From positions 386,824 through 450,823 of the forward strand of contig OZ250142.1 of assembly GCA_965237445.1 (NCBI GenBank): 64,000 bases of DNA, written 5' to 3'. Below the pieces are notes generated by a model, which was given only the letters and a program-made list of their open reading frames with translations, had not been told where the DNA came from and made no database searches. The position numbers and the translations under genes are program-made. Below, one piece after another: positions 1 through 64,000 of this stretch. Positions within the stretch are counted from its first letter, which is position 1. Every line of letters begins with the position of its first letter. Source of the stretch: Dehalococcoidia bacterium. GTDB taxonomy: Bacteria; Chloroflexota; Dehalococcoidia; Lucifugimonadales; G963668185.

Positions 1-611
1 ACCGGATATGGATCGGTTATGAGCCGATGTTCGCAGACTACAGCTTTGTGAGGCCGGAGGTGATGGTGGAGTTTGGGGCGCGTTCAAGCGGGGAACCTCG
101 CGAGGAGCGTCCGATAGAGTGCGATGCGGCCCCGTACATTTCGGAGGTCGCCTTCCCGTCAACGCACTCCTTCGTCATGCTGGCTGAACGCACATTCTGG
201 GAGAAGGCGACGGCAGTACACGTCTTCTGCCGTCAAATGAGAAGCCGTGGGGAGCGGCTCTCGCGGCACTGGTATGACCTGGTCCGGCTGGACGATGCCA
301 GTCTTGCCGGGAAGGCTCTGGCCAACCGAGACGTTGCTCAAGCGGTGGCGCGACACAAGTCGATGTTCTTCAGGGAAAAGGACGCCGAAGGCAGTTGGAT
401 CGACTACGAGGCAGCGGTTTCCGGCGGACTGCAGCTTTTGCCTGACGGCACGGCCTATGAGGCCCTTGCGGAAGACTACGGCAGAATGCTCAGCGACGGA
501 ATGCTGCTTGAAGACGAAGAGCGATTCGAGGTGCTGATGGGCAGGTGCGCCGATCTTCAAGAGAGGGCCAACGAAGGGATGCGGCTCGGCGGGCCGGAGC
601 TTCAAGTTTGA
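1..611 (+). CDS. AbiEii/AbiGii-type nucleotidyltransferase toxin family protein, C-terminal part (5' end lies off-window)
   Basis: The frame is open from nt 3 to the stop at 609-611. Segments such as TFWEKATAVHVF and RHWYDL resemble the DUF1814/AbiEii family; this is recalled from memory, not searched. Confidence 0.55.
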   Translation, partial: RIWIGYEPMFADYSFVRPEVMVEFGARSSGEPREERPIECDAAPYISEVAFPSTHSFVMLAERTFWEKATAVHVFCRQMRSRGERLSRHWYDLVRLDDASLAGKALANRDVAQAVARHKSMFFREKDAEGSWIDYEAAVSGGLQLLPDGTAYEALAEDYGRMLSDGMLLEDEERFEVLMGRCADLQERANEGMRLGGPELQV

Positions 612-682
612 GTTTCATGATTCCTGAGCAACGGACACGGAGCGGTGGGGTGGCGGTAGTGTCCGGATAGGAGGGGTGCAGG

Positions 683-892
683 ATGGCTGATGGGTTTGTT
701 GGGCGGGTTAGGTGACTTGCGTTCGATGTGTTTGGGACGGTGATGGACCTTGCGGGCAGCCTGTCGGGGCCGGTTGGGGATTTTCTGAGAGCGCATGGGT
801 CGGCGATGTCGGGGGAGGCGTTCTATGCGGACTGTCGGGACCGGCAGCGCGTCGAGCAGTACCAGGACAACCTGCTGATGCTGGGACACAGC
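683..892 (+). pseudogene. Truncated duplicate of the 5' end of the haloacid-dehalogenase-like gene at 2646-3339
   Basis: 210 nt align almost base for base with 2635-2844. Homology stops abruptly at 892/2844. An upstream TGA sits where the full-length copy has TGG. Confidence 0.75.
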
Positions 893-981
893 ACTGACTT
901 AGAACCAGTTAGCAAAGCGGTGCGGAGAGGCCTTTCGCCGATGGGCATCATAACGGGTGGACAGGCAAACTGATTCCGCAT

Positions 982-1731
982 TCACGGTTTGCGAAGTGTG
1001 TAGATTATGAACTCGGGAACGCGCAGGTTGTCGCTGACGAAGGGGTAGCGCGCGGCTTGAGCATCAGTTGGCGTTGGCTCGCGGATGTCTTCAACTGCGA
1101 AGCCGATGTCCAAGAACGTTCGGACGTGCGTGGACAACGTACGGTGGAACATGGTCCACGGCTGATCATCCTGCCGAGCAATGTCTCGCTCACCTTCATC
1201 GAAGTAATGATCGACTGGATAGTGGAGCTTCAGGCTACCTTGCTTAATCCAGTTGAGACTTGCCGAGATCATTGGATGAAGGTTGCACACGACAAAAAGC
1301 CCATCTGGACATAGTATTCGAAACGCCTCCCGAACGGCGCTTTGCATGTCTGAAACATCCACAAGAGAGATGTACGAGATTGCAACCTCGAACTCGTTTT
1401 CGGGCAGTTCATTGAGGTCCTCCATGTCACCGATCAGATAGGCCTCGTTTGTGACACGATGCATCCTGGCGAACTCTATCAGCGGACGGCAAAGGTCCAG
1501 GCCGGTAACCACGGCGCCTCGCTCAGCGAGCATCCGACTGAAGCTGCCCTCGCCACAGCCCAGGTCGATCACCTTGCGATCAGCAACGTCACCAATTGCG
1601 TCAAGCATCCAGCCATCAAGCATGGCCTCACGGTGTGATGTCTCGATGTCCTGGATGCGGCTGATCCAGTCCTCCGCCCTCGCTTCCCATTCGGCCTTCA
1701 GTTCATCCTTCAGGGTGGATTGGTCGGACAT
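982..1731 (-). CDS. Class I SAM-dependent methyltransferase
   Basis: 249-aa ORF with the motif VIDLGCGEGSFSRMLAERGAVVTGLDL (SAM-binding motif I). GC is visibly lower than in the flanks. Confidence 0.85.
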   Translation of the reverse strand: MSDQSTLKDELKAEWEARAEDWISRIQDIETSHREAMLDGWMLDAIGDVADRKVIDLGCGEGSFSRMLAERGAVVTGLDLCRPLIEFARMHRVTNEAYLIGDMEDLNELPENEFEVAISYISLVDVSDMQSAVREAFRILCPDGLFVVCNLHPMISASLNWIKQGSLKLHYPVDHYFDEGERDIARQDDQPWTMFHRTLSTHVRTFLDIGFAVEDIREPTPTDAQAARYPFVSDNLRVPEFIIYTLRKP

Positions 1732-2645
1732 CGCGGCTCCTTTGGGAAATCTGGTGAATACAGCCGCGTCTCAGTTGAGACCAATTGTTCACCAGGCTTG
1801 CAACAGGTCTTGCGATTTCACGATAGCTCAAGACAACTCATAGGTATGGAGGCTTTTGAGTTTACCCATTTGCATGAAGTCTGGTCAGGCTTTGGTAACA
1901 GCTTTCGAAGCCTGCGCTACTTCGGCCGGCCAATCCGAGTGCCGAGTGAAACGAGAATACTTGTGGCCGAGACATTCTGAGTGCGGTGGGCGATCTGCGA
2001 ATCGCACCTTGTATCTTGGTGAAGGTGGAGAGGTATGGTTGGCAGGCGAAATTTCTCCGGCCCCTCTGGATTCCCGCTAGCCCCAGGTTCCCGCTGTTGC
2101 GGGAATGCGGGAATGACGATGCAGGTAGGGTGCCGTTGAAGGTTCGACAAGTGCTATGCGAACGGAAGAGGGAGGGGCCTTCGCCGCGTTGGTTGATTTC
2201 GAGGGTTGAGGGCGATTCGCCCCTACATGGGAGATGGGTTAACGGGAATTGAAGGGGGCCTTTCGACGGGTCAGGGCGGTGCAGTGACAAACGTGGCATG
2301 CGACGTTTGACCGGCGTTGTCGAGTTTCGAGGCGGCAGGCAGACTTGAAACTCACCACTACGATTGGCGGAGCGAGGGTACGAAGCGAACGAAAGGCAGG
2401 CACGAGGCCTGCCAGTACACGCCAGCCTTGGAAAGTCTCCGAGCGAGGTCAGAGCGTAGAGGCTGAAAACTAGTTTCACTGGAGAGTATCGTGGTGGCTG
2501 GCGGGAAGCTTTAGATTTCTCGGCTTCGCTCGAAATGACAGTGGGGGTCCGGCTCCCGCTTCTGGGCCTGGAGGGAGTCAGTGAGAGCGGACACAAATCT
2601 CTTGTGTAGGGTTACGGAACATGGGAGAGAGGGCATGGCTGATGG

Positions 2646-3339
2646 GTGTCTTGGCGGGTGAGGTGGCTTGCGTTCGATGTGTTTGGGACGGTGATGGACC
2701 TTACGGGTAGCCTGTCGGGGCCGGTTGGGGATTTTCTGAGGGCGCATGGGTCGGCGATGTCTGGGCGAGGCGTTCTATGCGGACTGGCGGGACCGGCAGC
2801 GCGTCGAGCAGTACCAGGACAACCTGCTGATGCTGGGACACAGCGGCTACCTGGAGACGTGTCGCCGGGCGTTCGTCTACTGCCTTAAGAAGCACGACGT
2901 CAGCTATACCGAGGAGTCGGTCCGGGAGTTTATGAAGGTGTATCAGGGCTTGCAGCCCTTTGGGGACGCGGTCGAAGGGCTGCGAAGGCTGTCGGGAAGC
3001 TATGGGCTGGTCGCGCTGTCGAACGGGGAGCAGTGGTACCTCGAAAAACTGCTGGGCAACAACGTGCCGATCACGTTCGACGCAATCATATCGGTGGACC
3101 AGGTCGGGGCGTTCAAGCCTTCGCCGGGGATCTATCGCAAGGCGGTGCAGCGGCTGGGGTGCGAGCCGGGGGAGATCATGATGGTGGCGGCGCACTCGTT
3201 CGACATCCTGGGCGCGCAGGCGTGCGGGTTCAAGGCGGCGTACGTGAACAGGTACAGGCTGCCGACGGAGGTTTCTGAGTACCAGCCGGAGATCGTCGTG
3301 GGGGATTTCGTGGAGCTGGCGTCGGTGTTGCTGGGGTGA
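2646..3339 (+). pseudogene. HAD-superfamily L-2-haloacid-dehalogenase-like hydrolase, frameshifted near 2761-2766
   Basis: The N-terminus AFDVFGTVMD (HAD motif I) is in one frame (2646-2888). The remainder (FYADWRDRQRVEQYQ...AHSFDILGA) is in another frame (2746-3339). The duplicate at 683-892 is 1 nt shorter at this point and reads through in frame. Confidence 0.75.
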
Positions 3340-3445
3340 GGGGGAGTGGGCGTTCGCGCCTGGATTGACCCCCTCGAGCGACGTGGCAATGCGCATCGGG
3401 GAGTCGTTTGGCCGCGACGGGGTCCAGCCGGGCACCTCTGGATAC

Positions 3446-4502
3446 TCTAAATTCACAAACGAAGTGCAACACCTCGTTCGACGGGGTGTTGTCATGGGAA
3501 AGCATTATGGACATGTCACCATTGAAGAGCGATGTGAAGTTGCCCGTCTACAAGCCGAGGGTCGCGTAGAGGCGATCCGGCAAATCGCTGCAGGTCTGGA
3601 TCGCTCGCCATCGACAGTTGCTCGGGAGCTGAAGCGCAATGGGTCACGAACCGGTGGATACAAGCCGGTGTATGCCCACCAGCAGGCACGTGCCCGCCGG
3701 TGGCGAGGCTCACGCATGGAGCGGGACGATGCTCTGCGGGCACGGGTGCTCTCATGCCTCCAACAGGGCTGGTCGCCCGAGCAGGTTGCCGGTCGGCTTA
3801 AGTTGGACGCCGGCCGCGTGGTCATATCTCACGAGAGCATCTACAGGTTCATTTACGGTCAGTTTGCGCGCACACAGGACTATGGGTGGAGGCACTACCT
3901 GCCTCGCGCCAAGTCGAAGCGCGGCTGGAGGGGCCGCAGAGGTGGAAGTCCTGCCTCCTTCATCGCCAAGCGCCGTCCCATCGCTGAGCGTCCCAAGAGC
4001 GCTGCGGACCGCCGCACTCCCGGCCACTGGGAGGCAGACCTGATGCTGTTCAGAACCTATGGACATGCCGTGCGGAGTGTTCGGTGGCCATGCACGAACG
4101 CCACTCCCGTATCCTCATTGCCGTCAGACCTCCTGGCAAGGCTTCCGGCCCCATTGCCGACGCCATGACACAGCTGCTCGGACAGTTCCCGCCCCAGTGG
4201 CGACGCACGGTTGCCTTCGACAACGGGACCGAATTCGCTCTCCACTACCGACTCCACAATCTTGGTATCGAGACCTTCTTCTGTGATGTTCGCTCTCCCT
4301 GGCAGAAAGGGGGCATCGAGAACGCCATCGGCCGGTTGAGACGAACCCTGCCTCGCAAAACGGACCTGACCGCGTTGGCGGACGCACAGTTCACTCACTT
4401 GCTTCAGGCCTACAACAATACTCCACGCAAATGCCTCAACTACAAAACTCCAGCAGAGATCCTTCTGAATCAGGTGTTGCGCTTGAAATGTGAATCCACC
4501 TG
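3446..4502 (+). mobile_element. IS30-family insertion sequence (~1.06 kb)
   Basis: Imperfect terminal inverted repeats: attcacaaacgaagtgcaacacc (3451-3473) and the reverse complement of 4473-4495, with 18/23 matches. The flanks rejoin as a continuous sequence in an uninterrupted paralogous repeat copy at 4781-4860. Ends are uncertain by about 5 nt. Confidence 0.8.
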
Positions 4503-4521
4503 CCGGCCTGCGCCGGTATGA
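3494..4521 (+). pseudogene. IS30-family DDE transposase, split over two frames (shift about 4060-4090)
   Basis: The N-terminal HTH part and PGHWEADL are in frame 2 (to 4168). The catalytic part (HERHSRILI...DNGTEF...PWQKGGIEN) is in frame 1 (4084-4521). The stop codon lies about 20 nt beyond the right inverted repeat. Confidence 0.8.
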
Positions 4522-4975
4522 CGGGGGTCCGGGCGAGGGTTGTGTGGCGCATTCGAGGGTTGGCGCAGGGCAACAGTCTTAGATCCTTCGCTCGATGCTT
4601 CGCGTGGGCGATGGCGGCGGGATGACAAGTTGTAGGGATGAACGGGCGTGGATGGAGCGGGCGGGTTTCAAACGCGCCCCTACGCAGAGGTGTGTCGTGA
4701 GTTGGGGTGATCCCTCGGGCGATTCGATGAAGCGGGCGGCGGAGCGGCCCATACGCGGCGTGGTGTTGCTCATTGTCTGGGAGTCGTTGGGCCGCGACTG
4801 GGTCCAGCCGGGCTCCTCTGGATACCAGCCTGCGCTGGTATGACGGGGGTCCGGGCGAGGGTTGTGTGGCGGTTTCGAGGTTTGGCGCTGGGCAAAAGTC
4901 TTAGATCCCTCGGCTTCGCTCGGGATGACAAGTTGTAGGGATGAACGGGCGTGGATGGAGCGGGCGGCGGCGGTG
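4503..4975. repeat. Two copies of a ~150-200-bp dispersed repeat unit (about 4503-4700 and 4826-4975)
   Basis: Shared blocks gcctgcgc(c/t)ggtatgacgggggtccgggcgagggttgtgtggcg..cttagatcc and gggatgacaagttgtagggatgaacgggcgtggatggagcgggcgg. Confidence 0.8.
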
Positions 4976-5185
4976 GGCGGTTCGAGGAGCCTGTTTCATA
5001 AGTCAGATCTCCCCATTGTTACGGTGAAACGCTCGGTGAGAATCGTAGATGGTCTGAGGATATGCGACGAAGTCGTGTGCTTTACGGGATCACCCTCACC
5101 TCAATCCTCTCCCATCAAGGGAGAGGAGGCAGTTGCGCCGAGATTGCGAAACAGGCTCCGCGAACCGCCCCTACGGTGGGGGCTT

Positions 5186-5455
5186 GGGCGGGAATGGCAA
5201 TTTGCGCGGGCTGACATCGAGCGTTGGCGGAGGCGGGCGGGTTTGAAACCCGCCCCTACGCGGGGGTGTGTCGTGAGTTGGGGGAGGGCGGTTGACGGAG
5301 CGCACCTACAGGGGACGTTCTGGGCGGGAATGGCGGCATGCGAGGGCTGACATCGAGCGTGGGCGGAGGCGGGCGGGTTTGAAACCCGCCCCTACGCGGG
5401 GGTGTGTCGTGAGTTGGGAGGGCGGTTCGCGGAGCGCACCTATGTGGGAGCGGAT
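5186..5455. repeat. Tandem duplication of a 136-bp unit carrying a perfect GC hairpin
   Basis: Units start at 5186 and 5322 (gggcgggaatggc..gggctgacatcgagcg..). Each contains gggcgggtttgaaacccgccc followed by ctacgcgggggtgtgtcgtgagttggg. A third, degenerate copy lies at about 4660-4710. Confidence 0.85.
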
Positions 5456-5524
5456 GTCGTGGGGGTGGTTCCTGGGTAGGGGGACTAGGCTATACTCCAG
5501 GCTCCCAGTCCATTCAGGAGTTGG

Positions 5525-6607
5525 ATGATGGCGACGAGACCACCGCCTCGACAGGGGCACCCTTACCATATGCACGATTGCATCCATGATCAGCCTGAGG
5601 CGATTGCCGGGGTCCTGGAATCGCAGGTGCATGCGGCGGACGAGGTGGCGGCGATGGCGTCGAAGGCGAGAAGGACGTACGTGTGCGGGATCGGAACGTC
5701 CTGGCATGCGGCACTAGTGGGCGAGCACCTGTTCAGGTCTGTTGGGCATCACGACGCCCATGCCTGGCATTCGTTTGAGTTTGCTTCCTATCCCCCACCG
5801 CTCAGCGGCGAGGACCTGGTGATTGTGATGGCGCACAGCGGCACGAAGCACTACTCGGCCGAGGCTTTGAGCATGGCCAAAGAGTCTGGTGCGCTGACGG
5901 CCATACTGACGTGCCAGACTTCTGAGGCGAGACTGGAACTGGCGGACGTTGTCCTGAAGACGACGTACCGGGACAGGTCGTCTGCGTTTACAGTCAGCCA
6001 CACGGGCGCGATGACGGCGCTGGCGCTGATCGCGTCCCGGCTGCCGGGCGGCGAGGAGACAGGCCGGGAGCTGGCCGGACTTCCTGACAAGTTGGCCTCG
6101 GCGCTCAAGCGGGAGGCGGAGGTGATGGAGCTTGTGTCGCAGGTCCGCGAGTTCGGCTGGTACTGTTTCGCCGGATGGGGCCCGAACGCCTCGACGGCGT
6201 ACGAGGCGGCACTGAAAATCAACGAGGCGACGTACGACGTGACGACGGCCTTTCAACTGGAACAGTTCCTTCACGGGCCCTTCGTCGCGACGGGGCCGCG
6301 ATGCTCGGTGACGCTGGTTTCCCCGCCAGGACCCGGATACGAGAGGTCGCTGGAGATCGGTCGAGCGGTGAAGGCGACAGGGGGAGGTCTGGCGGCGCTG
6401 GTGGCCGAGGGGGACGAGGAGATGTCGGCGCTGGCGGACCACGCGGTGTCGTTGCCAAGCGTGAGCGAGGCGCTGTCGCCGATCGTGTACGTGGCGCCGC
6501 TGCAGCTTTTCACGTACTGGCTGGCCCTGGACCGGGGCAGGAACCCGGACACGTTCAGGCTGGATGACCCGACGCACCAGGCGGCGAGGGAGTATTACTC
6601 GCTGTAG
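5525..6607 (+). CDS. SIS-domain sugar-phosphate isomerase/deglycase-like protein (GlmS C-terminal / AgaS / FrlB-like)
   Basis: 360-aa ORF with two SIS-like halves. CGIGTSWHAALVGEHLF is the typical first SIS motif. Confidence 0.75.
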   Translation: MMATRPPPRQGHPYHMHDCIHDQPEAIAGVLESQVHAADEVAAMASKARRTYVCGIGTSWHAALVGEHLFRSVGHHDAHAWHSFEFASYPPPLSGEDLVIVMAHSGTKHYSAEALSMAKESGALTAILTCQTSEARLELADVVLKTTYRDRSSAFTVSHTGAMTALALIASRLPGGEETGRELAGLPDKLASALKREAEVMELVSQVREFGWYCFAGWGPNASTAYEAALKINEATYDVTTAFQLEQFLHGPFVATGPRCSVTLVSPPGPGYERSLEIGRAVKATGGGLAALVAEGDEEMSALADHAVSLPSVSEALSPIVYVAPLQLFTYWLALDRGRNPDTFRLDDPTHQAAREYYSL

Positions 6608-6798
6608 TCCGGCGGCGGGCGAGGCAGATCGCCGGCCTCTACGGGATTGGGGTCGCGCCGTTCGGTGCACGGATGACGGGAGGAGCGGGTGTCGTGGGGG
6701 TGGTTGGGGGGTGGGCGGTGGGCGGAGCGCACGTGCCGGGTTGGTGTTGAGCCGTTCGATGCTGGAGTCCCGGCCCCTGGATTCCCGCCTGCGGAGAG

Positions 6799-6916
6799 CT
6801 TTGCATAACCAACTTTCGTGGGGAGGAGAACCCCATCCCAACCTTCCCCAGTCTGCTGGGGAAGGGGTCAAAGGAATGCTTCCGCTGGCGTAGGCGGCAG
6901 TTTTGCAAAGGTCTCC
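6799..6916. repeat. MITE-like element, copy A (copy B at 41743-41861)
   Basis: ~118 bp, about nine in ten bases shared with copy B by eye. Terminal inverted ctttgca...tgcaaag and an internal palindrome ccttcccca..tggggaagg. Confidence 0.75.
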
Positions 6917-7480
6917 CTGCGCGGGAATGATGGGTTGCGCGTGGTGACGTCGAGTGTGGGTGGCGGCGGCGGTGGGCGACTCGCGAACCCGCCCCTTGAA
7001 TATTGGTGAAGGTAGCTGCAAGGGCGTACGTTCGGTCTCTAGCGGGGCGCTTTAGATTTCTCGGCTGCGCTCGAAATGACAAATGATAGGTGCTCGGGAC
7101 GACAAAGGGTGGCGGCTTGGATGGCGGTGACGGTGAGCGGTCCGCGAACCGCCCCCACGGGGCAGGTGTTGAGCCGTTTGCTGCTGGGGCCGGCGCCCTT
7201 CAACTGAGCGCCGGGCTTCCTCCGACCTCATCCGATGCGTAATCACTTGCGTAGTTCAAAGTAGCAGGGGCAAACTGGAGTCTGGAGGTCACCGCCCTCC
7301 TCCAGAACGATACGGTGAGGGACAGGCTTGGCGGCCAGCAGGGCTCATCCAGCCGTCCGGGCCAGAGCGCGGGACACACACCGCCGGTCCGAGTGGGGCT
7401 GCGCCGAACGCGAACTGGCGGACTCTTCACAATTCCTTGATACAGGTGCAATACGGTTGAGCGATGAACGCGTCGATCCC

Positions 7481-8440
7481 ATGAGCGAGGCAACGCCGCG
7501 GACGCGGTCGAGGCCCGAGCGGGTGGGAGCCGGAGGGCGTTCCCGCGCCGCGACAATGCGACCATTCAGCACAGTACCTGACGCCGAGGCCCAAGGCGTA
7601 GAGCCGCCGGTTGGAGACACGACGGGCGTACTGCGGACGTGGAGGGCGATGGGGCGCTTCGTGCGCGAGCGGTCCGGCGTGCTGACGCTCGTGGCACTAA
7701 CGGCGATGGCGCTGGCCATCGCGTTCCTGCTGTGGGACAACTCGCGGTCGAGGAGCCAGGACGCTGCGCCTGTCGATGCGCAGGCGGAAGCGGCCGACGC
7801 TCTGAGCGCGGAGGCGCAGGAGCAGGCCATTTCCGCGCTGGTCTACCAGGCGATACTGCCATCGATGGTCGTCGTGCAGACTGATGTTGGCGGCGAAGGA
7901 AGCGGCGTCGGCATCGGGGCCGGCGTGGTGATCAACAGCAAGGCAGAGGTGCTCACCGCGTGGCACGTGGTCCAGCAGTCAACGGACGTCAAGGTAGCCT
8001 ACGCGGACGGGTCACTGACAGCGGCTATCGTCGCAGGCGTTGACGAAGCGAGAGACATCGCCGTGCTGACGCCATTAAAGATGCCGAGCCTGGTGGCGCC
8101 GGCAACGATGGGCAATCCATCGTCGCTGAGCGTGGGCGACGAGGTGTTCGCGGTGGGCAACCCGCTGGGACTTGTGGCCTCGCTGAGCGCGGGCGTAGTG
8201 AGCGGACTCGACCGCGAGTACCTGCCGTCTGACCGGGAGGACTCGATACGAGGACTGATCCAGTTCGACGCCGCAGTGAACCCGGGCAACTCGGGCGGGC
8301 CGCTGCTGAACAGCCAGGGGCAGGTGGTCGGAATCGTCACGGGGCTGTCCAACCCGACCGACCAGGACTTCTTTGTTGGAATAGGATTCGCGGTACCCAT
8401 CGACCAGGCCGCGAGACCTGCCGGAGGGCCGAGCCAGTAA
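7481..8440 (+). CDS. Trypsin-like serine protease (S1C/HtrA-like, no PDZ domain seen) with an N-terminal TM anchor
   Basis: GNSGGPLLN catalytic-Ser motif, TAWHVV (His) and DIAVL (Asp). The ORF is open from 7328; ATG 7481 is chosen as the start and remains uncertain. Confidence 0.8.
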   Translation: MSEATPRTRSRPERVGAGGRSRAATMRPFSTVPDAEAQGVEPPVGDTTGVLRTWRAMGRFVRERSGVLTLVALTAMALAIAFLLWDNSRSRSQDAAPVDAQAEAADALSAEAQEQAISALVYQAILPSMVVVQTDVGGEGSGVGIGAGVVINSKAEVLTAWHVVQQSTDVKVAYADGSLTAAIVAGVDEARDIAVLTPLKMPSLVAPATMGNPSSLSVGDEVFAVGNPLGLVASLSAGVVSGLDREYLPSDREDSIRGLIQFDAAVNPGNSGGPLLNSQGQVVGIVTGLSNPTDQDFFVGIGFAVPIDQAARPAGGPSQ

Positions 8441-8464
8441 GCGAGCCAAAGGAATGAACCGACT

Positions 8465-9463
8465 ATGAACAACGCCGGCAGCAGGGAACCGATGGAACGG
8501 GTCTTATACGAGGTGAAGAAGGTGATCGTGGGCCAGGACCTCCTCCTCGAGCGGATGGTGGTGGCGCTGCTGGCCAGGGGTCACATCCTCGTCGAGGGCG
8601 TCCCTGGGCTGGCGAAGACGATGGCCGTAAAGACGCTGGCGCAGGCGGTCGGCGGGGAGTTCCAGCGGATCCAGTTCACGCCGGACCTGATGCCGGCAGA
8701 CCTGGTGGGCACGCGCATCTATAACCAGAAGAACGGGGAGTTCAACACATCGCTGGGGCCGGTGTTCACGAACCTGCTGCTGGCCGATGAGATCAACCGC
8801 GCTCCCGCCAAGGTGCAGAGCGCCCTGCTGGAGGTTATGCAGGAGCGGCAGGTGACCATCGGGCGGGAGACGTATCCGGTGCCCAGCCCGTTCCTGGTCA
8901 TGGCCACGCAGAACCCGATCGAGTCTGAGGGCACGTACCCGCTGCCCGAGGCGCAGGTGGACCGCTTCATGCTGAAGGTGCTCGTCGGCTATCCGAGCAC
9001 GACCGAGGAGTTCGTGATCGTCGAGCGCATGACGGGCGCGCTACAGGACGTGGCGCCGATCCTCGACCCCGACGGGCTGCTGGACATGCAGCGCAGGGCG
9101 GACGGCGTCTACGTGGACCCGGCGCTGATCGACTACTCGGTAAAGCTGGTCACGGCCTCACGCGAGCCTGAGATGTGCGGCCTGGGCGACCTGAAGCGAT
9201 ACATTCTGTTCGGCGCGAGCCCCCGCGCGTCGATCAACCTGATCATCGCGGGCCGGGCACTGGCGTTCGTGCGGGGCCGCGACTACGCGCTGCCGGAGGA
9301 CGTCCGCGACGTGGCTCTGGACGTGATGCGTCACCGGCTCGTGCTGTCCTACGAGGCGCTTTCCGACAACGTCCAGAGCGACGACATCCTCGACCGGCTG
9401 ATGGAGGCGGTCGCGCTGCCAGAGGTGCCTTTACGTGAGTACGCAGGCGCCCGCACAAGCTAG
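8465..9463 (+). CDS. MoxR-family AAA+ ATPase
   Basis: VEGVPGLAKT (Walker A), LLADEINRA (Walker B) and a typical MoxR length of 332 aa. Confidence 0.9.
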   Translation: MNNAGSREPMERVLYEVKKVIVGQDLLLERMVVALLARGHILVEGVPGLAKTMAVKTLAQAVGGEFQRIQFTPDLMPADLVGTRIYNQKNGEFNTSLGPVFTNLLLADEINRAPAKVQSALLEVMQERQVTIGRETYPVPSPFLVMATQNPIESEGTYPLPEAQVDRFMLKVLVGYPSTTEEFVIVERMTGALQDVAPILDPDGLLDMQRRADGVYVDPALIDYSVKLVTASREPEMCGLGDLKRYILFGASPRASINLIIAGRALAFVRGRDYALPEDVRDVALDVMRHRLVLSYEALSDNVQSDDILDRLMEAVALPEVPLREYAGARTS

Positions 9464-10358
9464 CGGCCCGGAGTCGCCGGAGCGGGTGCTGCACCGCCTC
9501 GACTGGCAAGTGGTGCGGCGCCTCGACGGGATTCTGCACGGGGACTACCGGAGCCTGTTCATGGGCGGAGGGCTGGACTTCGCCGAGCTGCGCGAGTACC
9601 AGCCGCCGGACGATATCCGGCATATTGACTGGAACGTCACGGCGCGGATGGACATGCCGTTCGTGCGCCGGTACCTGGAAGACCGCGAAATCACCGCGTG
9701 GTTCCTTGTGGACCTCAGCCCGTCGATGGGGTTCGGGGGGCCGGAGCGGCACAAGGCGAGCGTCATCGTGGACCTGGTGGGGCTGCTGGCGCGCCTGCTC
9801 ACGCGCAACGGTAACCGCGTGGGGGCGATGCTGTACGACAACGACATCGCGCACGTTATCCCCCCAGGCGGCGGACGGCGACAGGTGCTCAGGCTGATCA
9901 ACGACATCCAGAATCAGCAGTCTTCTTCAGGCGGAGCCATGACGGACCTGACAGGGCTTCTGGAATGGGCGTTCAACACCGCCAGGCGGCGCTCGCTCAT
10001 CTTCGTGGCATCGGACTTCATTTGCCTGCCAGGCTGGGAGGGGGCCATGGACCGGTTGAACCGGAAGCACGAACTCCTGGCGGTGCGGCTCTGGGACCCG
10101 AGGGAGACGGACCTGCCGGACGTGGGGGTCGTGCTCGTGGAAGACTCGGAAACGGGCGCGCAGATGAGCGTGGATACGAGCGACAAGGGGTTCCGGCAGC
10201 GGTTCCGAGAAGCCGCCCGCCGACGGGAGGAGGAGCTGGCACTCAGCTTCAAGCGAGCGGGAGTTGACGAGCTGCCATTGTCGACGGAGGAAGACCTGGT
10301 GCCGGCGATCCTTCGATTTGCCGAGCTACGCAGCAAGGCCAAGGGCCTGCGGCGGTAG
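9435..10358 (+). CDS. DUF58 domain protein (MoxR-associated, VWA-like)
   Basis: GDYRS..G.G.DF.E.REYQPGDD.R.IDW-type motif (GDYRSLFMGGGLDFAELREYQPPDDIRHIDW). GTG start overlaps the moxR end by 29 nt. Confidence 0.85.
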   Translation: MSTQAPAQASGPESPERVLHRLDWQVVRRLDGILHGDYRSLFMGGGLDFAELREYQPPDDIRHIDWNVTARMDMPFVRRYLEDREITAWFLVDLSPSMGFGGPERHKASVIVDLVGLLARLLTRNGNRVGAMLYDNDIAHVIPPGGGRRQVLRLINDIQNQQSSSGGAMTDLTGLLEWAFNTARRRSLIFVASDFICLPGWEGAMDRLNRKHELLAVRLWDPRETDLPDVGVVLVEDSETGAQMSVDTSDKGFRQRFREAARRREEELALSFKRAGVDELPLSTEEDLVPAILRFAELRSKAKGLRR

Positions 10359-10371
10359 GGGAAGAGCAGCG

Positions 10372-11370
10372 GTGTCCTTCATCTGGCCGTGGGTCCTCGT
10401 GTCACTGATCGCGCTGCCGGCGTGCGTCTACCTGTACGGGATCCTACAGCGGAGGAGGAGCGGGAGCGCGGCCCGGCTGGGCGCCATGGGAGCGGTGGCA
10501 GGCGGCCCGGGCGATGCGGCCGGGGCTTCGCCGGGAAGAAGGCGCCACATCCCGCCAATCATCCTACTGATTGGAGTGGCGGTGCTGGCGCTGGCTTCGG
10601 CGCGGCCACAGTTGATATTGCCGCTGCCGTATATGGAGGGCACGGTGGTGCTGACGCTGGACGTGTCGTCCAGCATGATCGCCGGCGACGTGCAGCCCAC
10701 GAGAATGGAGGCTGCCAAGCTGGCGGCCAAGACGCTTGTGGACGGGCGGCCCAGCGGCACGAGTATCGGCGTCGTGTCGTTCGGAGAGGGCGGGCTCGTG
10801 GTGCGCGCGCCGACCGACGACGAGGAGGAGCTGTACGCGACCATCGACCTGCTCGCCCCACAGAGCGCGACGTCGCTTGGTACCGGGATACTGACGGCGC
10901 TGGAACTCATCACGAGGAAGATTGGGCCCGGCCCGACGGACTCGGCGCTGGCAGCAGACGAGGGGCATGAGGGCGGGCTCGCGCCGGCGGTCATCGTGCT
11001 GCTGACCGACGGGGAGAACACCGCCCCTCCGGACCCGCTGGAGGCAGCGCAAGTGGCGGCGGAACGCGGTGTGCGCGTACACACGGTGGGCATCGGGACG
11101 GCCAAAGGGACGACGATAGACATCGACGGGTTCAGCCTGTTCACGAGAATGCACGAGCCGCTGTTGCAGGACATCGCGCTGGTTACCGAAGGCGAATTCT
11201 TCAGGATTGAGGATACCGAGGACTTTTCCTCGGTGTACGATCAGCTCGAGACCGAGTTCGTGCTTGAATCGCGCGAGGTCGAGGTCACGTCCGCGTTCGC
11301 AGGCGCCGGCGCGCTGATTCTGATCGCAGGCGGGATGCTCTCGCTGCTCTGGTTCGGCCGAGCGCCGTAG
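10372..11370 (+). CDS. VWA domain-containing membrane protein (BatA-like)
   Basis: N-terminal TM segment (VSFIWPWVLVSLIALP), VWA MIDAS-like LTLDVSSSM and a C-terminal TM segment. GTG 10372 follows the upstream stop; the ORF is open from 10264. Confidence 0.8.
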   Translation: MSFIWPWVLVSLIALPACVYLYGILQRRRSGSAARLGAMGAVAGGPGDAAGASPGRRRHIPPIILLIGVAVLALASARPQLILPLPYMEGTVVLTLDVSSSMIAGDVQPTRMEAAKLAAKTLVDGRPSGTSIGVVSFGEGGLVVRAPTDDEEELYATIDLLAPQSATSLGTGILTALELITRKIGPGPTDSALAADEGHEGGLAPAVIVLLTDGENTAPPDPLEAAQVAAERGVRVHTVGIGTAKGTTIDIDGFSLFTRMHEPLLQDIALVTEGEFFRIEDTEDFSSVYDQLETEFVLESREVEVTSAFAGAGALILIAGGMLSLLWFGRAP

Positions 11371-11382
11371 AGGGAGGCAGTC

Positions 11383-12459
11383 TTGGGATTCCTCTGGCCG
11401 GCCTTTCTTCTGTTTCTAGCGGCGATCCCGCTGATTGTGGCGGCGTACGCGCTGATGCTCAGGAGAAGACGGCGCTTTGCGGTCCACTACTCCAGCATTT
11501 CCCTGATCCAGCAGGCAATGCCCGGGAGGCTTCGATGGCGGCGCCACGTGCCGTTCGGCCTCATGGTGGTTGCCATCACGCTACTAATCCTGGCGCTTGC
11601 GCGCCCGTTCGCTGACGTGACCGTGGCTTCCAACCGGACCACCGTCATGCTGGCGCTCGACGTTTCGTGGAGCATGTGCGCCGACGATGTGGCCCCGAAC
11701 AGGCTCACGATAGCGCAGGAGGCCAGCGAGAGGTTCATCGACAGCCAGGAGCCGGGCACGCGAGTTGGAATCGTGGCGTTCGCCGGCATGGCGCAGGTGA
11801 TTGTTCCTCCCACGACCGACAGAGAGGAGCTGTCCGAGGCGGTTGCGAATCTGACCACCGGGATGGGCACTGCGGTTGGCAGCGCCATCGCCCGGTCGCT
11901 GGACGCGCTAGCCGAGGTCAACCCCGAGATCCCGCCTGTGAGCGTGTACATGGGGCAGAGCGACGGCCAGACCGACCCAGGCCTGGAAGAGTACTGGCAG
12001 CCGGATGTGATCGTTCTGCTCACCGACGGAGCGAGCAATCGAGGTGTGAGGCCGTTGATCGCCGCCCATGCCGCGCGGGACAGGGGCGTGCGGGTGTACA
12101 CGGTCGGCTTCGGTACAACGGGCAGGGCAGTGCTCAGGTGCACGCCGGCACAGCTTGGCGGCGGAGAACTGCCCGAACGCCTGAGGCGAGCCGGATTCGG
12201 GAGCGTCAGCGGTGGATTTGGATTCTGGAACGTCCTAATGCCGGACGAGTGGACTCTAAGCCGAATCGCTGATATCACGGACGCCGAGTACTACCTGGCC
12301 GAGGGAGCGGACGAGCTGCTGGATGTCTTCTCGACCATACCGGTGCAGATCGAAAAGCAGGAGGTGCGCACGGAGGTGTCGGCGGTGCTGACCGGCATCA
12401 GCGCCCTGCTTGCACTCGCGGCTGTTGCGCTCGGCCTGCGCTGGAGCCCCCTGCCCTAG
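11383..12459 (+). CDS. VWA domain-containing membrane protein (BatB-like)
   Basis: N-terminal TMs, LALDVSWSM MIDAS motif and a C-terminal TM. Last gene of the moxR operon. Confidence 0.8.
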   Translation: MGFLWPAFLLFLAAIPLIVAAYALMLRRRRRFAVHYSSISLIQQAMPGRLRWRRHVPFGLMVVAITLLILALARPFADVTVASNRTTVMLALDVSWSMCADDVAPNRLTIAQEASERFIDSQEPGTRVGIVAFAGMAQVIVPPTTDREELSEAVANLTTGMGTAVGSAIARSLDALAEVNPEIPPVSVYMGQSDGQTDPGLEEYWQPDVIVLLTDGASNRGVRPLIAAHAARDRGVRVYTVGFGTTGRAVLRCTPAQLGGGELPERLRRAGFGSVSGGFGFWNVLMPDEWTLSRIADITDAEYYLAEGADELLDVFSTIPVQIEKQEVRTEVSAVLTGISALLALAAVALGLRWSPLP

Positions 12460-12664
12460 TGCTTCGTTCGCGGTCCGACAGCGGCCAGGGTGCGAGGGGT
12501 CCAGTAGTAGAAGATCCGATACCCGATTATGTTCACGAATGCTCCAACCGCCGCACCAACCGCCAACCCAATGAAGGCGCCAACGATGCCGCCCGTTACG
12601 CCGGCGAGCGCCCAGGCAATCAGGGCCCCTACCGGTGCGTCACGCGGTCCGCACGTTTCAGCAT
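12456..12664 (-). pseudogene. Possible small glycine-zipper membrane protein, start and body in different frames
   Basis: A strong SD plus ATG (aaaggaggctccaATG, ATG at 12664-12662) opens an 11-codon frame. The -1 frame then encodes GALIAWALAGVTGGIVGAFIGLAVGAAVGAFVNIIGY..., which has no start codon of its own. Confidence 0.3.
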
Positions 12665-12829
12665 TGGAGCCTCCTTTCGGAATGCGGTAGAGCCCAGACT
12701 ACTGGACATGCGCGATTGATGTGAACCGGAGACTGAATTCCTGCTAGAGCCGCATCTGAATTACGGACTCATCCAAAGTTGAGCGATCGTGCGGGGTCAT
12801 TCCCGGTGGCCCGGTCCACGAGAGACAAC

Positions 12830-13645
12830 TCAACGCAGGTGGACAATGTTTCCTGTGATCAGCCGCGCGTGGTGTGACGCAAGGTACGCGATGACATGGG
12901 CGACATCTTCCGGCTCTGCGATGTGCAGGAGATCCGGGCGGTCCCGCACATGCTGCCTTACTTCCTCAGTTACCCAGCCGGTGTCGGTGACGGGCGGGTA
13001 CACGATGTTGGCGGTGATTCCTCTGTGAGCCAGCTCGAACGCCGCCGACATCGTGTAGTTCTCGAGGGCGGCCTTCGCGGCCCCGTACGAGACTTCGCCA
13101 AGGAGCCCTCCCCGTCCTCCCGAAGTCAGTCCGATGATGCGACCCCACCTCGCACCGCGCTCCATGTGGCGCCTCGCGAACTCGGCGATCATCGTGGCAG
13201 CGCCCCGGGCATCCACCGCAAACTAACGCTCGAACGTTTCCGCGGAGACTGGGTGAAGGAGCCGACCGAAGCCGTCACGGGACTCCCCCGCAAATGTGTC
13301 CTTTTGGTCCGCGGAGGCGTTGTTGACCAGAATGTCCACGGGGCCAAGCTCGGCCTCTGCAACATCGAACAGGCGTAGAGGTGTCTGCGGATCGGCGAGG
13401 TCGGCCTCTACTGCCGTGGCCTGTCCTCCCTCCGCATGGATTGCGCCAACAAACTGTCCGGCGCCGGTGGCCCGTACGCGTTTGTACGCCTCTGGCCTAC
13501 CGGCATCCTTGTCTTCGCGAATTCTCAGGTAGGTGACGAGCACTCGAGCACTGCACTTGGCCAGGACGAGCGCGGTAGCAGCACCGATGCCGTGATTCGC
13601 GCCGGTGACTATTGCTACGTGGCCGGTTAGGTCAAAGAGTGTCAT
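12830..13645 (-). pseudogene. SDR-family oxidoreductase interrupted by an in-frame TAG (13223-13225)
   Basis: TGANHGIG (cofactor motif) lies upstream of the stop and YGAAKAA (catalytic YxxxK) downstream, in the same frame: ...SAETFER*FAVDARG... Confidence 0.8.
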
Positions 13646-13913
13646 TGGCAAAGCTCTTGGCTGATTGGGAGCAAGACTCGGACTTCCAAACACCCTCCCG
13701 CCCGCCAAGATTATGCTGTTGTCGGCGGCAACGCCAGCAGACTACCGGGAGCACAGCTACGTCGATCCTGCAACAGTGGAGAGGGTTGGCCTGTGGGCAC
13801 CTTTCAGTACTAGCTGAGCCCGGTCCCGGCTCGACCATTTTGAGATTGACACGGCGGCGGTTCGACATATGATGAGATGGCAGACAGAGAACAGCATCGA
13901 GCAGGAGCAAACT

Positions 13914-14348
13914 ATGGCCGAATACATACCGTCGCCTTCGGACTGGGTGCGCGAGCAGGTGGAACTTTACGAGGGCAGCGGAGGCACTGAGGGGACGACG
14001 CTGCGGGAAACCGGCCTGCCGGTGATCATCGTAACGAACCGCGGGCACCGGACGCGGGCGGTCCGCAAGACGCCGCTCATGCGTGTGAAGGACGGCGACA
14101 ACTACGTGCTCGTGGGATCACAGGGCGGAGCGCCAACGAACCCACAGTGGGTGTACAACCTTCGCGCTAACGCCAACGTGGAGATCCGGGATGAGACCGA
14201 GGTCAACTCAATGCGGGTCCGCGAGGTCGAGGACGCCGGGGAAAGGGCGCGGCTGTGGGATCTGGCGGTTGCCGCCTTCTCGCCATACGGGGAGTACCAG
14301 GAGCGCACAACCCGGCGGATCCCTGTCTTCCTAGCGGAGCCATCGTAG
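13914..14348 (+). CDS. Deazaflavin (F420)-dependent nitroreductase-family protein (DUF385/Ddn-like)
   Basis: ...GAPTNPQWVYNLRANANVEI... and the C-terminal RRIPVFLAEP are typical of the family. ATG 13914 is taken as the start. Confidence 0.7.
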   Translation: MAEYIPSPSDWVREQVELYEGSGGTEGTTLRETGLPVIIVTNRGHRTRAVRKTPLMRVKDGDNYVLVGSQGGAPTNPQWVYNLRANANVEIRDETEVNSMRVREVEDAGERARLWDLAVAAFSPYGEYQERTTRRIPVFLAEPS

Positions 14349-14544
14349 CCTTTCAGGCGGCTTTGGGCTGGTCATGGTGAGTAGCCGGAGCCGCAACTAG
14401 CGCCTGACGACGGAGCCGTCGACGCGGCACGGCGCTAAACAGTCCCGGCGACCTGAACGCCACGAGGGACTTTTCGCCGCTTCGCCCTGCATGTGGAGAT
14501 CATGCGGGTACCGCCGCGAACATACTATTCCGGCGCTCGGCCCG

Positions 14545-15834
14545 CTATATGGGCTCCACGTGCGCGGGGGTGGGCTCGACGAGGACGGCGCCGTCCGGGA
14601 ATGTGTCCGAGTAGATGTCGCCCACAGGGGTCCAGCGCTGTGAGTGCGCAGACTCACGGGCGGCGAGACACATTGCCGAGCTGAGCAGACCGGAGGCGAG
14701 GCCTGTACGGGACTCGTCGCGGCCGAGGCAGACATCGACGAAGTTTCGGGCCAGCGCCTCGTCGCCGCCGAGGTGGCCGGACGTCTCGGTGAAGCGGATG
14801 GAGTCGACCCTGTCACGGTGATGATCAATGACGGTGACGTCGCCCTCATACCAATCGAACGATAACGTCGCCTGGTAGCCGGTTATGGTGGCCCCGCGAG
14901 AGGCAGCAGACCGTCGAGAGAGGAAGTTCTGGGTGTAGGCAGCGTGCGCGCCGCCTTCGTACGCCAGGAGAGCGGCTCCGGCGTCCTGCAACTCGATGCC
15001 ATCACCGTACACGCAGAAGTGGTCGCCCGTGCCAACGCCGCCGTCATCGCCTCGCCGCGCCACACCATGCGGGCTCTCGAGGCAGGCGCCAGACAGCTCA
15101 CACGCCGAGCAGCGCAGGTGGTGGGGCATATCTCCACCATATGCCTTGCGGGTCATGACGGCTGAGACGGCGGCCGGAACGCCGAGCAGCGCGTTGAGAT
15201 AGTCGAAGTCGTGAGTGGCCTTCTGCAGCCACATCCCGCCCGTAACGTCGAAGTCCCGATAAGCCGGGCTTGCGTAGTAGACACCGCCGTACGGCACGTA
15301 GTTGACGGCCTGAACCTGGTTCACGGCACCCAGGCGGCCGTTTTCAACGACCTCCATGACCTTTCGAAAGAGCGGCGTGACGCGCAAGGGGAAGGAGACG
15401 ACCACTGACTTCTCACGGCCTCTGTAGGCGTCGCGGAGGGCAACGATCTGCTCATAGGAAGTGGCGACCGGCTTTTCGAGGTACAGCGGAAGTCCGGCCG
15501 GCGCGGCCTTAACGGCCAGCGGGGTGTGAGTGTTGCACGGAGACCCAATCAGGAGCGCGTCAAAATCGCCCGCATGGCCGAGCATCTCGTTGGAGTCCGC
15601 GAAGAAGGCCGCGTCACGCTCCGGCAGCTCTGCGTCCCGAAGCCGTCGCCGTGCCCCGTCCCGGTCGGGATCGGCCACGGCAACGACGCGGAGGCGGCTA
15701 TGGACCCGGCGGAAGATGCCAAGCAGCGATACGGCACGGTCTCCGAGTCCGATAACTCCTAGACGCAGCTCCTGTTCCACCTGGATGCCTCCGGCGGCGC
15801 CCGGATAAGTCAGAGTAGGCGCGGGCAGCCTCAA
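14545..15834 (-). CDS. Gfo/Idh/MocA-family oxidoreductase
   Basis: N-terminal Rossmann motif LRLGVIGLGDRA and EKP motif (LYLEKPVA). 429 aa. Confidence 0.8.
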   Translation of the reverse strand: MRLPAPTLTYPGAAGGIQVEQELRLGVIGLGDRAVSLLGIFRRVHSRLRVVAVADPDRDGARRRLRDAELPERDAAFFADSNEMLGHAGDFDALLIGSPCNTHTPLAVKAAPAGLPLYLEKPVATSYEQIVALRDAYRGREKSVVVSFPLRVTPLFRKVMEVVENGRLGAVNQVQAVNYVPYGGVYYASPAYRDFDVTGGMWLQKATHDFDYLNALLGVPAAVSAVMTRKAYGGDMPHHLRCSACELSGACLESPHGVARRGDDGGVGTGDHFCVYGDGIELQDAGAALLAYEGGAHAAYTQNFLSRRSAASRGATITGYQATLSFDWYEGDVTVIDHHRDRVDSIRFTETSGHLGGDEALARNFVDVCLGRDESRTGLASGLLSSAMCLAARESAHSQRWTPVGDIYSDTFPDGAVLVEPTPAHVEPI

Positions 15835-16037
15835 GAATCGTTAGCGTCATGCCCAATTTTATGTGCAGGATTGCGGGGTCGCAACGCGGCCGCCAGCGCG
15901 ACAAGTTCGCATACTCCGGCGTCAATGCGTTGCTTGCGGCGAGAACCAAGCGGCCGACTCTGCCAAACATCGAGAGTCCCGGACTTCAATGGCTGTGACC
16001 GCAGCAATGTCAGCGCAGAGAGGCCGACGGCTCCAAC

Positions 16038-17330
16038 TCACGGCCTCACGATGGAGCCGTCGGCGCGGCGGACCTCGCTCCACGCGCCTCCGTACGCCAT
16101 GTCCTGATGCGGGAACTTTGCGGCGAGGGCCTCGTCTACGTCTATGCCCAGACCAGGCTTGCCGTTCGACCACATGTGGCCATCGCGCACCTCGGGGTAG
16201 CCGGGGAAGACCTCGCGGGTGCGCTCTCCGAAGATTGAGTACTCCTGAATGCCGAAGTTCCAGCAGTTCAGGTCGAGCATGAGGTTTGCCGCGTGACCGA
16301 CCGGAGAGGTGTCGCCGGGGCCGTGCCATGCGGTGCGGACTCCGAACAGCTCGGCCATCGCGGCCAGCTTGCGACACGGGGTGATGCCACCCATCTGGGA
16401 TACGTGGACGCGAACGAAGTCTATAAGCCGGTCTTTGATCATCGGAACGACCTCGTGCGGGTTGTTCCATAGCTCGCCCATGGCCAACGGCGTGGCGCAC
16501 TGACGGCGCACCATGCGGAAGTACTCCTGGTCCTCCGGAGCAAAGAGGTCCTCGAGGAAGAAGAGCCGGTACTTCTCGACCTCCTTGGCGAACCAGACAC
16601 CGTCGATGGGCGGGATGCGCTCGTGAACGTCGTGCAGCATCTCAAAGTCGTAGCCGGAGCGGTCACGGATGTGCTCGAACAGACGGAGCGCGCTGTCGAT
16701 GTACGGCCTCGGCTCGAAGATGCCGCCGGGGTGCGCGTACAGCCTGTCCGGGGACTCGTCTCTGACCCAGGACGTGACTGCCCGCGGCCCGCCTCCTAAA
16801 GGGCCGGCGTCCTCCGGCGAGGGGTCCGCGCCCTTCGTGCCGTACGTGGAGTAGCCGGGCGTGTCGACCTGTACCCGGATGTGATGGAAGCCCTGTTCCT
16901 TGAAGGCGTCGACACGGTCGGCAACCTCGGCTGGCTCCCGTCCCGACGCGTGCACATAGACGGCCGCGGCTTCCCTGGCTCTGCCGCCGAGGAGATCGTA
17001 AACGGGCATGCCGGCCATCTTGCCCTTGATGTCCCACAGGGCCTGGTCCACGCCGCTGAGGGCGTTTTGGAGAACGCCGCCGTTTCGCCAGTATGAGCTC
17101 ACGTAAGCCGACTGCCAGATGTCCTCGATGTCTTGCACGTTCCGGCCCACCAGGAACGGCCGCAGGTAGTCTTCAACTGCGGACTTTACGGGGAGCGGGC
17201 GTTGAGTGAAGGTGGCGCAGCCGACTCCGTGGAGGCCGGGCTCGCTGGTCTCGACCTTCACGATGACCAGCCGGATGCCGTCCGGCTCGGTCAGTATGGC
17301 TCGGATGTCGCGGATGGTGACTTGGCTCAT
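16038..17330 (-). CDS. Enolase-superfamily dehydratase (D-mannonate/D-galactonate dehydratase-like, ManD/RspA group)
   Basis: 430 aa. The N-terminal capping domain (ITDIR..VKVETSEPGLHGVGCATF, ALWDIKGK..GMPVYDLLGG) resembles the ManD subgroup. Confidence 0.8.
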   Translation of the reverse strand: MSQVTIRDIRAILTEPDGIRLVIVKVETSEPGLHGVGCATFTQRPLPVKSAVEDYLRPFLVGRNVQDIEDIWQSAYVSSYWRNGGVLQNALSGVDQALWDIKGKMAGMPVYDLLGGRAREAAAVYVHASGREPAEVADRVDAFKEQGFHHIRVQVDTPGYSTYGTKGADPSPEDAGPLGGGPRAVTSWVRDESPDRLYAHPGGIFEPRPYIDSALRLFEHIRDRSGYDFEMLHDVHERIPPIDGVWFAKEVEKYRLFFLEDLFAPEDQEYFRMVRRQCATPLAMGELWNNPHEVVPMIKDRLIDFVRVHVSQMGGITPCRKLAAMAELFGVRTAWHGPGDTSPVGHAANLMLDLNCWNFGIQEYSIFGERTREVFPGYPEVRDGHMWSNGKPGLGIDVDEALAAKFPHQDMAYGGAWSEVRRADGSIVRP

Positions 17331-17872
17331 GTGGCTGGTGTACGCTCATCTGCGGTGTTCGCGCCTAGTCTTTGCAAGCGCGGGATTATGGTACAGAGTT
17401 TGCCCTGCGGACCATTGTCCGAGCGGAGTCAACCTTGAAGCCTTGGTAGTGGGATGAACGGCTACTGAGGCGGAATTTTAACAGGAAGCGGAAGCTTCAA
17501 GTCGCCAAGACCAAGTTCAGTCAGATACTCACGGCCTCAGTCACTGAATGGCCACAGATGATGACTAAGCTCGGTTTGGAGACGGCCGTGCTAGTACCCA
17601 TTGAGCAGCGGAGGAGGCCTGAGAACATGGGCAAACATGGCACACTGTACCAAGCCCGTTCCCCGAGCGCGCCGACGGCGATCCTGCAGAGATGCCATCA
17701 TGCAACACTTGGGGGCTTAGCCAGGCCGTAGAACACTTCCTGTCCCGACCACAGGCGACCACAAGCGGACAGTTGAGGCAAGTTCAACGAAGAAGGCGCC
17801 GGAGCCAGCCCTACAGACGCCAAAGAAACTGAGAGAAGCCCGCCCAGTATGAATTATCCGCGCGTGTTCGAT

Positions 17873-18265
17873 TCAACCGTTCGAGTTACGCTCAGCGTCA
17901 TTGTTAAGCGCCTCCAGCGATCTGATCAGTTCCCTAGCGTCTTGGATACCCTCCCGAACGGAATCTTCGTCCAAGAACGCCTGATAGAAGTTAGCGTGAA
18001 GCGCCTCAATGGATCGAACTAACCTCCGCCTCTGCGCGGCGTTTACAAGATCCTTGCCGATCAGCCTGTTGGCATTCTCGATCAGATGTTGATGCGATCC
18101 TAGGGGCCATCCCCGCTGACGAGCAACAAAGTTCACATAGTGTGATACGGCTCCCCATGCTTTTTCGGAGGCTTGAAGCAGATCGCCCTTTCGAAACTCA
18201 TCCTCGGCGCTGTCTAGGAACTGAGCGCTAATCTTCCTATGCTGTTCTGCCGTAACCACGCTCAT
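17873..18265 (-). CDS. HEPN-like (PaREP1-like) helical protein
   Basis: 130 aa. GDLLQASEKAWGAVSHYV resembles the PaREP1/HEPN N-terminal helix. RGWPLGSH fits the HEPN Rx4-6H motif. Low-GC context; 4-nt ATGA overlap with the upstream gene. Confidence 0.55.
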   Translation of the reverse strand: MSVVTAEQHRKISAQFLDSAEDEFRKGDLLQASEKAWGAVSHYVNFVARQRGWPLGSHQHLIENANRLIGKDLVNAAQRRRLVRSIEALHANFYQAFLDEDSVREGIQDARELIRSLEALNNDAERNSNG

Positions 18266-18783
18266 TCGCCTCCATACGACTTGGGGATCGTGTACTCGAT
18301 TAGCGAGAATTGTCCTTCCACCACCAAAAACCGGATGGTGGTTTCGACTCCGTAAACGTCGACTAAGTGGAGGGGTTTGCCGATTTCGAAATGGGCAGCC
18401 GGCGTTGCAAGCCGACCATCGATCGCAATGTTATCACCGTACACATAGCCGTCTTTGTGTGGATTGAGTCTGCCTGATACTCCTGGAATGTAGCCAGTAC
18501 GACGGGTGAACAGAAGCGCTTTTCGTTCCTCTGTGGACGGTACTAGTTCCACGGGAATGTATTGTTGCCTTCCCGGCAAGAAGGTGTCATGGGAAGGCTC
18601 GAAGTCCTCGGCCGCCACAAGGATCTTCATATGCAGGTCAGTGCGATAAAGATCCAGCCGGCATTTCCCGTGGGTATCTGACTCACCCGTGAGATATCTC
18701 CCATCTGGATAGGCCACAAGTACTGACGCTCCGTCTACAGCCAACCCAGCGGCATCCTTTATCTGGAAGACAATCTCTGTCAT
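18262..18783 (-). CDS. Hypothetical protein; the N-terminal ~80 aa look like a carboxypeptidase-regulatory-like beta-sandwich and the C-terminal half is unassigned
   Basis: 173-aa ORF, translationally coupled to the HEPN-like gene. No family was recognised for residues ~90-173. Confidence 0.55.
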   Translation of the reverse strand: MTEIVFQIKDAAGLAVDGASVLVAYPDGRYLTGESDTHGKCRLDLYRTDLHMKILVAAEDFEPSHDTFLPGRQQYIPVELVPSTEERKALLFTRRTGYIPGVSGRLNPHKDGYVYGDNIAIDGRLATPAAHFEIGKPLHLVDVYGVETTIRFLVVEGQFSLIEYTIPKSYGGE

Positions 18784-19543
18784 GGCAATATCTCTCCGAC
18801 TAGTAAAAACAACGTTGCACTCTGGACTTCAAGCCTGAAATTTGAGCGCTCACACCTTGAATTCCTTACATGAGCATGGGAAGCTGCACCATAGGGATCA
18901 AGGATACTATCTATTTGATTAGCTTACAGCACACAAGCTAGGTCCATGTACTAGACGAACTGGAGTCCCGCAGACCTTCCTTGCGAAGCGTACGACTGGC
19001 GCATTTGCAGTAGAAGGGAGCGCGAGGATACAGCTAGCGGACTCACCAAGCGTATTTTAACCCCTCAATGCGTTACTCCTCAATTGAACACTTAATGCGA
19101 GCTATTCACGAAACGTTCGTTCTCAGCAACCCGTCACCTCCTAGATGAAGGCCAATTGGGCATTTGCCGGATCACTGGAGATGTCGAGCCTACTCATGGA
19201 TGCACCAATGATTGACCGTCTTTAATAGGCCGCTCTATGATGTTGCCGCTTTGACAGGACCCTTCTCAGAGCCTGAAACACGCCGAAGTGAGTAATCCCG
19301 GCTAATGCCCTTCCGTCAAGACGATCACCGCATAGTCCGTGTGTTTCGACGCCCGAGAGGACGCTACCGCCTGAGGGTGCGGCGAGGCGGGAGCCCTGGC
19401 AGACGTGTCGATGGACTCAGGGGGCGTCTCGGTGAGGCCACGCGCAAGTGTGGATACTCTTACATCAACCTGCATGCCCACCCGCCGCGACGCAACTTCG
19501 GACAGCCGGAGGGGCCAGCACCTCACGATGAGGGGCGATCGCG

Positions 19544-20944
19544 TTGACCGCCGGCGGACGCGCGTCTCGGCCCAACATCCTCATAATCGGTGTCGACTCT
19601 CTCAGGGCCGACCACCTGAGTTGCTACGGGTACTCGCGGCTAACATCGTCGCACATGGACAGGCTGGCAAGGCAGGGGACGCTGTTCGAGAACTTGTTCA
19701 GCCCCCACGTTCCCACGACCAGCGGCTACACCTCCATGCTGAGCGGGATGGACGTCTTTACCTCCCAGGTTGTGGCGCTGCGCCACAAGGGCCCGGTCAG
19801 GGCCGAGGTGACGATGCTGCCCGAGATTCTGCGGGCCAAAGGATACGAGACGACCTGCGTGGGCCTGACGGGGAACCCAAGCTCCAGGGGATTCGATAAC
19901 TACCTCGACTACGAGGCGTGGGGCGACTGGGAGCAGCGGCCGCTCGTGAAGGCAGAGGAACTCAACCGGGTAGCCATTCCAGAGCTGGACCGCCTACTGG
20001 GCCAGAAGCAGCCCTTCTTCATGCTGCTGCGACACATGGACCCGCACACGCCGTACCTGCCTCCGGCGCCGTTCGAGCGCATGTTTTACCACGGCGACGA
20101 GTGCGATCCGGCCAACGACTCGATGGAGCCGGTCTTCGCATTCAAGCCCTTCAGCGACTACTTCGCCGGGTGGATGCCGCCCGGCATCACGGACAAGGAC
20201 TGGGTGACCGCCCAGTACGACGGTGCAATCGCCTACATGGACTCGTGCATCCAGACGATCCTGACGTACCTGGAGACGCGGGGCGTGCTGGACGAAACGA
20301 TCATCGTGCTGAACTCCGACCACGGGGAGACGCTCTATGAGCACGAGTGCTGGTTCGACCACCACGGGCTGTACGACTCCAATCTACACGTGCCACTCAT
20401 GATTCGCTATCCGAAGAAGATGCCCACGGGACTGCGACTGACCGGCTACAACCAGCACAAGGACCTGGTCCCGACGCTGCTGGAGCTTGCGGATATCGAG
20501 AGCGACATCGCGTTCGACGGCACGAGCCTGATGGACATGGTGCGCGGCGAGACGGCGTCACACGATGCCGAGATCTACGTGACCGAGTGCACGTGGATGC
20601 GCAAGCATGGCTGGAGGACACCGCATTGGAAGCTCATCCGGGCGGTTGAGCCGGATTTTCACTTCAAGCCGCTGGTGGAACTCTACGATCTCGTGAGGGA
20701 CCCGCAGGAAGTGCGAGACGTAGCCGGCGAAAATCCCGACGTCGTGGACATGCTCACACACCGAATGGAGCAGTGGATCGAGAGGCGGGAGCGTGAGACC
20801 GGCCTCGCCAATCCAATTTACAACCAGGGGGACTGGCACGGCCACGAGGGCGTCGGGGCGTTTACGTCGTCACAGCAGGCGTACGACACGCTGCACATCG
20901 CCGCCTCTCATGAGGCGAGGCGCCTGCAGGCCAGGTCGCGCTGA
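19544..20944 (+). CDS. Sulfatase-like (alkaline-phosphatase superfamily) hydrolase/transferase
   Basis: PNILIIGVDSLRADHL N-terminal metal-ligand motif and NSDHGE later. The nucleophile position reads TTSGYTSMLSG instead of C/S-x-P-x-R. Confidence 0.8.
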   Translation: MTAGGRASRPNILIIGVDSLRADHLSCYGYSRLTSSHMDRLARQGTLFENLFSPHVPTTSGYTSMLSGMDVFTSQVVALRHKGPVRAEVTMLPEILRAKGYETTCVGLTGNPSSRGFDNYLDYEAWGDWEQRPLVKAEELNRVAIPELDRLLGQKQPFFMLLRHMDPHTPYLPPAPFERMFYHGDECDPANDSMEPVFAFKPFSDYFAGWMPPGITDKDWVTAQYDGAIAYMDSCIQTILTYLETRGVLDETIIVLNSDHGETLYEHECWFDHHGLYDSNLHVPLMIRYPKKMPTGLRLTGYNQHKDLVPTLLELADIESDIAFDGTSLMDMVRGETASHDAEIYVTECTWMRKHGWRTPHWKLIRAVEPDFHFKPLVELYDLVRDPQEVRDVAGENPDVVDMLTHRMEQWIERRERETGLANPIYNQGDWHGHEGVGAFTSSQQAYDTLHIAASHEARRLQARSR

Positions 20945-20980
20945 CAGTGCGGCAGCGGCAGTTCACAGGGGACTGAGAAC

Positions 20981-21976
20981 GTGACTCTGAGAGTAGCGAT
21001 CGTGGGAACAGGCGCGATCGGCAGCAGGCACGCGCAGATATACAGCGAGGACCCGCGCTGCGAGGTGGCGGCTGTCTGCGACGTCATGCCGGAGAAGGCG
21101 GAGGAGGCAGCGCGTCGATTCTCATGCCGGGCGTTCACGTCGGTGGAGGAGATGGCGCAGAGCGGCGGGATCGACATCGCGAGCGTCTGCACCGCCGGCG
21201 TGGAGAACGGCGGGGACCACTACGAGCCCACGATGGCGCTGCTCAACGCCGGCATACCTGTGCTTGGGGAGAAGCCGATCTCCAACAAGATACCCGAGGC
21301 TCGAGAGATGGTGGCGCTGGCCAGGGAGAAGGGTCTGCGGTACGGGATCAACCTCAACCACCGGTTCACCCCGGCCGCGCTACGGGCGAGGGAGTGGGTT
21401 GACGAGGGCAGGCTGGGAGACCTGAACATCGTCAACATGACTATGTGGATCAACAACCCAAACGAGACCTCTCCGCACTTCCACATGAGGGCCCTGCACT
21501 CGCACTCCATCGACGTAATGCGGTACTTCTGCGGGGACGTTGCGAAGGTGCAGGCGTTCTTCAAGCGCGGCAAGGGACGGCAGGGATGGTCGAATGTGCA
21601 GGCCAACATGCTGTTCGAGAGCGGCGTGGTGGGCCATCTGACGGGCAGCTACGACGCGGGAGGCAGCTACGGGCTAGAGACGCTGGAAGTCGTCGGATCC
21701 GAGGGAAGGGTTTTGGTGCGCGATGCCTGCGAGAGCCTGGAGTTCTATCCACGGCGCTCCCGGCAGGTAGAGACGTACGCCTACCTCGGAGGCATGATGG
21801 GCTTCATCGAGACGTTCAATAGCCGGATTACACGCTGGATCGACCAGAACGTTGAGGGCGCCACGCCCGAGGAGATCGATGGGTCCGGAGAGGACGCACT
21901 CAAGGCGCAGCTTGTGATCGAGGCGGCTATCGAGTCGTGGGAGACCGGGCGAGTGATAGACGTGGAGCAGCCATGA
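20981..21976 (+). CDS. Gfo/Idh/MocA-family oxidoreductase
   Basis: VAIVGTGAIGSRHAQIY Rossmann motif and GEKP motif. 331 aa. Confidence 0.85.
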   Translation: MTLRVAIVGTGAIGSRHAQIYSEDPRCEVAAVCDVMPEKAEEAARRFSCRAFTSVEEMAQSGGIDIASVCTAGVENGGDHYEPTMALLNAGIPVLGEKPISNKIPEAREMVALAREKGLRYGINLNHRFTPAALRAREWVDEGRLGDLNIVNMTMWINNPNETSPHFHMRALHSHSIDVMRYFCGDVAKVQAFFKRGKGRQGWSNVQANMLFESGVVGHLTGSYDAGGSYGLETLEVVGSEGRVLVRDACESLEFYPRRSRQVETYAYLGGMMGFIETFNSRITRWIDQNVEGATPEEIDGSGEDALKAQLVIEAAIESWETGRVIDVEQP

Positions 21977-22770
21977 AGCTGGGAGCGAACACGGTCCTTT
22001 TCGGAGGACATAGCATGAGGACGGCCTTCGAAGGCATCGCGATGGCGGGGTACGACGGCGTCGAGCTATCGGCGATCGACGGCATGAGCGAGCACCTGGT
22101 GCTGGAGCGCTGGCGGGAGCTTGTACCGGAGGTCCGGGACCTGTCTGCGGAGTACGGGCTTGAGCTTCTGGCGATCGAACAGCCCGCGCACGACCCGGAG
22201 AAGATGGACCGGGCTTGCGCGGCGGCGGCGGCCCTCGGCATTCCGGTGGTCAACTGCGGCCCAGGCGGCGAGACTGGAGACGAAGACAGCCTTAGGACGT
22301 CAATAGAGTCGCTTGCCGGGCTGGCGGAGATCGCGGAGGCGCACGGGGTGGTCCTGTGCGCCAAGGCCCACTACGGCGCGAGCATCCACGATACGGCCAC
22401 GACGCTACGGACGATGGAGGCGATTTCCTCGCCCGCTTTCGGCATCGACATGGACCCATCGCACATCTACAGGGCCGGTGAGGAACCGGCGGAGGCAATC
22501 GTGCACGTAATGGGCCGCGTAAGGCACGTGCACATCCGCGACTGCAAAGGCAGGCAGGCCTCGCCGGGCAGGCCCGAGGACCAGGCCAACGGCAGGGGCG
22601 ACATCGACCTACTGGGCTTCGTTCGCGTGCTGCACGAGCACGGGTACGACGGGCCGCTGAACCTGGAGGTCATCGGCGCCGGGGAGTACACGGTCCAGCA
22701 GTGCACGGCGATCGCCGCCGAGGCGCGGGGCCACATGCAAGCGTGCCTTCAGGCTTGCGGCGCGCGCTGA
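21973..22770 (+). CDS. Sugar phosphate isomerase/epimerase (xylose-isomerase-like TIM barrel)
   Basis: MKLGANTVLFGG start with an ATGA overlap on the upstream stop. The HVHIRD motif is typical of the AP-endonuclease-2/TIM family. Confidence 0.8.
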   Translation: MKLGANTVLFGGHSMRTAFEGIAMAGYDGVELSAIDGMSEHLVLERWRELVPEVRDLSAEYGLELLAIEQPAHDPEKMDRACAAAAALGIPVVNCGPGGETGDEDSLRTSIESLAGLAEIAEAHGVVLCAKAHYGASIHDTATTLRTMEAISSPAFGIDMDPSHIYRAGEEPAEAIVHVMGRVRHVHIRDCKGRQASPGRPEDQANGRGDIDLLGFVRVLHEHGYDGPLNLEVIGAGEYTVQQCTAIAAEARGHMQACLQACGAR

Positions 22771-22886
22771 GGCGTTTCGCCACTTGGCGCCCTTCCCGCT
22801 TAGTCCAAGATGGCTCACCTGCAAGGTGATGCAATCGGAGGCAGACTCCACGGACCGTCGATGCCTTCCTCTGAGAAACACCTGAA

Positions 22887-23578
22887 TTGAGGGTTGATGT
22901 GCCGCGAAGATTCAAGGCAATTGTTTTCGACTTCGATGGGCTCATCGTCGACACTGAAGTTCTGGTTTACAGGTCATGGCGAGACACGTTCCGCTCATAC
23001 GGTGTTGACCTGCCGCTGCCGGTATGGACACCGCATATTGGAAGGTCTCATGATTCCTTTGACATCTACGCTTATCTCCTAGAGCATGCCGGCGGGGAGC
23101 GTGCCAGCGGGCCGATTAACCGCGACGAGGTAAGAAGGGAGGCATGGCAACCTTCGACGTTTTGTTCGAAGGCGCCGCACCGTTGCCTGGTGTTGAAGAC
23201 TACATAAATTGTGCCCGCGAGTTGGGACTTCGAACTGGCATTGCTTCGAGCTCGACGCGCTCATGGGTGAGTCCAAAGCTGGACAGTGTTGGGCTCGGGC
23301 AAGCATTCGATACGGTCGTGTGCTCAGACGATGTAGGGAAGGCGAAGCCCGATCCTGCGTCCTATCTCAAGGCGATTTCCGACCTCGGCGTCACCGCGGA
23401 GGAGGCGTTCGCCCTGGAGGACTCGCCGAACGGAGTCCAAGGGGCGAAGAACGCGGGTCTGCTCTGCGTGGCAGTGCCGGGAGCCCTGACAATAGACCGC
23501 TCGTTCGATCACGCCGACATGCGAATTGAATCGCTTGAAGAGTTGCCGCTCCCGGAGTTGATGAAGGCGCTCACTTGA
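22887..23578 (+). pseudogene. HAD-IA hydrolase (beta-phosphoglucomutase-like), frameshifted near 23135-23150
   Basis: Motif I FDFDGLIVDTE is in frame 22887-23207. Motifs II-IV (GIASSS, KAKPDP, EDSPNGVQGAKNAG) are in frame 23144-23578. Confidence 0.75.
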
Positions 23579-23872
23579 CGTGCGAGAGCGTCCGTGCGCT
23601 TTACGGAGTGTGGCTTGAATGGACGGAGAGGGCCTAGATTCACGAATGCGGTCCAACCTTGGGCTAGCATGCTGCCATTGGAAAGCACTGCTACCATGTT
23701 TCAACTAGGAAGCCGATGTGATTGACCGCTCTCGAGTCCAGCGAGGCTGGCCAATTGGGTTTCCCCGCACGCTGCTCCGACAGCCCGAACAGGATATCGT
23801 TAGGCCGAATATTTGTTCGCAACCATGTGTTCGGCCTACTTCAGGTGCAAGACGCCGGCGCTCAATGGAGGA

Positions 23873-24439
23873 ATGACCATGCGATACATCCACCGGAATG
23901 AATGGTTGGTCTACGGCCTGCTTTCCGTCGCGGCCGTGGCGGTTTCCCTGCCGTTGTTCCCGTACAGGTGGCACACGTTCCTGCACATCACGGGCGCGGT
24001 GGTGTTTCTGGGGAACATCATCGTCACCGGCGCATGGATGCTGATGGCGGAGCGAACTAGAATTGGAAGAGTCATTCATTTCTCGGCCAAAGCCGTAATC
24101 CGAGCCGACCTCCTGTTCACGCTGCCTGGCGTGCTCCTGATTGTGATGAACGGGGTTGCGATGGTGGTCGCGCATTGGGGCGGTTGGGACGCTTTCCACC
24201 GGTTTTCCTGGATTACCGTCGCGCTGGCGCTGTTCATCGCATCCGGCGTCATTTGGGTGGGGATACTCATACCCGTCCAACATCGGATGGCTGTGTTCTC
24301 CGACCCAACGGACTACCCGGACTCGCTGCCGAGCGGATTCTTCTCAGCGGTCCGCATGTGGTACATCTGGGGTGCGATCGCAATCGCGCTTCCGATCGCT
24401 TCGCTCTACCTCATGGTCAACAAGCCGTCATTCGGGTAG
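23873..24439 (+). CDS. Integral membrane protein (about 4 TM, DUF2269-like)
   Basis: SD ggagg lies 3 nt before ATG 23873. Hydrophobic segments run throughout. The family call is tentative. Confidence 0.55.
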   Translation: MTMRYIHRNEWLVYGLLSVAAVAVSLPLFPYRWHTFLHITGAVVFLGNIIVTGAWMLMAERTRIGRVIHFSAKAVIRADLLFTLPGVLLIVMNGVAMVVAHWGGWDAFHRFSWITVALALFIASGVIWVGILIPVQHRMAVFSDPTDYPDSLPSGFFSAVRMWYIWGAIAIALPIASLYLMVNKPSFG

Positions 24440-24955
24440 GGATTGCGAGGCGTTGAACTAGCTCCCCCAGCGATATGCGGGACTCAACATAGGAAGTGCC
24501 AGCAGTGAAGTACCGGCGTTCTTACGACGGTCTGGTTACTCTGGGCTGGTTGTGCGCTGTTGCATTTGTGGGCGCGAGTACGGAGGCTTCGCTCTCGGAT
24601 AACGATTTGGCGGTACGCTTTCGTATGGCGTTATGGCGGCTGCAGTCTTGCTTCTGGCGGTAGTTCTCAGTACTTGGGGAGGCGGATGAGACGGCGGGCC
24701 GAGGACAAGGTCAGGGCGTCCAAACCAGTTCTCTTGTCCGACGTGCAGGTGCTGGCGAAGTCGAGCTCGCAGTTGCTGGAAGACGCCCTTGACCTACATT
24801 GCTCGCAGATGGATCGGAGCCGCAGCGACGATGGCTCGGTGAGTTTGCAGAGTAGTCGAGAGCTTATCTGCAAACCCCGAATGCCTGTTCGGGCGCTCCG
24901 AGACTCGAGAAGCCAAGTCACCCCAGGACGATCGGGCTGCTGATTCGGCCGCCGG

Positions 24956-25948
24956 CTATTCGTACCAGCCGGACGCGAAGATTAGCCCATCATGGCGAAC
25001 GGCCCACGTGTGCTTCTGCCGGTCATCGCCGGTCTCGGGATTCAGCAGCACGTAGTCGACCCAGCGCCCCGACTCGGTGGCGCCCAGGAGGTCGTCGCCG
25101 TAGAAGTATCCTGTGGCGTCGACACGCAGTGCGGGATCTCGGCCTCTGAACATCTCGTTGTGGTGGGCTATGCTGTAGCCATTCTCGTCGACGATGAAGA
25201 CGTACCACTGGCCGTCCACGCTCTCCATCGTGTTGTAGTAGGCGACGGTGGCTTCGCGGCCGATCGCGTTGTACAGACCTATCGCCCGCCCCACGAATGT
25301 CCTGGTGTAAGCGGGGGCGTCGTGCTTGCCGGGCGCTCGCTCATACCAGCCTGATCCGAAAGTCAGGCCGTCATACTCGACCAGCCAGGAATGCTTGTAC
25401 TCGAAGGCGCCCGTGGCCGGGTTAGGGAAAGTGTAGCTGAACCACTCGCCGTCCTCGTCTGCAACCGCGACCACTGCCTCTCCGGCGGGATAGTTGTTGG
25501 GCCCGACGGCCGCTGAGGCAGGCCGCCCAACGAGGTCCGGGTTGGCGGCGTGGGCCAGCACAATGTCGTCCTGGTCCAGGATGAACATGTACCACTGCCC
25601 GTCGATGCTCTCTTGAGTGTTGTAATAGTCGACGGTGGCATCGAGGCCTTCCGACTTATACCTGCTGATTGCCGCCTTGACGAAGTACTGGGTGTACTCG
25701 GCGGGCTCCCATTTGGGGGGAGCAGGGGCCGCCGGCTTGGCCGCGGATCCGGGAGGTCCGGCAGGTCCTGGAGCGCCCGGCGAGCCCGGGGATCCGGCAG
25801 CGCCCGGCAAGCCCTGGGGTCCGGGAGGTCCCTGTTCGCCAGCAGGGCCAGCATCCCCCTGGCATGCAACTACAGTCAGGACGAAAGCGACGATCAAGAT
25901 TGCGGCTATCAGTGCCCGCACTGTTACACCTCCGGCGTGCGTCTCCAT
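24956..25948 (-). CDS. Lipoprotein with a collagen-like Gly-X-Y stalk and two tandem sCache_2-like domains
   Basis: Signal peptide plus lipobox (LTVVAC). 12 consecutive G-X-Y triplets (aa 31-66, nt 25748-25858). Two internally homologous ~120-aa modules each end in (F/L)(G/A)SGWYE. Confidence 0.75.
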
Positions 25949-26403
25949 TGAGAACAGACAAGACTGCTAAGTGGGTTGGCGTTTAATTCCATATCAGCGG
26001 GTGAAGATTATCACAAAGGTGCCGCACCCCTTCAATATGTGGAGGCGGAGTAGGACCTGCCTCGATAAGGCGCCTTTCCATCCTGTTGGGGCTTCTTAAT
26101 AATGAATGAAAGACACATGAAGAGACCTGTCATCCAGGGAAGACCCTTCGATTGGGGCGGTCTGTCTTCTCCTGAAGGAAGCCGCTTTGTAAATCGGGCC
26201 ACTCGTTGCCGAAGGAGGACTCGACCAGCCTTAGCAGGCTGCGGAAGAAACTTTCCCGACCATGCTTCAGACCCACTTCTTGACAGGAAGGGGAGGAGAT
26301 TTGTATCTGAGGGACACCCTCAGACTCCCGGCAAAGGGGCTCTGCCCCTCTGCACACCCCGTTTTTCAGCAGCCTGTTAGTAATCTTGGTCTTGTATCCG
26401 GAC

Positions 26404-26797
26404 TCATGCGGCGATCTGTGCCAACTTTCGGACTGTAAGTGCCCTAGCCGAGACTAGCAGATCGCCGTCGACCGTTATCTACGCCTCGGCACACCCTGCC
26501 GGCGCCAATTCAAGAAAGGTAAGGTCGAACGGGTCGCGGCAATCCGGCACGTCAGGAGGGTCCGAACAGGTGAATGTCTCGCACCAGGGTAAGTGCTCGA
26601 CCAGAAAGTCCTCGCGGTCGTCGGCTGTCAGGCGGGAGCTTGGGATAACAGAGGGCTAAAACAACTTACAAGAACTTGCCGCGGCTGTGTAGCGGCACGG
26701 TGTTTGACGACTGCCATGCATCACGGAGCCAGGAGACCGGCCCCGCCGAGAACAGGAGGGCTGTGACAAGTACGTGGTGATCGAGAACTACTCGCGG
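26404..26797 (-). pseudogene. Degraded PIN-domain (TIGR00305-like) toxin gene remnant
   Basis: Minus-strand pieces VVLDHHVLVTALLFSAGP..., ...CRDPFDLTFLELAPAGCAEA*ITVDGDLL... lie in different frames. An in-frame TAG sits where family members usually have Tyr. No start codon was found. Confidence 0.4.
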
Positions 26798-26807
26798 CGA
26801 CGATTGC

Positions 26808-28664
<1,857 letters not shown>

Positions 28665-28666
28665 TG

Positions 28667-30064
28667 CTATGGGGCGCTCTGCGGGCGTTGCTCCGCCCTT
28701 TGGGCAGCATTCCACGGCTGGCGAGTGAAGCGGCCTCTGACGCTCCCGCTAATCTCACGCCACTTCTGTTCTTCATCCGGCGTGATGAACGTCACGGCCT
28801 CACCGTCGCGGCCCATGCGGCCTGTCCGTCCGACCCTGTGCGTGAAGAGCAGGTCAGAGTCCGGGAGGTCAAAGTTGATGACCTGACCAACAGATTCAAC
28901 ATCCAGCCCACGGGCAGCTACGTTGGTTGCCACAAGGATAGGCGTGGCGCCGGAACGGAAGGACGCCATCACGCGCTCGCGCGCATTTTGGCTAAGATTT
29001 CCTTGCAATGCCCCTGCCGGATATCCCATATCTCCCAGGTGTGCTGCCAGCTTCTTCACGCCGTGCTTGGTCCTGCCAAAGACGAGGACGGCCGAGTCTT
29101 CCCGCCGGTCCAGCAGGGTCCGGAGCGCACCGATCTTGTCACGCTTCTTCATGGAATAGACCCGATGCTTCACGGTGGGCAGCGCCTGCAAGTCCGCGTC
29201 TACTTCCACAGTTGCCGGGCTCCGCATGTGCTTTGCGGCTGTCTTGGCGACCCAATCGGGCATCGTCGCTGACATAAGGACTGTCTGCCGGCTGGAAGGA
29301 GTCTGGCTGAGGATAGCCTCAACGTCGCGGGCAAATCCCCTGTCCAGCATTTCGTCTGCCTCATCCAACACCAGGTAACGGACTGACTGCAGGTCTAGTG
29401 TGCCCTGCCTGATGTGGTCCAGCGTGCGGCCAGGTGTGCCAATGATGATCTGGGGACCTTTCTTCAGTGCCGTGTGTTCCGGCCGCAATGACCGTCCACC
29501 GTACAGCAATTTGCAGCTCAACCGCTGCGGTGACGCGATGGCATTCGTTACCTCTGCCACCTGTATGGCCAGCTCGCGAGTGGGGACCAGCACCAATGCC
29601 TGGACGCGCCGGACCGACGCGTCGCACCGCGCTGCCAGGGGGATGGCGAACGCCAGAGTCTTGCCAGATCCCGTACGGGCCTGCCCTATTACGTCCATGC
29701 CCTCTAAGAGAAGGGGTATGGACTTCTCCTGGATTGGCGTGGGCTCCGATATGTCCATACGGGAAAGAGCCGCTCTTGTGGTGGGGTTCAAGGACATCTC
29801 AGAGAACACTGGAGCGGCGGCGGGGGCGTCATCAGCGGCGGATTGAGGTGGTCGATTTGTGGTGAATGGCTCTTCAGCGGGCGCGCTAGCCGAGGAGGAA
29901 GAGCCGTTGCGCTGGATCTTGAAACACGGGGAGCAGTACACGGGACGGTCCTGGGTTGGCCGGAAGGGAACTGTTGTGGACGCGCCGCACGCAAAGCAGA
30001 CGGCTTGGTGCTGGGGTCTCGAGGTGAACGACCTCGGGCGCACAGAAAGGGACTCAATAGACAT
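28667..30064 (-). CDS. DEAD-box ATP-dependent RNA helicase with an N-terminal CxxC...CxxC zinc-ribbon extension
   Basis: Motifs AQTGSGKT-like (ARTGSGKT), PTRELA, DEAD (VLDEADEMLD), SAT and HRVGRTGR. The N-terminus reads CFACG...x17...CSPCF. Confidence 0.9.
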   Translation of the reverse strand: MSIESLSVRPRSFTSRPQHQAVCFACGASTTVPFRPTQDRPVYCSPCFKIQRNGSSSSASAPAEEPFTTNRPPQSAADDAPAAAPVFSEMSLNPTTRAALSRMDISEPTPIQEKSIPLLLEGMDVIGQARTGSGKTLAFAIPLAARCDASVRRVQALVLVPTRELAIQVAEVTNAIASPQRLSCKLLYGGRSLRPEHTALKKGPQIIIGTPGRTLDHIRQGTLDLQSVRYLVLDEADEMLDRGFARDVEAILSQTPSSRQTVLMSATMPDWVAKTAAKHMRSPATVEVDADLQALPTVKHRVYSMKKRDKIGALRTLLDRREDSAVLVFGRTKHGVKKLAAHLGDMGYPAGALQGNLSQNARERVMASFRSGATPILVATNVAARGLDVESVGQVINFDLPDSDLLFTHRVGRTGRMGRDGEAVTFITPDEEQKWREISGSVRGRFTRQPWNAAQRAEQRPQSAP

Positions 30065-30387
30065 ATGGAAACGGACTCCTTACACACAGGGATACAACGG
30101 TGATTAGCGCAGGGCAGAAAGACGGAGGACGGGGGATAAGGAAGACCGTTCCCGCAAGCGAAGCCTTGATGCGATGATCAAGCGTGTTTCACTAATCATA
30201 TCAGACGGCGGGCGACAAAGACCCTCTTTCCCTTCTTAAAGACGATCCAGTGCCAATGTCGGACGGCGATGACGTTCGTTGCAGGCTTCGTGCCAATGTC
30301 TTTGGGGGGCGGGGGTATGCGTCCGATCGTCGCCCAAGGCGAGTGTCTGCAAGACGATCGGCTATGTTTGACCGTCCGGGTACTTCC

Positions 30388-30723
30388 CTACCCCGCAGAG
30401 CTGCCGGAAGCCTCGAAGAACACTAGCAGGGTCAGGTCCTCGGCGATCGAGTGGAAGTGGTGCTGGGCGTCGGCAGCGACGTACGCCACACTGCCCTCTT
30501 GCAGGGGCATATCGTCCCCTTCAACCTGTATGACGCCGCGACCCTTGACCACGTAATAGACCTCGTCATCGTCGTGGGGCTGCTGTGGGTCCTTGGTGCC
30601 GGCGGGCAGCACGTATAGGCCGCAGTAAAGCCTCGGCACGCGGAGAAACTCGTACCAGAATCCCTCTTTCTCGCTCTGCCGGGCCATGAGGTCGGCGATC
30701 TCGAAGACTTGTCCTGCGGGCAT
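30388..30723 (-). CDS. Cupin domain protein
   Basis: 111 aa. The G..H.H.-type pattern (PHDDDEVYYVVKGRG) and a second His motif (HHFHS) are consistent with a cupin fold. Confidence 0.65.
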   Translation of the reverse strand: MPAGQVFEIADLMARQSEKEGFWYEFLRVPRLYCGLYVLPAGTKDPQQPHDDDEVYYVVKGRGVIQVEGDDMPLQEGSVAYVAADAQHHFHSIAEDLTLLVFFEASGSSAG

Positions 30724-30755
30724 ATGAGTACACCTGCCGGACTTTGTTCTCGCGT

Positions 30756-32120
30756 TTATGCTTCCTCACACTGCTTTACTCTCAGGCCCGGAACAGACTC
30801 GTGGCCTCGGTCGGAGTGTCTGGAGATCAAGTCCGAATCTTTAAGAAAGTCCTGCTCCTGAGGATCGGTGGAGAACTGCCGCGCCCTGGCAAGGTAAAAC
30901 ACTGAAATGACGACCGGCAGGGCCGCGAGGCCCGACAGCGCAACGGTTATCCCAACCAGGGTGGCAGCCCCCCCGATAGCCATTCCGCCTAGCGACATCG
31001 TTCCCCAGGTGAAGCCCTGCAGCCCTATCATCCTGCCCCGGTACTCCTCCGGAGACACGACCTGAATCAGGGAAGAAGACAGCGAGTTAAACCCGCCCGA
31101 GGCCATCCCATTGAGAAACAGGAACACGGCCACAAGCGCGAACCATGGCGACACCGCCCACCCGATGACCATCGCCGAGTATCCCAGGGAGGCTAGCAGG
31201 TAACGTACATGCGTGGGTTTCAAGCTGGCGGAGCTCGCGATCAGAACTCCGGTAACCATGGACCCGACGCCCATTACTCCCATGAGGACTCCGAGCCCTG
31301 TCGCGCTGACGCCCAGGACCTCCCGCGCGAAGAAGGGAAGCATAAGTTGTGCGCTGTAAGCGAAGCATGACATGAGTATGTCCATGACCATGATCATTCG
31401 CATGTTCCTGTTGCGGTACGCGTAAGAGGCGCCTTCCGTCAGGCTGGACCAAACGGAGCGGCGCGGCCTGGGCTTCCTCTCAGTGGGCGGCAGCCGGAGA
31501 ATGCAGTAGGTTGCGACGATGAACGAGCTTGCGAGGAAGAAGAACGCCCCGCCGGTGCCCGCGAGGTCCGTGATCACACCGGCAATCACAGGGCTCGCGA
31601 TGCGCATGACGTCCGAGGCCAGGTAGTTGGCGGACATCGCATTCATCAGGCTCTCGCGACCTGCGAGGTCGAACGTAACCGCGTTGCGGGTGGGCATGCT
31701 GATCGCCATGATGATGCCCTGCAGCAGGGAGATGACTATCAGGTGCCACATCTGCACCCAATCCATGATCACCAGTGTCCCCAGCACAAGGCTGGTGCTC
31801 ATGTTGAACGTCTGCAGCGCGACCAGGAGTAAGCGCCGGTCGAATCTGTCGATAATTACGCCACCGATGGGCGACAGGAATGTGCTTCCGATTGCACGGA
31901 CCGCAGAAAGGATGCCGAGCCATAGCGGCGCGCTGGCGCCGCTCTCGTCCGTCAGGTCGACGACCAGCCAGCCCTGGGCGAGCATCCGGCCGCTCATCCC
32001 GGCGGACGACCAGAACATGCTGGCCCAGAACCACACGTAGCCCCTGATGCTGAAGGCTACGAACATCCTTCGCCGCGGTTCAGGCGGCCTCCTGGCAGGG
32101 CTCTGGGACCGGCTTGCCAT
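30756..32120 (-). CDS. MFS transporter
   Basis: 454 aa with about 12 hydrophobic segments and a D-R-x-x-R-R-like loop (IIDRFDRRLLL). Confidence 0.85.
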   Translation of the reverse strand: MASRSQSPARRPPEPRRRMFVAFSIRGYVWFWASMFWSSAGMSGRMLAQGWLVVDLTDESGASAPLWLGILSAVRAIGSTFLSPIGGVIIDRFDRRLLLVALQTFNMSTSLVLGTLVIMDWVQMWHLIVISLLQGIIMAISMPTRNAVTFDLAGRESLMNAMSANYLASDVMRIASPVIAGVITDLAGTGGAFFFLASSFIVATYCILRLPPTERKPRPRRSVWSSLTEGASYAYRNRNMRMIMVMDILMSCFAYSAQLMLPFFAREVLGVSATGLGVLMGVMGVGSMVTGVLIASSASLKPTHVRYLLASLGYSAMVIGWAVSPWFALVAVFLFLNGMASGGFNSLSSSLIQVVSPEEYRGRMIGLQGFTWGTMSLGGMAIGGAATLVGITVALSGLAALPVVISVFYLARARQFSTDPQEQDFLKDSDLISRHSDRGHESVPGLRVKQCEEA

Positions 32121-32206
32121 CCTTCCTCTCCGTAAAGGCCGCCCCTTATGTGCTGTGAAGAGGCAATGTTACTCCCCAGAACATCCGGCAACCAATGAGT
32201 TTTGGT

Positions 32207-32230
32207 GTTGCGGCAAGGCGAATCCGCAAC
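32207..32230. promoter_or_regulatory. Palindrome GTTGCGG-N10-CCGCAAC in the divergent MFS / Rieske-R1 intergenic region
   Basis: 7-bp perfect inverted repeat read directly from the sequence, about 85 nt upstream of the R1 ATG. Function is unknown. Confidence 0.25.
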
Positions 32231-32315
32231 TACAATCGCGCCACATGCCCGGCCGGGATAGCCGGAAAGAATGATCAGGCAATAGTAGTGCACACCGCGC
32301 TGCCCAGGAGGGGAA

Positions 32316-33536
32316 ATGCAGGCTCAATTTACTGGCGCATCGATACTTCGAGAGATCAAGAAGGGACTGCCGTACCGCTACTTCTACGCTCCTGAGCAAC
32401 ATCAGAAGGAACTGGATGTCTTCTGGTACGACATGTGGGTTTACGCCTTTCGGGCCGAGGAAGTGGCTTCGCCCAGGGACTACAAGGTCTTCACCGTGGG
32501 CGAGCAGAGTTGCGTCATCACCAGGGACCTCAAAGGCGTCCTACGAGCGTTCCACAACACCTGCCGTCACCGCGGGTCCATCCTGTGCACGGAGGAGTCC
32601 GGCCGCTTTGATGGCGGCTCGGTAGTCTGCCCGTACCACGCCTGGACATACTCGCTCGAGGGCAACCTGATCGCTACGCCCCACCAGTTGGAGTCGGCCG
32701 ACTTCGACATGAAGAACTATTCTCTTTACGAGGTGGCCGTGGGCGAGTGGGCCGGATACATTTTCGTGAACTTCGCCGGCGCCAATGCGGAGCCGCTGGA
32801 GCAGACGTTGGGCAACACCCCTGCCCGCCTCCAGAACTACCACATGGAAGAGTTGAAGCTTGGAAAGCGTATCGTTCTCGACGTGGAGGCCAACTGGAAG
32901 CTGCTGTTCGAGAACTTCTCCGAGTGCTTCCACTGCCCGGGGGTGCACCCGGAATTGTGCGACGTGATACCTATCTATGGCGAGGGCCTGCTCAGCGACC
33001 GGCAGAAAGATGATGGCGCAATGCTCATGGAGCAGGGCAAGGACTTCGAACCGACCGGAGGGCAGACGATGAGCCGAACGCAGCGGCTTGCGCCCGGCAA
33101 GGTGACACTCACGATGGACGGTACCACTAACCTGCCCTTCTTCCGTGACCTAACGGAAGAGGAGAGGAGCACCGGCTACAACGCCGCCGTGCTCAGACCC
33201 AACCTGTTCATCAACATACACCCGGACTTCATCCACACTCACAGGATGCTGCCCACCGGCCCCACCAGCGTTCAGATGACGTACGACTGGTTGTTCGAGC
33301 CGTCTTCGATGGAGTTGCCGGACTTCGACCTGGAAAAGATGGTTGAGCTCTGGGACATCACCAACCGGCAGGACGCCCAGAACTGCAAGTGGCAGCAGTC
33401 CGGCCTGGCCAGCAAAGAGGCCGATAACTGCACATTCGTACCACAGGAGATCGGTCCCTGGCGCTTCCACCAGTGGGTGCTGGAGAGGCTCGGCGAGGAG
33501 ACGGACCACAGCTACGAGGGGGACGTCAGGTACTAA
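32316..33536 (+). CDS. Rieske [2Fe-2S] non-heme-iron oxygenase alpha subunit, paralog R1 (most divergent)
   Basis: SD aggagg before the ATG. CRHRGSILC..x13..CPYHAW Rieske motif and ENFSECFHCPGVHPEL iron motif. Followed by its own terminator. Confidence 0.9.
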   Translation: MQAQFTGASILREIKKGLPYRYFYAPEQHQKELDVFWYDMWVYAFRAEEVASPRDYKVFTVGEQSCVITRDLKGVLRAFHNTCRHRGSILCTEESGRFDGGSVVCPYHAWTYSLEGNLIATPHQLESADFDMKNYSLYEVAVGEWAGYIFVNFAGANAEPLEQTLGNTPARLQNYHMEELKLGKRIVLDVEANWKLLFENFSECFHCPGVHPELCDVIPIYGEGLLSDRQKDDGAMLMEQGKDFEPTGGQTMSRTQRLAPGKVTLTMDGTTNLPFFRDLTEEERSTGYNAAVLRPNLFINIHPDFIHTHRMLPTGPTSVQMTYDWLFEPSSMELPDFDLEKMVELWDITNRQDAQNCKWQQSGLASKEADNCTFVPQEIGPWRFHQWVLERLGEETDHSYEGDVRY

Positions 33537-33567
33537 CCGCCGACTGCACAACCTAACGGTCTGAATA

Positions 33568-33605
33568 GCGGCCCCGCCAGCGCATGGCGGGGCCGCTTGT
33601 TTTCG
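33568..33605 (+). terminator. Intrinsic terminator after R1
   Basis: gcggccccgcc-agcgcat-ggcggggccgc (11-bp stem) followed by ttgttttcg. Confidence 0.75.
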
Positions 33606-33648
33606 TCTAACATAGCCGCAACTGCACTTGCTCGGAGGTGACCACGCT

Positions 33649-34827
33649 ATGTTAACGAGGCAATCATTCGCCAACAGCCCCGCAGCCATCGGCCGCATGG
33701 AATCGAGCTTCCCCAACCACTGGCACTACGACCCGGAGCACCACCGGAAGGAACTCGACGCCTTCTGGTACAGCATGTGGATCTACGCGTGCCGCTCCGA
33801 GGACGTGGGATCGCCGAGGGACTACAAGGTGGTCTCAGTTGGCGACCAGAACGTGGTCGTAACCAGGGACCTCAAGGGGAACGTCCGCGCCTTCCACAAC
33901 ACTTGCCGGCACCGCGGCTCGATACTGTGCACGCAGGACGAGGGCCGCTTCGAGGGCGGATCGATAGTCTGCCCCTACCACGCTTGGACATACTCGCTGG
34001 AGGGTAACCTGATCGCGACGCCTCACCAGCTAGAGTCGGCCGACTTCGACATGAAAGACTACTCACTTTACGGCGTGGCCGTGGGCGAATGGGGCGGCTT
34101 CGTGTTCGTCAACCTCGCGGGGGACCGGGCCGAGCCGCTGGAAAACGTGCTCGGCGACTTTCCGGAACGGTTCGCCAACTACCGCACTGAGGACCTGCGC
34201 CTGGGATACAGGTACGTAGCCGAGATCAAGACGAACTGGAAGCTGTGGTTCGAGAACTATATGGAGTGCTTCCACTGCCCGCAGGTCCACCCCGAGTTGT
34301 GCGCCGTTGTGCCGATCTATGCACTGGCGCTGGACGGGGGCTTCGCTCGCGACTGGGAAGGCACCGGCGGCGACACGATGGTCAGGGAGCTGGACATCAT
34401 TCCCGGCGCGAAGACCTGGACCATGGACGGCCAGCTCAGCGGCCCGGCGCTCAGCGGACTCAGCCAGCACGAGCTGGACAGCCCGCAGAACGGCGGCATG
34501 CTCAGACCGAGCTTCTTCCTGAACATGCACCCGGACTACGTTCACACGCAGCGCATGCTGCCCACGAGTCCGTCCACGGTCGAGATAACGTGGGACTACC
34601 TGTTCGAGCCGGAGACGATGGCGCGCGAGGACTTCGACGCCAAACGAGCGTACGAGCTCTGGCACATCACCAACCTCCAGGACGCTCAGAACGTGGAGTG
34701 GCAGCAGGCTGGCCTCATGGCCGGCAAGAACGTACACAAAAAGAGCCTGTTCGTGTCGAACGAACAGGGACCGTGGCGGTTCAACAGGTGGGTGGCAGAC
34801 AAGCTCAAGGAGGCCGGCGCAATCTAA
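33649..34827 (+). CDS. Rieske non-heme-iron oxygenase alpha subunit, paralog R2
   Basis: SD ggagg lies 11 nt before ATG 33649 (the ORF is open from TTG 33628). Same Rieske motif; ENYMECFHCPQVHPEL iron motif. Confidence 0.9.
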   Translation: MLTRQSFANSPAAIGRMESSFPNHWHYDPEHHRKELDAFWYSMWIYACRSEDVGSPRDYKVVSVGDQNVVVTRDLKGNVRAFHNTCRHRGSILCTQDEGRFEGGSIVCPYHAWTYSLEGNLIATPHQLESADFDMKDYSLYGVAVGEWGGFVFVNLAGDRAEPLENVLGDFPERFANYRTEDLRLGYRYVAEIKTNWKLWFENYMECFHCPQVHPELCAVVPIYALALDGGFARDWEGTGGDTMVRELDIIPGAKTWTMDGQLSGPALSGLSQHELDSPQNGGMLRPSFFLNMHPDYVHTQRMLPTSPSTVEITWDYLFEPETMAREDFDAKRAYELWHITNLQDAQNVEWQQAGLMAGKNVHKKSLFVSNEQGPWRFNRWVADKLKEAGAI

Positions 34828-34881
34828 CTTATTGCCGGTAGAAAGCAACACGCGGCGCAGGACAAGCAGGAGGTCCCAGAA

Positions 34882-36087
34882 ATGCAGGTTTACGACTACG
34901 ATCAGAGATCACGCGTGGTGCTGGACAAGCTGGAGCCCAGCTTTCCGAACAGCTGGCATTACGACCCCCAACACTACCAGAGGGAGCTCGAGACTTTCTG
35001 GTACCGGATGTGGATCAACGTCTGCAGGTCGGACGAGGTGGCCTCGCCCAGGGACTATAAAGTCGTTTCCATTGGTGAGCAGAACATCATCGTCACCAGG
35101 GACCTCAAGGGCATTTTGAGGGCCTTCCACAACACCTGCCGGCACCGAGGGTCGATCCTGTGCACGCAGGACGAGGGCCGCTTCGAGGGTGGCTCCATCG
35201 TCTGCCCGTACCACGCGTGGACATACTCGCTGGAAGGCAACCTGATCGCCACGCCGCACCAGTTGGAGTCGGCCGACTTCACAATGAAGGACTACACGCT
35301 TTACGAGGCGGGAGTCGGCGAGTGGGGCGGCTTCGTGTTCGTCAACCTCACGCCGGAAGAGGCCGAGCCGCTCGAAAAGGCGCTGGGAGACACGCCCCTG
35401 AAGTTCAAGAACTACCACCCGGAGAGACTCAAGCTGGGCTTTCGGTACGTCCATGAGATCAAGGCGAACTGGAAGTTATGGTTCGAGAACTACAGCGAGT
35501 GCTTCCACTGCCCGCAGGTCCACCCGGAGCTCATCAACATTGTGCCGATTTTCTCGAAGGGACTGGGCGACGTCAGGGAGGACCCGGAGTGGAAGCCTTC
35601 CGGCGGAGAAACGATGCTACTGCACGGTGGCTCGGACATCATTCCTGGCGGCAGAACCTGGACGATGGACGGTCAACTCAGCGGCCCCGCGTTCAGCGGC
35701 CTGACGGATGAAGAGGCGAACTGCGTCATCGGCGGCATGCAGCTCCGGCCGAACTTCTTCTTCGTTGCGCACCCGGACTATGTCCACACTCAGCAGATGA
35801 TCCCCACCAGCCCGACCACGGTGCAACTGACATGGGACTACCTGTTCGAGCCTGAGACGATGGAGCGCGACGACTTCGACGCCAAGCGGGGCTACGAGCT
35901 CTGGCACATCACCAACCTCCAGGACGCGCAGAACGTGGAGTGGCAGCAGGCGGGCATCGAGGGCGGCCGCAAGCACCACGAGTACAGTGGTTTCGTGCCG
36001 CAGGAGACGGGGCCGCACCAGTTCAATGGCTGGGTAATGGATGTTATGGAGGCCGCAGGGCACGAGGTGCTGAGGCGCGGCTCGTAG
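34882..36087 (+). CDS. Rieske non-heme-iron oxygenase alpha subunit, paralog R3
   Basis: SD aggagg before the ATG. Rieske and ENYSECFHCPQVHPEL motifs. 401 aa. Confidence 0.9.
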   Translation: MQVYDYDQRSRVVLDKLEPSFPNSWHYDPQHYQRELETFWYRMWINVCRSDEVASPRDYKVVSIGEQNIIVTRDLKGILRAFHNTCRHRGSILCTQDEGRFEGGSIVCPYHAWTYSLEGNLIATPHQLESADFTMKDYTLYEAGVGEWGGFVFVNLTPEEAEPLEKALGDTPLKFKNYHPERLKLGFRYVHEIKANWKLWFENYSECFHCPQVHPELINIVPIFSKGLGDVREDPEWKPSGGETMLLHGGSDIIPGGRTWTMDGQLSGPAFSGLTDEEANCVIGGMQLRPNFFFVAHPDYVHTQQMIPTSPTTVQLTWDYLFEPETMERDDFDAKRGYELWHITNLQDAQNVEWQQAGIEGGRKHHEYSGFVPQETGPHQFNGWVMDVMEAAGHEVLRRGS

Positions 36088-36158
36088 GCAGAGCATTACG
36101 GAAAGTACAGCGCGGCAACCGGAAGGACAACAAGACGGCCGGCAAGGGAGGTCAAACC

Positions 36159-37370
36159 ATGCAGGTGTATAGCTACGAGCAGCGAAAGAACAGGCGCGTT
36201 GTACTGGACAACATGGAGCCCAGCTTCCCGAACAGGTGGCACTACGACCCCGAACACTACCAGAGGGAGCTCGAGACGTTCTGGTACCGGATGTGGATCA
36301 ACGTCTGCAGGTCTGACGAGGTCGCCTCGCCCAGGGACTACAAGGTCGTTTCCATTGGGGAGCAGAACATCGTCGTCACACGGGACCTGAAGGGCAACCT
36401 GAGAGCGTTCCACAACACTTGCCGGCACCGAGGGTCGATCCTGTGCACTGAGGCCAATGGCCGCTTCGAGGGCGGCTCCATCGTCTGCCCGTACCACGCG
36501 TGGACGTACTCTCTGGAAGGCAATCTGATCGCGACGCCGCACCAATTGGAGTCGGCCGACTTCGACATGAAAGACTACTCGCTGTACGACGTGGCAATCG
36601 GCGAGTGGGGCGGCTTCGTGTTCGTGAACCTCACGCCGGAAGAGGCCGAGCCTCTCGAGAAGGCCCTGGGGGACACCCCCGTGAAGTTCAAGAACTACCA
36701 CCCGGAGAGGCTCAAGCTGGGATTCAGGTACGTGCATGAGATCAAGGCCAACTGGAAGCTGTGGTTCGAGAACTACAGCGAGTGCTTCCACTGCCCGCAG
36801 GTCCACCCGGAACTCATCAACATTGTGCCGATCTTCTCCAAAGGACTGGGCAGCGTCAGACAGGACCCGGAGTGGAAGCCATCAGGCGGGGAAACGATGC
36901 TGCTGCACGGCGGCTCGGACATCATTCCGGGCGGCCGGACGTGGACGATGGACGGTCAGCTCAGCGGACCCGCGTTCAGCGGGCTGACTGAAGAGGAGGC
37001 GAACTGCACCATGAGCGGCATGCAGCTCAGGCCGAACTTCTTCTTCGTAGCGCATCCGGACTACGTGCACACACAGCAGATGATCCCGACAAGCCCTACG
37101 ACGGTACAACTCACGTGGGACTACCTGTTCGAGCCGGAGACTATGGAGCGCGACGACTTCGACGCCAAGCGGGGCTACGAGCTCTGGCATGTCACCAACC
37201 TGCAGGACGCGCAGAACGTGGAGTGGCAGCAGGCGGGCATCGAGGGCGGCCGCAAGCACCACGAGTACAGCGTGTTCGTACCGCAGGAGCAGGGGCCGCA
37301 CCAGTTCAACAACTGGGTCATGGAGATCATGGAGGCCGCCGGGCACGAGGTAATCAGGCGCGACGGCTAG
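36159..37370 (+). CDS. Rieske non-heme-iron oxygenase alpha subunit, paralog R4
   Basis: SD gggagg before ATG 36159. The longer track ORF from 35940 overlaps the R3 3' end out of frame. 403 aa. Confidence 0.9.
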   Translation: MQVYSYEQRKNRRVVLDNMEPSFPNRWHYDPEHYQRELETFWYRMWINVCRSDEVASPRDYKVVSIGEQNIVVTRDLKGNLRAFHNTCRHRGSILCTEANGRFEGGSIVCPYHAWTYSLEGNLIATPHQLESADFDMKDYSLYDVAIGEWGGFVFVNLTPEEAEPLEKALGDTPVKFKNYHPERLKLGFRYVHEIKANWKLWFENYSECFHCPQVHPELINIVPIFSKGLGSVRQDPEWKPSGGETMLLHGGSDIIPGGRTWTMDGQLSGPAFSGLTEEEANCTMSGMQLRPNFFFVAHPDYVHTQQMIPTSPTTVQLTWDYLFEPETMERDDFDAKRGYELWHVTNLQDAQNVEWQQAGIEGGRKHHEYSVFVPQEQGPHQFNNWVMEIMEAAGHEVIRRDG

Positions 37371-37438
37371 GCCCGGGCCGTCCGGGCACCTTCGTCACGG
37401 CGTGAGCAGGAGACGCAGCGAACAGAAAGGAGACCTGC

Positions 37439-38650
37439 ATGACGCAGTTGTACACGTACGAGAGCAGGATGAGGATCAGGAGGCTCGACAAGCTGGAGCC
37501 GAGCTTCCCCAATAGCTGGCACTACGATCCTGAGCATTACCAGAAGGAACTCAAAGCCTTCTGGTATCGCATGTGGATCAACGTCTGCAGGTCGGACGAA
37601 ATCGCCTCGCCACGGGACTACAAGGTTGTCAGCATTGGCGATCAGAACCTCGTCCTCACGAAGGACCTCAAGGGCAAACTGAGAGCGTTCCACAACACGT
37701 GCCGGCACCGTGGCTCGATCCTGTGCACGCAAGACGAGGGCCGGTTCGAGGGCGGTTCCATCGTCTGCCCGTACCACGCGTGGACGTACTCACTGGAGGG
37801 GAAGCTGATCGCCACGCCGCACCAGCTTGAGTCGGCCGACTTCGCAATGAAAGACTACTCGCTCTACGACGTGGCTGTCGGAGAATGGGGCGGGTTCGTG
37901 TTCGTGAACCTGTCCCCGGACCCGGTCGAGCCGCTCGAAGCGGCGCTGGGAGACACGCCGGAGAAGTTCAAGAACTACCACCCGGAACGGCTGAAGGTGG
38001 GCTTCCGGTACGTGCATGAGATCAAGGGGAACTGGAAACTGTGGTTTGAGAACTTCTCGGAGTGCTACCACTGCCCGACGGTCCATCCGGAGCTCATCAG
38101 CATCGTGCCGATCTTTTCGAAGGGGCTTGGTCGAGTCAATCAAGACCCGGAGTGGAAGCCTTCCGGCGGGGACACAATGGTGCTGCACGGCGGCTCCGAT
38201 ATCATCCCCGGCGGCAGGACTTGGACCATGGACGGCCAACTCAGCGGCCCGACGTTCAGCGGCCTGACGGAAGAGGAGGCCACCAGTGTTATCAATGGGA
38301 TGCAACTCCGGCCAAACTTCTTCTTCATTGCGCACCCCGACTACGTGCATACGCAGCAGATGATCCCCACGAGCCCGACTACGGTACAGCTAACGTGGGA
38401 CTACCTGTTCGAGCCGGAGACGATGGAGCGCGACGACTTCGACGCCAAGCGGGCGTACGAGCTGTGGCACGTCACCAACCTCCAGGACGCGCAGAACGTG
38501 GAGTGGCAACAGGCCGGCATCGAGGGCGGCCGCAAGCACCACGAGTACAGCGTGTTCACGCCGCAGGAGACAGGTCCGCACCAGTTCAACCAGTGGGTCA
38601 TGGAGGTCATGGATGCCGCGGGGCACACAGTGCTGAGGCGCGGCTCGTAG
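37439..38650 (+). CDS. Rieske non-heme-iron oxygenase alpha subunit, paralog R5
   Basis: SD aaaggag before the ATG. Rieske motif and ENFSECYHCPTVHPEL. 403 aa. Confidence 0.9.
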   Translation: MTQLYTYESRMRIRRLDKLEPSFPNSWHYDPEHYQKELKAFWYRMWINVCRSDEIASPRDYKVVSIGDQNLVLTKDLKGKLRAFHNTCRHRGSILCTQDEGRFEGGSIVCPYHAWTYSLEGKLIATPHQLESADFAMKDYSLYDVAVGEWGGFVFVNLSPDPVEPLEAALGDTPEKFKNYHPERLKVGFRYVHEIKGNWKLWFENFSECYHCPTVHPELISIVPIFSKGLGRVNQDPEWKPSGGDTMVLHGGSDIIPGGRTWTMDGQLSGPTFSGLTEEEATSVINGMQLRPNFFFIAHPDYVHTQQMIPTSPTTVQLTWDYLFEPETMERDDFDAKRAYELWHVTNLQDAQNVEWQQAGIEGGRKHHEYSVFTPQETGPHQFNQWVMEVMDAAGHTVLRRGS

Positions 38651-38721
38651 GCAGAGCATTATGGAAAGTACAGCGCGGCACCCGGACGGACAGCAACTCG
38701 ACCGGCGACGGAGGTCAAACC

Positions 38722-39933
38722 ATGCAGGTGTATAGCTACGAGCAGAGAAAGAACAGGCGCGTCGTGCTGGACATGATGGAGCCGAGCTTCCCAAACAGCT
38801 GGCATTACGATCCTGACCACTACCGGAGGGAACTCGAGACGTTCTGGTACCGGATGTGGATCAATGTATGCAGGTCAGACGAGGTCGCATCGCCCAGGGA
38901 CTACAAGGTCGTCACCATCGGCGAGCAGAACATCGTCGTCAGCCGGGACCTCAAGGGCAATCTGAGGGCGTTCCACAACACCTGCAGGCACAGAGGCTCG
39001 ATCCTCTGCACTGAGGCCAAGGGACGGTTCGAGGGCGGCTCCATCGTCTGCCCGTACCACGCCTGGACCTACTCGCTGGAGGGCAAGCTGATCGCTACGC
39101 CCCACCAGCTTGAGTCGGCCGACTTCGACATGAACGACTACTCGCTGTATGGGGTGGCCGTCGGCGAGTGGGGCGGCTTCGTCTTCGTCAACCTCACTCC
39201 GGAGGAGGCCGAGCCGCTCGAGAAGGCGCTTGGCGACACTCCCCTAAAGTTCAAGAACTACCACCCGGAGAGGCTCAAGCTGGGCTTCCGTTACGTGAAG
39301 GAGATCAAGGCGAACTGGAAGCTGTGGTTTGAGAACTACAGCGAGTGCTTCCACTGCCCGCAGGTCCACCCGGAACTCATCAACATAGTGCCCATCTACT
39401 CAAAGGGACTGGGCAACGTCAGGCAAGACCCGGAGTGGAAGCCCTCCGGCGGAGAGACGATGCTGCTGCATGGCGCCTCGGACATCATTCCGGGCGGCAG
39501 AACGTGGACGATGGACGGCCAACTCAGCGGACCGGCGTTCAGCGGACTGACGGAAGAGGAGGCGAACTGCGTCATCAGCGGTATGCAGCTCAGGCCGAAC
39601 TTCTTCTTCGTGGCACATCCCGACTACGTGCACACACAGCAGATGATCCCAACGAGCCCGACCACGGTGCAGCTCACGTGGGACTACCTGTACGAGCCGG
39701 AGACGATGGAGCGCGACGACTTCGACGCCAAGCGAGGCTACGAGCTGTGGCACGTCACCAACCTGCAGGACGCGCAGAACGTCGAGTGGCAGCAGGCGGG
39801 CATCGAGGGCGGCCGCAAGCACCACGCGTACAGCGTGTTCGTGCCGCAGGAGACTGGGCCGCACCAGTTCAACAACTGGGTTATGGAGATCATGGAGGCT
39901 GCCGGTCACGAGGTGCTGAGGCGCGACAGTTAG
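38722..39933 (+). CDS. Rieske non-heme-iron oxygenase alpha subunit, paralog R6
   Basis: SD ggagg before ATG 38722. The 623-aa track ORF from 38062 is an out-of-frame read-through of R5. 403 aa. Confidence 0.9.
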   Translation: MQVYSYEQRKNRRVVLDMMEPSFPNSWHYDPDHYRRELETFWYRMWINVCRSDEVASPRDYKVVTIGEQNIVVSRDLKGNLRAFHNTCRHRGSILCTEAKGRFEGGSIVCPYHAWTYSLEGKLIATPHQLESADFDMNDYSLYGVAVGEWGGFVFVNLTPEEAEPLEKALGDTPLKFKNYHPERLKLGFRYVKEIKANWKLWFENYSECFHCPQVHPELINIVPIYSKGLGNVRQDPEWKPSGGETMLLHGASDIIPGGRTWTMDGQLSGPAFSGLTEEEANCVISGMQLRPNFFFVAHPDYVHTQQMIPTSPTTVQLTWDYLYEPETMERDDFDAKRGYELWHVTNLQDAQNVEWQQAGIEGGRKHHAYSVFVPQETGPHQFNNWVMEIMEAAGHEVLRRDS

Positions 39934-40001
39934 TCGGCAGCGGCAGGCCTGGCTCTCAAGGCGACCGGTAAGACGCAACCACACGGACGGAGGCCCGCAA
40001 G

Positions 40002-41201
40002 ATGCAGCTGTACACCTACCAGCACAGACGTAACAGGCTTGACAGGCTGGAGCCAAGCTTTCCAAACAGCTGGCATTCCGATCCCGAGCACTACCAGAAG
40101 GAGCTCGAGGCTTTCTGGTACCGCATGTGGATCAACGTCTGCAGGTCGGAAGAGGTCTCCTCGCCCAGGGACTACAAGGTCGTCACGATCGGCGAGCAGA
40201 ACATCGTCCTGACAAGGGACCTGAAGGGAAACCTCAGCGCCTTCCACAACACCTGCAGGCACCGAGGCTCCATCCTGTGCACGCAGGACGAGGGCCGCTT
40301 CGAGGGCGGCTCCATCGTCTGCCCGTACCACGCCTGGACGTACTCGTTGGAAGGGAACCTGATCGCCACGCCGCACCAGCTTGAGTCGGCCGACTTCGAC
40401 ATGAAAGACTACTCGCTCTACGAGGCGGCAGTCGGCGAGTGGGGCGGCTTCGTGTTCGTCAACCTCACGCCGGGGGAAGCTGAGCCGCTCGAGAGTGTGC
40501 TGGGCGACGCTCCCCTGAAGTTCGAGAACTACCATCCGGAAAGGCTCAAACTTGGCTTCCGGTACGTGAAGGAGATCAAGGCGAACTGGAAGCTCTGGTT
40601 CGAGAACTTCACCGAGTGTTTCCACTGCCCACAGGTCCATCCGGAACTCGTCAGCGTCGTACCGATATTCTCGAAGGGACTGAGCGGCGTCCAGCAGGAC
40701 CCGGAATGGCGCGACTCAGGGGGCGAGACGATGCTGCTGTACGGCATGGACATCATACCGGGAGGCAAAACGTGGACGATGGACGGACAGCTCAGCGGCC
40801 CGACGCTTAGCGGGCTGACCGAGGAGGAGGCGAACAGCGTCATCACCGGGATGCATCTCAGGCCGAACCTTTTCTTCATTGCGCACCCGGACTACGTGCA
40901 CACCCAGCAGATTATCCCCACGAGCCCTACAACGGTCCAACTCACGTGGGACTACCTGTTCGAGCCGGAGACGATGGAGCGCGACGACTTCGACGCCAAG
41001 CGCGCATACGAGCTGTGGCACATCACGAACCTACAGGACGCGCAGAACGTCGAGTGGCAGCAGTCAGGCATCGAGAGCGGAAGCAAGCACCACGAGTACA
41101 GCGTGTTCGTGCCGCAGGAGACGGGGCCGCACCATTTCAACAACTGGGTCATGGAGGTCATGGAAGCTGCCGGCCACACGGTGGTTAGGCGGGACTCCTA
41201 G
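40002..41201 (+). CDS. Rieske non-heme-iron oxygenase alpha subunit, paralog R7
   Basis: SD ggagg before the ATG. Rieske motif and ENFTECFHCPQVHPEL. 399 aa. Confidence 0.9.
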   Translation: MQLYTYQHRRNRLDRLEPSFPNSWHSDPEHYQKELEAFWYRMWINVCRSEEVSSPRDYKVVTIGEQNIVLTRDLKGNLSAFHNTCRHRGSILCTQDEGRFEGGSIVCPYHAWTYSLEGNLIATPHQLESADFDMKDYSLYEAAVGEWGGFVFVNLTPGEAEPLESVLGDAPLKFENYHPERLKLGFRYVKEIKANWKLWFENFTECFHCPQVHPELVSVVPIFSKGLSGVQQDPEWRDSGGETMLLYGMDIIPGGKTWTMDGQLSGPTLSGLTEEEANSVITGMHLRPNLFFIAHPDYVHTQQIIPTSPTTVQLTWDYLFEPETMERDDFDAKRAYELWHITNLQDAQNVEWQQSGIESGSKHHEYSVFVPQETGPHHFNNWVMEVMEAAGHTVVRRDS

Positions 41202-41288
41202 GCGGCATCCGCCGGAAAGCGTTGCGGAACAGGCGAGAGGAAGCCCTAACGGGAATGACGGTGTTCAGGGGCGCATGTAGGGAACATC

Positions 41289-41654
41289 ATGAGCAAGAGC
41301 TTGCTTCTGCTTGTCACGGTGACTTTACTACTAGTTGCCTGTACCGGTAGGGGCGAGCCGCAAGAAGAAACCGAGGCGCGATTCAAGATTACCGTTATCA
41401 ACGGCGAGATCGCGGGATTCGAGTTAGCAGATCAACCCGACGTATTCGGACCGGATGTGACGTGGGATGAAGTGTTCCTGTACTCCCCCCGCGCGATTCT
41501 GGAGGTCAGGCAGGAGCGAATCCCCGATGACGGGGCTGACTATACGATTGAGGTATTCTACGTAAGCGAGTACAGGAGCGAAGACTTGATGGCGATTGCT
41601 GACGAGTTAGACTTGTCGGCCTTATCCAACGAAGCGACAGCATTGGACGAATAG
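41289..41654 (+). CDS. Small hypothetical lipoprotein inserted in the oxygenase array
   Basis: MSKSLLLLVTVTLLLVAC signal peptide plus lipobox. 121 aa, acidic, lower GC. No family recognised. Confidence 0.55.
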   Translation: MSKSLLLLVTVTLLLVACTGRGEPQEETEARFKITVINGEIAGFELADQPDVFGPDVTWDEVFLYSPRAILEVRQERIPDDGADYTIEVFYVSEYRSEDLMAIADELDLSALSNEATALDE

Positions 41655-41742
41655 GATAACCAGGAGAGGGGTCTTTGCAATGCTGCCAACCACCCGCTCA
41701 CTGCCCGTGTCACCCTCACCCTACCCTCTCCCATCGAGGAGA

Positions 41743-41861
41743 CTTTTGCATAACCAACTTTCGTGGGGATGAGAACCCCATCCCAACCTTCCCCAGCAGA
41801 CTGGGGAAGGGGTCAAAGGAGTGCTTCCGCTGGCGTAGGCGACAGTTTTGCAAAGGTCTCC
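41743..41861. repeat. MITE-like element, copy B (copy A at 6799-6916)
   Basis: Same termini and internal palindrome as copy A. Preceded by a caccctcaccctaccctctccc block that also occurs at about 5093-5125. Confidence 0.75.
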
Positions 41862-41964
41862 ATCTAGGGAGAGGGGATTGTTGGCATTGATGCAAGATTG
41901 CGCAAACGTCTCGACGCAGGCAAGCTAAGGTACAATTCAAGCTGGCACCCTGGCTAGCTACCTG

Positions 41965-42082
41965 CAAGCACCACGAGTACAGCGTGTTCGTGCCGCAGGA
42001 GACGGGGCCGCACCATTTCAACAACTGGGTCATGGAGGTCATGGAGTCGGCCGGGCACACCGTGGTTAGGAGGGACTCCTAG
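41965..42082 (+). pseudogene. 3'-terminal remnant of a Rieske oxygenase paralog
   Basis: The first 82 nt are identical to R7 nt 41083-41164. It ends with the same ...VVRRDS-TAG tail. No upstream coding part is present. Confidence 0.85.
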
Positions 42083-42142
42083 CCGCAGTCCCCGGGTGAA
42101 TGCCGCTCAGGATGCAATTGTAAGACATATGGGGGTCTGCGG

Positions 42143-43378
42143 GTGACACAACAGAGCGATTGTTGCGGGACCACCTATGAGGGCGAGATCGAGGTGCGCT
42201 CTTCGAGCGCCGGAATACGGCCTCTGGAACTGCTTAAAGGCATGGGCACCAGCTTCTCCAACCACTGGCACTACGACCCGGAGCACCACCGCAGGGAACT
42301 GGACGTTTTCTGGTATAGCATGTGGGTCTACGTGTGCCGGTCCGAGGAAGTATCGTCTCCCAGGGACTATAAAGTCGTCACGATCGGCGACCAGAACGTC
42401 ATCATCACCAGAGACCTCAAGGGCAACGTCCGGGCCTTCCACAACACATGCCGGCATCGCGGCTCGATCCTGTGCACGCAGGAGCAGGGCCGGTTCGAGG
42501 GCGGCTCCATCGTCTGCCCGTACCATGCCTGGACCTACTCGCTGGAAGGCGACCTGATCGCCACGCCGCACCAGCTTGAGTCGGCGGACTTCGACATGAA
42601 AGACTACTCGCTGTACGGCGTTGCCGCCGGCGAGTGGGGCGGCCTGGTGTTCGTCAACCTCGCGGGCGACCGAGCCGAGCCTCTCGAGGAAGCGCTCGGC
42701 GACGCGCCGCAGAGGCTGAAGAATTACCGCCTCGAGGAGTTACGTCTGGGCTTTAGATACGTGGCGAACCTAAGTGCGAACTGGAAGCTATGGTTCGAGA
42801 ACTATACCGAATGCTTCCATTGCCCATCGGTCCACCTAGAACTGATCAATCTCGTGCCGATTTACTCAAAGGGGCTGGTGGACGTGCGGCAGGACCCGGA
42901 GTGGAAGACGAGCGGCGGCGAGTCAATGAAGCTCGTAGGCGCGGACATCATCCCCGGCGGCATGACGTGGACGATGGACGGCCGGCTCAGCGGCCCGCCG
43001 ATCAGCACCCTCTCCGAACAGGAGCTACAGCACCCCGTGAACGGAACGGTGCTGCGGCCCAGCCTGTTCATGAGCACGCACCCGGACTACGTTCACACGC
43101 AGCGCCTTCTCCCGACTGGACCGAACACACTCCAGCTAACGTGGGACTACCTGTTCGAGCCCGAGACGATGGAGCGCGAAGACTTTGACGCCAAGCGTGC
43201 CTACGAGCTCTGGCACATCACGAACCAGCAGGACGCGCAGAACGTCGAGTGGCAGCAGGCAGGCATCGAGAGCGGCCGCAAGGTGCACAAGCGCAGCGTC
43301 TTCTCGATCCAGGAGACTGGGCCCAACGCCTTCAATCAATGGATACAGGAAAGACTAAACGGAGGAGGCGAGCATTGA
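42143..43378 (+). CDS. Rieske non-heme-iron oxygenase alpha subunit, paralog R8
   Basis: Rieske motif and ENYTECFHCPSVHLEL. The start is uncertain: GTG 42143 or ATG 42242. Confidence 0.85.
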   Translation: MTQQSDCCGTTYEGEIEVRSSSAGIRPLELLKGMGTSFSNHWHYDPEHHRRELDVFWYSMWVYVCRSEEVSSPRDYKVVTIGDQNVIITRDLKGNVRAFHNTCRHRGSILCTQEQGRFEGGSIVCPYHAWTYSLEGDLIATPHQLESADFDMKDYSLYGVAAGEWGGLVFVNLAGDRAEPLEEALGDAPQRLKNYRLEELRLGFRYVANLSANWKLWFENYTECFHCPSVHLELINLVPIYSKGLVDVRQDPEWKTSGGESMKLVGADIIPGGMTWTMDGRLSGPPISTLSEQELQHPVNGTVLRPSLFMSTHPDYVHTQRLLPTGPNTLQLTWDYLFEPETMEREDFDAKRAYELWHITNQQDAQNVEWQQAGIESGRKVHKRSVFSIQETGPNAFNQWIQERLNGGGEH

Positions 43379-44589
43379 GACCTAGCTCTTCGCCGGAAGA
43401 CGTAGGCAGTTCCGGCGGGCCGAATCTCAAGCCTAACTTGTTGCTGGACGGGATGGGCACGAGCTTCCCGAACCGCTGGCATTACGATCCGGACCACTAT
43501 CGGAAGGAACTCGAGGTATTCTGGTACAGCATGTGGGTCTACGCATGTCGCTCCGAAGACATAGGCTCTCCGAGAGAGTACAGAGTCGTCTCGATTGGCG
43601 ACCAGAACGTCATTGTGACCAGGGACCTCAAAGGCAACGCCCGAGCTTTCCACAACACGTGCCGTCATCGCGGCTCCATACTGTGCACGCAGGACGAGGG
43701 CCGCTTCGAGGGCGGGTCCATCGTGTGCCCGTATCATGCGTGGACCTACTCGCTCGAGGGTGACCTGATCGCCACACCCCACCAGTTGGAGTCGGCCGAC
43801 TTCAGCATGCAGGACTATTCGCTGTACAACGTAGCCATTGGCGAGTGGGGAGGGTTCGTCTTCGTGAACCTCGCCGGTGACCGGGCCGAACCCCTGGAAG
43901 TCGCGCTCGGCGACGCGACGCGGCGGCTCAAGAACTATCGCCTAGAGGACCTGCGGCTCGGTTGGAGGTACGTCGCGAACGTCAAGGCGAACTGGAAGCT
44001 GTGGTTCGAGAACTTCACGGAATGCTTCCACTGCCCGTCGGTGCACCCTGAGTTAATCAGCCTGGTGCCGATCTTCTCCAAGGGCCTCACGGACACTCGT
44101 CAGGACCCGGAGTGGAGGCCGTCCGGCGGCGACACAATATCGCTATCCGGGGCTGACATGATTCCGGGCGGCAAAACATGGACGATGGACGGCCAGCTAA
44201 GCGGCCCGCCAATAAGCACGCTCACCGATGCGGAGCTGAACACCCCGAGGGACGGGACGATAATGCGGCCCAGCCTGTTCATCAGGACTCATCCGGACTT
44301 CGTCCACACGCAGCGATTGCTGCCGACCGGCCCGAACACGCTCCAGCTTACGTGGGACTTCCTGTTCGAGCCGGAGACGATGGCACGCGACGACTTCGAT
44401 CCCAAGCGCGCCTACGAGCTTTGGCAAATCACGAACCTGCAGGATGCACAGAACGTCGAGTGGCAACAGGCAGGCATCGAGGGCGGCCGCAGGGTGCATA
44501 ACCGGAGCGTCTTCTCGATTCAGGAGCCCGGGCCCAACGCATTCAACCAATGGATACGGGAAAAACTGGAGGGAGGAAGCCAGCATTGA
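43375..44589 (+). CDS. Rieske non-heme-iron oxygenase alpha subunit, paralog R9
   Basis: In-frame TTG 43375 overlaps the R8 stop (TTGA), with ggaggagg upstream. Alternative start ATG 43453. The longer track ORF from 43249 overlaps R8. Confidence 0.85.
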   Translation: MRPSSSPEDVGSSGGPNLKPNLLLDGMGTSFPNRWHYDPDHYRKELEVFWYSMWVYACRSEDIGSPREYRVVSIGDQNVIVTRDLKGNARAFHNTCRHRGSILCTQDEGRFEGGSIVCPYHAWTYSLEGDLIATPHQLESADFSMQDYSLYNVAIGEWGGFVFVNLAGDRAEPLEVALGDATRRLKNYRLEDLRLGWRYVANVKANWKLWFENFTECFHCPSVHPELISLVPIFSKGLTDTRQDPEWRPSGGDTISLSGADMIPGGKTWTMDGQLSGPPISTLTDAELNTPRDGTIMRPSLFIRTHPDFVHTQRLLPTGPNTLQLTWDFLFEPETMARDDFDPKRAYELWQITNLQDAQNVEWQQAGIEGGRRVHNRSVFSIQEPGPNAFNQWIREKLEGGSQH

Positions 44590-45806
44590 ACTCGAATCCA
44601 TCGCCGGACACCATTGTCAGCTCAGTCAGCGCAGACATGCGCCCTACGATCTTGCTGGACGGAATGGGGAAGAGCTTCCCGAACCACTGGCACTACGATA
44701 CGGACCACTACCGGAAGGAGTTGGATGCCTTTTGGTACAGTATGTGGGTCTACGCCTGCCGCTCTGAGGACATTGCCACACCAAGGGACTACCAAGTGGT
44801 CACCATAGGCAACCAGAACGTCATCGTCACCAGAGACCTCCGGGGCAACGTCCGGGCCTTCCACAATACATGCCGGCACCGCGGCTCAATTCTCTGCACG
44901 GAGGACAAGGGACGCTTCGAGGGCGGATCCATCGTCTGCCCGTATCATGCGTGGACCTACTCGCTCGAGGGCGACTTGATCGCCACACCCCACCAGCTAG
45001 AGTCGGCCGACTTCGAAATGAATGACTATTCGCTATACAGCGTAGCCGTGGGAGAGTGGGACGGATTCGTGCTTGTTAACCTGGCGGGAGACCGTGCCGA
45101 GCCGTTGGAGGACGCTCTCGGCGACGCGCCTCAGAGGCTCAAGAACTACCGCCTCAAGGATTTACGGCTTGGCTGGAGGTACGTCGCGAACCTCAATGCG
45201 AACTGGAAGCTGTGGTTCGAGAATTTCACCGAGTGCTTCCATTGCCCGCAGGTCCACCCGGAGCTCGTCAGCCTCGTGCCCATATACGCCAAGGGCCTCG
45301 TGGATGTGCGCCAGGAACCCGGGTGGGAGCCGTCCGGAGGCGACACTCTGACGTTGGTGGGCGCCGACATTATCCCCGGAGGCAAGACCTGGACAATGGA
45401 CGGCCAGCTTAGCGGCCCTGCCATAAGCACTCTCTCCCAGCGGGAGTGCGGCATACCGATCAATGGCACAATCCTCAAGCCAAGCCTGTTCGTGAGCACA
45501 CACCCCGACTATGTGCACGTCCAAAGGCTTCTGCCGACCGGCCCAAACACGCTCCAGCTAACGTGGGACTACCTGTTCGAGCCAGAGACTATGGAGCGCG
45601 ATGATTTCGATCCTAAGCGCGCCTACGAACTGTGGCACATTACCAACCTGCAGGATGCGCAGAACGTCGAGTGGCAGCAGGCGGGCATCGAAGGCGGACG
45701 CCGTGTCCACCACAAGAGCATGTTCGCGCGCCAGGAGACGGGGCCCTACTGGTTCAATCGCTGGGTGGAAGACACCCTGGAGGCCACCGGCGCCATCACG
45801 GAGTAG
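44586..45806 (+). CDS. Rieske non-heme-iron oxygenase alpha subunit, paralog R10
   Basis: In-frame TTG 44586 overlaps the R9 stop (TTGA), with ggagggagg upstream. Alternative start ATG 44637. Confidence 0.85.
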   Translation: MNSNPSPDTIVSSVSADMRPTILLDGMGKSFPNHWHYDTDHYRKELDAFWYSMWVYACRSEDIATPRDYQVVTIGNQNVIVTRDLRGNVRAFHNTCRHRGSILCTEDKGRFEGGSIVCPYHAWTYSLEGDLIATPHQLESADFEMNDYSLYSVAVGEWDGFVLVNLAGDRAEPLEDALGDAPQRLKNYRLKDLRLGWRYVANLNANWKLWFENFTECFHCPQVHPELVSLVPIYAKGLVDVRQEPGWEPSGGDTLTLVGADIIPGGKTWTMDGQLSGPAISTLSQRECGIPINGTILKPSLFVSTHPDYVHVQRLLPTGPNTLQLTWDYLFEPETMERDDFDPKRAYELWHITNLQDAQNVEWQQAGIEGGRRVHHKSMFARQETGPYWFNRWVEDTLEATGAITE

Positions 45807-45844
45807 TGGCCCGGCGCGGCAGACCGATAGCCGTCACATGCCGG

Positions 45845-45866
45845 AAGCCGCTCCGCAGAGCGGCTT
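45845..45866. terminator. Hairpin between convergent genes (end of the oxygenase array / end of the methyltransferase pseudogene)
   Basis: aagccgctc-cgca-gagcggctt, 9-bp stem. There is no clear U-tract. Confidence 0.45.
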
Positions 45867-45956
45867 GGCTTAAGTGTCAGGCCTAAAGTGTAGGACTTCG
45901 GCTGACCGTTCCACTGAACGTGTGATAACCACGAGTTCGCACAACGCGAAACAGGC

Positions 45957-47023
45957 CTACGCGGCTACTCGCGGCGATGGGATTCGACCCGGCAGGCCGC
46001 CCCGCAGGGGCTCTATGTAGTCGGCGCCGAACCCGCAGCAGCCGCCAATGATCTGGGCACCCATTTCTACCCACTTCGCCGCCTCACGCGTCAGGTCCCC
46101 GGGAGACTCTTCATTGGTAAGGCTAGCGTCATGCCAGGTCTCGATGAAGTCTTCCCTGCCTGAATCGGGGTAGGCTACGACGGGACCGGACCACTGCGCG
46201 AGCATGACCCGAAGCGCTTCCGTTGTGGCGCCTAACCTGGCGTGGAAAACGCCGAGCACGTCGGGCTCCAGCTTGACGATCTCCGCCATGCCCTCCGCCA
46301 GGGTCATTTCTTCGTTGACGGACCTCCAATCGGATGTCCACATCGGCATTCCCATGCCCCCGCTGTAAGCGTGGCGTGCACCGCCGAAGTCCATCCTTAC
46401 GGTCTGGCCGTCAGGCGCCATGGAGGCGGTAAACGCCACCCACACCGGCAGGCCCGTGGCCTTGGCCGCCTCGGTCGAGATCGCCCTGGACTCGTTGTCG
46501 GCCCACATGTTCTCGATTAGCAGGAAGTCGACACCCGACTCGGCCAGCACCTCGGCCTGCTCATCGCAGTACGTCCTCAACTCCTGCGCCGAAAGGCTGG
46601 CGCCGTAGCCGTAGCCGGTGCCTCCCTGCAGCGTGCCGGTCCTTGAGTCGCGAACGGGCATCCGGCACGACGATGGAGCCAGCGATGTAGACGGCCCTGT
46701 CGCCGGCGGACCCGGTCCCGGGCCTCAATGGCGGCGTCGACCGCACGGGTATTGATCTCCCTGACCTTGTCAATGTATCCGGACGCCTCCAGCGCCGGGC
46801 GTATGGTGTTGAAGGTGTTGGTGGTTATGATGTCTGCACCAGCCTTGATGTAACGCTGGTGCATCAACCGGACGGTTGCATAGTGCGTGTAGTTGGCAGG
46901 GCCGCACCACGACGCCGGGTCCATAGGCGCCCCCATAGTCTGGAGCTCCGTTCCTATGGCCCCATCCAGGATGATGACCTCGCCCTCATCCATTCGGCTT
47001 TTCAGACTCTCATAGTTGGACAT
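45957..47023 (-). pseudogene. Homocysteine S-methyltransferase-family (BHMT/MmuM-like) gene spread over three frames
   Basis: The N-terminus (ILDGAIGTEL...TNTF) is in frame 46577-47023. The short piece AGDRAVYIAGSIVVP is in a second frame. The C-terminal part (...IIGGCCGFGADYI, zinc-Cys motif) is in frame 45957-46661. Shifts lie near 46700-46725 and 46655-46668. Confidence 0.75.
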
Positions 47024-47283
47024 GACCTGGACCTCCGTTGCGGCTCAGCAGTTCATCAAACAAAATCTCGTCGACGCGCAATGCTTGAAGGCCGTCATAG
47101 TAGGTTTTCTCACAGGTATGGTCAACAGGACGCGGGAGAACTTGCACGAACAGGTGCGAGGCTGGAATCAGATCGAACTCAGCGTGTTCGCGCCCCGGCA
47201 TTCGGGGCGGTCATGGTCCAACCGCTGGGTGTAGGACACGTTGGCGGCTGCGGGTTCAGACACATAGTAGACCGGCGCACAAG

Positions 47284-47319
47284 AGAAGGCGGGGCGAAAA
47301 ATGGATCGCCCCGCCTTCT
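47284..47319 (-). terminator. Perfect 13-bp hairpin downstream of the FAD oxidoreductase gene
   Basis: agaaggcggggcg-N10-cgccccgccttct. No U-tract, so its function as a terminator is an inference. Confidence 0.45.
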
Positions 47320-47351
47320 GAGAACTCTCTGTGGCCGGTTTGCGACCAGCG

Positions 47352-48962
47352 TCAGCCCTGTTGTTGGGACTGGATCACGCCCTTGTTCTGCTCGACCAGC
47401 GTCTCGTACTCCTCGTCCGAAAGCGGCCGGCGCTGCCTGAACCACGAGACCCAGTTGTCGCGAGTGTCCTGCGTCTCCTCGTGCGGCCACATTACCCGCA
47501 GTGACAGCGGGCGTACGGGAGGCCGGTAGCTCATCATCGGGACGTCAGTCAGGTCCGTGCCAGACTCTTCCGCGAGCAGCATCATCACGTGCTCACGGCA
47601 CCGCCTGCCCTGGCAGTGACCCATGCCTGCACGGGTGAGCCGCTTCACCTGGTCGGGGTTCACTGGGCCGTCGCCCATTAGCGTACCCAGGTTCCGCGCG
47701 CTCATCTGCTCCGACTCCCACTCCAGGTATCTTGGGGGGGACACGTCGAGAAGCTCGCCCTTGGTGACCTCTTCGCACTGGCAGATGTAAGCGTCCAAGC
47801 CGCCAGCGTTGATCAAGGCGTGCATCCAACGCTTCCAGTGCGAGTGCACCTCGGATGAGCCCGCGCCATCCAGTGACGCGGCAAGTTCCGACCTCCTCGC
47901 GTGGGCGGTGGCGCTGTCCACTGCACCGAGCGATTCGGCGGCGGCGATGCCGGCAATGCGGCCCTGCGCCTCAGCAAAAGCCGGGTTGGCTACCATGCTG
48001 TCGTTGTAGCCGGCGGCGTCTCCGGCGATGAACACGTTATCGACGCTGGAGCGCATCCACTCGTCGACAACCGGCGCCCAGCCGCCGCGAGTTGAGTCGA
48101 AGGCCAGCTCGCACTGGAGCAGCGCCGGGAGCTCGACCGTCGGGACCATGCCGATGGCAAGGACGACGGAGTCGCAGACGATCTCGGTCTCGCTGCCGTC
48201 GACCACCTGGCCGCTGTCGTCGAGGCCCACGAGGACGACCGACTCGATGTCGTCAGTCGCGCTCCTGGCTTCCTTAATCGTGTGGGAGGTGTAGAAGGTC
48301 ACGCCCTTGCCTTCGAGCTCGGCTCGCAGGGCGTCATCTCCCTGAACCGTGGACGCCACTTCGACGACGCCCGAGACCGTGATGCCACGGTCCACTGCCA
48401 TCTTGGCCGTATTGAGGCCGAGGTTGCCGGAGCCCAGCACCACGATGTTCTGGGCCGTCAGCGCCTGGTAGCGGGTCATCAGCGAGTGTGCGCCGCCCGC
48501 ACCCATGCCGCCGGCGAATTGCCAGCCAGTAAAGCCCATGCCCAGGTCACGCGCTCCGGCGGCGACGATCAGCCGCTCGTAGCCGAGAATCCAGGACTTC
48601 TCGGTGTCTGCAAGTCCCACCTGCGGGCCGTCAAGCATGCGTACGTTGCGCGTGTTGCGGAACGCGCCCCAGCAGTAGATGCCGAGCTGGATGTCGACGC
48701 CCGCCTCTTCAGCCTCTACCAGCCCGGGGTTGGACTGCACGACGCGCTCCATCATCACGCCCCGGTCGGCGGCCGTGGGCAGGATGCGCTGACCGAAGTA
48801 CAGGGGCACATCCAGGCCCATCATGGACATCTCGATCGGGTTCTCGTCGATCAGCGTGACTTCGACGCCCGCTTTTGCGGCCTCGGTAGCAGCAGCACAA
48901 CCGGCCACTCCTGCGCCGATGACCACGAGAGGCGTTCGTTGCTCAACCTTTTGATAGACCAT
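47352..48962 (-). CDS. FAD/NAD(P)-binding oxidoreductase with a BFD-like [2Fe-2S] domain (HcnB/OoxA/sarcosine-oxidase-alpha-like)
   Basis: VVIGAGVAGCAAA and VVLGSGNLG dinucleotide motifs, a GD motif (FIAGDAAG), and C-x-C...C-x2-C (ICQCEEV....GHCQGRRC). Confidence 0.8.
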   Translation of the reverse strand: MVYQKVEQRTPLVVIGAGVAGCAAATEAAKAGVEVTLIDENPIEMSMMGLDVPLYFGQRILPTAADRGVMMERVVQSNPGLVEAEEAGVDIQLGIYCWGAFRNTRNVRMLDGPQVGLADTEKSWILGYERLIVAAGARDLGMGFTGWQFAGGMGAGGAHSLMTRYQALTAQNIVVLGSGNLGLNTAKMAVDRGITVSGVVEVASTVQGDDALRAELEGKGVTFYTSHTIKEARSATDDIESVVLVGLDDSGQVVDGSETEIVCDSVVLAIGMVPTVELPALLQCELAFDSTRGGWAPVVDEWMRSSVDNVFIAGDAAGYNDSMVANPAFAEAQGRIAGIAAAESLGAVDSATAHARRSELAASLDGAGSSEVHSHWKRWMHALINAGGLDAYICQCEEVTKGELLDVSPPRYLEWESEQMSARNLGTLMGDGPVNPDQVKRLTRAGMGHCQGRRCREHVMMLLAEESGTDLTDVPMMSYRPPVRPLSLRVMWPHEETQDTRDNWVSWFRQRRPLSDEEYETLVEQNKGVIQSQQQG

Positions 48963-49190
48963 GCTGTGTCCTCCGTTTTGCAGAGTATCCCGGCGGCTTT
49001 CTACGAAGCTTCCTCGGCTTTGGCGGACCCTTCGGCACGTTGCGTGAGTGAGGAATTCGGCGCCACTCCGAAAGCGCCTGAATTGTAAGTTGCTGCTAGT
49101 AGGCCGTCAACACGGGCCGCCCCATAGCAGCGTTGGTTTGGCCGGGATGAAATCGGGGCTGCTAGAGCAATTGGTTATGGAGTTACTCGA

Positions 49191-50024
49191 TCAGTGATCC
49201 TTAAGTCGGGCCGTTGCCGCCTCTTGAAACCTCTTACGCATCACTGAACGTTCTCCGAGGTCCAAGTCTCTTCCCAAGGCCGTTCTGCAGGAAGCCAACA
49301 GCCTGCTGTCGATCACCCTCGGAATGGGTGAGGAGGCCGCGAGGTTGTCTACGTCTACTAGCTCTTCCGGACTAAGAGAGCCAGCGAACCCCTCAATAAC
49401 TACACCAATGGCAGATTCCGGGTCCGGGACATCGGCAGAAGGCTTGATCATTCGCGGCAAGGACTCATGTACCACGGAGCCTTGCCTCAATCTCAAGAAT
49501 TCATCAATGTCGTCTTGACTCCATTCGGTTGTTGTATCCGATTCTTGCAGGAGCGTAAGCGACTGTGAGCCGCGGCTGGGTGCAATCCCCAAAAGGTGAA
49601 TGCGGACACCGAAGCTCTGAGCTAACTGAACACCTATTCTTAGGTCCTCATCTCCTGAGAGTACAATGGCATCGGTTATTGCCCGATTACGTGCAAGCTC
49701 AACAAGGTCTGTGACGATAAGGGAGTCAACACCCTTCTGCTGGCCGGTAGGAGTAACGATGCCAAGCCTCAACTTGACGTCGTCCAGGAACGACAGTTTC
49801 TCCTGTTGAGCGGAGAGTCTCCCCTTAACCAAGCCGTCATACCAATAGATGCGGAGCAGGCTTGCGCTGCTGGCTCTGCTCTGGGCAGCGACCCGTAGCT
49901 TTTCAATAATCTCGGGAAGTTTGAGGTCAACTCTTTCGCGCCGCAACTTCTGCCCGGAGAGGGCCTTGGATCCCTGAGCGTAGAGATAGCCAGCATCGAC
50001 AAAGACAGCGTAGCGCAAAGCCAT
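49191..50024 (-). CDS. NYN-domain (LabA/PIN-like) protein with an unassigned ~110-aa C-terminal extension
   Basis: AVFVDAGYL, QKGVDSLIVTDL and VLSGDEDL match NYN/LabA acidic motifs. GC is lower than in the surroundings. Confidence 0.7.
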   Translation of the reverse strand: MALRYAVFVDAGYLYAQGSKALSGQKLRRERVDLKLPEIIEKLRVAAQSRASSASLLRIYWYDGLVKGRLSAQQEKLSFLDDVKLRLGIVTPTGQQKGVDSLIVTDLVELARNRAITDAIVLSGDEDLRIGVQLAQSFGVRIHLLGIAPSRGSQSLTLLQESDTTTEWSQDDIDEFLRLRQGSVVHESLPRMIKPSADVPDPESAIGVVIEGFAGSLSPEELVDVDNLAASSPIPRVIDSRLLASCRTALGRDLDLGERSVMRKRFQEAATARLKDH

Positions 50025-50037
50025 TACCTAAGTCGCA

Positions 50038-50066
50038 AAAAAAGAGGATCCCCGAAGGAATCCTCA
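50038..50066 (-). terminator. Intrinsic terminator 14 nt upstream of the NYN start codon
   Basis: The minus strand reads gaggauuccuucggggauccuc followed by uuuuuuu. Confidence 0.7.
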
Positions 50067-50169
50067 GTATAGCCTACGCTCCAACTTTTCTAATAACGGG
50101 AGACGCTAGGCAGTTTCATAGTACTTTGGCACGGCGATTCCGTCAACACGGGCCTCTGGTGAAAAATGT

Positions 50170-50293
50170 GTTCCATTATGTTCCGTTTTGTTCCATTTCG
50201 TAGCTGGACCGAGGGGAGATACGAAACTGGAACGGAACATCTTTGGAACCTAAACGGAACCACTCCGGCACCAGAATGGAACACAAATGGAAC
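50170..50293. repeat. Nine phased GTTCC/GGAAC pentamers (3 in one orientation, 6 in the other)
   Basis: GTTCC at 50170, 50180 and 50190. GGAAC at 50229, 50234, 50245, 50256, 50278 and 50289. Spacings are 10, 10 / 5, 11, 11, 22, 11 nt. Central stem ttccatttcgta / tacgaaactggaa with a 17-nt loop. Confidence 0.85.
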
Positions 50294-50395
50294 ACCAGGG
50301 CATGGCCCGTTCGGCGGGCTCAGGACCCATAAGGGGGAGGGCTTGGTCCAATGACCCGATATCAGGTTGGAATCCGGTGTTCTTCTCATCAATGC

Positions 50396-50424
50396 ATATT
50401 AGCACAGCAGTTCGCTCAAGGCAA
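50396..50424 (-). promoter_or_regulatory. Putative sigma70-type promoter (-35 TTGCCT, 17-nt spacer, -10 TAATAT)
   Basis: Read on the minus strand. There is no experimental support, and eye-matched promoters are error-prone. Confidence 0.3.
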
Positions 50425-50499
50425 CTCTGCGGAGGCCAAAAGCGGGCGGCGCGGCGTTGGCTGGTAACATGACTCCGAGTCTACGTCCGGGGGACTGCC

Positions 50500-51189
50500 A
50501 TGAGCGACAACGGTCACATTACATCTGAACTCTTTCAGTTCCTGGCCGAACTCAGGCTGAACAACGAGCGCACCTGGTTCCAGGCCAACAAGGGCCGCTA
50601 CGAGAAGCACGTAAAGCAGCCGCTCCTTGAGTTTATCGCGGACTTCGGGGAACACCTGGAGCGCGTCAGCCCGCACTTCGTGGCGGACGCCCGCGGCAAC
50701 GGCGGCTCGATGTTCCGCATCTACAGGGACATGCGCTTCTCCAAGGACAAGACCCCGTACAAGACGGCCGCCGCCATGCAGTTCCGGCACGAGCGCGGTA
50801 AGGACGTTCACGCGCCCGGCTTCTATGTCCACCTGGAGCCCGGATCGGTGTTCTTCGGCGCGGGCATGTGGGGGCCGGACTCGGCCTCGCTGAAGCGGAT
50901 TCGCGCCGCTATCGACACCGGCGCCGTCAGGTGGCGCGGCGTGATGGACGACGACGACTTCGCGTCGACATTCTCGCTGCACGATGGCGGGCTCAAGAGG
51001 GCGCCGAAGGGCTACGACCCAGATCACCCGCTAATCGAGGACCTGAAGCGCAAGCACTTCATCGCGTCGGCGGAGCTATCGGAGGACGAGGCGTGCGAGC
51101 CGGGCTTCATGTTCGAGGTAGCGGACCTGTGCGATAGGGCATCGGGTTTCGTGAGGTTTCTCACCGACGCCGTGGGGCTGAAGTTCTGA
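50500..51189 (+). CDS. DUF2461 (TIGR02453) family protein
   Basis: FLAELRLNNERTWFQANKGRYE, RIYRDMRFSKDKTPYK and GFYVHLEPG are characteristic of the family. Confidence 0.8.
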   Translation: MSDNGHITSELFQFLAELRLNNERTWFQANKGRYEKHVKQPLLEFIADFGEHLERVSPHFVADARGNGGSMFRIYRDMRFSKDKTPYKTAAAMQFRHERGKDVHAPGFYVHLEPGSVFFGAGMWGPDSASLKRIRAAIDTGAVRWRGVMDDDDFASTFSLHDGGLKRAPKGYDPDHPLIEDLKRKHFIASAELSEDEACEPGFMFEVADLCDRASGFVRFLTDAVGLKF

Positions 51190-51197
51190 AGGTAAAA

Positions 51198-52601
51198 GTG
51201 CAGGCCCCGACGAATAGCCCATGCAACATAGCTAAGCGAGGGTTACAGCTTGCTCTAGGTGTTCTTGTCGTCTTGACCTCACTGTTGGGCGGTTGCTCAT
51301 CTTCGCAACCGTCGGACAGTCAAGACTCGGAGCCGTTGGTCAAGGCTAGTCCCAGTCCTGCTGTGACGTCCTCCATTTCTGAGCCGATTGTCTCCACGTC
51401 ATCGCCCTCACCTACACCTTCGCCCACACCGACGCCAAGTAGGGACTATTCCATGTATGCCAAGGTTCCTGAGCACATGGCTTACGTCTGGTGGAACTGG
51501 GGAAGCAATCAAGTTAGCTTCCGCGAGCTTCTGGTGGAACTCACCATTCATAATGACATCGGCGACTTCTCCGAGCACAACGGCATCTACCTAATGCTCA
51601 GTCAAGGCAGCATAGCCGACGTCAGCTACTACTTCGGTATTCAGACATCGGTCTTCGACCCAAGAGTCGGTGGACGTCAAGGAGAGGGGCTGATCTTCTC
51701 AAGGTGGGACACGCGGAACCTCGACAACGCCCGCGTCCCGGACGGTGGATGGACTCAATCTTCCGGACACGAAGGGGACTTTATCGGAGTCAGGATTTCA
51801 TACGACTGGGGTGCTGGCGACTATGAGCTGCGCCTAGCGTCCGACGGCCTGGACACTGACGGCAAGTGGTATGGCCTGTGGATCACCGACCTCGAGTCGG
51901 ATAATACCACGTGGGTCGGTTCGCTCAAGTTCCCGTACGTCGACGGTCAGGCTCTTATCAAGCCCCCGTCCTATACGACGATTGAAATCTATGGGTCGAG
52001 TCCGATCCGCCCGATTGACATCCCGGAGATCGCCATCACCGTCAAGATGCCTATGGGAGACGGAGTCCCTCCGACTCTCGGATGTCTGGGCTATTCGGCC
52101 TTCAATGGCGAGATTGAAAACTCCGAGGTCAGGCACGACCAAGAGACCAATTCCGTGTACCTGAAGGCCGGTGGTCTGACGCAACGCGAGACTGTCCACG
52201 CGGAGTGCATCAGATTCCAGACTGTCCCGGCGCCCGAACCTCCCGGCATCCGAGGATCGGTCACCGGACCAGAGGGTCAGCCACTTGAACGGATAGCGCT
52301 GTGGGTTAAACGAGCGGAAGAGACATACTCGGTCGTAACTGGACCGAACGGGACATTCGATGTAGTTGTTCCATCCGGAACATTCATCGTGGAAGTGTCG
52401 GTACTGTTCGATTCCGAGTACTTCTTTGTGGGATGGTACGACGGCACTGGCGGCATAACCACTGACGCCAGCCAAAGGTTCGCGGTGACAGTAGGCGACA
52501 CCGTCGTCGAAGGCGTAGACATCATGCTCCCGAAGGACACCGACGGTCTGCTGTGTCCGTCAGGCTCACACCGTTCTACTATAACCGGACGCTGCCCATA
52601 G
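51198..52601 (+). CDS. Hypothetical lipoprotein; the C-terminal carboxypeptidase-regulatory-like beta-sandwich assignment is tentative
   Basis: GTG start, LTSLLGGC lipobox and a Ser/Pro-rich linker. 467 aa, lower GC. The central domain is unassigned (possibly DUF3472-like). Confidence 0.6.
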   Translation: MQAPTNSPCNIAKRGLQLALGVLVVLTSLLGGCSSSQPSDSQDSEPLVKASPSPAVTSSISEPIVSTSSPSPTPSPTPTPSRDYSMYAKVPEHMAYVWWNWGSNQVSFRELLVELTIHNDIGDFSEHNGIYLMLSQGSIADVSYYFGIQTSVFDPRVGGRQGEGLIFSRWDTRNLDNARVPDGGWTQSSGHEGDFIGVRISYDWGAGDYELRLASDGLDTDGKWYGLWITDLESDNTTWVGSLKFPYVDGQALIKPPSYTTIEIYGSSPIRPIDIPEIAITVKMPMGDGVPPTLGCLGYSAFNGEIENSEVRHDQETNSVYLKAGGLTQRETVHAECIRFQTVPAPEPPGIRGSVTGPEGQPLERIALWVKRAEETYSVVTGPNGTFDVVVPSGTFIVEVSVLFDSEYFFVGWYDGTGGITTDASQRFAVTVGDTVVEGVDIMLPKDTDGLLCPSGSHRSTITGRCP

Positions 52602-52678
52602 GAGTGATGGTCCGACGAGATGAGTGGGACTCGAAGGTACCTAAGACTGCGGCGCAGTGTGCCGCCCGACGCAGCCGC

Positions 52679-53575
52679 CTACAGGTGCGCCAGGTACTGG
52701 GCGACAAAGTCCATGTTCACGAGGCCGCGGTAGGCGTCGGTCAGGCGGTTGGTGACGGCGCCGGGTGGCATCGCCGATTGTCACGCCGTTGATCTGGGAC
52801 ACGGGGCAGATGCACAGGCTGGTTGAGGTGATGAACGCCTCGTCCGCGTTGTAGGCGTCGAACAGGTCCAGGTCGGTCTTCTGTACCTCCAGCGCCCACC
52901 TCGTGGGCCAGGTCGATCACCGTCTCTCGGCTGATGCCGGGCAGCACGTACCTGTCCTGCGGGGTCATCACCACGCCATCGCGCACGAGGAAGATGTTGC
53001 TGCCTGAGCCCTCGCACAGGTTGCCGTTCATGTCCAGCAGGATGGGCCAGCCGTCCGGGTTCTGCGCCTTCACCTCCAGGCCGGCCAGGTTCAGGTTGAC
53101 GTAGTTGTTGACCTTGGCGCGCGGGCTCATCGCCTCCGGCGGCGTGCGGCGGATCGAGGGCGTGACCACGTGCATCCCGTCACGGTAGTAGTGCGCCCGC
53201 TCGGGAAGGGGAAGCGGGTCGCAGTGGAAACAGCACCGTCGGCTGCAGGCCGTCCGGAGTCCTGACGCCGCGCGTGATGCGCTGGAACACCCAGTAGTCG
53301 CTGTTGTCGTCCAGCAGCGGCAGGTTGCGCTCCAGCACCTGCATCGTGATGTCCGCCATTTCTTGCCGCGACATGCCCGGATCGATGCGCATGTACTTGA
53401 GCGTCCTGTAGAACCGGTCCAGGTGCTCCTTCAGCTTGAAGATACGGCCGTCGAACGTGCGCGTGGTGTCGAACGCCGCGTCGCCGTACGTGAAACCGAC
53501 GTCCCGGAACGGGATGCTGGCCTCGCTCTCGGGGACGATGCGCCCGTTAAGATAGACGACTCGCTCAGTTGCCAT
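52679..53575 (-). pseudogene. Class IV (branched-chain / D-amino-acid) aminotransferase gene with at least three frame changes
   Basis: The N-terminal part is in frame 53180-53575 and the middle in 52741-53175 (EGSGSNIF, LPGISR). The C-terminal part (LEVQKTDLDLFDAYNADEAFITSTS, then PGAVTNRLTDAYRGL...) is in two further frames and ends at TAG 52679-52681. Shifts lie near 53229 (A/T run), about 52890 and about 52767. Confidence 0.75.
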
Positions 53576-53701
53576 GCGACTTCTCCCTATGTCTTACGAC
53601 CTTGAGTGGACGCTCCGGCCCACAGGCTGCCGACACGCGTCGCCGGCGCTGGCCTTCGAGCGCTAGCCGTCCTGTCCCGCGACGCGCGACCGGCGGTGGT
53701 A

Positions 53702-54013
53702 TCAGAGGGAGAACGGCGGGTAGCGGTCCGTCCAGCCAGCCAGCCACGCGTTCGTGCGCATCGACCACCGTTGTATCCCGACTTGCAAGTTGAACATGCC
53801 CCTCGGATAGCTCCCCGTGATGAGCACAGCCCAGTATCCGATGTACATGAGGAGGAAGCCAACCATCGACAGGAAGTAGAGCACAATAATGTGGGGGATC
53901 AGGGCCAGCCCCTTGACCAGGAACAAAATGCCAAAGAGTGCCCACATCCTGGAAGGCGCCTCAGGATAGCCGACCTCCAGCGTAACAGGATATTCGCTAT
54001 CGCCTGTTGTCAT
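53702..54013 (-). CDS. DUF4389-like small membrane protein
   Basis: 103 aa with two TM segments. The ending ...RWSMRTNAWLAGWTDRYPPFSL is typical of DUF4389. Confidence 0.6.
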   Translation of the reverse strand: MTTGDSEYPVTLEVGYPEAPSRMWALFGILFLVKGLALIPHIIVLYFLSMVGFLLMYIGYWAVLITGSYPRGMFNLQVGIQRWSMRTNAWLAGWTDRYPPFSL

Positions 54014-54127
54014 GCGTACACCCCCTTAGGTTACTTAAGGCTAGTTTGTCACTCCCCTTTGTGCATTGCAACAAGCCCGGCCTAACGTTCGGGGCCGCTG
54101 CCCTGCGGCCGGTGATATGCTGGCCTC

Positions 54128-55054
54128 ATGCGGCTACTTTTCATGGGCACGCCAGACTTCGCTGCTCCGGTGCTGGATGCGCTGCTGGAAGCGGACCATG
54201 ACGTAGCTGCCGTCTTCACCAAGCCGGACCGGCGGCGTGGACGCACGAGACGTCAGCAACACCCGTCCGTCGAGACTTACGCTCTCGGCGATGGGCTGCC
54301 GGTGCACCAGTCCGTGTCGCTGCACGGCCCCGAAGCACTGCGTCTCATTGCCGGACTTGAGCCGGACCTGATCGTGGTTGCGGCGTACGGGCTGCTCCTG
54401 CCTGCGGCCGTCCTGGACTTGCCGAAGCTCAAGACGCTGAACGTGCACCCGTCCATGCTCCCCGCCTACCGGGGCGCGGCGCCGGTGTCACAGGCGATCC
54501 TGGACGGAGCCGATACGACGGGTGTGACGATCATGGTGCTGGACGAAGGGCTGGACAGCGGCCCGATCGTCGTGCAGGAGGAGACCGCTATCGGCGGGGA
54601 TGAAGACGCGGCAGCACTCACGCGGCGGCTGTTCGAGATCGGCGGCCGGCTCCTCGTCGACACGCTGCCTCGATGGGAGCGCGGTGAGATCGAGGCGCTG
54701 GACCAGGACGATTCGCTTGCCACGATCACCCGGCGCCTCACCCGCGATGACGGGCGGATCGACTGGTCGCGACCTGCGTCTTATCTGGCTCGAAAGGTCA
54801 GGGCGCACACGCCCTGGCCAGGGTCGTTCACGCACTGGCAGAGCGGGGTCCTGAAAATTATCGAGGCGTCGGTGCAATGCGAAGCCGGGACAAGAACTCC
54901 CGGACACGTGGCCGCCATCGATGGCGGCGCGGCGGTGGGCACGGGCTGCGGGCTGCTCACGCTGCACGAGGTGCAGCTTGAAGGCCGCCGGCCAATGAAG
55001 ATCGATGAGTTTCTTCGCGGGCACGTCGATTTCATCAGCGCAGCCTTGGGGTAG
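54128..55054 (+). CDS. fmt: Methionyl-tRNA formyltransferase
   Basis: MRLLFMGTPDFAAPVL N-terminus, HPSMLPAYRGAAP motif and a C-terminal Fmt domain. 308 aa. Confidence 0.9.
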   Translation: MRLLFMGTPDFAAPVLDALLEADHDVAAVFTKPDRRRGRTRRQQHPSVETYALGDGLPVHQSVSLHGPEALRLIAGLEPDLIVVAAYGLLLPAAVLDLPKLKTLNVHPSMLPAYRGAAPVSQAILDGADTTGVTIMVLDEGLDSGPIVVQEETAIGGDEDAAALTRRLFEIGGRLLVDTLPRWERGEIEALDQDDSLATITRRLTRDDGRIDWSRPASYLARKVRAHTPWPGSFTHWQSGVLKIIEASVQCEAGTRTPGHVAAIDGGAAVGTGCGLLTLHEVQLEGRRPMKIDEFLRGHVDFISAALG

Positions 55055-55073
55055 CGCCAACCCGGCAGCCGGG

Positions 55074-56147
55074 CTACAACAGCCGCGGCTGCTCGTCGTC
55101 GTCCGACGCCTCATCCGATTCGCTCACGAAGCCGGACACGCCGACGCCCAGCAGTCTGAACTGGCGGTCCTCTCTTAGCTCAGCCTCCAGCAGGCTTCGC
55201 GCCACGCGGCCGAGCTCGTCCGCAGATGCAACGGCCTCCGGCAGCGTCCGTTGGCGCGTAAACGTGGTGAAGTCCGACAGCCGCAGCTTGAGCTTCACGG
55301 TGTGCCCCGGCATCTCGTTTTGCTCCAGACTCTCGGCCACGCGGGTACTGAGGTCGTCAATGATCGAGAAGAGCCGGTCGGCGTCGCCGGTGTCCTCCGC
55401 GAGCGTGGTCTCGGAACTGATCGACTTGACCTCGCGCTCCACGGACACGGGGCTGTCGTCCCTGCCGAACACCAGGTCGCGAATGCGCGCACCCGTCTTA
55501 CCGAACTGCGCATCGAACCACGACCGCGGTCTGGCGGCGAGGTCGCCTATCGTGCGAACGCCCTCGGACTCGAGGCGCTGGGCAGTCTTGGGACCGATGC
55601 CCCACAGCCGGGAGGCGGGCAGCGGCGCCAGGAAGTCTTGCTCCGTGCCGGCGGGCACTATCGTGAGACCGTTCGGCTTGTCGAAGTCCGAAGCGATCTT
55701 CGCGACCGATCGGCTCGTCGCCACGCCCACAGAGATCGTCAAGCCCAGCGTGTCCTTGACCTCACGCCGGAGCTCGGCGCCGATGATGCCCGGCCCTCTT
55801 CCATCCGAGACGACGTCCGTAACGTCGAGGAACGCCTCATCCAGCGACATCGGCTGCACCAGCGGCGTTATCTCGCGAAAGATCGCCATGACGGTCCGGG
55901 AGACCTCATGGTACCGATCGAATCGCGCAGGAACCCTCACCGCGTGCGGGCAGCGCTGCAATGCCGTGCGCATCGGCATGGCGGACCGGACGCCGAACGC
56001 GCGGGCTTCGTACGAACAGGCCGCCACCACGCCGCGGGAGTCGGCGCTGCCACCAACGACAACTGGCCTGCCCCTCAACTCGGGGTTGTCCAGTTGCTCC
56101 ACCGAGGCGTAGAACGCGTCGAAGTCTGCGTGGAGTATGTGTCGCAT
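55074..56147 (-). CDS. dinB: DNA polymerase IV (Y-family)
   Basis: ILHADFDAFYASVEQ, SLDEAFLDVT and the C-terminal little-finger region. ATG 56147 is chosen as the start; the ORF is open to 56180. Confidence 0.9.
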   Translation of the reverse strand: MRHILHADFDAFYASVEQLDNPELRGRPVVVGGSADSRGVVAACSYEARAFGVRSAMPMRTALQRCPHAVRVPARFDRYHEVSRTVMAIFREITPLVQPMSLDEAFLDVTDVVSDGRGPGIIGAELRREVKDTLGLTISVGVATSRSVAKIASDFDKPNGLTIVPAGTEQDFLAPLPASRLWGIGPKTAQRLESEGVRTIGDLAARPRSWFDAQFGKTGARIRDLVFGRDDSPVSVEREVKSISSETTLAEDTGDADRLFSIIDDLSTRVAESLEQNEMPGHTVKLKLRLSDFTTFTRQRTLPEAVASADELGRVARSLLEAELREDRQFRLLGVGVSGFVSESDEASDDDEQPRLL

Positions 56148-56321
56148 CGCGTTGCCGCTCGACCTCCCTGTTCCGCGCAAAGCGTCGGGCCTGACCGCAC
56201 AGACACATCCTCACTTTAGCAGGCCATGGCACGCCTGTAGCTATTCTATTGCGGCAGGCGGTTACGCCGAGGACCGATTCTCCGATAGACTTATCGAACA
56301 CCAGAAGTGCGAGTTGGCACC

Positions 56322-56768
56322 ATGCGAGTTCTCATAATCAACGGTCCTAACCTGAACATGCTCGGCCGTCGCGACTCCAAGATTTACGGCCAGACGCGGC
56401 TTAGCGAAATCGAGGACCGTGTAAGTGCAATGGCCAAGGAGCTGGGAATCGAAGCAAGGTTCTTCCAGTCCAACCACGAGGGCGCCATTGTCGACTACCT
56501 GCAGGAGAACTCGGCCGAGGCCGCCGGTGTTATCATTAACGCGGGCGCGCTCACCCATTACGGGCTGTCGCTGCGGGACGCCCTCGCGGACACGGGGCTC
56601 CCGATCATCGAAGTGCACATCTCTAACATTCACGCTCGCGAAAGATTCCGGCGCAACTCGGTCATCGCGCCTGTCGCGGTTGGCCAGATAGCCGGGCTGG
56701 GGCCGCACGGATACGTCCTGGCGCTCGAGTTCCTGGCAGCACGGCTCCAGGAGGGAGAAAACGAATGA
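56322..56768 (+). CDS. aroQ: Type II 3-dehydroquinate dehydratase
   Basis: MRVLIINGPNLNMLGRR, INAGALTHY and HISNIHARE motifs. Confidence 0.9.
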   Translation: MRVLIINGPNLNMLGRRDSKIYGQTRLSEIEDRVSAMAKELGIEARFFQSNHEGAIVDYLQENSAEAAGVIINAGALTHYGLSLRDALADTGLPIIEVHISNIHARERFRRNSVIAPVAVGQIAGLGPHGYVLALEFLAARLQEGENE

Positions 56769-57841
56769 CGAACAGACTCGCCCGGCTGCGCGCCGAGCTT
56801 GAGACCAGAGAGTTGGACGCGATGCTGGTGTCCTCCTCCGAGAACCGCCAGTACATGTCCGGCTTCGACGGCTCGGCGGGATACCTGCTTGTTACGCAGT
56901 CCGACGCCGTGCTGGCCACGGACTTCCGTTACACGGAGCAGGCGGAAGCCCAGGCGCCGGACTATCGCATACACCGCATCAGGGGGCCATTGAACTGGTT
57001 CCCCGAGCTTGCCGCCGAACTTGGCGCCTCGCGAATCGGCTTCGAAAGCGAGGACGTGACGGTGCAGATGCACACCGCGTTGCTGAAGGCCGTCGACGAG
57101 AGCGATACGGCTCACAAGCCTGAGATGGTCCCGACCACGGAATTGGTGGCCCGCCTGAGGGAACTCAAGGACGCTCAGGAGTTGGCGCTGCTCACCAGGG
57201 CGATTGAGATCGCAGACGAGGCCATGGACGAGGTGGCGCCCCGCATCGAGCCGGGGATGACCGAGGCACAGGTCGCCTGGGACATGGAGATGGCCATGCG
57301 AAAGCGCGGCGCTGAGATGATCTCGTTCGACACGATCGTCGGCGCTGGGCCGAACGGCGCTATGGCCCACCACAGGGCCGACGACACCGTGATCAAGGAC
57401 GGTGACGCCATCGTCATAGACATGGGAGCCAAGTACGAGGGTTACTGCAGCGACCTGACTCGCACCGTGGTCGTTGGGGAGGCGAGCGAAAAGCTGAAGG
57501 AGATATACAACATCGTCCTCAGAGCGCAGCTCGAGGCGGAGGACAAGGTCCGCGCGGGCATGACGGGCGAGGAGGTCGATGCCCTGGCACGCGACGTGAT
57601 CGCCGATGCGGGCTACGGCGACGACTTCGGCCACAGCCTCGGCCACGGCGTCGGGCTCGCGGTGCACGAGTACCCGAGGGTGGCGCCGCGCGTGGAGGAC
57701 AAGCTGGAAGACGGCATGGTGTTCACCATAGAGCCTGGCATCTACCTCCCCGGCTGGGGCGGCGTGAGGATCGAGGACATCGTGGTCCTTGAGAACGGCC
57801 GGGCCCGCGTGATCAGTTCGGCGTCGAAGATGGAACTATAG
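56765..57841 (+). CDS. M24-family Xaa-Pro aminopeptidase/dipeptidase
   Basis: DxD..GY.SD, HGLGHGVGL-like (HSLGHGVGLAVHE) and EPG..GGVRIED metal-ligand motifs. 4-nt overlap with aroQ. Confidence 0.85.
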   Translation: MTNRLARLRAELETRELDAMLVSSSENRQYMSGFDGSAGYLLVTQSDAVLATDFRYTEQAEAQAPDYRIHRIRGPLNWFPELAAELGASRIGFESEDVTVQMHTALLKAVDESDTAHKPEMVPTTELVARLRELKDAQELALLTRAIEIADEAMDEVAPRIEPGMTEAQVAWDMEMAMRKRGAEMISFDTIVGAGPNGAMAHHRADDTVIKDGDAIVIDMGAKYEGYCSDLTRTVVVGEASEKLKEIYNIVLRAQLEAEDKVRAGMTGEEVDALARDVIADAGYGDDFGHSLGHGVGLAVHEYPRVAPRVEDKLEDGMVFTIEPGIYLPGWGGVRIEDIVVLENGRARVISSASKMEL

Positions 57842-57862
57842 AGCGCCGACCGGAGAACCTGG

Positions 57863-58426
57863 ATGACACTCGGCTACGGAGAACTGCGCAAGGGCATTGC
57901 TATAGACCTCGACGGCGAGCCGCACATCGTCGTGGACTACGAGCGCTCCAAGATGCAGCAGCGCGCGCCCACGACGCGCATCCGCTTCCGCAACATCAGA
58001 TCCGGCCGTGTGATTGACCGGACGTTCACGGGCTTCGACGTAAAGTTCACGCAGGCCGAGGTCAGCAGAAGACGCTCGCAGTTCATCTACAACGACGGCG
58101 GCCTGTACTACTTTATGGATATGGAGACGTTCGAGCAGTTTCCACTGCCAGAAGAGCAGTTGCAGGAAGACATCCCATACCTAGTCGACCAGATTGAGGC
58201 CGACCTTATCCTTCACGAAGACGTCCCCATCGCCGTGGAAATGCCCATCACCGTGAACATGCGCGTTTCCATGACCGATCCGGGCCATCGGGGTGACACC
58301 GCCCAGGGCGCCACCAAGCCGGCCACGTTGGAGACTGGGCTCGTAGTGAACGTGCCGTTGTTCGTGTCAACCGACGACGTAATCAAGGTCGACACCAGAA
58401 ACGGGCAGTACATCTCAAGGGCCTGA
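57863..58426 (+). CDS. efp: Elongation factor P
   Basis: 187 aa with typical EF-P N-terminal and OB domains. The aroQ / M24 peptidase / efp order is a common conserved arrangement. Confidence 0.9.
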   Translation: MTLGYGELRKGIAIDLDGEPHIVVDYERSKMQQRAPTTRIRFRNIRSGRVIDRTFTGFDVKFTQAEVSRRRSQFIYNDGGLYYFMDMETFEQFPLPEEQLQEDIPYLVDQIEADLILHEDVPIAVEMPITVNMRVSMTDPGHRGDTAQGATKPATLETGLVVNVPLFVSTDDVIKVDTRNGQYISRA

Positions 58427-58427
58427 A

Positions 58428-59615
58428 ATGCCTGTATTCACAATCAGCCAGGTTACCTCCCACGTTCGGAGCGTCCTGGAACGGGACGATGCGCTCCGGG
58501 ACCTATGGGTCAGGGGCGAGGTGTCCAATCTTGCGCGGCCCGGTTCGGGCCACTCCTACTTCAGCCTCAGAGACGGGAACAGCTCATTGCGCTGCGTGAT
58601 GTTCCGGGGCTCGGGCGGCGGAGTCCTGCTGGAGACTGGAGCGGCGGTGATCGCCCACGGCCGCATCTCGGTGTACGAGGTCCGGGGAGACCTCCAGATG
58701 ATCGTCGACCTCGTGCAGCCGGAGGGGGCCGGCGAGCTTCAACTGCGGCTTGAAGAGCTGAAGCTGAAGTTCGAGCGCGAAGGACTGCTGGACCCCAGCC
58801 GCAAGCGCCCCCTGCCGCCGCTGCCGAGGCGGATCGGCGTCGTCACCTCCCCCACCGGCGCCGTCCTGCAGGACATCCGCACCGTGGTGGAGCGGCGCTA
58901 TCCGCTGGTGGAGCTGCTACTGGCGCCGTGCGCCGTGCAGGGAGACGGCGCGGCTGACACGATCGTCGACGCGTTCGAGGCCCTGAATGAAATGCCGGAC
59001 GTGGACCTAGTGATCCTGGCCAGGGGCGGAGGCTCCATAGAAGACCTGCAGCCCTTCAACGAAGAGCCGGTGGGCAGAGCCGTGTACTCTTCTCGCGCCC
59101 CCGTCGTCTCGGCGGTCGGTCACGAGACCGACACGACGCTGGTAGACCTTGTGGCGGACCGCAGGGCCCCGACGCCGTCGGCAGCCGCAGAGTTGGCGGT
59201 ACCGGACCGGTCGGAGCTCCGCTCTTACATAGGCACGCTGGTGTTCGGCATGGAGGCCTCGGCGCTCAGGCGAATGGACGCGGCCTCAGACTCGCTGACG
59301 CGCCTCGAGAATAGCGTCGACCGGAACCTGCCGGACTTGGATACGCTGCGCATGGGGGTAGACGACGTGCTGCGCCGGGCTGGGACGCAGGTCTCACACA
59401 GGCTGGACCTGGAGCGTGGCCGCATAGAAGGCGAGTCCGGCCGGCTTCGCGCGCTGTGCCCCGCAGACACGCTCAGGCGCGGCTACGCGGTGGTGGAGAG
59501 ATCTCTGGACGGCCGCGCGGTAATCGACGCGTCTCATGTGTCGGTCGGAGAGACCGTACGCGTCGGCGTTTCGAAGGGCAGCTTCGAGGCGGAAGTCAGC
59601 GGCGTGACCGCATGA
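58428..59615 (+). CDS. xseA: Exodeoxyribonuclease VII large subunit
   Basis: N-terminal OB fold (VRGEVSN...SGHSYFSL), IGVVTSPTGAV and ARGGGS motifs. Confidence 0.9.
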   Translation: MPVFTISQVTSHVRSVLERDDALRDLWVRGEVSNLARPGSGHSYFSLRDGNSSLRCVMFRGSGGGVLLETGAAVIAHGRISVYEVRGDLQMIVDLVQPEGAGELQLRLEELKLKFEREGLLDPSRKRPLPPLPRRIGVVTSPTGAVLQDIRTVVERRYPLVELLLAPCAVQGDGAADTIVDAFEALNEMPDVDLVILARGGGSIEDLQPFNEEPVGRAVYSSRAPVVSAVGHETDTTLVDLVADRRAPTPSAAAELAVPDRSELRSYIGTLVFGMEASALRRMDAASDSLTRLENSVDRNLPDLDTLRMGVDDVLRRAGTQVSHRLDLERGRIEGESGRLRALCPADTLRRGYAVVERSLDGRAVIDASHVSVGETVRVGVSKGSFEAEVSGVTA

Positions 59616-59682
59616 CGGCTGCCGTACAGCACGCGCCGTATAAACAGCACCGTACAGCCATATCTGATGTGAGGTCCACATT

Positions 59683-59946
59683 TTGACCAAGACAAACCGC
59701 TCTGGCGAGGACTTCAGCGAACTCACCTTCGAGGAAGCGCTTGCCAAGCTCAACGGCGCCGTCCAGGCGATGGAGGCCGGAGGGCTGACGCTTGACGACG
59801 CCACGCGCAAGTTCGAGGAAGGCATGTCACTGGCGAGGCACTGCAGCGAGCTCCTGACGAAGGCCGAGCTTAAGATCACACGGATCAAGACGGCCTACGG
59901 TGAGCAGATGCGGCTGCCGCAAGACGACGAAGACGCCGGGGAGTAG
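59683..59946 (+). CDS. xseB: Exodeoxyribonuclease VII small subunit
   Basis: 87 aa. The FEEALAKL....LE.G.L.LD motif is typical of XseB. TTG start. Confidence 0.8.
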   Translation: MTKTNRSGEDFSELTFEEALAKLNGAVQAMEAGGLTLDDATRKFEEGMSLARHCSELLTKAELKITRIKTAYGEQMRLPQDDEDAGE

Positions 59947-59950
59947 CCCA

Positions 59951-60643
59951 TTGCTACGGGCCGATCTCCACGTCCACACGAGCTACTCCCCGGACTCGGA
60001 AATGTCGCCCGAGCGGCTGGTCGCCCGGTGTCTCAGGACGGGATTGAACTGTTTGGCAGTAACGGACCACGACAGCATCGAGGGAGCGCTGGCGGTGCGC
60101 GAACTGGCGCCGTTCCGCGTCATCATCGGCGAGGAGGTCTGTTCGGCCGACGGCGAGATCACCGGACTGTTCCTTAGTGAGCGCGTCCCGCCGGGGTTGC
60201 CCGCCAAGGAGACCGCGCTCCGGATCAAGGAGCAAGGCGGCCTCGTCTCGATACCACACCCGTTCGACCGCTTCAGGTCCAGGGTCATTACCGCCGGCGG
60301 CCTCCGCGAACTTCTCCCTCACGCGGACATCGTCGAAGTTTTCAACTCCAGGAACAGCCTGGACGAAGACAACCGGAAGGCGCGTCAGCTTGCCGATGAG
60401 CACGGGCTGCTCGGCTCGGCCGTTAGCGATGCTCACACCGCGCTGGAGGTCGGCAGGACGTACGTGGATCTTCCGGACTTCGACGGCACGCCCGAAGGAT
60501 TCCTGGCCGCGCTGGCAAAGGGCCGGATCGTTGCGAACAAGACCAGCCCTCTCGTCCACGTGTTGACCACTCTGACCAAGGCCAAGCGGCGCGTGCTTGG
60601 CGGAGGCCGCCTCTCATCGATGGCGGCCGGCAACCCTCGATAG
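59951..60643 (+). CDS. PHP-domain metal-dependent phosphoesterase
   Basis: ADLHVHTSYSPDS and AVTDHDS motifs. TTG 59951 lies just after the xseB stop; the ORF is open from 59900. Confidence 0.8.
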   Translation: MLRADLHVHTSYSPDSEMSPERLVARCLRTGLNCLAVTDHDSIEGALAVRELAPFRVIIGEEVCSADGEITGLFLSERVPPGLPAKETALRIKEQGGLVSIPHPFDRFRSRVITAGGLRELLPHADIVEVFNSRNSLDEDNRKARQLADEHGLLGSAVSDAHTALEVGRTYVDLPDFDGTPEGFLAALAKGRIVANKTSPLVHVLTTLTKAKRRVLGGGRLSSMAAGNPR

Positions 60644-60653
60644 ACCTGACGCT

Positions 60654-61655
60654 ATGATCGGCCCGCATCGGGGCTTCCCCCTTCCAGGCGCCCGTCGCAA
60701 GCCCTTCGTTACCTACGCCCTGCTGGGCATAAACAGCCTCGTTTGGATCGCGTCTTACGCAGCCGGCGGCCCGGACGACCGCGGCGCGCTGCTGGACCTC
60801 GGCGCCATGTTCGGCCCGCTAATCGCCGATGGCCAGTACTGGCGGCTCTTCACCGCCATCTTCTTGCACATAGGTCTGCTGCACATGGCGCTCAACAGCC
60901 TGGCGCTGTTCATCTTCGGCAGGCTCGTCGAGGCGATTTTCGGCCCCACACGGTTCGCCGCGATCTTTCTCATAGCGGGCTTGGGCGGCAGCGTCACCAG
61001 CTACCTCTTCAACTCTATCGCGCTGGCCGCCGGCGCCAGCGGCGCCATATTCGGCGTACTGGGCGCACTGACCGCGTTCTTCTACGTACAGCGCAACGTG
61101 ATGGGAGAGATGGCCAAGCGCAACCTCATGAGCCTGCTGGCTTTGGCCGGCATAAACCTCGTCTTCGGCCTCTTGTTCCCGGGTGTAGACAATTGGGCGC
61201 ATCTTGGCGGTTTCGTCTTCGGGGCCGTGCTCGGACTCCGGTTGGCCCCAAGATATGAGCCGGTAAAGAACCTGTTGGGCCAGGTAGTTACCTTCAGAGA
61301 CAGGAACTCGCTGGTCCGTCAGTTGCCGGTTCTGGGGGCCGCAGCCATAGCCATAGCAGCCCTCGCGATGCTGGCAACGGCCACGCTCCCGGACAACGCC
61401 TTGACGCGCACGTACTCCGCGGACAGGCTCTTCGAACAGGGGAGGTACACGGAGGCGCTGGACGAACTTGCGCGCGCGCAGGAGATCGACCCGATAGAGC
61501 CCAAGGTGTACTACGTGCGCGGCAAGATCTTCGCTGAAGCGGGCGACATCGACCGTGCCAGGCTGAACCTGAGGTTGGCAATGCGGAACGGACGCCTCGT
61601 GGGAGACGAAGACACGTACGAAAAAGCGCGCGACCTCCTCGAACGCACCGGCTGA
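60654..61655 (+). CDS. Rhomboid-family intramembrane serine protease with C-terminal TPR-like repeats
   Basis: HIGLLHMALN, GASGAIFG (catalytic Ser) and HLGGF (His) motifs. ATG 60654. Confidence 0.85.
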   Translation: MIGPHRGFPLPGARRKPFVTYALLGINSLVWIASYAAGGPDDRGALLDLGAMFGPLIADGQYWRLFTAIFLHIGLLHMALNSLALFIFGRLVEAIFGPTRFAAIFLIAGLGGSVTSYLFNSIALAAGASGAIFGVLGALTAFFYVQRNVMGEMAKRNLMSLLALAGINLVFGLLFPGVDNWAHLGGFVFGAVLGLRLAPRYEPVKNLLGQVVTFRDRNSLVRQLPVLGAAAIAIAALAMLATATLPDNALTRTYSADRLFEQGRYTEALDELARAQEIDPIEPKVYYVRGKIFAEAGDIDRARLNLRLAMRNGRLVGDEDTYEKARDLLERTG

Positions 61656-61694
61656 ACAGAGTGATCGTGAATTGAGGATTACTCAGGGCACGTC

Positions 61695-62494
61695 ATGCTG
61701 AGCATTGGCTGGATCGCTCACCCTTCACAACAGGCCGCGGCCCCGGCTCGCGCGGCTTTTTCACAACAGTGCAGGACGCGATTGCCGGCGGTGATCTCGA
61801 CGCGCGAATCGAGTTCGTGTTCACGAACCGCGAGCGCGGCGAGGCCGAAGGCAGCGACAGCTTCATCGACCTCGTCGAGGAACACGGCATCCCCCTGGTG
61901 ACGCTGTCGTCGCGTCAGTTCAGGCGAGTACACGGCGGCGGCTCGTTCGCGCGGCACAGGCTGCCGTACCACCGGCAGGCGATGGACCTGCTGCGACCTT
62001 ACGAACCGGACGTGTGCGTGATGGCAGGCTACCTGCTGTTCAGCGGCACGGAAGTTGTCACCCACTGGCCAACCGTAAACCTGCATCCGGCCGCTCCTTG
62101 GGGACCGGCAGGGATGTGGCAGGACGTGATATGGGACGCCATAGACCGGCAGGCCACGGAGTCCGGCGCGCGCGTACACGTCGCCACCGGCGAGCTGGAC
62201 GAGGGCCCCCTAGTGTCGTACTGCACCTATCCCGTTCGCGGCCCCGCTTTCGACAAGTACTGGCATGATGCCGCCGGTCGGCCGACCGAAGAACTGAAGG
62301 CCGAGGGTGAGGACAATGCCCTCTTCAGCGCGATACGCCGAGAAGGGCTGCGCCGAGAAAGGCCACTGTTGCTCGAAACACTGCGGGCGCTCGTGGATGG
62401 ACGCAGGGTCGTGAGGTGCGGCAGCGTCGAGGCTCCCGACGGCAGTCCTGCCGAACCGCTATGCCTAAACGATGCGGTCGAGGCGGCGGTTTAG
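61695..62494 (+). pseudogene. Formyltransferase-domain (PurN-like) protein, start and body in different frames (shift at about 61719-61724)
   Basis: ATG 61695 gives MLSIGWIAH. The -1 frame continues PFTTGRGPGSRGFFTTVQDAI...NLHPA.... The shift coincides with a C-run (caccc). Confidence 0.65.
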
Positions 62495-62520
62495 TAGTTT
62501 CCGCAGGATATGCTAGTAGG

Positions 62521-62925
62521 TCACTGATTCTCTCGAATCACAAGTTCCGGGAAGTAAGTACCGTAGAAGCCACGGTCTCGCGTGAGGAAGACTTCCGCCG
62601 CCGCGGCAGCGTGGGCGCCAATCAGAAAGTCGGACATAATGCGTTTCCGCGGGCCGCCTGCCTGCCGATAACGCGACCACCGTAACCCGGCCTCGAACGC
62701 AATATCTGTGTCCACCCGGGAGACTATCGCGTTGACCTCTCACAAGGCTTCGTCCAGTTCACCGCGATCCATGAAGGGCGGAACGAGTTCCGCATACACG
62801 ATGTCGCAGACAATGATGGCGCCCATATCATAGGCATTGCTGAGCCACACTCTCGACATCGGTCCGAACTCGTCGCTGGGTACAAATACGTCCAGCAAGA
62901 TGTTGCTATCGACGGCGGTGATCAC
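62521..62925 (-). pseudogene. vapC: PIN-domain VapC toxin interrupted by an in-frame TGA (62740-62742)
   Basis: The N-terminal part MITAVDSNILLD (PIN Asp) and the C-terminal part ...DFLIGAHA...LTRD are in the same frame, separated by TGA. Confidence 0.75.
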
Positions 62926-63152
62926 CGCCCTCTGATTTCCTCAATGTAGTCGTCGACGCTGACACCTTCACCCAGCGCGTTCTTGCCAAGTATCCCGTAC
63001 ACACGGTCCACAGGGTGTTCAAAGGCAGGCCGCTTACGAATTAGCAGGCCTTGTTCTGTAGGTGTGATCTCAACCTCAACGTTGTGGTTCATTCCGAATC
63101 GGTCTCGGAGTTGCTTGGGAATGGTGATCTGACCTCGTTCGGAGATGCGCAT
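62922..63152 (-). CDS. vapB: AbrB/MazE/SpoVT-type antitoxin (VapB)
   Basis: MRISERGQITIPKQLRDRFG swapped-hairpin motif. ATGA overlap with the vapC start. Confidence 0.8.
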   Translation of the reverse strand: MRISERGQITIPKQLRDRFGMNHNVEVEITPTEQGLLIRKRPAFEHPVDRVYGILGKNALGEGVSVDDYIEEIRGR

Positions 63153-63333
63153 GATTACTCCAGTATGAATTACTGCTGCATCAAATCATACCGCCTGAGA
63201 CTTGCAGGACGCAGTTCGCCGAAGGGATCCGATAGCTACATGGGCGCCGTTGAATATAGATCGACTGATCCAGCCTTGCATCACGCAAAGCGGATCGCAC
63301 CGGCAGCCGCAAGAGGTGGGCAGGCCCGCCCCG

Positions 63334-64000
63334 TCAGGCCGACTTCTGCCTCAGCGTCGGCATTGGCACGGTCTCATCCTCATCGCTGGACAGGTGCACG
63401 ATGCCCATTCCTAGAATCGCGTCCTCATCCACCACGCAGCCGGTCACGGATGAGACGCTTGGCAGCTCGAACATCACGTCCAAGAGAGTTCGCTCCAGGA
63501 TGGTGCGCAGGCCTCTCGCCCCAATGTTCTGCTTGAGCGCCTCATCGGCCGTGGCCTCGAGCGCTTCCTGGGTGAACTCGAGCTCGATGTTGTCCATCTT
63601 GAATAGCGACTGGTACTGCCTCACGACCGCGTTCTTGGGCTCTACGAGTACGCGAACCAAGGCCTCCTTGTCGAGGCTGGACAGGCTGACCACCACCGGA
63701 AGACGGCCGACGAACTCCGGAATGAAACCGTAACTGAGCAGGTCATCTGCGGACACGCTCTCGAACAGCTTTTCACGTTGCCGCTGTTGGTCTTCCGATA
63801 CTCCGCGCGGCTGGAATCCTAGCTGGAACGTGTCCTTGTTGACACGCTTCTCAATAATGTCAGCCAGCCCTTCGAACGCGCCGCCGCACATAAACAGAAT
63901 GTTGTCTGTGCGTATCTGCAGAAACTCCTGGTGCGGGTGCTTGCGCCCACCCTGTGGAGGCACGTTAGCGATGCAGCCCTCGACAATTTTGAGCAGGGAC
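63334..64000 (-). CDS. clpX: ATP-dependent Clp protease ATP-binding subunit ClpX, C-terminal part (5' end off-window)
   Basis: ...[39 protein letters not shown] and GARGLR motifs. The frame is open to the right window edge. Confidence 0.9.

What the first reader, a model, noticed from the sequence alone, without database searches (positions are those of the whole stretch)
32316..45806. A 13.5-kb head-to-tail array of ten full-length alpha-only Rieske oxygenase paralogs
**What the sequence shows.** Ten same-strand ORFs of about 392-411 aa follow each other. Spacers are 54-112 bp, or the ORFs overlap by 4 nt; only the R7/R8 gap is larger. Every copy keeps three conserved elements:

- the Rieske cluster ligands CRHRGSILC-x13-CPYHAW (C-x-H-x19-C-x2-H)
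- the mononuclear-iron motif NWKL(W/L)FEN(Y/F)xEC(F/Y)HCPxVH(P/L)EL (H-x4-H)
- a conserved TN(L/Q/R)QDAQN(V/C)(E/K)WQQ(A/S)G block

All ten therefore look functional. No beta subunit, ferredoxin or reductase gene is interspersed.

**Subfamilies.** The copies fall into visible groups: R3-R7 (roughly nine in ten residues shared by eye, not computed), R8-R10 with R2 nearer to them, and R1 as the outlier with its own terminator.

**Where the copies differ.** Differences are concentrated in a few places:

- the first ~20 residues
- the four residues after the first Cys/His pair (QDEG, EANG, EAKG, EESG, QEQG, EDKG)
- the stretch around SKGL.DVR.DPEW...GG.TM.L.G.D
- the ...EEANCVI.GMQLRP... segment of the catalytic domain
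- the C-terminal tail

**Interpretation.** From memory, the E-C-(F/Y)-H-C-P context is shared with alpha3-type oxygenases acting on small polar or quaternary-amine substrates (choline monooxygenase, GbcA, CntA, Stc2-like). The inference is a locally amplified and diversifying battery of oxygenases or demethylases. It would cover a family of related substrates, with specificity tuned in a few pocket segments.
Basis: partly seen in the sequence, partly recalled or inferred. Interest (0 to 1): 0.9.

Follow-up and report, generated by a model that had tools for sequence, protein, structure and literature searches.

The report
Ten-gene array of Rieske monooxygenase paralogs
An uncultured Dehalococcoidia bacterium carries ten intact, long-diverged copies of one iron-sulfur oxygenase gene in a row; they most likely strip methyl or alkyl groups from different betaine-like nitrogen compounds, which extends a known enzyme family and a known habit of gene-family expansion rather than revealing a new kind of system.

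Summary
Ten intact same-strand genes (32316-45806) each encode a Rieske [2Fe-2S] domain and a non-heme-iron catalytic domain with every ligand present.

The array is not an assembly artefact. Four independent assemblies are about 99% identical and collinear with it. The longest exact run shared by two copies is 68 nt.

It is not a recent amplification. The closest copies have dS of about 0.5. Most copies have positional orthologues in other Dehalococcoidia genomes, which carry 5-9 copies with the same flanks. Every orthologue pair is under purifying selection (omega 0.06-0.16, apart from near-identical R5).

By sequence and predicted fold the proteins belong with the beta-less "group V" Rieske monooxygenases of quaternary amines: Stc2, 3n0q, CntA and GbcA-like enzymes. 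They form an uncharacterised subclade. They carry the Cys pair and the CntA-type aromatic pi-cation residue on a Stc2-like scaffold, and they score far below the GbcA cut-off.

Variation sits in the N-terminus, a loop-rich stretch after the His motif (221-300) and the C-terminus. The Rieske domain is held constant by selection.

No reductase, ferredoxin or beta subunit lies in the window. Neighbours elsewhere (homocysteine S-methyltransferase, DAO-type and SoxA/OoxA-like flavoproteins, a DgcA/StcD-type enzyme) fit N-methyl-amine catabolism.

Substrates are untested. Interest is moderate.

The parts
32316..33536 (+). R1, the outlier Rieske monooxygenase alpha gene (406 aa)
   Evidence: PF00355 plus PF00848. 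54-57% aa identity to the other copies. Orthologues in L001, L002 and L083.
33567..33597 (+). Intrinsic-terminator-like hairpin after R1
   Evidence: Stem of 13 pairs (11 G-C) followed by TGTTTT. It suggests R1 is its own transcription unit.
33649..34827 (+). R2 (392 aa)
   Evidence: PF00355 plus PF00848. 67-71% identity to R3-R10. Branches outside both subfamilies.
34882..36087 (+). R3 (401 aa), subfamily R3-R7
   Evidence: AlphaFold2 model: pLDDT 85.7, pTM 0.87. Foldseek best matches are Stc2 and 3n0q at TM 0.76-0.77.
36159..37370 (+). R4 (403 aa)
   Evidence: 94% aa identity to R6, dS 0.48.
37439..38650 (+). R5 (403 aa)
   Evidence: Unusually close to its L002 orthologue: dS 0.043 against 0.4-0.8 for the neighbouring genes.
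38722..39933 (+). R6 (403 aa)
   Evidence: It occupies the position of L002 copy 6 but by sequence it is sister to R4. This points to an old replacement or gene conversion.
40002..41201 (+). R7 (399 aa)
41202..41963 (+). 762-bp insert between R7 and R8
   Evidence: Absent from L002, where copies 7 and 8 are 45 bp apart. Present in the four near-identical assemblies.
41289..41654 (+). 121-aa ORF with a lipoprotein-like N-terminus (LLLVAC), no family match
   Evidence: Called as a gene in L090-L093.
41738..41862 (.). Small repeated element with terminal inverted repeats (GGAGACTTTTGCA ... TGCAAAGGTCTCC)
   Evidence: 94% identical to window 6800-6916.
41964..42082 (+). Duplicate of the last ~119 bp of R7, including its stop codon: a gene fragment, not an eleventh gene
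   Evidence: tblastn E 2.5e-19 to the R7 C-terminus. DNA alignment. Its downstream flank matches the original copy-7/copy-8 junction of L002.
42143..43378 (+). R8 (411 aa from GTG 42143; 394 aa from 42194), subfamily R8-R10
   Evidence: Gene callers use the 411-aa form.
43375..44589 (+). R9 (404 aa, TTG start, 4-nt overlap with R8)
   Evidence: GGAGGAGG lies upstream of the start. Domains.
44586..45806 (+). R10 (406 aa, TTG start, 4-nt overlap with R9)
   Evidence: GGAGGGAGG lies upstream of the start. Domains.
30756..32120 (-). MFS transporter (MFS_3/MFS_1), divergent from R1; conserved left flank
   Evidence: Same position in L001, L002, L083 and L088.
30388..30723 (-). 111-aa cupin; conserved left flank
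   Evidence: PF07883, with a weak PF16867 hit. Same position in the related loci.
45957..47023 (-). Homocysteine S-methyltransferase (PF02574) gene, broken by two frameshifts at about 46670-46721 in this assembly
   Evidence: Intact at 354 aa in L001, L002 and L090-L093.
47180..47264 (+). Decayed fragment of a Rieske 3' end (R10-like tail) with an in-frame stop
   Evidence: tblastn E 0.002. 75% nt identity to the 3' end of the last L002 copy.
47352..48962 (-). 536-aa flavoprotein: Pyr_redox_2 plus BFD-like [2Fe-2S] plus SO_alpha_A3 (SoxA/OoxA-like alpha subunit); conserved right flank
   Evidence: Homologues elsewhere pair with a DAO-family gene and with PF02574.

Best explanation
The region is an ancient, conserved tandem array of ten functional genes in a Dehalococcoidia (Chloroflexota) chromosome. 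The genes encode beta-less, alpha3-type group V Rieske non-heme-iron monooxygenases.

**Shown from sequence**
- Each protein has a Rieske [2Fe-2S] centre (Cys/His, Cys/His).
- Each has a 2-His-1-Asp iron site and the bridging Glu.
- Each has the C-x-x-C pair next to the iron.
- Each has an aromatic residue (Phe or Tyr) at the position where CntA Tyr203 holds a quaternary ammonium group by a pi-cation contact.

**Inferred mechanism, by homology with Stc2, CntA and GbcA**
- Each protein forms a head-to-tail trimer.
- It takes two electrons from NAD(P)H through a reductase that all ten copies share. That reductase is encoded outside this window.
- Electrons pass from the Rieske centre of one subunit, through the Glu, to the iron of the next subunit.
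- The iron site hydroxylates a carbon next to a positively charged nitrogen (or similar onium group). This releases formaldehyde (N-demethylation) or cleaves the C-N bond.

**Inferred role of the ten copies**
- The copies keep the electron-receiving Rieske domain nearly constant.
- They differ in the loop-rich stretch after the His motif (residues ~221-300), in the C-terminal helix and tail, and in the N-terminus.
- They most likely cover different betaine-like or N-methylated substrates.
- Neighbouring genes (MFS transporter, PF02574 methyltransferase, SoxA/OoxA-like flavoprotein) would handle uptake and later methyl-group steps.

**Expression units (inferred)**
- R1 has its own terminator.
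- R2-R7 are closely spaced and each has its own ribosome-binding site.
- R8-R10 are translationally coupled.
For: **Domains and ligands**
-.

**Family placement**
- phmmer and profile hits to Stc2, 3n0q and CntA: E 1e-41 to 1e-71, well ahead of aromatic dioxygenases.
- Foldseek TM 0.76-0.77 to Stc2 and 3n0q, and 0.67 to CntA.
- GbcA is the best NCBIfam model.
- Group V definitions, the Cys pair, Tyr203 and Glu205 come from PMC7948474 and PMC10952381.
- F/Y at the Tyr203 position occurs in all ten copies and in 119 of 120 database homologues.

**No partner genes in the window**
- No beta subunit, ferredoxin or FNR-type reductase among the window ORFs scanned.

**Age and maintenance**
- Paralogue dS 0.48 to above 1, with omega 0.07-0.3.
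- Positional orthologues in other genomes have omega 0.06-0.16, near-identical R5 apart.
- Arrays of 5-9 copies with the same flanks exist elsewhere.

**Reality of the ten copies**
- Four assemblies at about 99% identity are collinear with the window.
- The longest shared exact run between copies is 68 nt.

**Division of labour within the protein**
- The Rieske domain is 73-88% identical between copies with dS of about 1, which means selection rather than gene conversion.
- Residues 221-300 are 41-85% identical.
- That stretch includes a long coil (residues ~227-275) in the model, with pLDDT below 50 at 241-250.
- The position equivalent to the CntA pocket residue Tyr225 alternates F/Y between copies, even between R4 and R6.

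**Context pointing to N-methyl compounds**
- PF02574 lies next to the array.
- A DAO plus SoxA-like pair lies next to the L088 array.
- A DAO gene lies next to the singleton paralogue in L005.
- A DgcA/StcD-type Oxidored_FMN plus Pyr_redox_2 enzyme and two PF02574 genes lie next to the Udaeobacter homologue.
Against: - No activity, expression or oligomer data exist.
- The proteins score 180-203 bits against a GbcA cut-off of 670.
- They are only 22-26% identical to solved structures in structural alignment. No substrate can be transferred by homology.
- All characterised group V systems have a dedicated reductase gene beside the oxygenase. None is here.
- The upstream MFS transporter is of the EntS/efflux-like type, not a known betaine importer.
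- PF02574 proteins can also be the homocysteine-binding module of a split methionine synthase (PMC12478193). That neighbour is therefore weak evidence.
- Most distant homologues have uninformative neighbourhoods.
- The link between the variable stretches and the pocket rests on a model and two mapped residues, not on measured distances.
Confidence: 0.6

Rival explanations
1. The ten enzymes act on aromatic or other uncharged dissolved organic compounds. Examples are ring hydroxylation or O-demethylation of lignin- or humic-derived acids. This is what has been proposed for the Rieske 'ring-hydroxylating dioxygenase' expansions of marine SAR202 Dehalococcoidia.
For: - Pfam and public annotation call them ring-hydroxylating alpha subunits (JGI names).
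- COG4638 expansions of up to 62 copies are known in SAR202 and were read as aromatic degradation (PMC6946804).
- The window also carries enolase-superfamily, sulfatase and GFO/IDH/MocA genes. In SAR202, enolase-superfamily and arylsulfatase genes have been tied to DOM and sulfated-polysaccharide use.
- An aromatic residue at the CntA Tyr203 site can also stack on rings; it stacks on the CntA inhibitor.
Against: - Aromatic dioxygenases are clearly more distant than Stc2, CntA and GbcA in sequence and in fold.
- No beta subunit gene is present.
- The Cys pair and pi-cation residue are group V features.
- The SAR202 expansions were mostly phthalate-type enzymes, a different Rieske group.
- Informative neighbourhoods point to N-methyl metabolism.
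Confidence: 0.2
2. The copies are isozymes for the same substrate. They would be kept for dosage or for expression under different conditions, not for different specificities.
For: - All catalytic residues are identical.
- P. denitrificans keeps two redundant Rieske proline-betaine demethylases (PMC3950512).
- R3-R7 are 84-94% identical.
Against: - Dosage arrays are normally young and homogenised. Here dS is 0.5 to above 1, there are no conversion tracts (longest identical run 68 nt), and each copy is conserved separately across species.
- Divergence is concentrated in the catalytic-domain loops while the Rieske domain is held constant.
- R2-R7 and R8-R10 look co-transcribed, which gives little room for differential regulation.
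Confidence: 0.12
3. The array is an assembly artefact: a collapsed or expanded repeat, or a chimera of strains.
For: - This assembly carries local indel problems. The PF02574 gene has two frameshifts and the class IV aminotransferase gene is split, while both are intact in sister assemblies.
Against: - Four independent assemblies from three samples give the same ten-gene order at about 99% identity with 6-7 gaps in 16.6 kb.
- The copies differ by at least 10% in DNA, and the longest shared exact run is 68 nt.
- More distant genomes have collinear 8-9-copy arrays.
Confidence: 0.01

Closest known systems
Stachydrine (proline betaine) demethylase Stc2 of Sinorhizobium meliloti (PDB 3vca, 4qup; group Vb), its structural-genomics relative 3n0q, and the HpbB1/HpbC1 and HpbB2/HpbC2 proline-betaine demethylases of Paracoccus
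   Same: - Best sequence and fold match: profile E 1e-70, TM 0.76-0.77.
- Beta-less Rieske enzyme with the same Rieske ligands, His-x4-His plus Asp iron site, bridging Glu and C-x-x-C pair.
- Similar length (about 400 aa).
   Different: - Only about 25% identity in structural alignment.
- Stc2 has Asn where all ten copies have Phe or Tyr. Stc2 binds its substrate through the carboxylate on the iron (PMC7948474).
- Stc2 has a longer insertion after the His motif.
- Known systems are one or two genes beside a reductase gene, not ten oxygenase genes without one.
Carnitine monooxygenase CntA/YeaW (PDB 6y8j; group Va), with choline monooxygenase and OxyBAC
   Same: - Aromatic residue two positions before the bridging Glu (CntA Tyr203), which holds the quaternary ammonium group by a pi-cation contact.
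- Cys206/Cys209 pair.
- Alpha3 head-to-tail architecture expected.
   Different: - More distant overall: TM 0.67, and the C-terminal catalytic half is barely alignable by sequence.
- CntA cleaves the C-N bond and works with the FMN/[2Fe-2S] reductase CntB encoded next to it.
Glycine betaine monooxygenase GbcA/BmoA (NCBIfam NF058607)
   Same: - Best-scoring curated family model.
- Many database homologues are auto-annotated 'glycine betaine catabolism A'.
   Different: - Scores of 180-203 bits against a cut-off of 670, so not equivalogues.
- GbcA/BmoA lack the aromatic residue (PMC7948474).
- GbcA is paired with the reductase GbcB.
Paralogue expansions of oxidative enzymes in SAR202 and other Dehalococcoidia (FMNO, enolase-superfamily and COG4638 Rieske dioxygenases; PMC6946804)
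   Same: - Same class of bacteria.
- Same evolutionary habit: many diverged paralogues of one oxidative enzyme, read as a way to widen the substrate range.
   Different: - The described Rieske expansions were mostly phthalate-family enzymes, proposed to act on aromatics.
- That paper does not mention a tandem arrangement.
- Here there is a single, strictly tandem, syntenic array of group V enzymes.

Membership tests
Rieske non-heme iron oxygenase alpha subunit (PF00355 + PF00848) | Rieske [2Fe-2S] ligands C-x-H ... C-x-x-H | tested here: met
   C-R-H-x19-C-P-Y-H is invariant in all ten copies. PF00355 E 1e-18 to 1e-21.
Rieske non-heme iron oxygenase alpha subunit (PF00355 + PF00848) | 2-His-1-carboxylate iron site plus a bridging carboxylate before the first His | tested here: met
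   E-C-x-H-C-P-x-V-H is invariant. The invariant Asp of Q-D-A-Q-N aligns with Stc2 Asp360 and CntA Asp323. PF00848 is matched full-length.
Group V (quaternary-amine) Rieske monooxygenases | Closer to Stc2/GbcA/CntA than to group I-IV aromatic dioxygenases | tested here: met
   Profile scores: 3n0q and Stc2 242-244 bits, CntA 172 bits, best aromatic enzyme 137 bits. Foldseek gives the same order. No formal phylogeny with all reference groups was built.
Group V (quaternary-amine) Rieske monooxygenases | Cys-x-x-Cys pair beside the mononuclear iron | tested here: met
   E-C-(F/Y)-H-C in all ten copies. The feature is described in PMC10952381.
Group V (quaternary-amine) Rieske monooxygenases | Homotrimer without a beta subunit | tested here: inconclusive
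   No PF00866-type gene among the window ORFs scanned, and the nearest structures are beta-less. The oligomeric state itself cannot be tested here.
Group V (quaternary-amine) Rieske monooxygenases | Dedicated reductase gene (FNR-type flavin plus plant-type [2Fe-2S], e.g. GbcB, CntB) next to the oxygenase gene | tested here: not met
   None in the 64-kb window. None next to the arrays or single homologues examined. The rest of the genome could not be scanned.
Group V (quaternary-amine) Rieske monooxygenases | Oxidation of a quaternary ammonium substrate | not testable with these tools
   Needs enzyme assays.
Group Va (CntA, choline monooxygenase, OxyBAC) | Aromatic residue at the CntA Tyr203 position (pi-cation contact) | tested here: met
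   Phe in R1, R5, R7, R9 and R10. Tyr in R2, R3, R4, R6 and R8. General in the wider clade.
Group Va (CntA, choline monooxygenase, OxyBAC) | Overall sequence affinity to CntA/CMO rather than to Stc2/GbcA | tested here: not met
   Stc2 and 3n0q score higher than CntA in every comparison.
Group Vb (Stc2, GbcA/BmoA demethylases) | No aromatic residue at that position; substrate carboxylate bound to the iron | tested here: not met
   All ten copies have F/Y where Stc2 has Asn. Group definitions in PMC7948474. The binding mode is not testable here.
GbcA equivalog (NCBIfam NF058607) | Score at or above the curated cut-off of 670 bits | tested here: not met
   180-203 bits for R1, R3 and R9.

The most novel reading that the evidence does not exclude
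The array could be more than a set of independent enzymes. Two readings remain open.

**Mixed trimers**
- All ten copies keep the Rieske domain and the subunit-bridging Glu nearly constant, while the pocket loops vary.
- R2-R7 and R8-R10 appear co-expressed.
- The subunits might therefore assemble into mixed alpha3 trimers, giving combinatorial oxygenases.

**An unusual electron donor**
- The copies might be served by the conserved, apparently partner-less SoxA/OoxA-like flavoprotein with a BFD-type [2Fe-2S] domain next to the array.
- That would be a reductase class not known for Rieske oxygenases.
Probability: 0.1. Interest if true: 0.75.

Novelty: new variant of a known kind. Interest (0 to 1): 0.5.

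Why it matters
- Group V Rieske monooxygenases are the least understood branch of a much-studied enzyme family. Only two members have published structural studies and about half a dozen substrates are known.
- They control the fate of betaines, choline and carnitine in soils, oceans and the gut.
- This array is a natural series of ten (across species, about a dozen) closely related enzymes. They share one electron-receiving domain but differ in a few loop segments. That makes it a ready-made library for working out what sets substrate specificity in this group.
- It also suggests that uncultured Dehalococcoidia invest heavily in oxidising methylated nitrogen (or related onium) compounds. This role has not been described for them: a full-text search for Dehalococcoidia, Rieske and betaine together returned nothing.
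- The array shows how a bacterial tandem gene family can stay stable over long periods without being homogenised.

Tried and rejected
- **Assembly artefact.** Rejected. Four collinear assemblies at about 99% identity, and at most 68-nt exact repeats between copies.
- **Recent amplification or dosage array.** Rejected on dS, on orthologue conservation and on synteny with other species.
- **Rieske-domain conservation caused by gene conversion.** Rejected. dS in that domain is as high as elsewhere, about 0.6-1.2.
- **The 536-aa Pyr_redox_2/BFD flavoprotein as the dedicated reductase.**
  - It is conserved beside the array.
  - In other Dehalococcoidia its homologues pair with a DAO-family gene and with PF02574.
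  - It is absent from the loci of distant Rieske homologues.
  - It is therefore more likely the alpha subunit of an amine dehydrogenase. The reductase idea is kept only as a minor possibility.
- **An eleventh gene in the R7/R8 gap.** Only a 119-bp duplicate of the R7 3' end is there.
- **RNA elements.** Rfam found nothing in 30000-49500 at E up to 0.1.
- **Origin of the 762-bp insert.** No plasmid match.
- **The cupin as a DMSP lyase.** Only a weak PF16867 hit, and the first metal motif reads H-D-D-D-E rather than H-x-H. Not concluded.
- **Mapping variable sites in three dimensions.** The CntA C-terminal half aligns too weakly (4.3 bits). The Stc2 paper was not held.
- **Mesorhizobium, L084, L085 and L089 neighbourhoods.** Uninformative.

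Full report

Yes. Ten + strand ORFs of 392-411 aa fill 32316-45806. Start-codon and Shine-Dalgarno inspection gives these gene limits:

| Gene | Coordinates | Note |
|---|---|---|
| R1 | 32316-33536 | |
| R2 | 33649-34827 | |
| R3 | 34882-36087 | |
| R4 | 36159-37370 | |
| R5 | 37439-38650 | |
| R6 | 38722-39933 | |
| R7 | 40002-41201 | |
| R8 | 42143 (or 42194)-43378 | |
| R9 | 43375-44589 | TTG start |
| R10 | 44586-45806 | TTG start |

Spacers are 112, 54, 71, 68, 71 and 68 bp. Then comes a gap of 941-992 bp, followed by two 4-nt overlaps.

Every copy matches PF00355 (Rieske) and the full length of PF00848 (catalytic domain), with E-values of 1e-18 to 1e-42. The alignment shows the following as invariant:
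- C-x-H-x19-C-x2-H;
- the E-C-x-H-C-P-x-V-H block;
- the Q-D-A-Q-N block.

**2. Is the copy number trustworthy?**

- The copies differ by at least 10% in DNA.
- The longest exact run shared by any two copies is 68 nt.
- Four independent assemblies from three samples (L090-L093) show the same gene order, including the odd R7/R8 gap.
- Those assemblies align to window 34586-51192 at 98.8-99.1% identity with only 6-7 gaps.

An artefact is excluded.

**3. How old is the array, and how does it evolve?**

Protein identities:
- 84-94% within R3-R7;
- 77-79% within R8-R10;
- 67-71% for R2 against R3-R10;
- 54-57% for R1 against all others.

Synonymous divergence is already 0.48-0.79 within R3-R7 and about 1 between subfamilies. 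Omega is 0.07-0.15 for close pairs.

The organism is a Dehalococcoidia bacterium. The nearest public genomes are 3.2-Mb MAG chromosomes OZ220745.1 and OZ253485.1. Related genomes carry the same array between the same flanks:
- 8 copies in L001/L003;
- 9 copies in L002 and in L083/L006 (one copy split in L083);
- 5 copies, plus a truncated copy and a transposase-like gene, in L088.

Window 30380-41176 is collinear with L002 at 87.8% identity over 10.8 kb. A distance tree groups the copies by position, not by genome. Positional orthologues have dS of 0.4-0.8 (against L002) or 0.65-1.2 (against L001), with omega 0.06-0.16.

So the duplications predate these species. Each copy has been kept separately by purifying selection. 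There is some turnover:
- R6 sits where L002 has its copy 6, but by sequence it is sister to R4.
- L002 has one gene where the window has R9 and R10.
- R5 is almost identical at synonymous sites to its L002 orthologue (dS 0.043), which suggests a recent exchange between lineages.

This is birth-and-death evolution of an old array, not a recent local amplification.

**4. What are the proteins?**

Evidence from sequence and fold:
- Sequence searches of solved structures put stachydrine demethylase Stc2 (3vca, 4qup), its uncharacterised relative 3n0q, and carnitine monooxygenase CntA first. Aromatic dioxygenases come well behind.
- A 30-sequence profile gives the same order.
- An AlphaFold2 model of R3 has pLDDT 85.7 and pTM 0.87.
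- The model matches Stc2 and 3n0q at TM 0.76-0.77 and CntA at 0.67.
- GbcA is the best NCBIfam model, but at 180-203 bits against a cut-off of 670.

These relatives define the 'group V' Rieske monooxygenases of quaternary amines. According to PMC7948474 and PMC10952381:
- they are beta-less head-to-tail trimers;
- a Glu bridges the Rieske centre of one subunit to the iron of the next;
- many have a C-x-x-C pair beside the iron;
- subgroup Va (CntA, choline monooxygenase, OxyBAC) holds the ammonium group with an aromatic residue (CntA Tyr203);
- subgroup Vb (Stc2, GbcA/BmoA) has no aromatic residue there and, in Stc2, binds the substrate carboxylate to the iron.

All ten copies have the Glu, the Cys pair, and Phe or Tyr at the Tyr203 position, while Stc2 has Asn there. 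The same holds for 119 of 120 database homologues and for 79 of 81 motif instances found in the fetched genome loci.

The array therefore belongs to a large, uncharacterised group V subclade. That subclade combines a Stc2-like scaffold with the Va-type pi-cation residue. The proteins are not orthologues of GbcA, Stc2 or CntA.

**5. Where do the copies differ?**

Variation between orthogroups is concentrated in three places:
- residues 1-22;
- residues 221-300;
- residues 361-401.

Residues 81-150 (Rieske domain) and 301-360 (the strands and the helix carrying the Asp ligand) are nearly constant. In the Rieske domain dN is low while dS is as high as elsewhere. Selection, not gene conversion, keeps it constant. 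This fits a shared electron donor and a shared subunit interface.

The 221-300 stretch follows the His motif. In the model, residues ~227-275 within it are a long coil, with pLDDT below 50 at 241-250. The position aligned to the CntA pocket residue Tyr225 alternates Phe/Tyr among the copies, including between the closest pair R4 and R6.

No stretch of the catalytic core shows omega near or above 1. Only the short, poorly alignable termini do.

**6. Surroundings**

Left flank, divergent from R1:
- an MFS transporter and a 111-aa cupin, conserved in all related loci.

Right flank, convergent:
- a PF02574 homocysteine S-methyltransferase. It is frameshifted twice in this assembly but is an intact 354-aa gene in the sister assemblies.
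- a 536-aa flavoprotein with Pyr_redox_2, BFD-type [2Fe-2S] and SO_alpha_A3 domains.

Homologues of that flavoprotein elsewhere in Dehalococcoidia sit next to a DAO-family oxidoreductase, and in one case next to PF02574. In L088 the DAO gene and the flavoprotein follow the array directly.

Other informative neighbourhoods:
- The single extra paralogue in a related genome is followed by a DAO-family gene.
- A homologue in Candidatus Udaeobacter lies beside a DgcA/StcD-type Oxidored_FMN plus Pyr_redox_2 enzyme and two PF02574 genes.

These partners are the kinds of enzymes that handle tertiary and secondary N-methyl amines and methyl transfer in known betaine pathways (PMC3950512, PMC12478193).

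No FNR-type reductase, ferredoxin or beta subunit was found among the window ORFs scanned.

**7. Best explanation and rivals**

- **Main reading (confidence about 0.6).** The array is a battery of ten group V Rieske monooxygenases. They share one reductase encoded elsewhere. They hydroxylate carbons next to an onium nitrogen, giving demethylation or C-N cleavage. Different loop and C-terminal sequences give different substrates. The family and chemistry part is about 0.9 likely. Quaternary or N-methyl substrates are about 0.55-0.6 likely. Distinct specificities are about 0.65 likely.
- **Rival 1 (0.2).** Aromatic or uncharged DOM substrates, as proposed for SAR202 Rieske expansions (PMC6946804).
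- **Rival 2 (0.12).** Redundant isozymes.
- **Rival 3 (0.01).** Artefact.

**8. Comparison with what is known, and novelty**

Paralogue expansions of oxidative enzymes, including COG4638 Rieske proteins, are already described for marine Dehalococcoidia (SAR202). Those were mainly phthalate-type enzymes, and the paper does not mention a tandem arrangement. Full-text searches found nothing that links Dehalococcoidia, Rieske enzymes and betaines, and nothing on multi-copy group V arrays.

Known group V systems are one or two oxygenase genes beside a reductase gene. This case differs in three ways:
- copy number;
- the missing adjacent reductase;
- the mixed Va/Vb signature.

I rate it a new variant of a known kind, of moderate interest (0.5). 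It is useful as a natural specificity series and as a pointer to methylated-amine oxidation in these bacteria. It is not conceptually surprising.

**9. The R7/R8 gap**

A 762-bp insert (41202-41963) is flanked by a direct repeat of the last ~119 bp of R7 (41083-41201 and 41964-42082). The insert carries:
- a 121-aa lipoprotein-like ORF;
- a ~125-bp element with terminal inverted repeats that recurs at 6793-6917.

L002 lacks the insert. The four near-identical assemblies have it.

Noticed in passing
window 41202-42082: A 762-bp insert lies between R7 and R8. It is flanked by a ~119-bp direct repeat of the R7 3' end (41083-41201 and 41964-42082). It carries a 121-aa lipoprotein-like ORF (41289-41654) with no family match. 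It is absent from L002 and present in L090-L093.
   Followed up: yes
window 41738-41862 and 6793-6917: A ~125-bp repeated element (94% identical copies). It has imperfect terminal inverted repeats (GGAGACTTTTGCA ... TGCAAAGGTCTCC) and an internal GGGGAAGG/CCTTCCCC hairpin. It looks like a MITE.
   Followed up: partly
window 46670-46721 (within 45957-47023, - strand): The PF02574 homocysteine S-methyltransferase gene changes frame twice within about 50 bp. The same gene is an intact 354-aa ORF in L001, L002 and in the ~99% identical assemblies L090-L093. A sequencing or assembly indel error is therefore more likely than a true pseudogene.
   Followed up: partly
window 52741-53575 (- strand): The class IV aminotransferase gene is split into two ORFs (144 and 131 aa). 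It is a single 298-aa gene in L001 and L090. This is probably another indel error in this assembly.
   Followed up: no
window 47180-47264 (+ strand): A decayed fragment of a Rieske-gene 3' end (R10-like tail) with an in-frame stop. It lies between the S-methyltransferase and flavoprotein genes. L001 and L002 have a SAM-dependent methyltransferase gene at this spot, which the window lineage lacks. The fragment looks like the relic of an old rearrangement at the array's end.
   Followed up: partly
window 37439-38650 (R5) versus L002:12558-13769: R5 is almost identical at synonymous sites to its orthologue in a different species-level genome: dS 0.043 against 0.4-0.8 for the neighbouring genes. 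This suggests recent recombination between lineages affecting a single array member.
   Followed up: partly
window 47352-48962 (- strand); L086, L087, L088: A 536-aa Pyr_redox_2 / BFD [2Fe-2S] / SO_alpha_A3 flavoprotein is widespread in Dehalococcoidia (58-67% identity). It is usually next to a DAO-family gene, like OoxA/OoxB or SoxA/SoxB pairs. In the window lineage it has no DAO partner nearby.
   Followed up: partly
window 51192 onward versus L090-L093: Collinearity with the ~99% identical assemblies stops at 51192, just after the DUF2461 gene. Those assemblies have three small ORFs and an 810-aa CarboxypepD_reg protein. The window has a 467-aa version immediately (51198-52601). This is a strain-level structural difference.
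   Followed up: no
window 24956-25948 (- strand): A 330-aa protein combines a collagen-like triple-helix repeat (residues 31-72) with single-Cache sensor domains. This is an unusual pairing.
   Followed up: no
window 14545-22770: A cluster of genes: enolase-superfamily (MR_MLE), sulfatase, two GFO/IDH/MocA oxidoreductases and a xylose-isomerase-like TIM barrel. In SAR202, enolase-superfamily paralogue expansions are described and arylsulfatases are mentioned.
   Followed up: no
L005:9866-12385 (OZ220745.1) and L004: The related genomes carry one extra, non-array paralogue (about 60% identical to R1). It is directly followed by a DAO-family FAD oxidoreductase.
   Followed up: partly

What the first reader, a model, noticed from the sequence alone, without database searches (positions are those of the whole stretch)
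50038..50424. Promoter-to-terminator unit of ~350 nt containing nine helically phased GGAAC/GTTCC repeats and a long hairpin, ending 14 nt before the NYN start codon
The 475-bp divergent spacer between the NYN and DUF2461 genes contains three elements on the minus strand:

- a sigma70-like TTGCCT-N17-TAATAT (50424-50396)
- three GTTCC pentamers exactly 10 nt apart (50170, 50180, 50190), facing six GGAAC pentamers spaced 5, 11, 11, 22 and 11 nt (50229-50293). As RNA these pair into three stacked helices of about 26 bp around the stem ttccatttcgta / tacgaaactggaa.
- a textbook intrinsic terminator (gaggauuccuucggggauccuc plus U7) at 50066-50038

The terminator ends only 14 nt before the NYN ATG. 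The NYN gene can therefore only be expressed by read-through.

The unit could be an independent small RNA. It could be a cis-acting attenuator or leader that senses a protein or ligand. At the DNA level, it could be an iteron-like array for a DNA-binding protein, since the 10-11-nt phasing puts all sites on one helix face. I know of no described RNA family or operator with this layout.
Basis: partly seen in the sequence, partly recalled or inferred. Interest (0 to 1): 0.65.

Follow-up and report, generated by a model that had tools for sequence, protein, structure and literature searches.

The report
Repeat element beside conserved NYN leader RNA
The stretch is not one unit: it holds a 151-base palindromic repeat, also found at unrelated sites in other sponge-microbiome genomes, lying next to a short structured leader RNA with a terminator that precedes this NYN nuclease gene family in six bacterial phyla and matches no Rfam family.

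Summary
The sequence features are all real. Nine GGAAC/GTTCC pentamers lie in 124 bp, where about 0.3 are expected. There is a long hairpin, and a hairpin plus U7 that ends 12 nt before the NYN ATG.

They do not form one promoter-to-terminator unit.

1. **The pentamer array (window 50309-50159).** It is a 151-nt palindromic element and is absent upstream of all 80 orthologous NYN genes. It recurs at two unrelated loci, with identical length and pentamer phasing and 77-80% identity. Its 46-nt arm reaches 30- to several-hundred-fold the flanking depth in four of the five sponge-type metagenomes laid, in many different contexts. Function is unknown. It most resembles a MITE/REPIN-like repeat or a protein-binding array.

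2. **The terminator.** It is the second hairpin of a roughly 75-nt RNA (50116-50033) with its own conserved sigma70 promoter (50146-50118). A covariance model finds this RNA directly upstream of NYN in 78 of 80 loci from six phyla. Covariation is strong: 96.6% of cells paired and 17 of 19 pairs with compensatory changes. Rfam 15 has no match.

NYN expression by read-through is plausible and conserved. The leader probably limits or feeds back on expression of the nuclease.

The parts
50396..50424 (-). It is a weak match and its function is doubtful.
   Evidence: The sequence was read. It matches 8 of 12 positions, below the 9/12 threshold of the scan. No counterpart exists upstream of the L289 copy of the array element.
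50159..50309 (-). A 151-nt palindromic repeat element. It reads GCCCTGG-TGTTCC...GGAACACATTTTTC on the minus strand and carries all nine pentamers.
   Evidence: Two further copies exist, L289:9994-10144 and L290:46-196. They are 77-80% identical to the window copy and align over 151 columns without gaps. The element is absent from 80 NYN loci.
50162..50207 (-). The 46-nt arm, the most conserved part of the element. It holds three GGAAC units 10 nt apart, CUACGAAA, and a trailing U5.
   Evidence: Metagenome word depth is 143-3727 here against 3-22 in the flanks, in X3, X11, X15, X16 and X17. An exact 46-nt unitig is present. Flanks differ from the window on both sides. The arm also appears in RNA-run contigs. 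It is 93-100% identical in L289 and L290.
50234..50293 (-). The opposite arm. It holds five conserved GTTCC sites in strict 11-nt register (element positions 17, 28, 50, 61 and 72). A sixth site at 50229-50233 occurs only in this copy.
   Evidence: The site at 50229 is replaced in L289, in L290 and in metagenome variants.
50118..50146 (-). Promoter of the NYN leader RNA, TTGACG-N17-TACTAT.
   Evidence: It is a 9/12 match in the scan. A TTGAC-type -35 and TAnnAT-type -10 appear at the same relative position in many of the orthologous loci listed (by eye, not counted).
50033..50116 (-). The conserved NYN-leader RNA motif. P1 hairpin spans 50111-50072. P2, the terminator hairpin, spans 50065-50044. 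U7 spans 50043-50037.
   Evidence: Model R1 scores it 88.6 bits, E = 2e-20. The same motif lies directly upstream of NYN in 78 of 80 loci. Covariation gives 96.6% of cells paired, 17 of 19 pairs with double changes, and 0 of 500 shuffles as good. Rfam has no hit.
49191..50024 (-). NYN-domain (LabA/DUF88-like) protein gene of 277 aa.
   Evidence: Pfam PF01936 at E = 5.6e-9. More than 6000 homologues were found. Acidic residues typical of NYN are invariant.
50500..51189 (+). Divergent DUF2461/TIGR02453 gene. It is not linked to either element.
   Evidence: Pfam and NCBIfam matches. It has no counterpart in any of the 80 NYN loci.

Best explanation
The 387-bp finding is a mosaic of two unrelated modules that happen to lie side by side.

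**Module A (50309-50159).** This is one copy of a 151-nt non-coding palindromic element.
- It has an arm of five GTTCC sites in 11-nt register and an arm of three sites in 10-nt register, around a variable centre.
- It occurs at unrelated intergenic places in other genomes of the same sponge-type communities.
- It most likely belongs to the MITE/REPIN/ERIC-Correia class of small interspersed palindromic repeats. Its phased 10-11-nt units would then be binding sites for a trans-acting transposase- or recombinase-like protein (inferred).
- It has no conserved link to the NYN gene.

**Module B (50146-50033).** This is the conserved expression cassette of this NYN nuclease family.
- It consists of a sigma70 promoter, a roughly 75-nt RNA made of a sequence-conserved bulged hairpin (P1), and a very stable UNCG-loop intrinsic terminator (P2 plus a U-tract). 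The NYN start codon follows 12-45 nt later.
- Most transcripts should stop at P2, giving a short RNA. NYN is made only from read-through transcripts that carry P1-P2 as their 5' leader (inferred from the anatomy).
- I take P1 to be a protein-recognition hairpin. Through it the NYN nuclease, or a partner, would limit its own expression, as the rne, rnc and pnp leaders do (inferred).
For: **The modules are separate.**
- The array is absent upstream of 80 NYN orthologues.
- The last 115 nt or so of the spacer are about 90% identical in species whose NYN proteins are only 65% identical.
- The array recurs in L289 (next to a DHDPS gene) and in L290 (about 540 nt upstream of an SBP_bac_5 gene), with no NYN gene or leader nearby.

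**Module A.**
- Three copies are exactly 151 nt long. The pentamers and their phase are conserved while the centre diverges.
- The 46-nt arm reaches 30- to several-hundred-fold the flank depth in X3, X11, X15, X16 and X17, with unlike flanks.
- It has no conserved ORF, since L290 has a stop after 13 codons. It has no conserved promoter.
- The same genomes carry another short palindromic repeat family.

**Module B.**
- The covariance model hits directly upstream of NYN in 78 of 80 loci from six phyla, and essentially nowhere else in 588 kb plus 648 kb of control sequence.
- Covariation is strong.
- A GC-rich hairpin with a U-rich tail was detected before the start codon in 76 of 80 loci.
- Downstream neighbours are unrelated to one another, so the RNA is the only conserved partner of the gene.
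- RNA-run contigs span the leader and the coding sequence in a near-identical strain and in Sinorhizobium-like strains.
Against: **Module A.**
- I saw no target-site duplication.
- The window holds only one copy in 64 kb.
- In run X1 this genome's contig passes through the element unbroken, with only one other contig carrying it. Copy number in this genome is therefore low, which is atypical for a MITE.
- The uneven conservation (46 nt near-identical, centre about 50%) points to functional constraint rather than recent spread.
- With three copies there is no covariation to judge an RNA role.

**Module B.**
- I found no alternative antiterminator pairing by inspection.
- The short RNA has not been shown as a discrete species, because contig depth is flat.
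- NYN binding or cleavage of P1 is untested.
- In L037, L078 and a few other loci the U-tract is poor.
Confidence: 0.7

Rival explanations
1. A single roughly 350-nt transcript runs from the promoter at 50424 to the terminator at 50038. Its GGAAC/GUUCC helices sense a protein or ligand and control read-through into NYN.
For: All the pieces lie on the NYN strand in the right order. The whole stretch folds better than shuffled versions, z = -3.4.
Against: The array is missing from all 80 orthologous NYN upstream regions. A conserved promoter lies between the array and the terminator. The array exists elsewhere without NYN. The upstream promoter is only an 8/12 match.
Confidence: 0.04
2. The array is a double-stranded DNA binding platform, comparable to an operator, iteron, centromere or att site. 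An oligomerising protein would read the 10-11-bp phased TGTTCCRTTT units. In this genome it may also affect the adjacent NYN-leader promoter.
For: The 5' arm sites keep a perfect 11-nt register (element positions 17, 28, 50, 61, 72) and the other arm a 10-nt register (116, 126, 136). This holds in all three copies, which also have identical total length. Two of the phased sites (50, 61) are not needed for the long hairpin. The three GGAAC units sit at about -64, -74 and -84 from the inferred leader start (my count).
Against: No gene for a cognate binding protein is shared by the three contexts. The other copies are not next to recognisable promoters. Near-identity of 46 nt across genomes is more than transcription-factor sites usually show.
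Confidence: 0.17
3. The 151-nt element is a structured non-coding RNA, or an RNA-level element such as a long-hairpin terminator or an RNase III or protein target, read on the NYN strand and ending at the U5 at 50166-50162.
For: The long hairpin is conserved in three copies and followed by AUUUUUC. The 46-nt arm appears in contigs of two RNA-type runs at higher depth than the flanks.
Against: There is no conserved promoter upstream. There are no compensatory changes, and the covariation term is +1.12. RNA contigs continue 40-100 nt past the U-run. Rfam gives no match. The two arms are unequally conserved, which pure pairing does not explain.
Confidence: 0.12
4. Module B is not a cis leader. 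It is a separate small RNA that acts as the partner of the NYN nuclease, as an antitoxin or inhibitor in the manner of type III toxin-antitoxin pairs. The terminator would set the RNA-to-protein ratio.
For: The order promoter, structured RNA, terminator, nuclease gene is that of ToxIN-type loci (my knowledge; reviews PMC5086642, PMC3401426). The RNA is the only conserved neighbour. The distribution is patchy and crosses phyla, with near-identical RNA in unrelated sponge symbionts. Disrupted NYN genes occur in L081 and in pNGR234a, where it lies next to a RES-Xre pair.
Against: The RNA is not a tandem repeat. NYN is not a ToxN/AbiQ-fold toxin. PADLOC gives no meaningful hit. Toxicity is untested.
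Confidence: 0.25

Closest known systems
Autoregulatory 5' leaders of ribonuclease genes (rne 5' UTR, rnc and pnp leaders)
   Same: A conserved structured leader lies directly upstream of a nuclease gene and is the only conserved neighbour. The hairpin is conserved in sequence as well as in pairing, which suggests protein recognition.
   Different: This leader ends in a strong intrinsic terminator before the start codon. The nuclease is an uncharacterised NYN protein. No cleavage or binding has been shown. The RNA matches no Rfam family.
Type III toxin-antitoxin loci (ToxIN, CptIN, TenpIN) and the AbiF-type RNA-regulated system (bioRxiv 10.1101/2025.04.15.648962)
   Same: The layout is one promoter, a structured RNA, a terminator that throttles read-through, then a ribonuclease gene. 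The module sits in varied genomic contexts.
   Different: The RNA is a single two-hairpin unit, not tandem 34-40-nt repeats. The protein has the NYN/PIN-like fold rather than the ToxN/AbiQ fold. Toxicity and RNA-protein assembly are untested.
Small interspersed palindromic repeats (ERIC/IRU, Neisseria Correia elements, REPINs, MITEs)
   Same: The element is 151 nt, non-coding and an imperfect long palindrome. Its arms are conserved and its centre is variable. It is intergenic, occurs at unrelated loci, and is seen in transcripts.
   Different: I saw no target-site duplication. Copy number in this genome is apparently low. The arms are built of phased 10-11-nt sub-repeats and are unequally conserved. 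No associated transposase or RAYT gene was identified.
Phased binding arrays (ParR/parC iterons of plasmid R1, lambda attP arm-type sites, Tn7/Mu end sites, P1 pac hexamers)
   Same: Several short sites lie one helical turn apart, in two opposed clusters flanking a variable core of about 40 bp.
   Different: There is no neighbouring par, int, transposase or terminase gene in any of the three contexts. The comparison rests on recalled architecture only.

Membership tests
Any Rfam 15 family | A covariance-model score at or above the family's gathering threshold | tested here: not met
   There were no hits in the window at gathering score. The only hit at E<=10 in 49900-50600 was Pseudomon-1 at 15 bits against a threshold of 50. 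Twenty orthologous loci gave only tRNAs. Atu_C8 and BjrC68 scored 11-18 bits against thresholds of 39-50, driven mainly by the terminator hairpin.
Rho-independent terminator | A GC-rich hairpin immediately followed by a U-run | tested here: met
   The window has a 9-bp stem with 5 GC pairs, a UUCG loop and U7. The hairpin is conserved with compensatory changes. U-rich tails, with at least 4 U in 9 nt, follow the hairpin in nearly all loci.
Riboswitch or transcription attenuator | A conserved sensor domain supported by covariation | tested here: met
   All P1 pairs except the invariant top ones show double changes.
Riboswitch or transcription attenuator | A mutually exclusive antiterminator pairing with the terminator arm | tested here: inconclusive
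   Inspection found no conserved complement to the 5' arm of P2. P2 sequences differ between lineages without a matching change in P1. No formal alternative-fold search was run.
Type III toxin-antitoxin | An antitoxin RNA made of tandem direct repeats of about 34-40 nt | tested here: not met
   The leader is a single P1-P2 unit. The GGAAC units are 10-11 nt long and are not linked to NYN.
Type III toxin-antitoxin | A terminator between the RNA and the toxin gene, under one promoter | tested here: met
Type III toxin-antitoxin | Toxic endoribonuclease neutralised by its RNA | not testable with these tools
   This needs expression experiments.
MITE | Terminal inverted repeats and no coding capacity | tested here: met
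   GTGTTCCATT and AATGGAACAC form the outer 10 bp, with further imperfect pairing inside. The ORFs differ between copies and are interrupted in L290.
MITE | Target-site duplication at the ends | tested here: not met
   The flanks of the three copies share no direct repeat. The boundaries are uncertain by a few bases.
MITE | Many copies within one genome | tested here: inconclusive
   There is one copy in 64 kb. The contig in X1 is unbroken. Other metagenomes show 17 to over 100 laid contigs and up to several-hundred-fold depth. Copies per genome could not be counted.
Iteron or centromere-like array | At least three direct repeats spaced one helical turn apart | tested here: met
   Spacings are 10, 10 in one arm and 11, 22, 11, 11 in the other, conserved in three copies.
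Iteron or centromere-like array | An adjacent gene for the cognate binding protein (Rep, ParR or similar) | tested here: not met
   Neighbours are NYN and DUF2461 in the window, DHDPS in L289 and SBP_bac_5 in L290.
CsrB/RsmZ-type protein sponge RNA | GGA motifs exposed in hairpin loops | tested here: not met
   In the predicted folds the GGAAC units sit inside helices, paired with GUUCC.

The most novel reading that the evidence does not exclude
The NYN nuclease and the roughly 75-nt two-hairpin RNA transcribed just ahead of it may form a self-contained, horizontally mobile RNA-protein module. This would be a new, non-repetitive kind of type III-like toxin-antitoxin or defence pair, present in at least six bacterial phyla, in which the terminator sets the RNA-to-nuclease ratio and P1 is the nuclease's docking site.
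Probability: 0.2. Interest if true: 0.8.

Novelty: new member of a known kind. Interest (0 to 1): 0.5.

Why it matters
NYN/LabA-type proteins are abundant in bacteria, yet the function and control of this subfamily are unknown. A leader RNA that travels with the gene across six phyla, has strong covariation and matches no Rfam family gives a concrete handle. It predicts a short terminated RNA, regulated read-through, and a specific hairpin that the nuclease or a partner should recognise. These predictions can be tested in cultivable rhizobia that carry the module.

The pentamer element adds a new small repeat family with unusually regular helical phasing, from poorly studied sponge symbionts.

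For the scan itself, the case shows that a striking array next to a gene can be an unrelated neighbour.

Tried and rejected
- **Collection scans for more array copies.** I scanned metagenome and viral contigs with the pattern GTTCCRTTN{2,3}GTTCCRTTN{2,3}GTTCC. The pattern was too loose. This gave only two further copies.\n- **Rfam leads.** Atu_C8, BjrC68, isrD and Pseudomon-1 all scored far below threshold and matched mainly the terminator.\n- **Structure of the NYN protein.** The AlphaFold model has pLDDT 85, but Foldseek against the PDB returned only generic Rossmann-like folds.

Full report
**1. Observation**

I read the minus strand of 49800-50700.
- TTGCCT-N17-TAATAT lies at 50424-50396.
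- Six GTTCC and three GGAAC lie on the NYN strand between 50293 and 50170.
- The hairpin GAGGAUUCC-UUCG-GGGAUCCUC is followed by U7, which ends at 50037. The NYN ATG is at 50024.

The window holds 144 GGAAC/GTTCC in 64 kb, about what shuffles give. Nine in 124 bp, against 0.28 expected, is therefore a real cluster, and it is the only one in the window. The stretch folds better than shuffles, z = -3.4. The terminator scan finds the hairpin plus T-run.

Two qualifications apply.
- The scan reports a better promoter, TTGACG-N17-TACTAT at 50146-50118. It lies between the array and the terminator.

**2. Context**

A 277-aa NYN-domain protein lies at 49191-50024 on the minus strand. A DUF2461/TIGR02453 protein lies at 50500-51189 on the plus strand.

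The closest NYN relatives are in Dehalococcoidia MAGs. One of the two RNA-type runs that hold part of the spacer is labelled sponge metagenome. Rfam 15 has no match in the window at gathering score, and nothing credible in 49900-50600 at E<=10.

**3. The array is not part of the NYN gene's conserved upstream region**

I aligned 32 NYN homologues and fetched 80 loci from species-representative genomes, with the NYN match on the plus strand.
- None has more than three GGAAC/GTTCC within 150 bp upstream of NYN, and most have none or one.
- None matches a two-unit version of the repeat.
- None matches the element by BLAST.
- DUF2461 is not a neighbour in any of them.

**4. What the array is**

*Metagenome depth.* I laid Logan contigs of four metagenomes on 49900-50600.
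- Word depth is 1400-3700 in three runs and about 190-260 in X17 over 50164-50211, against 3-22 for the flanks.
- Depth is moderately raised over 50260-50307.
- Many contigs match only 50161-50207 and then run into unlike sequence on both sides.
- In run X3 there is an exact 46-nt unitig (50162-50207) at depth 44, where this genome has 8.5-18. Several 160-390-nt contigs carry the same segment with 3-4 differences.
- In run X1 this genome's contig passes through the element unbroken, and only one other contig carries it.

The element is therefore multi-context in the communities but low-copy in this genome.

*Further copies.* A loose pattern scan of public contigs gave only chance hits. Searching the protein database with translations of the element's spurious ORFs found two called ORFs. 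Their contigs hold true copies.
- L289:9994-10144 lies about 170 nt after a DHDPS gene, in a repeat-rich contig end.
- L290:46-196 lies about 540 nt upstream of an SBP_bac_5 gene.

*Shared anatomy.* From GCCCTSG to CACATTTTTC all three copies are exactly 151 nt and align without a gap. Overall identity to the window copy is 77-80%.
- GTTCC sits at element positions 17, 28, 50, 61 and 72, a strict 11-nt register with one slot empty.
- GGAAC sits at 116, 126 and 136.
- The 46-nt arm with the three GGAAC units and the trailing U5 is 93-100% identical.
- The central 35 nt or so is largely different.
- The sixth GTTCC of the window copy (50229-50233) and the central UUUCGUA/UACGAAA stem are peculiar to this copy.

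*What the element lacks.*
- No promoter is conserved upstream.
- No ORF is conserved.
- No target duplication is visible.
- No NYN leader lies nearby in L289 or L290.
- The helices are invariant, so three copies give no covariation. The covariation term is +1.12.

*Other observations.* Contigs of two RNA-type runs contain the 46-nt arm in several contexts but continue past the U-run. Related strains, about 6% diverged, keep the element at this locus, with changes in the spacers and not in the pentamers. The window and L289 also share a different short palindromic repeat, so such elements are part of these genomes' make-up.

*Reading.* I take the element to be a member of the broad class of small interspersed palindromic repeats. 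Its phased sub-repeats are most simply explained as protein-binding sites. A conserved DNA-binding platform or a structured RNA cannot be excluded.

**5. What the terminator belongs to**

*Conservation.* BLAST and nhmmer of the spacer against the 80 loci showed that only its last 115 nt or so are conserved.
- Conservation is about 90% in the three species whose NYN proteins are only 64-65% identical.
- It is detectable by nhmmer or BLAST in some 25 loci, among them a Spirochaetia, a Pseudomonadales and a Silicimonas locus.

*Layout.* Listing the upstream regions shows the same order almost everywhere:
- a TTGACA-type -35 and TAnnAT -10;
- a few bases later a bulged hairpin with conserved CUCCC and GUUGGAG at its top;
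- a short CUA-containing linker;
- a GC-rich hairpin with a UGCG or UUCG loop;
- a U-rich tail;
- the start codon 16-59 nt after the hairpin.

*Structure support.* An alignment of 40 sequences folds into these two hairpins, and 14 of 19 pairs show compensatory changes. Model R1, built from that alignment, gives the following.
- It scores the window copy 88.6 bits at 50116-50033.
- It finds a hit at E<=0.012 directly upstream of NYN in 78 of 80 loci. A second copy in L003 comes from a local duplication.
- L058 and L075 have a visibly related variant.
- In 648 kb of unrelated loci it finds only the sister assembly of this window and one marginal hit.

On the 79-sequence alignment:
- 96.6% of cells are paired, against 78% in shuffles;
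- 17 of 19 pairs have changes on both sides;
- 0 of 500 shuffles reach the observed values;
- sliding the partners by one column drops pairing to about 60%.

*Distribution and neighbours.* By record titles the carriers belong to Chloroflexota, Pseudomonadota (alpha and gamma), Acidobacteriota, Binatia, Spirochaetia and Gemmatimonadota (Longimicrobium). Downstream neighbours are unrelated to one another, and half are on the other strand. The RNA is thus the only conserved companion of the gene.

*Known families.* No Rfam family matches the Dehalococcoidia or the alphaproteobacterial version. My literature searches found no description.

**6. How module B probably works**

*Shown.* The structure is conserved, its position is fixed, and a terminator-like P2 precedes the start codon.

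*Inferred.*
- Transcription starts about 7 nt after the -10, near 50111.
- Most transcripts end at the U-run near 50038, giving an RNA of about 74 nt.
- NYN is translated only from read-through transcripts.

*Limited support for read-through.*
- A 176-nt contig of an RNA-type run spans 50092-49929 in a near-identical strain.
- RNA-seq contigs of Sinorhizobium-like strains span leader and coding sequence.
- Contig depth cannot show a separate short RNA.

I saw no antiterminator pairing. P1 is conserved in sequence as well as in pairing, which suggests a protein-recognised hairpin. My preferred model is a brake, with possible feedback by the nuclease itself, as in the rne, rnc and pnp leaders.

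The alternative, a type III-like RNA partner, is favoured by three points.
- The locus layout matches.
- The spread is patchy across phyla.
- Disrupted NYN genes occur: a 98-bp tandem duplication in the sister assembly L081, and a TGG-to-TAG change in pNGR234a, where the gene sits beside a RES-Xre pair.

Against it, the RNA is not repetitive, and neither toxicity nor binding has been tested. The predicted NYN structure (pLDDT 85) gave no informative PDB match for the C-terminal helical domain.

**7. Verdict**

The single 350-nt unit and an NYN-linked GGAAC sensor are not supported. The terminator-before-ATG design is real, conserved, and part of an RNA motif that matches no Rfam family. The array is a separate element of unknown function that recurs at unrelated loci.

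Noticed in passing
window 6796-6912 and 41740-41860; L289 11173-11213 and 11331-11358: A second short palindromic repeat family of about 115 nt occurs twice in the window. Its ends are the inverted CTTTGCATAACC... and ...GTTTTGCAAAGG. Its core hairpin CCCCATCCCAACCTTCCCCAG-N5-TGGGGAAGGGG occurs twice more in the unrelated contig L289.
   Followed up: partly
L081 3651-4582 (sister assembly of this window): The NYN gene carries a 98-bp tandem duplication after codon 59. It shifts the frame, so only a 193-aa 3' ORF was called. This is either a pseudogene in that strain or an assembly error.
   Followed up: partly
L291 (Sinorhizobium fredii NGR234 plasmid pNGR234a, record 294407-295351): The leader motif is intact (36 bits). 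The NYN reading frame has TAG in place of the invariant Trp of IYWYDG, and RefSeq annotates only the 3' part. The gene lies next to a RES/Xre toxin-antitoxin pair.
   Followed up: partly
L003 1313-1758 and 2494-2980: There is a local duplication of a small gene (ORFs 1313-1567 and 2494-2769, not scanned against Pfam) together with the NYN leader RNA. The extra leader copy now precedes a 123-aa ORF. HicA/HicB-like ORFs lie just upstream, judged from the translations by eye.
   Followed up: partly
window 28184, 28280, 28376 (minus strand): GGAAC recurs at exactly 96-nt intervals. This suggests a 96-nt (32-codon) tandem repeat, probably inside a coding region.
   Followed up: no
window 49082-49110 (minus strand): A good sigma70-like match, TTGACG-N17-TACAAT (10/12), lies between the NYN stop and the downstream oxidoreductase gene. 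It suggests that gene has its own promoter and that NYN is monocistronic.
   Followed up: no
L205 8037-8100 (viral contig): This is the single marginal hit of the NYN-leader model outside NYN loci (20.7 bits, E = 0.012). I did not check whether an NYN gene follows.
   Followed up: no
MT836498.1 7851-8696 (phage record from human faeces): This is the only phage record with a full-length relative of this NYN protein (40% identity). Its upstream region was not examined for the leader.
   Followed up: no
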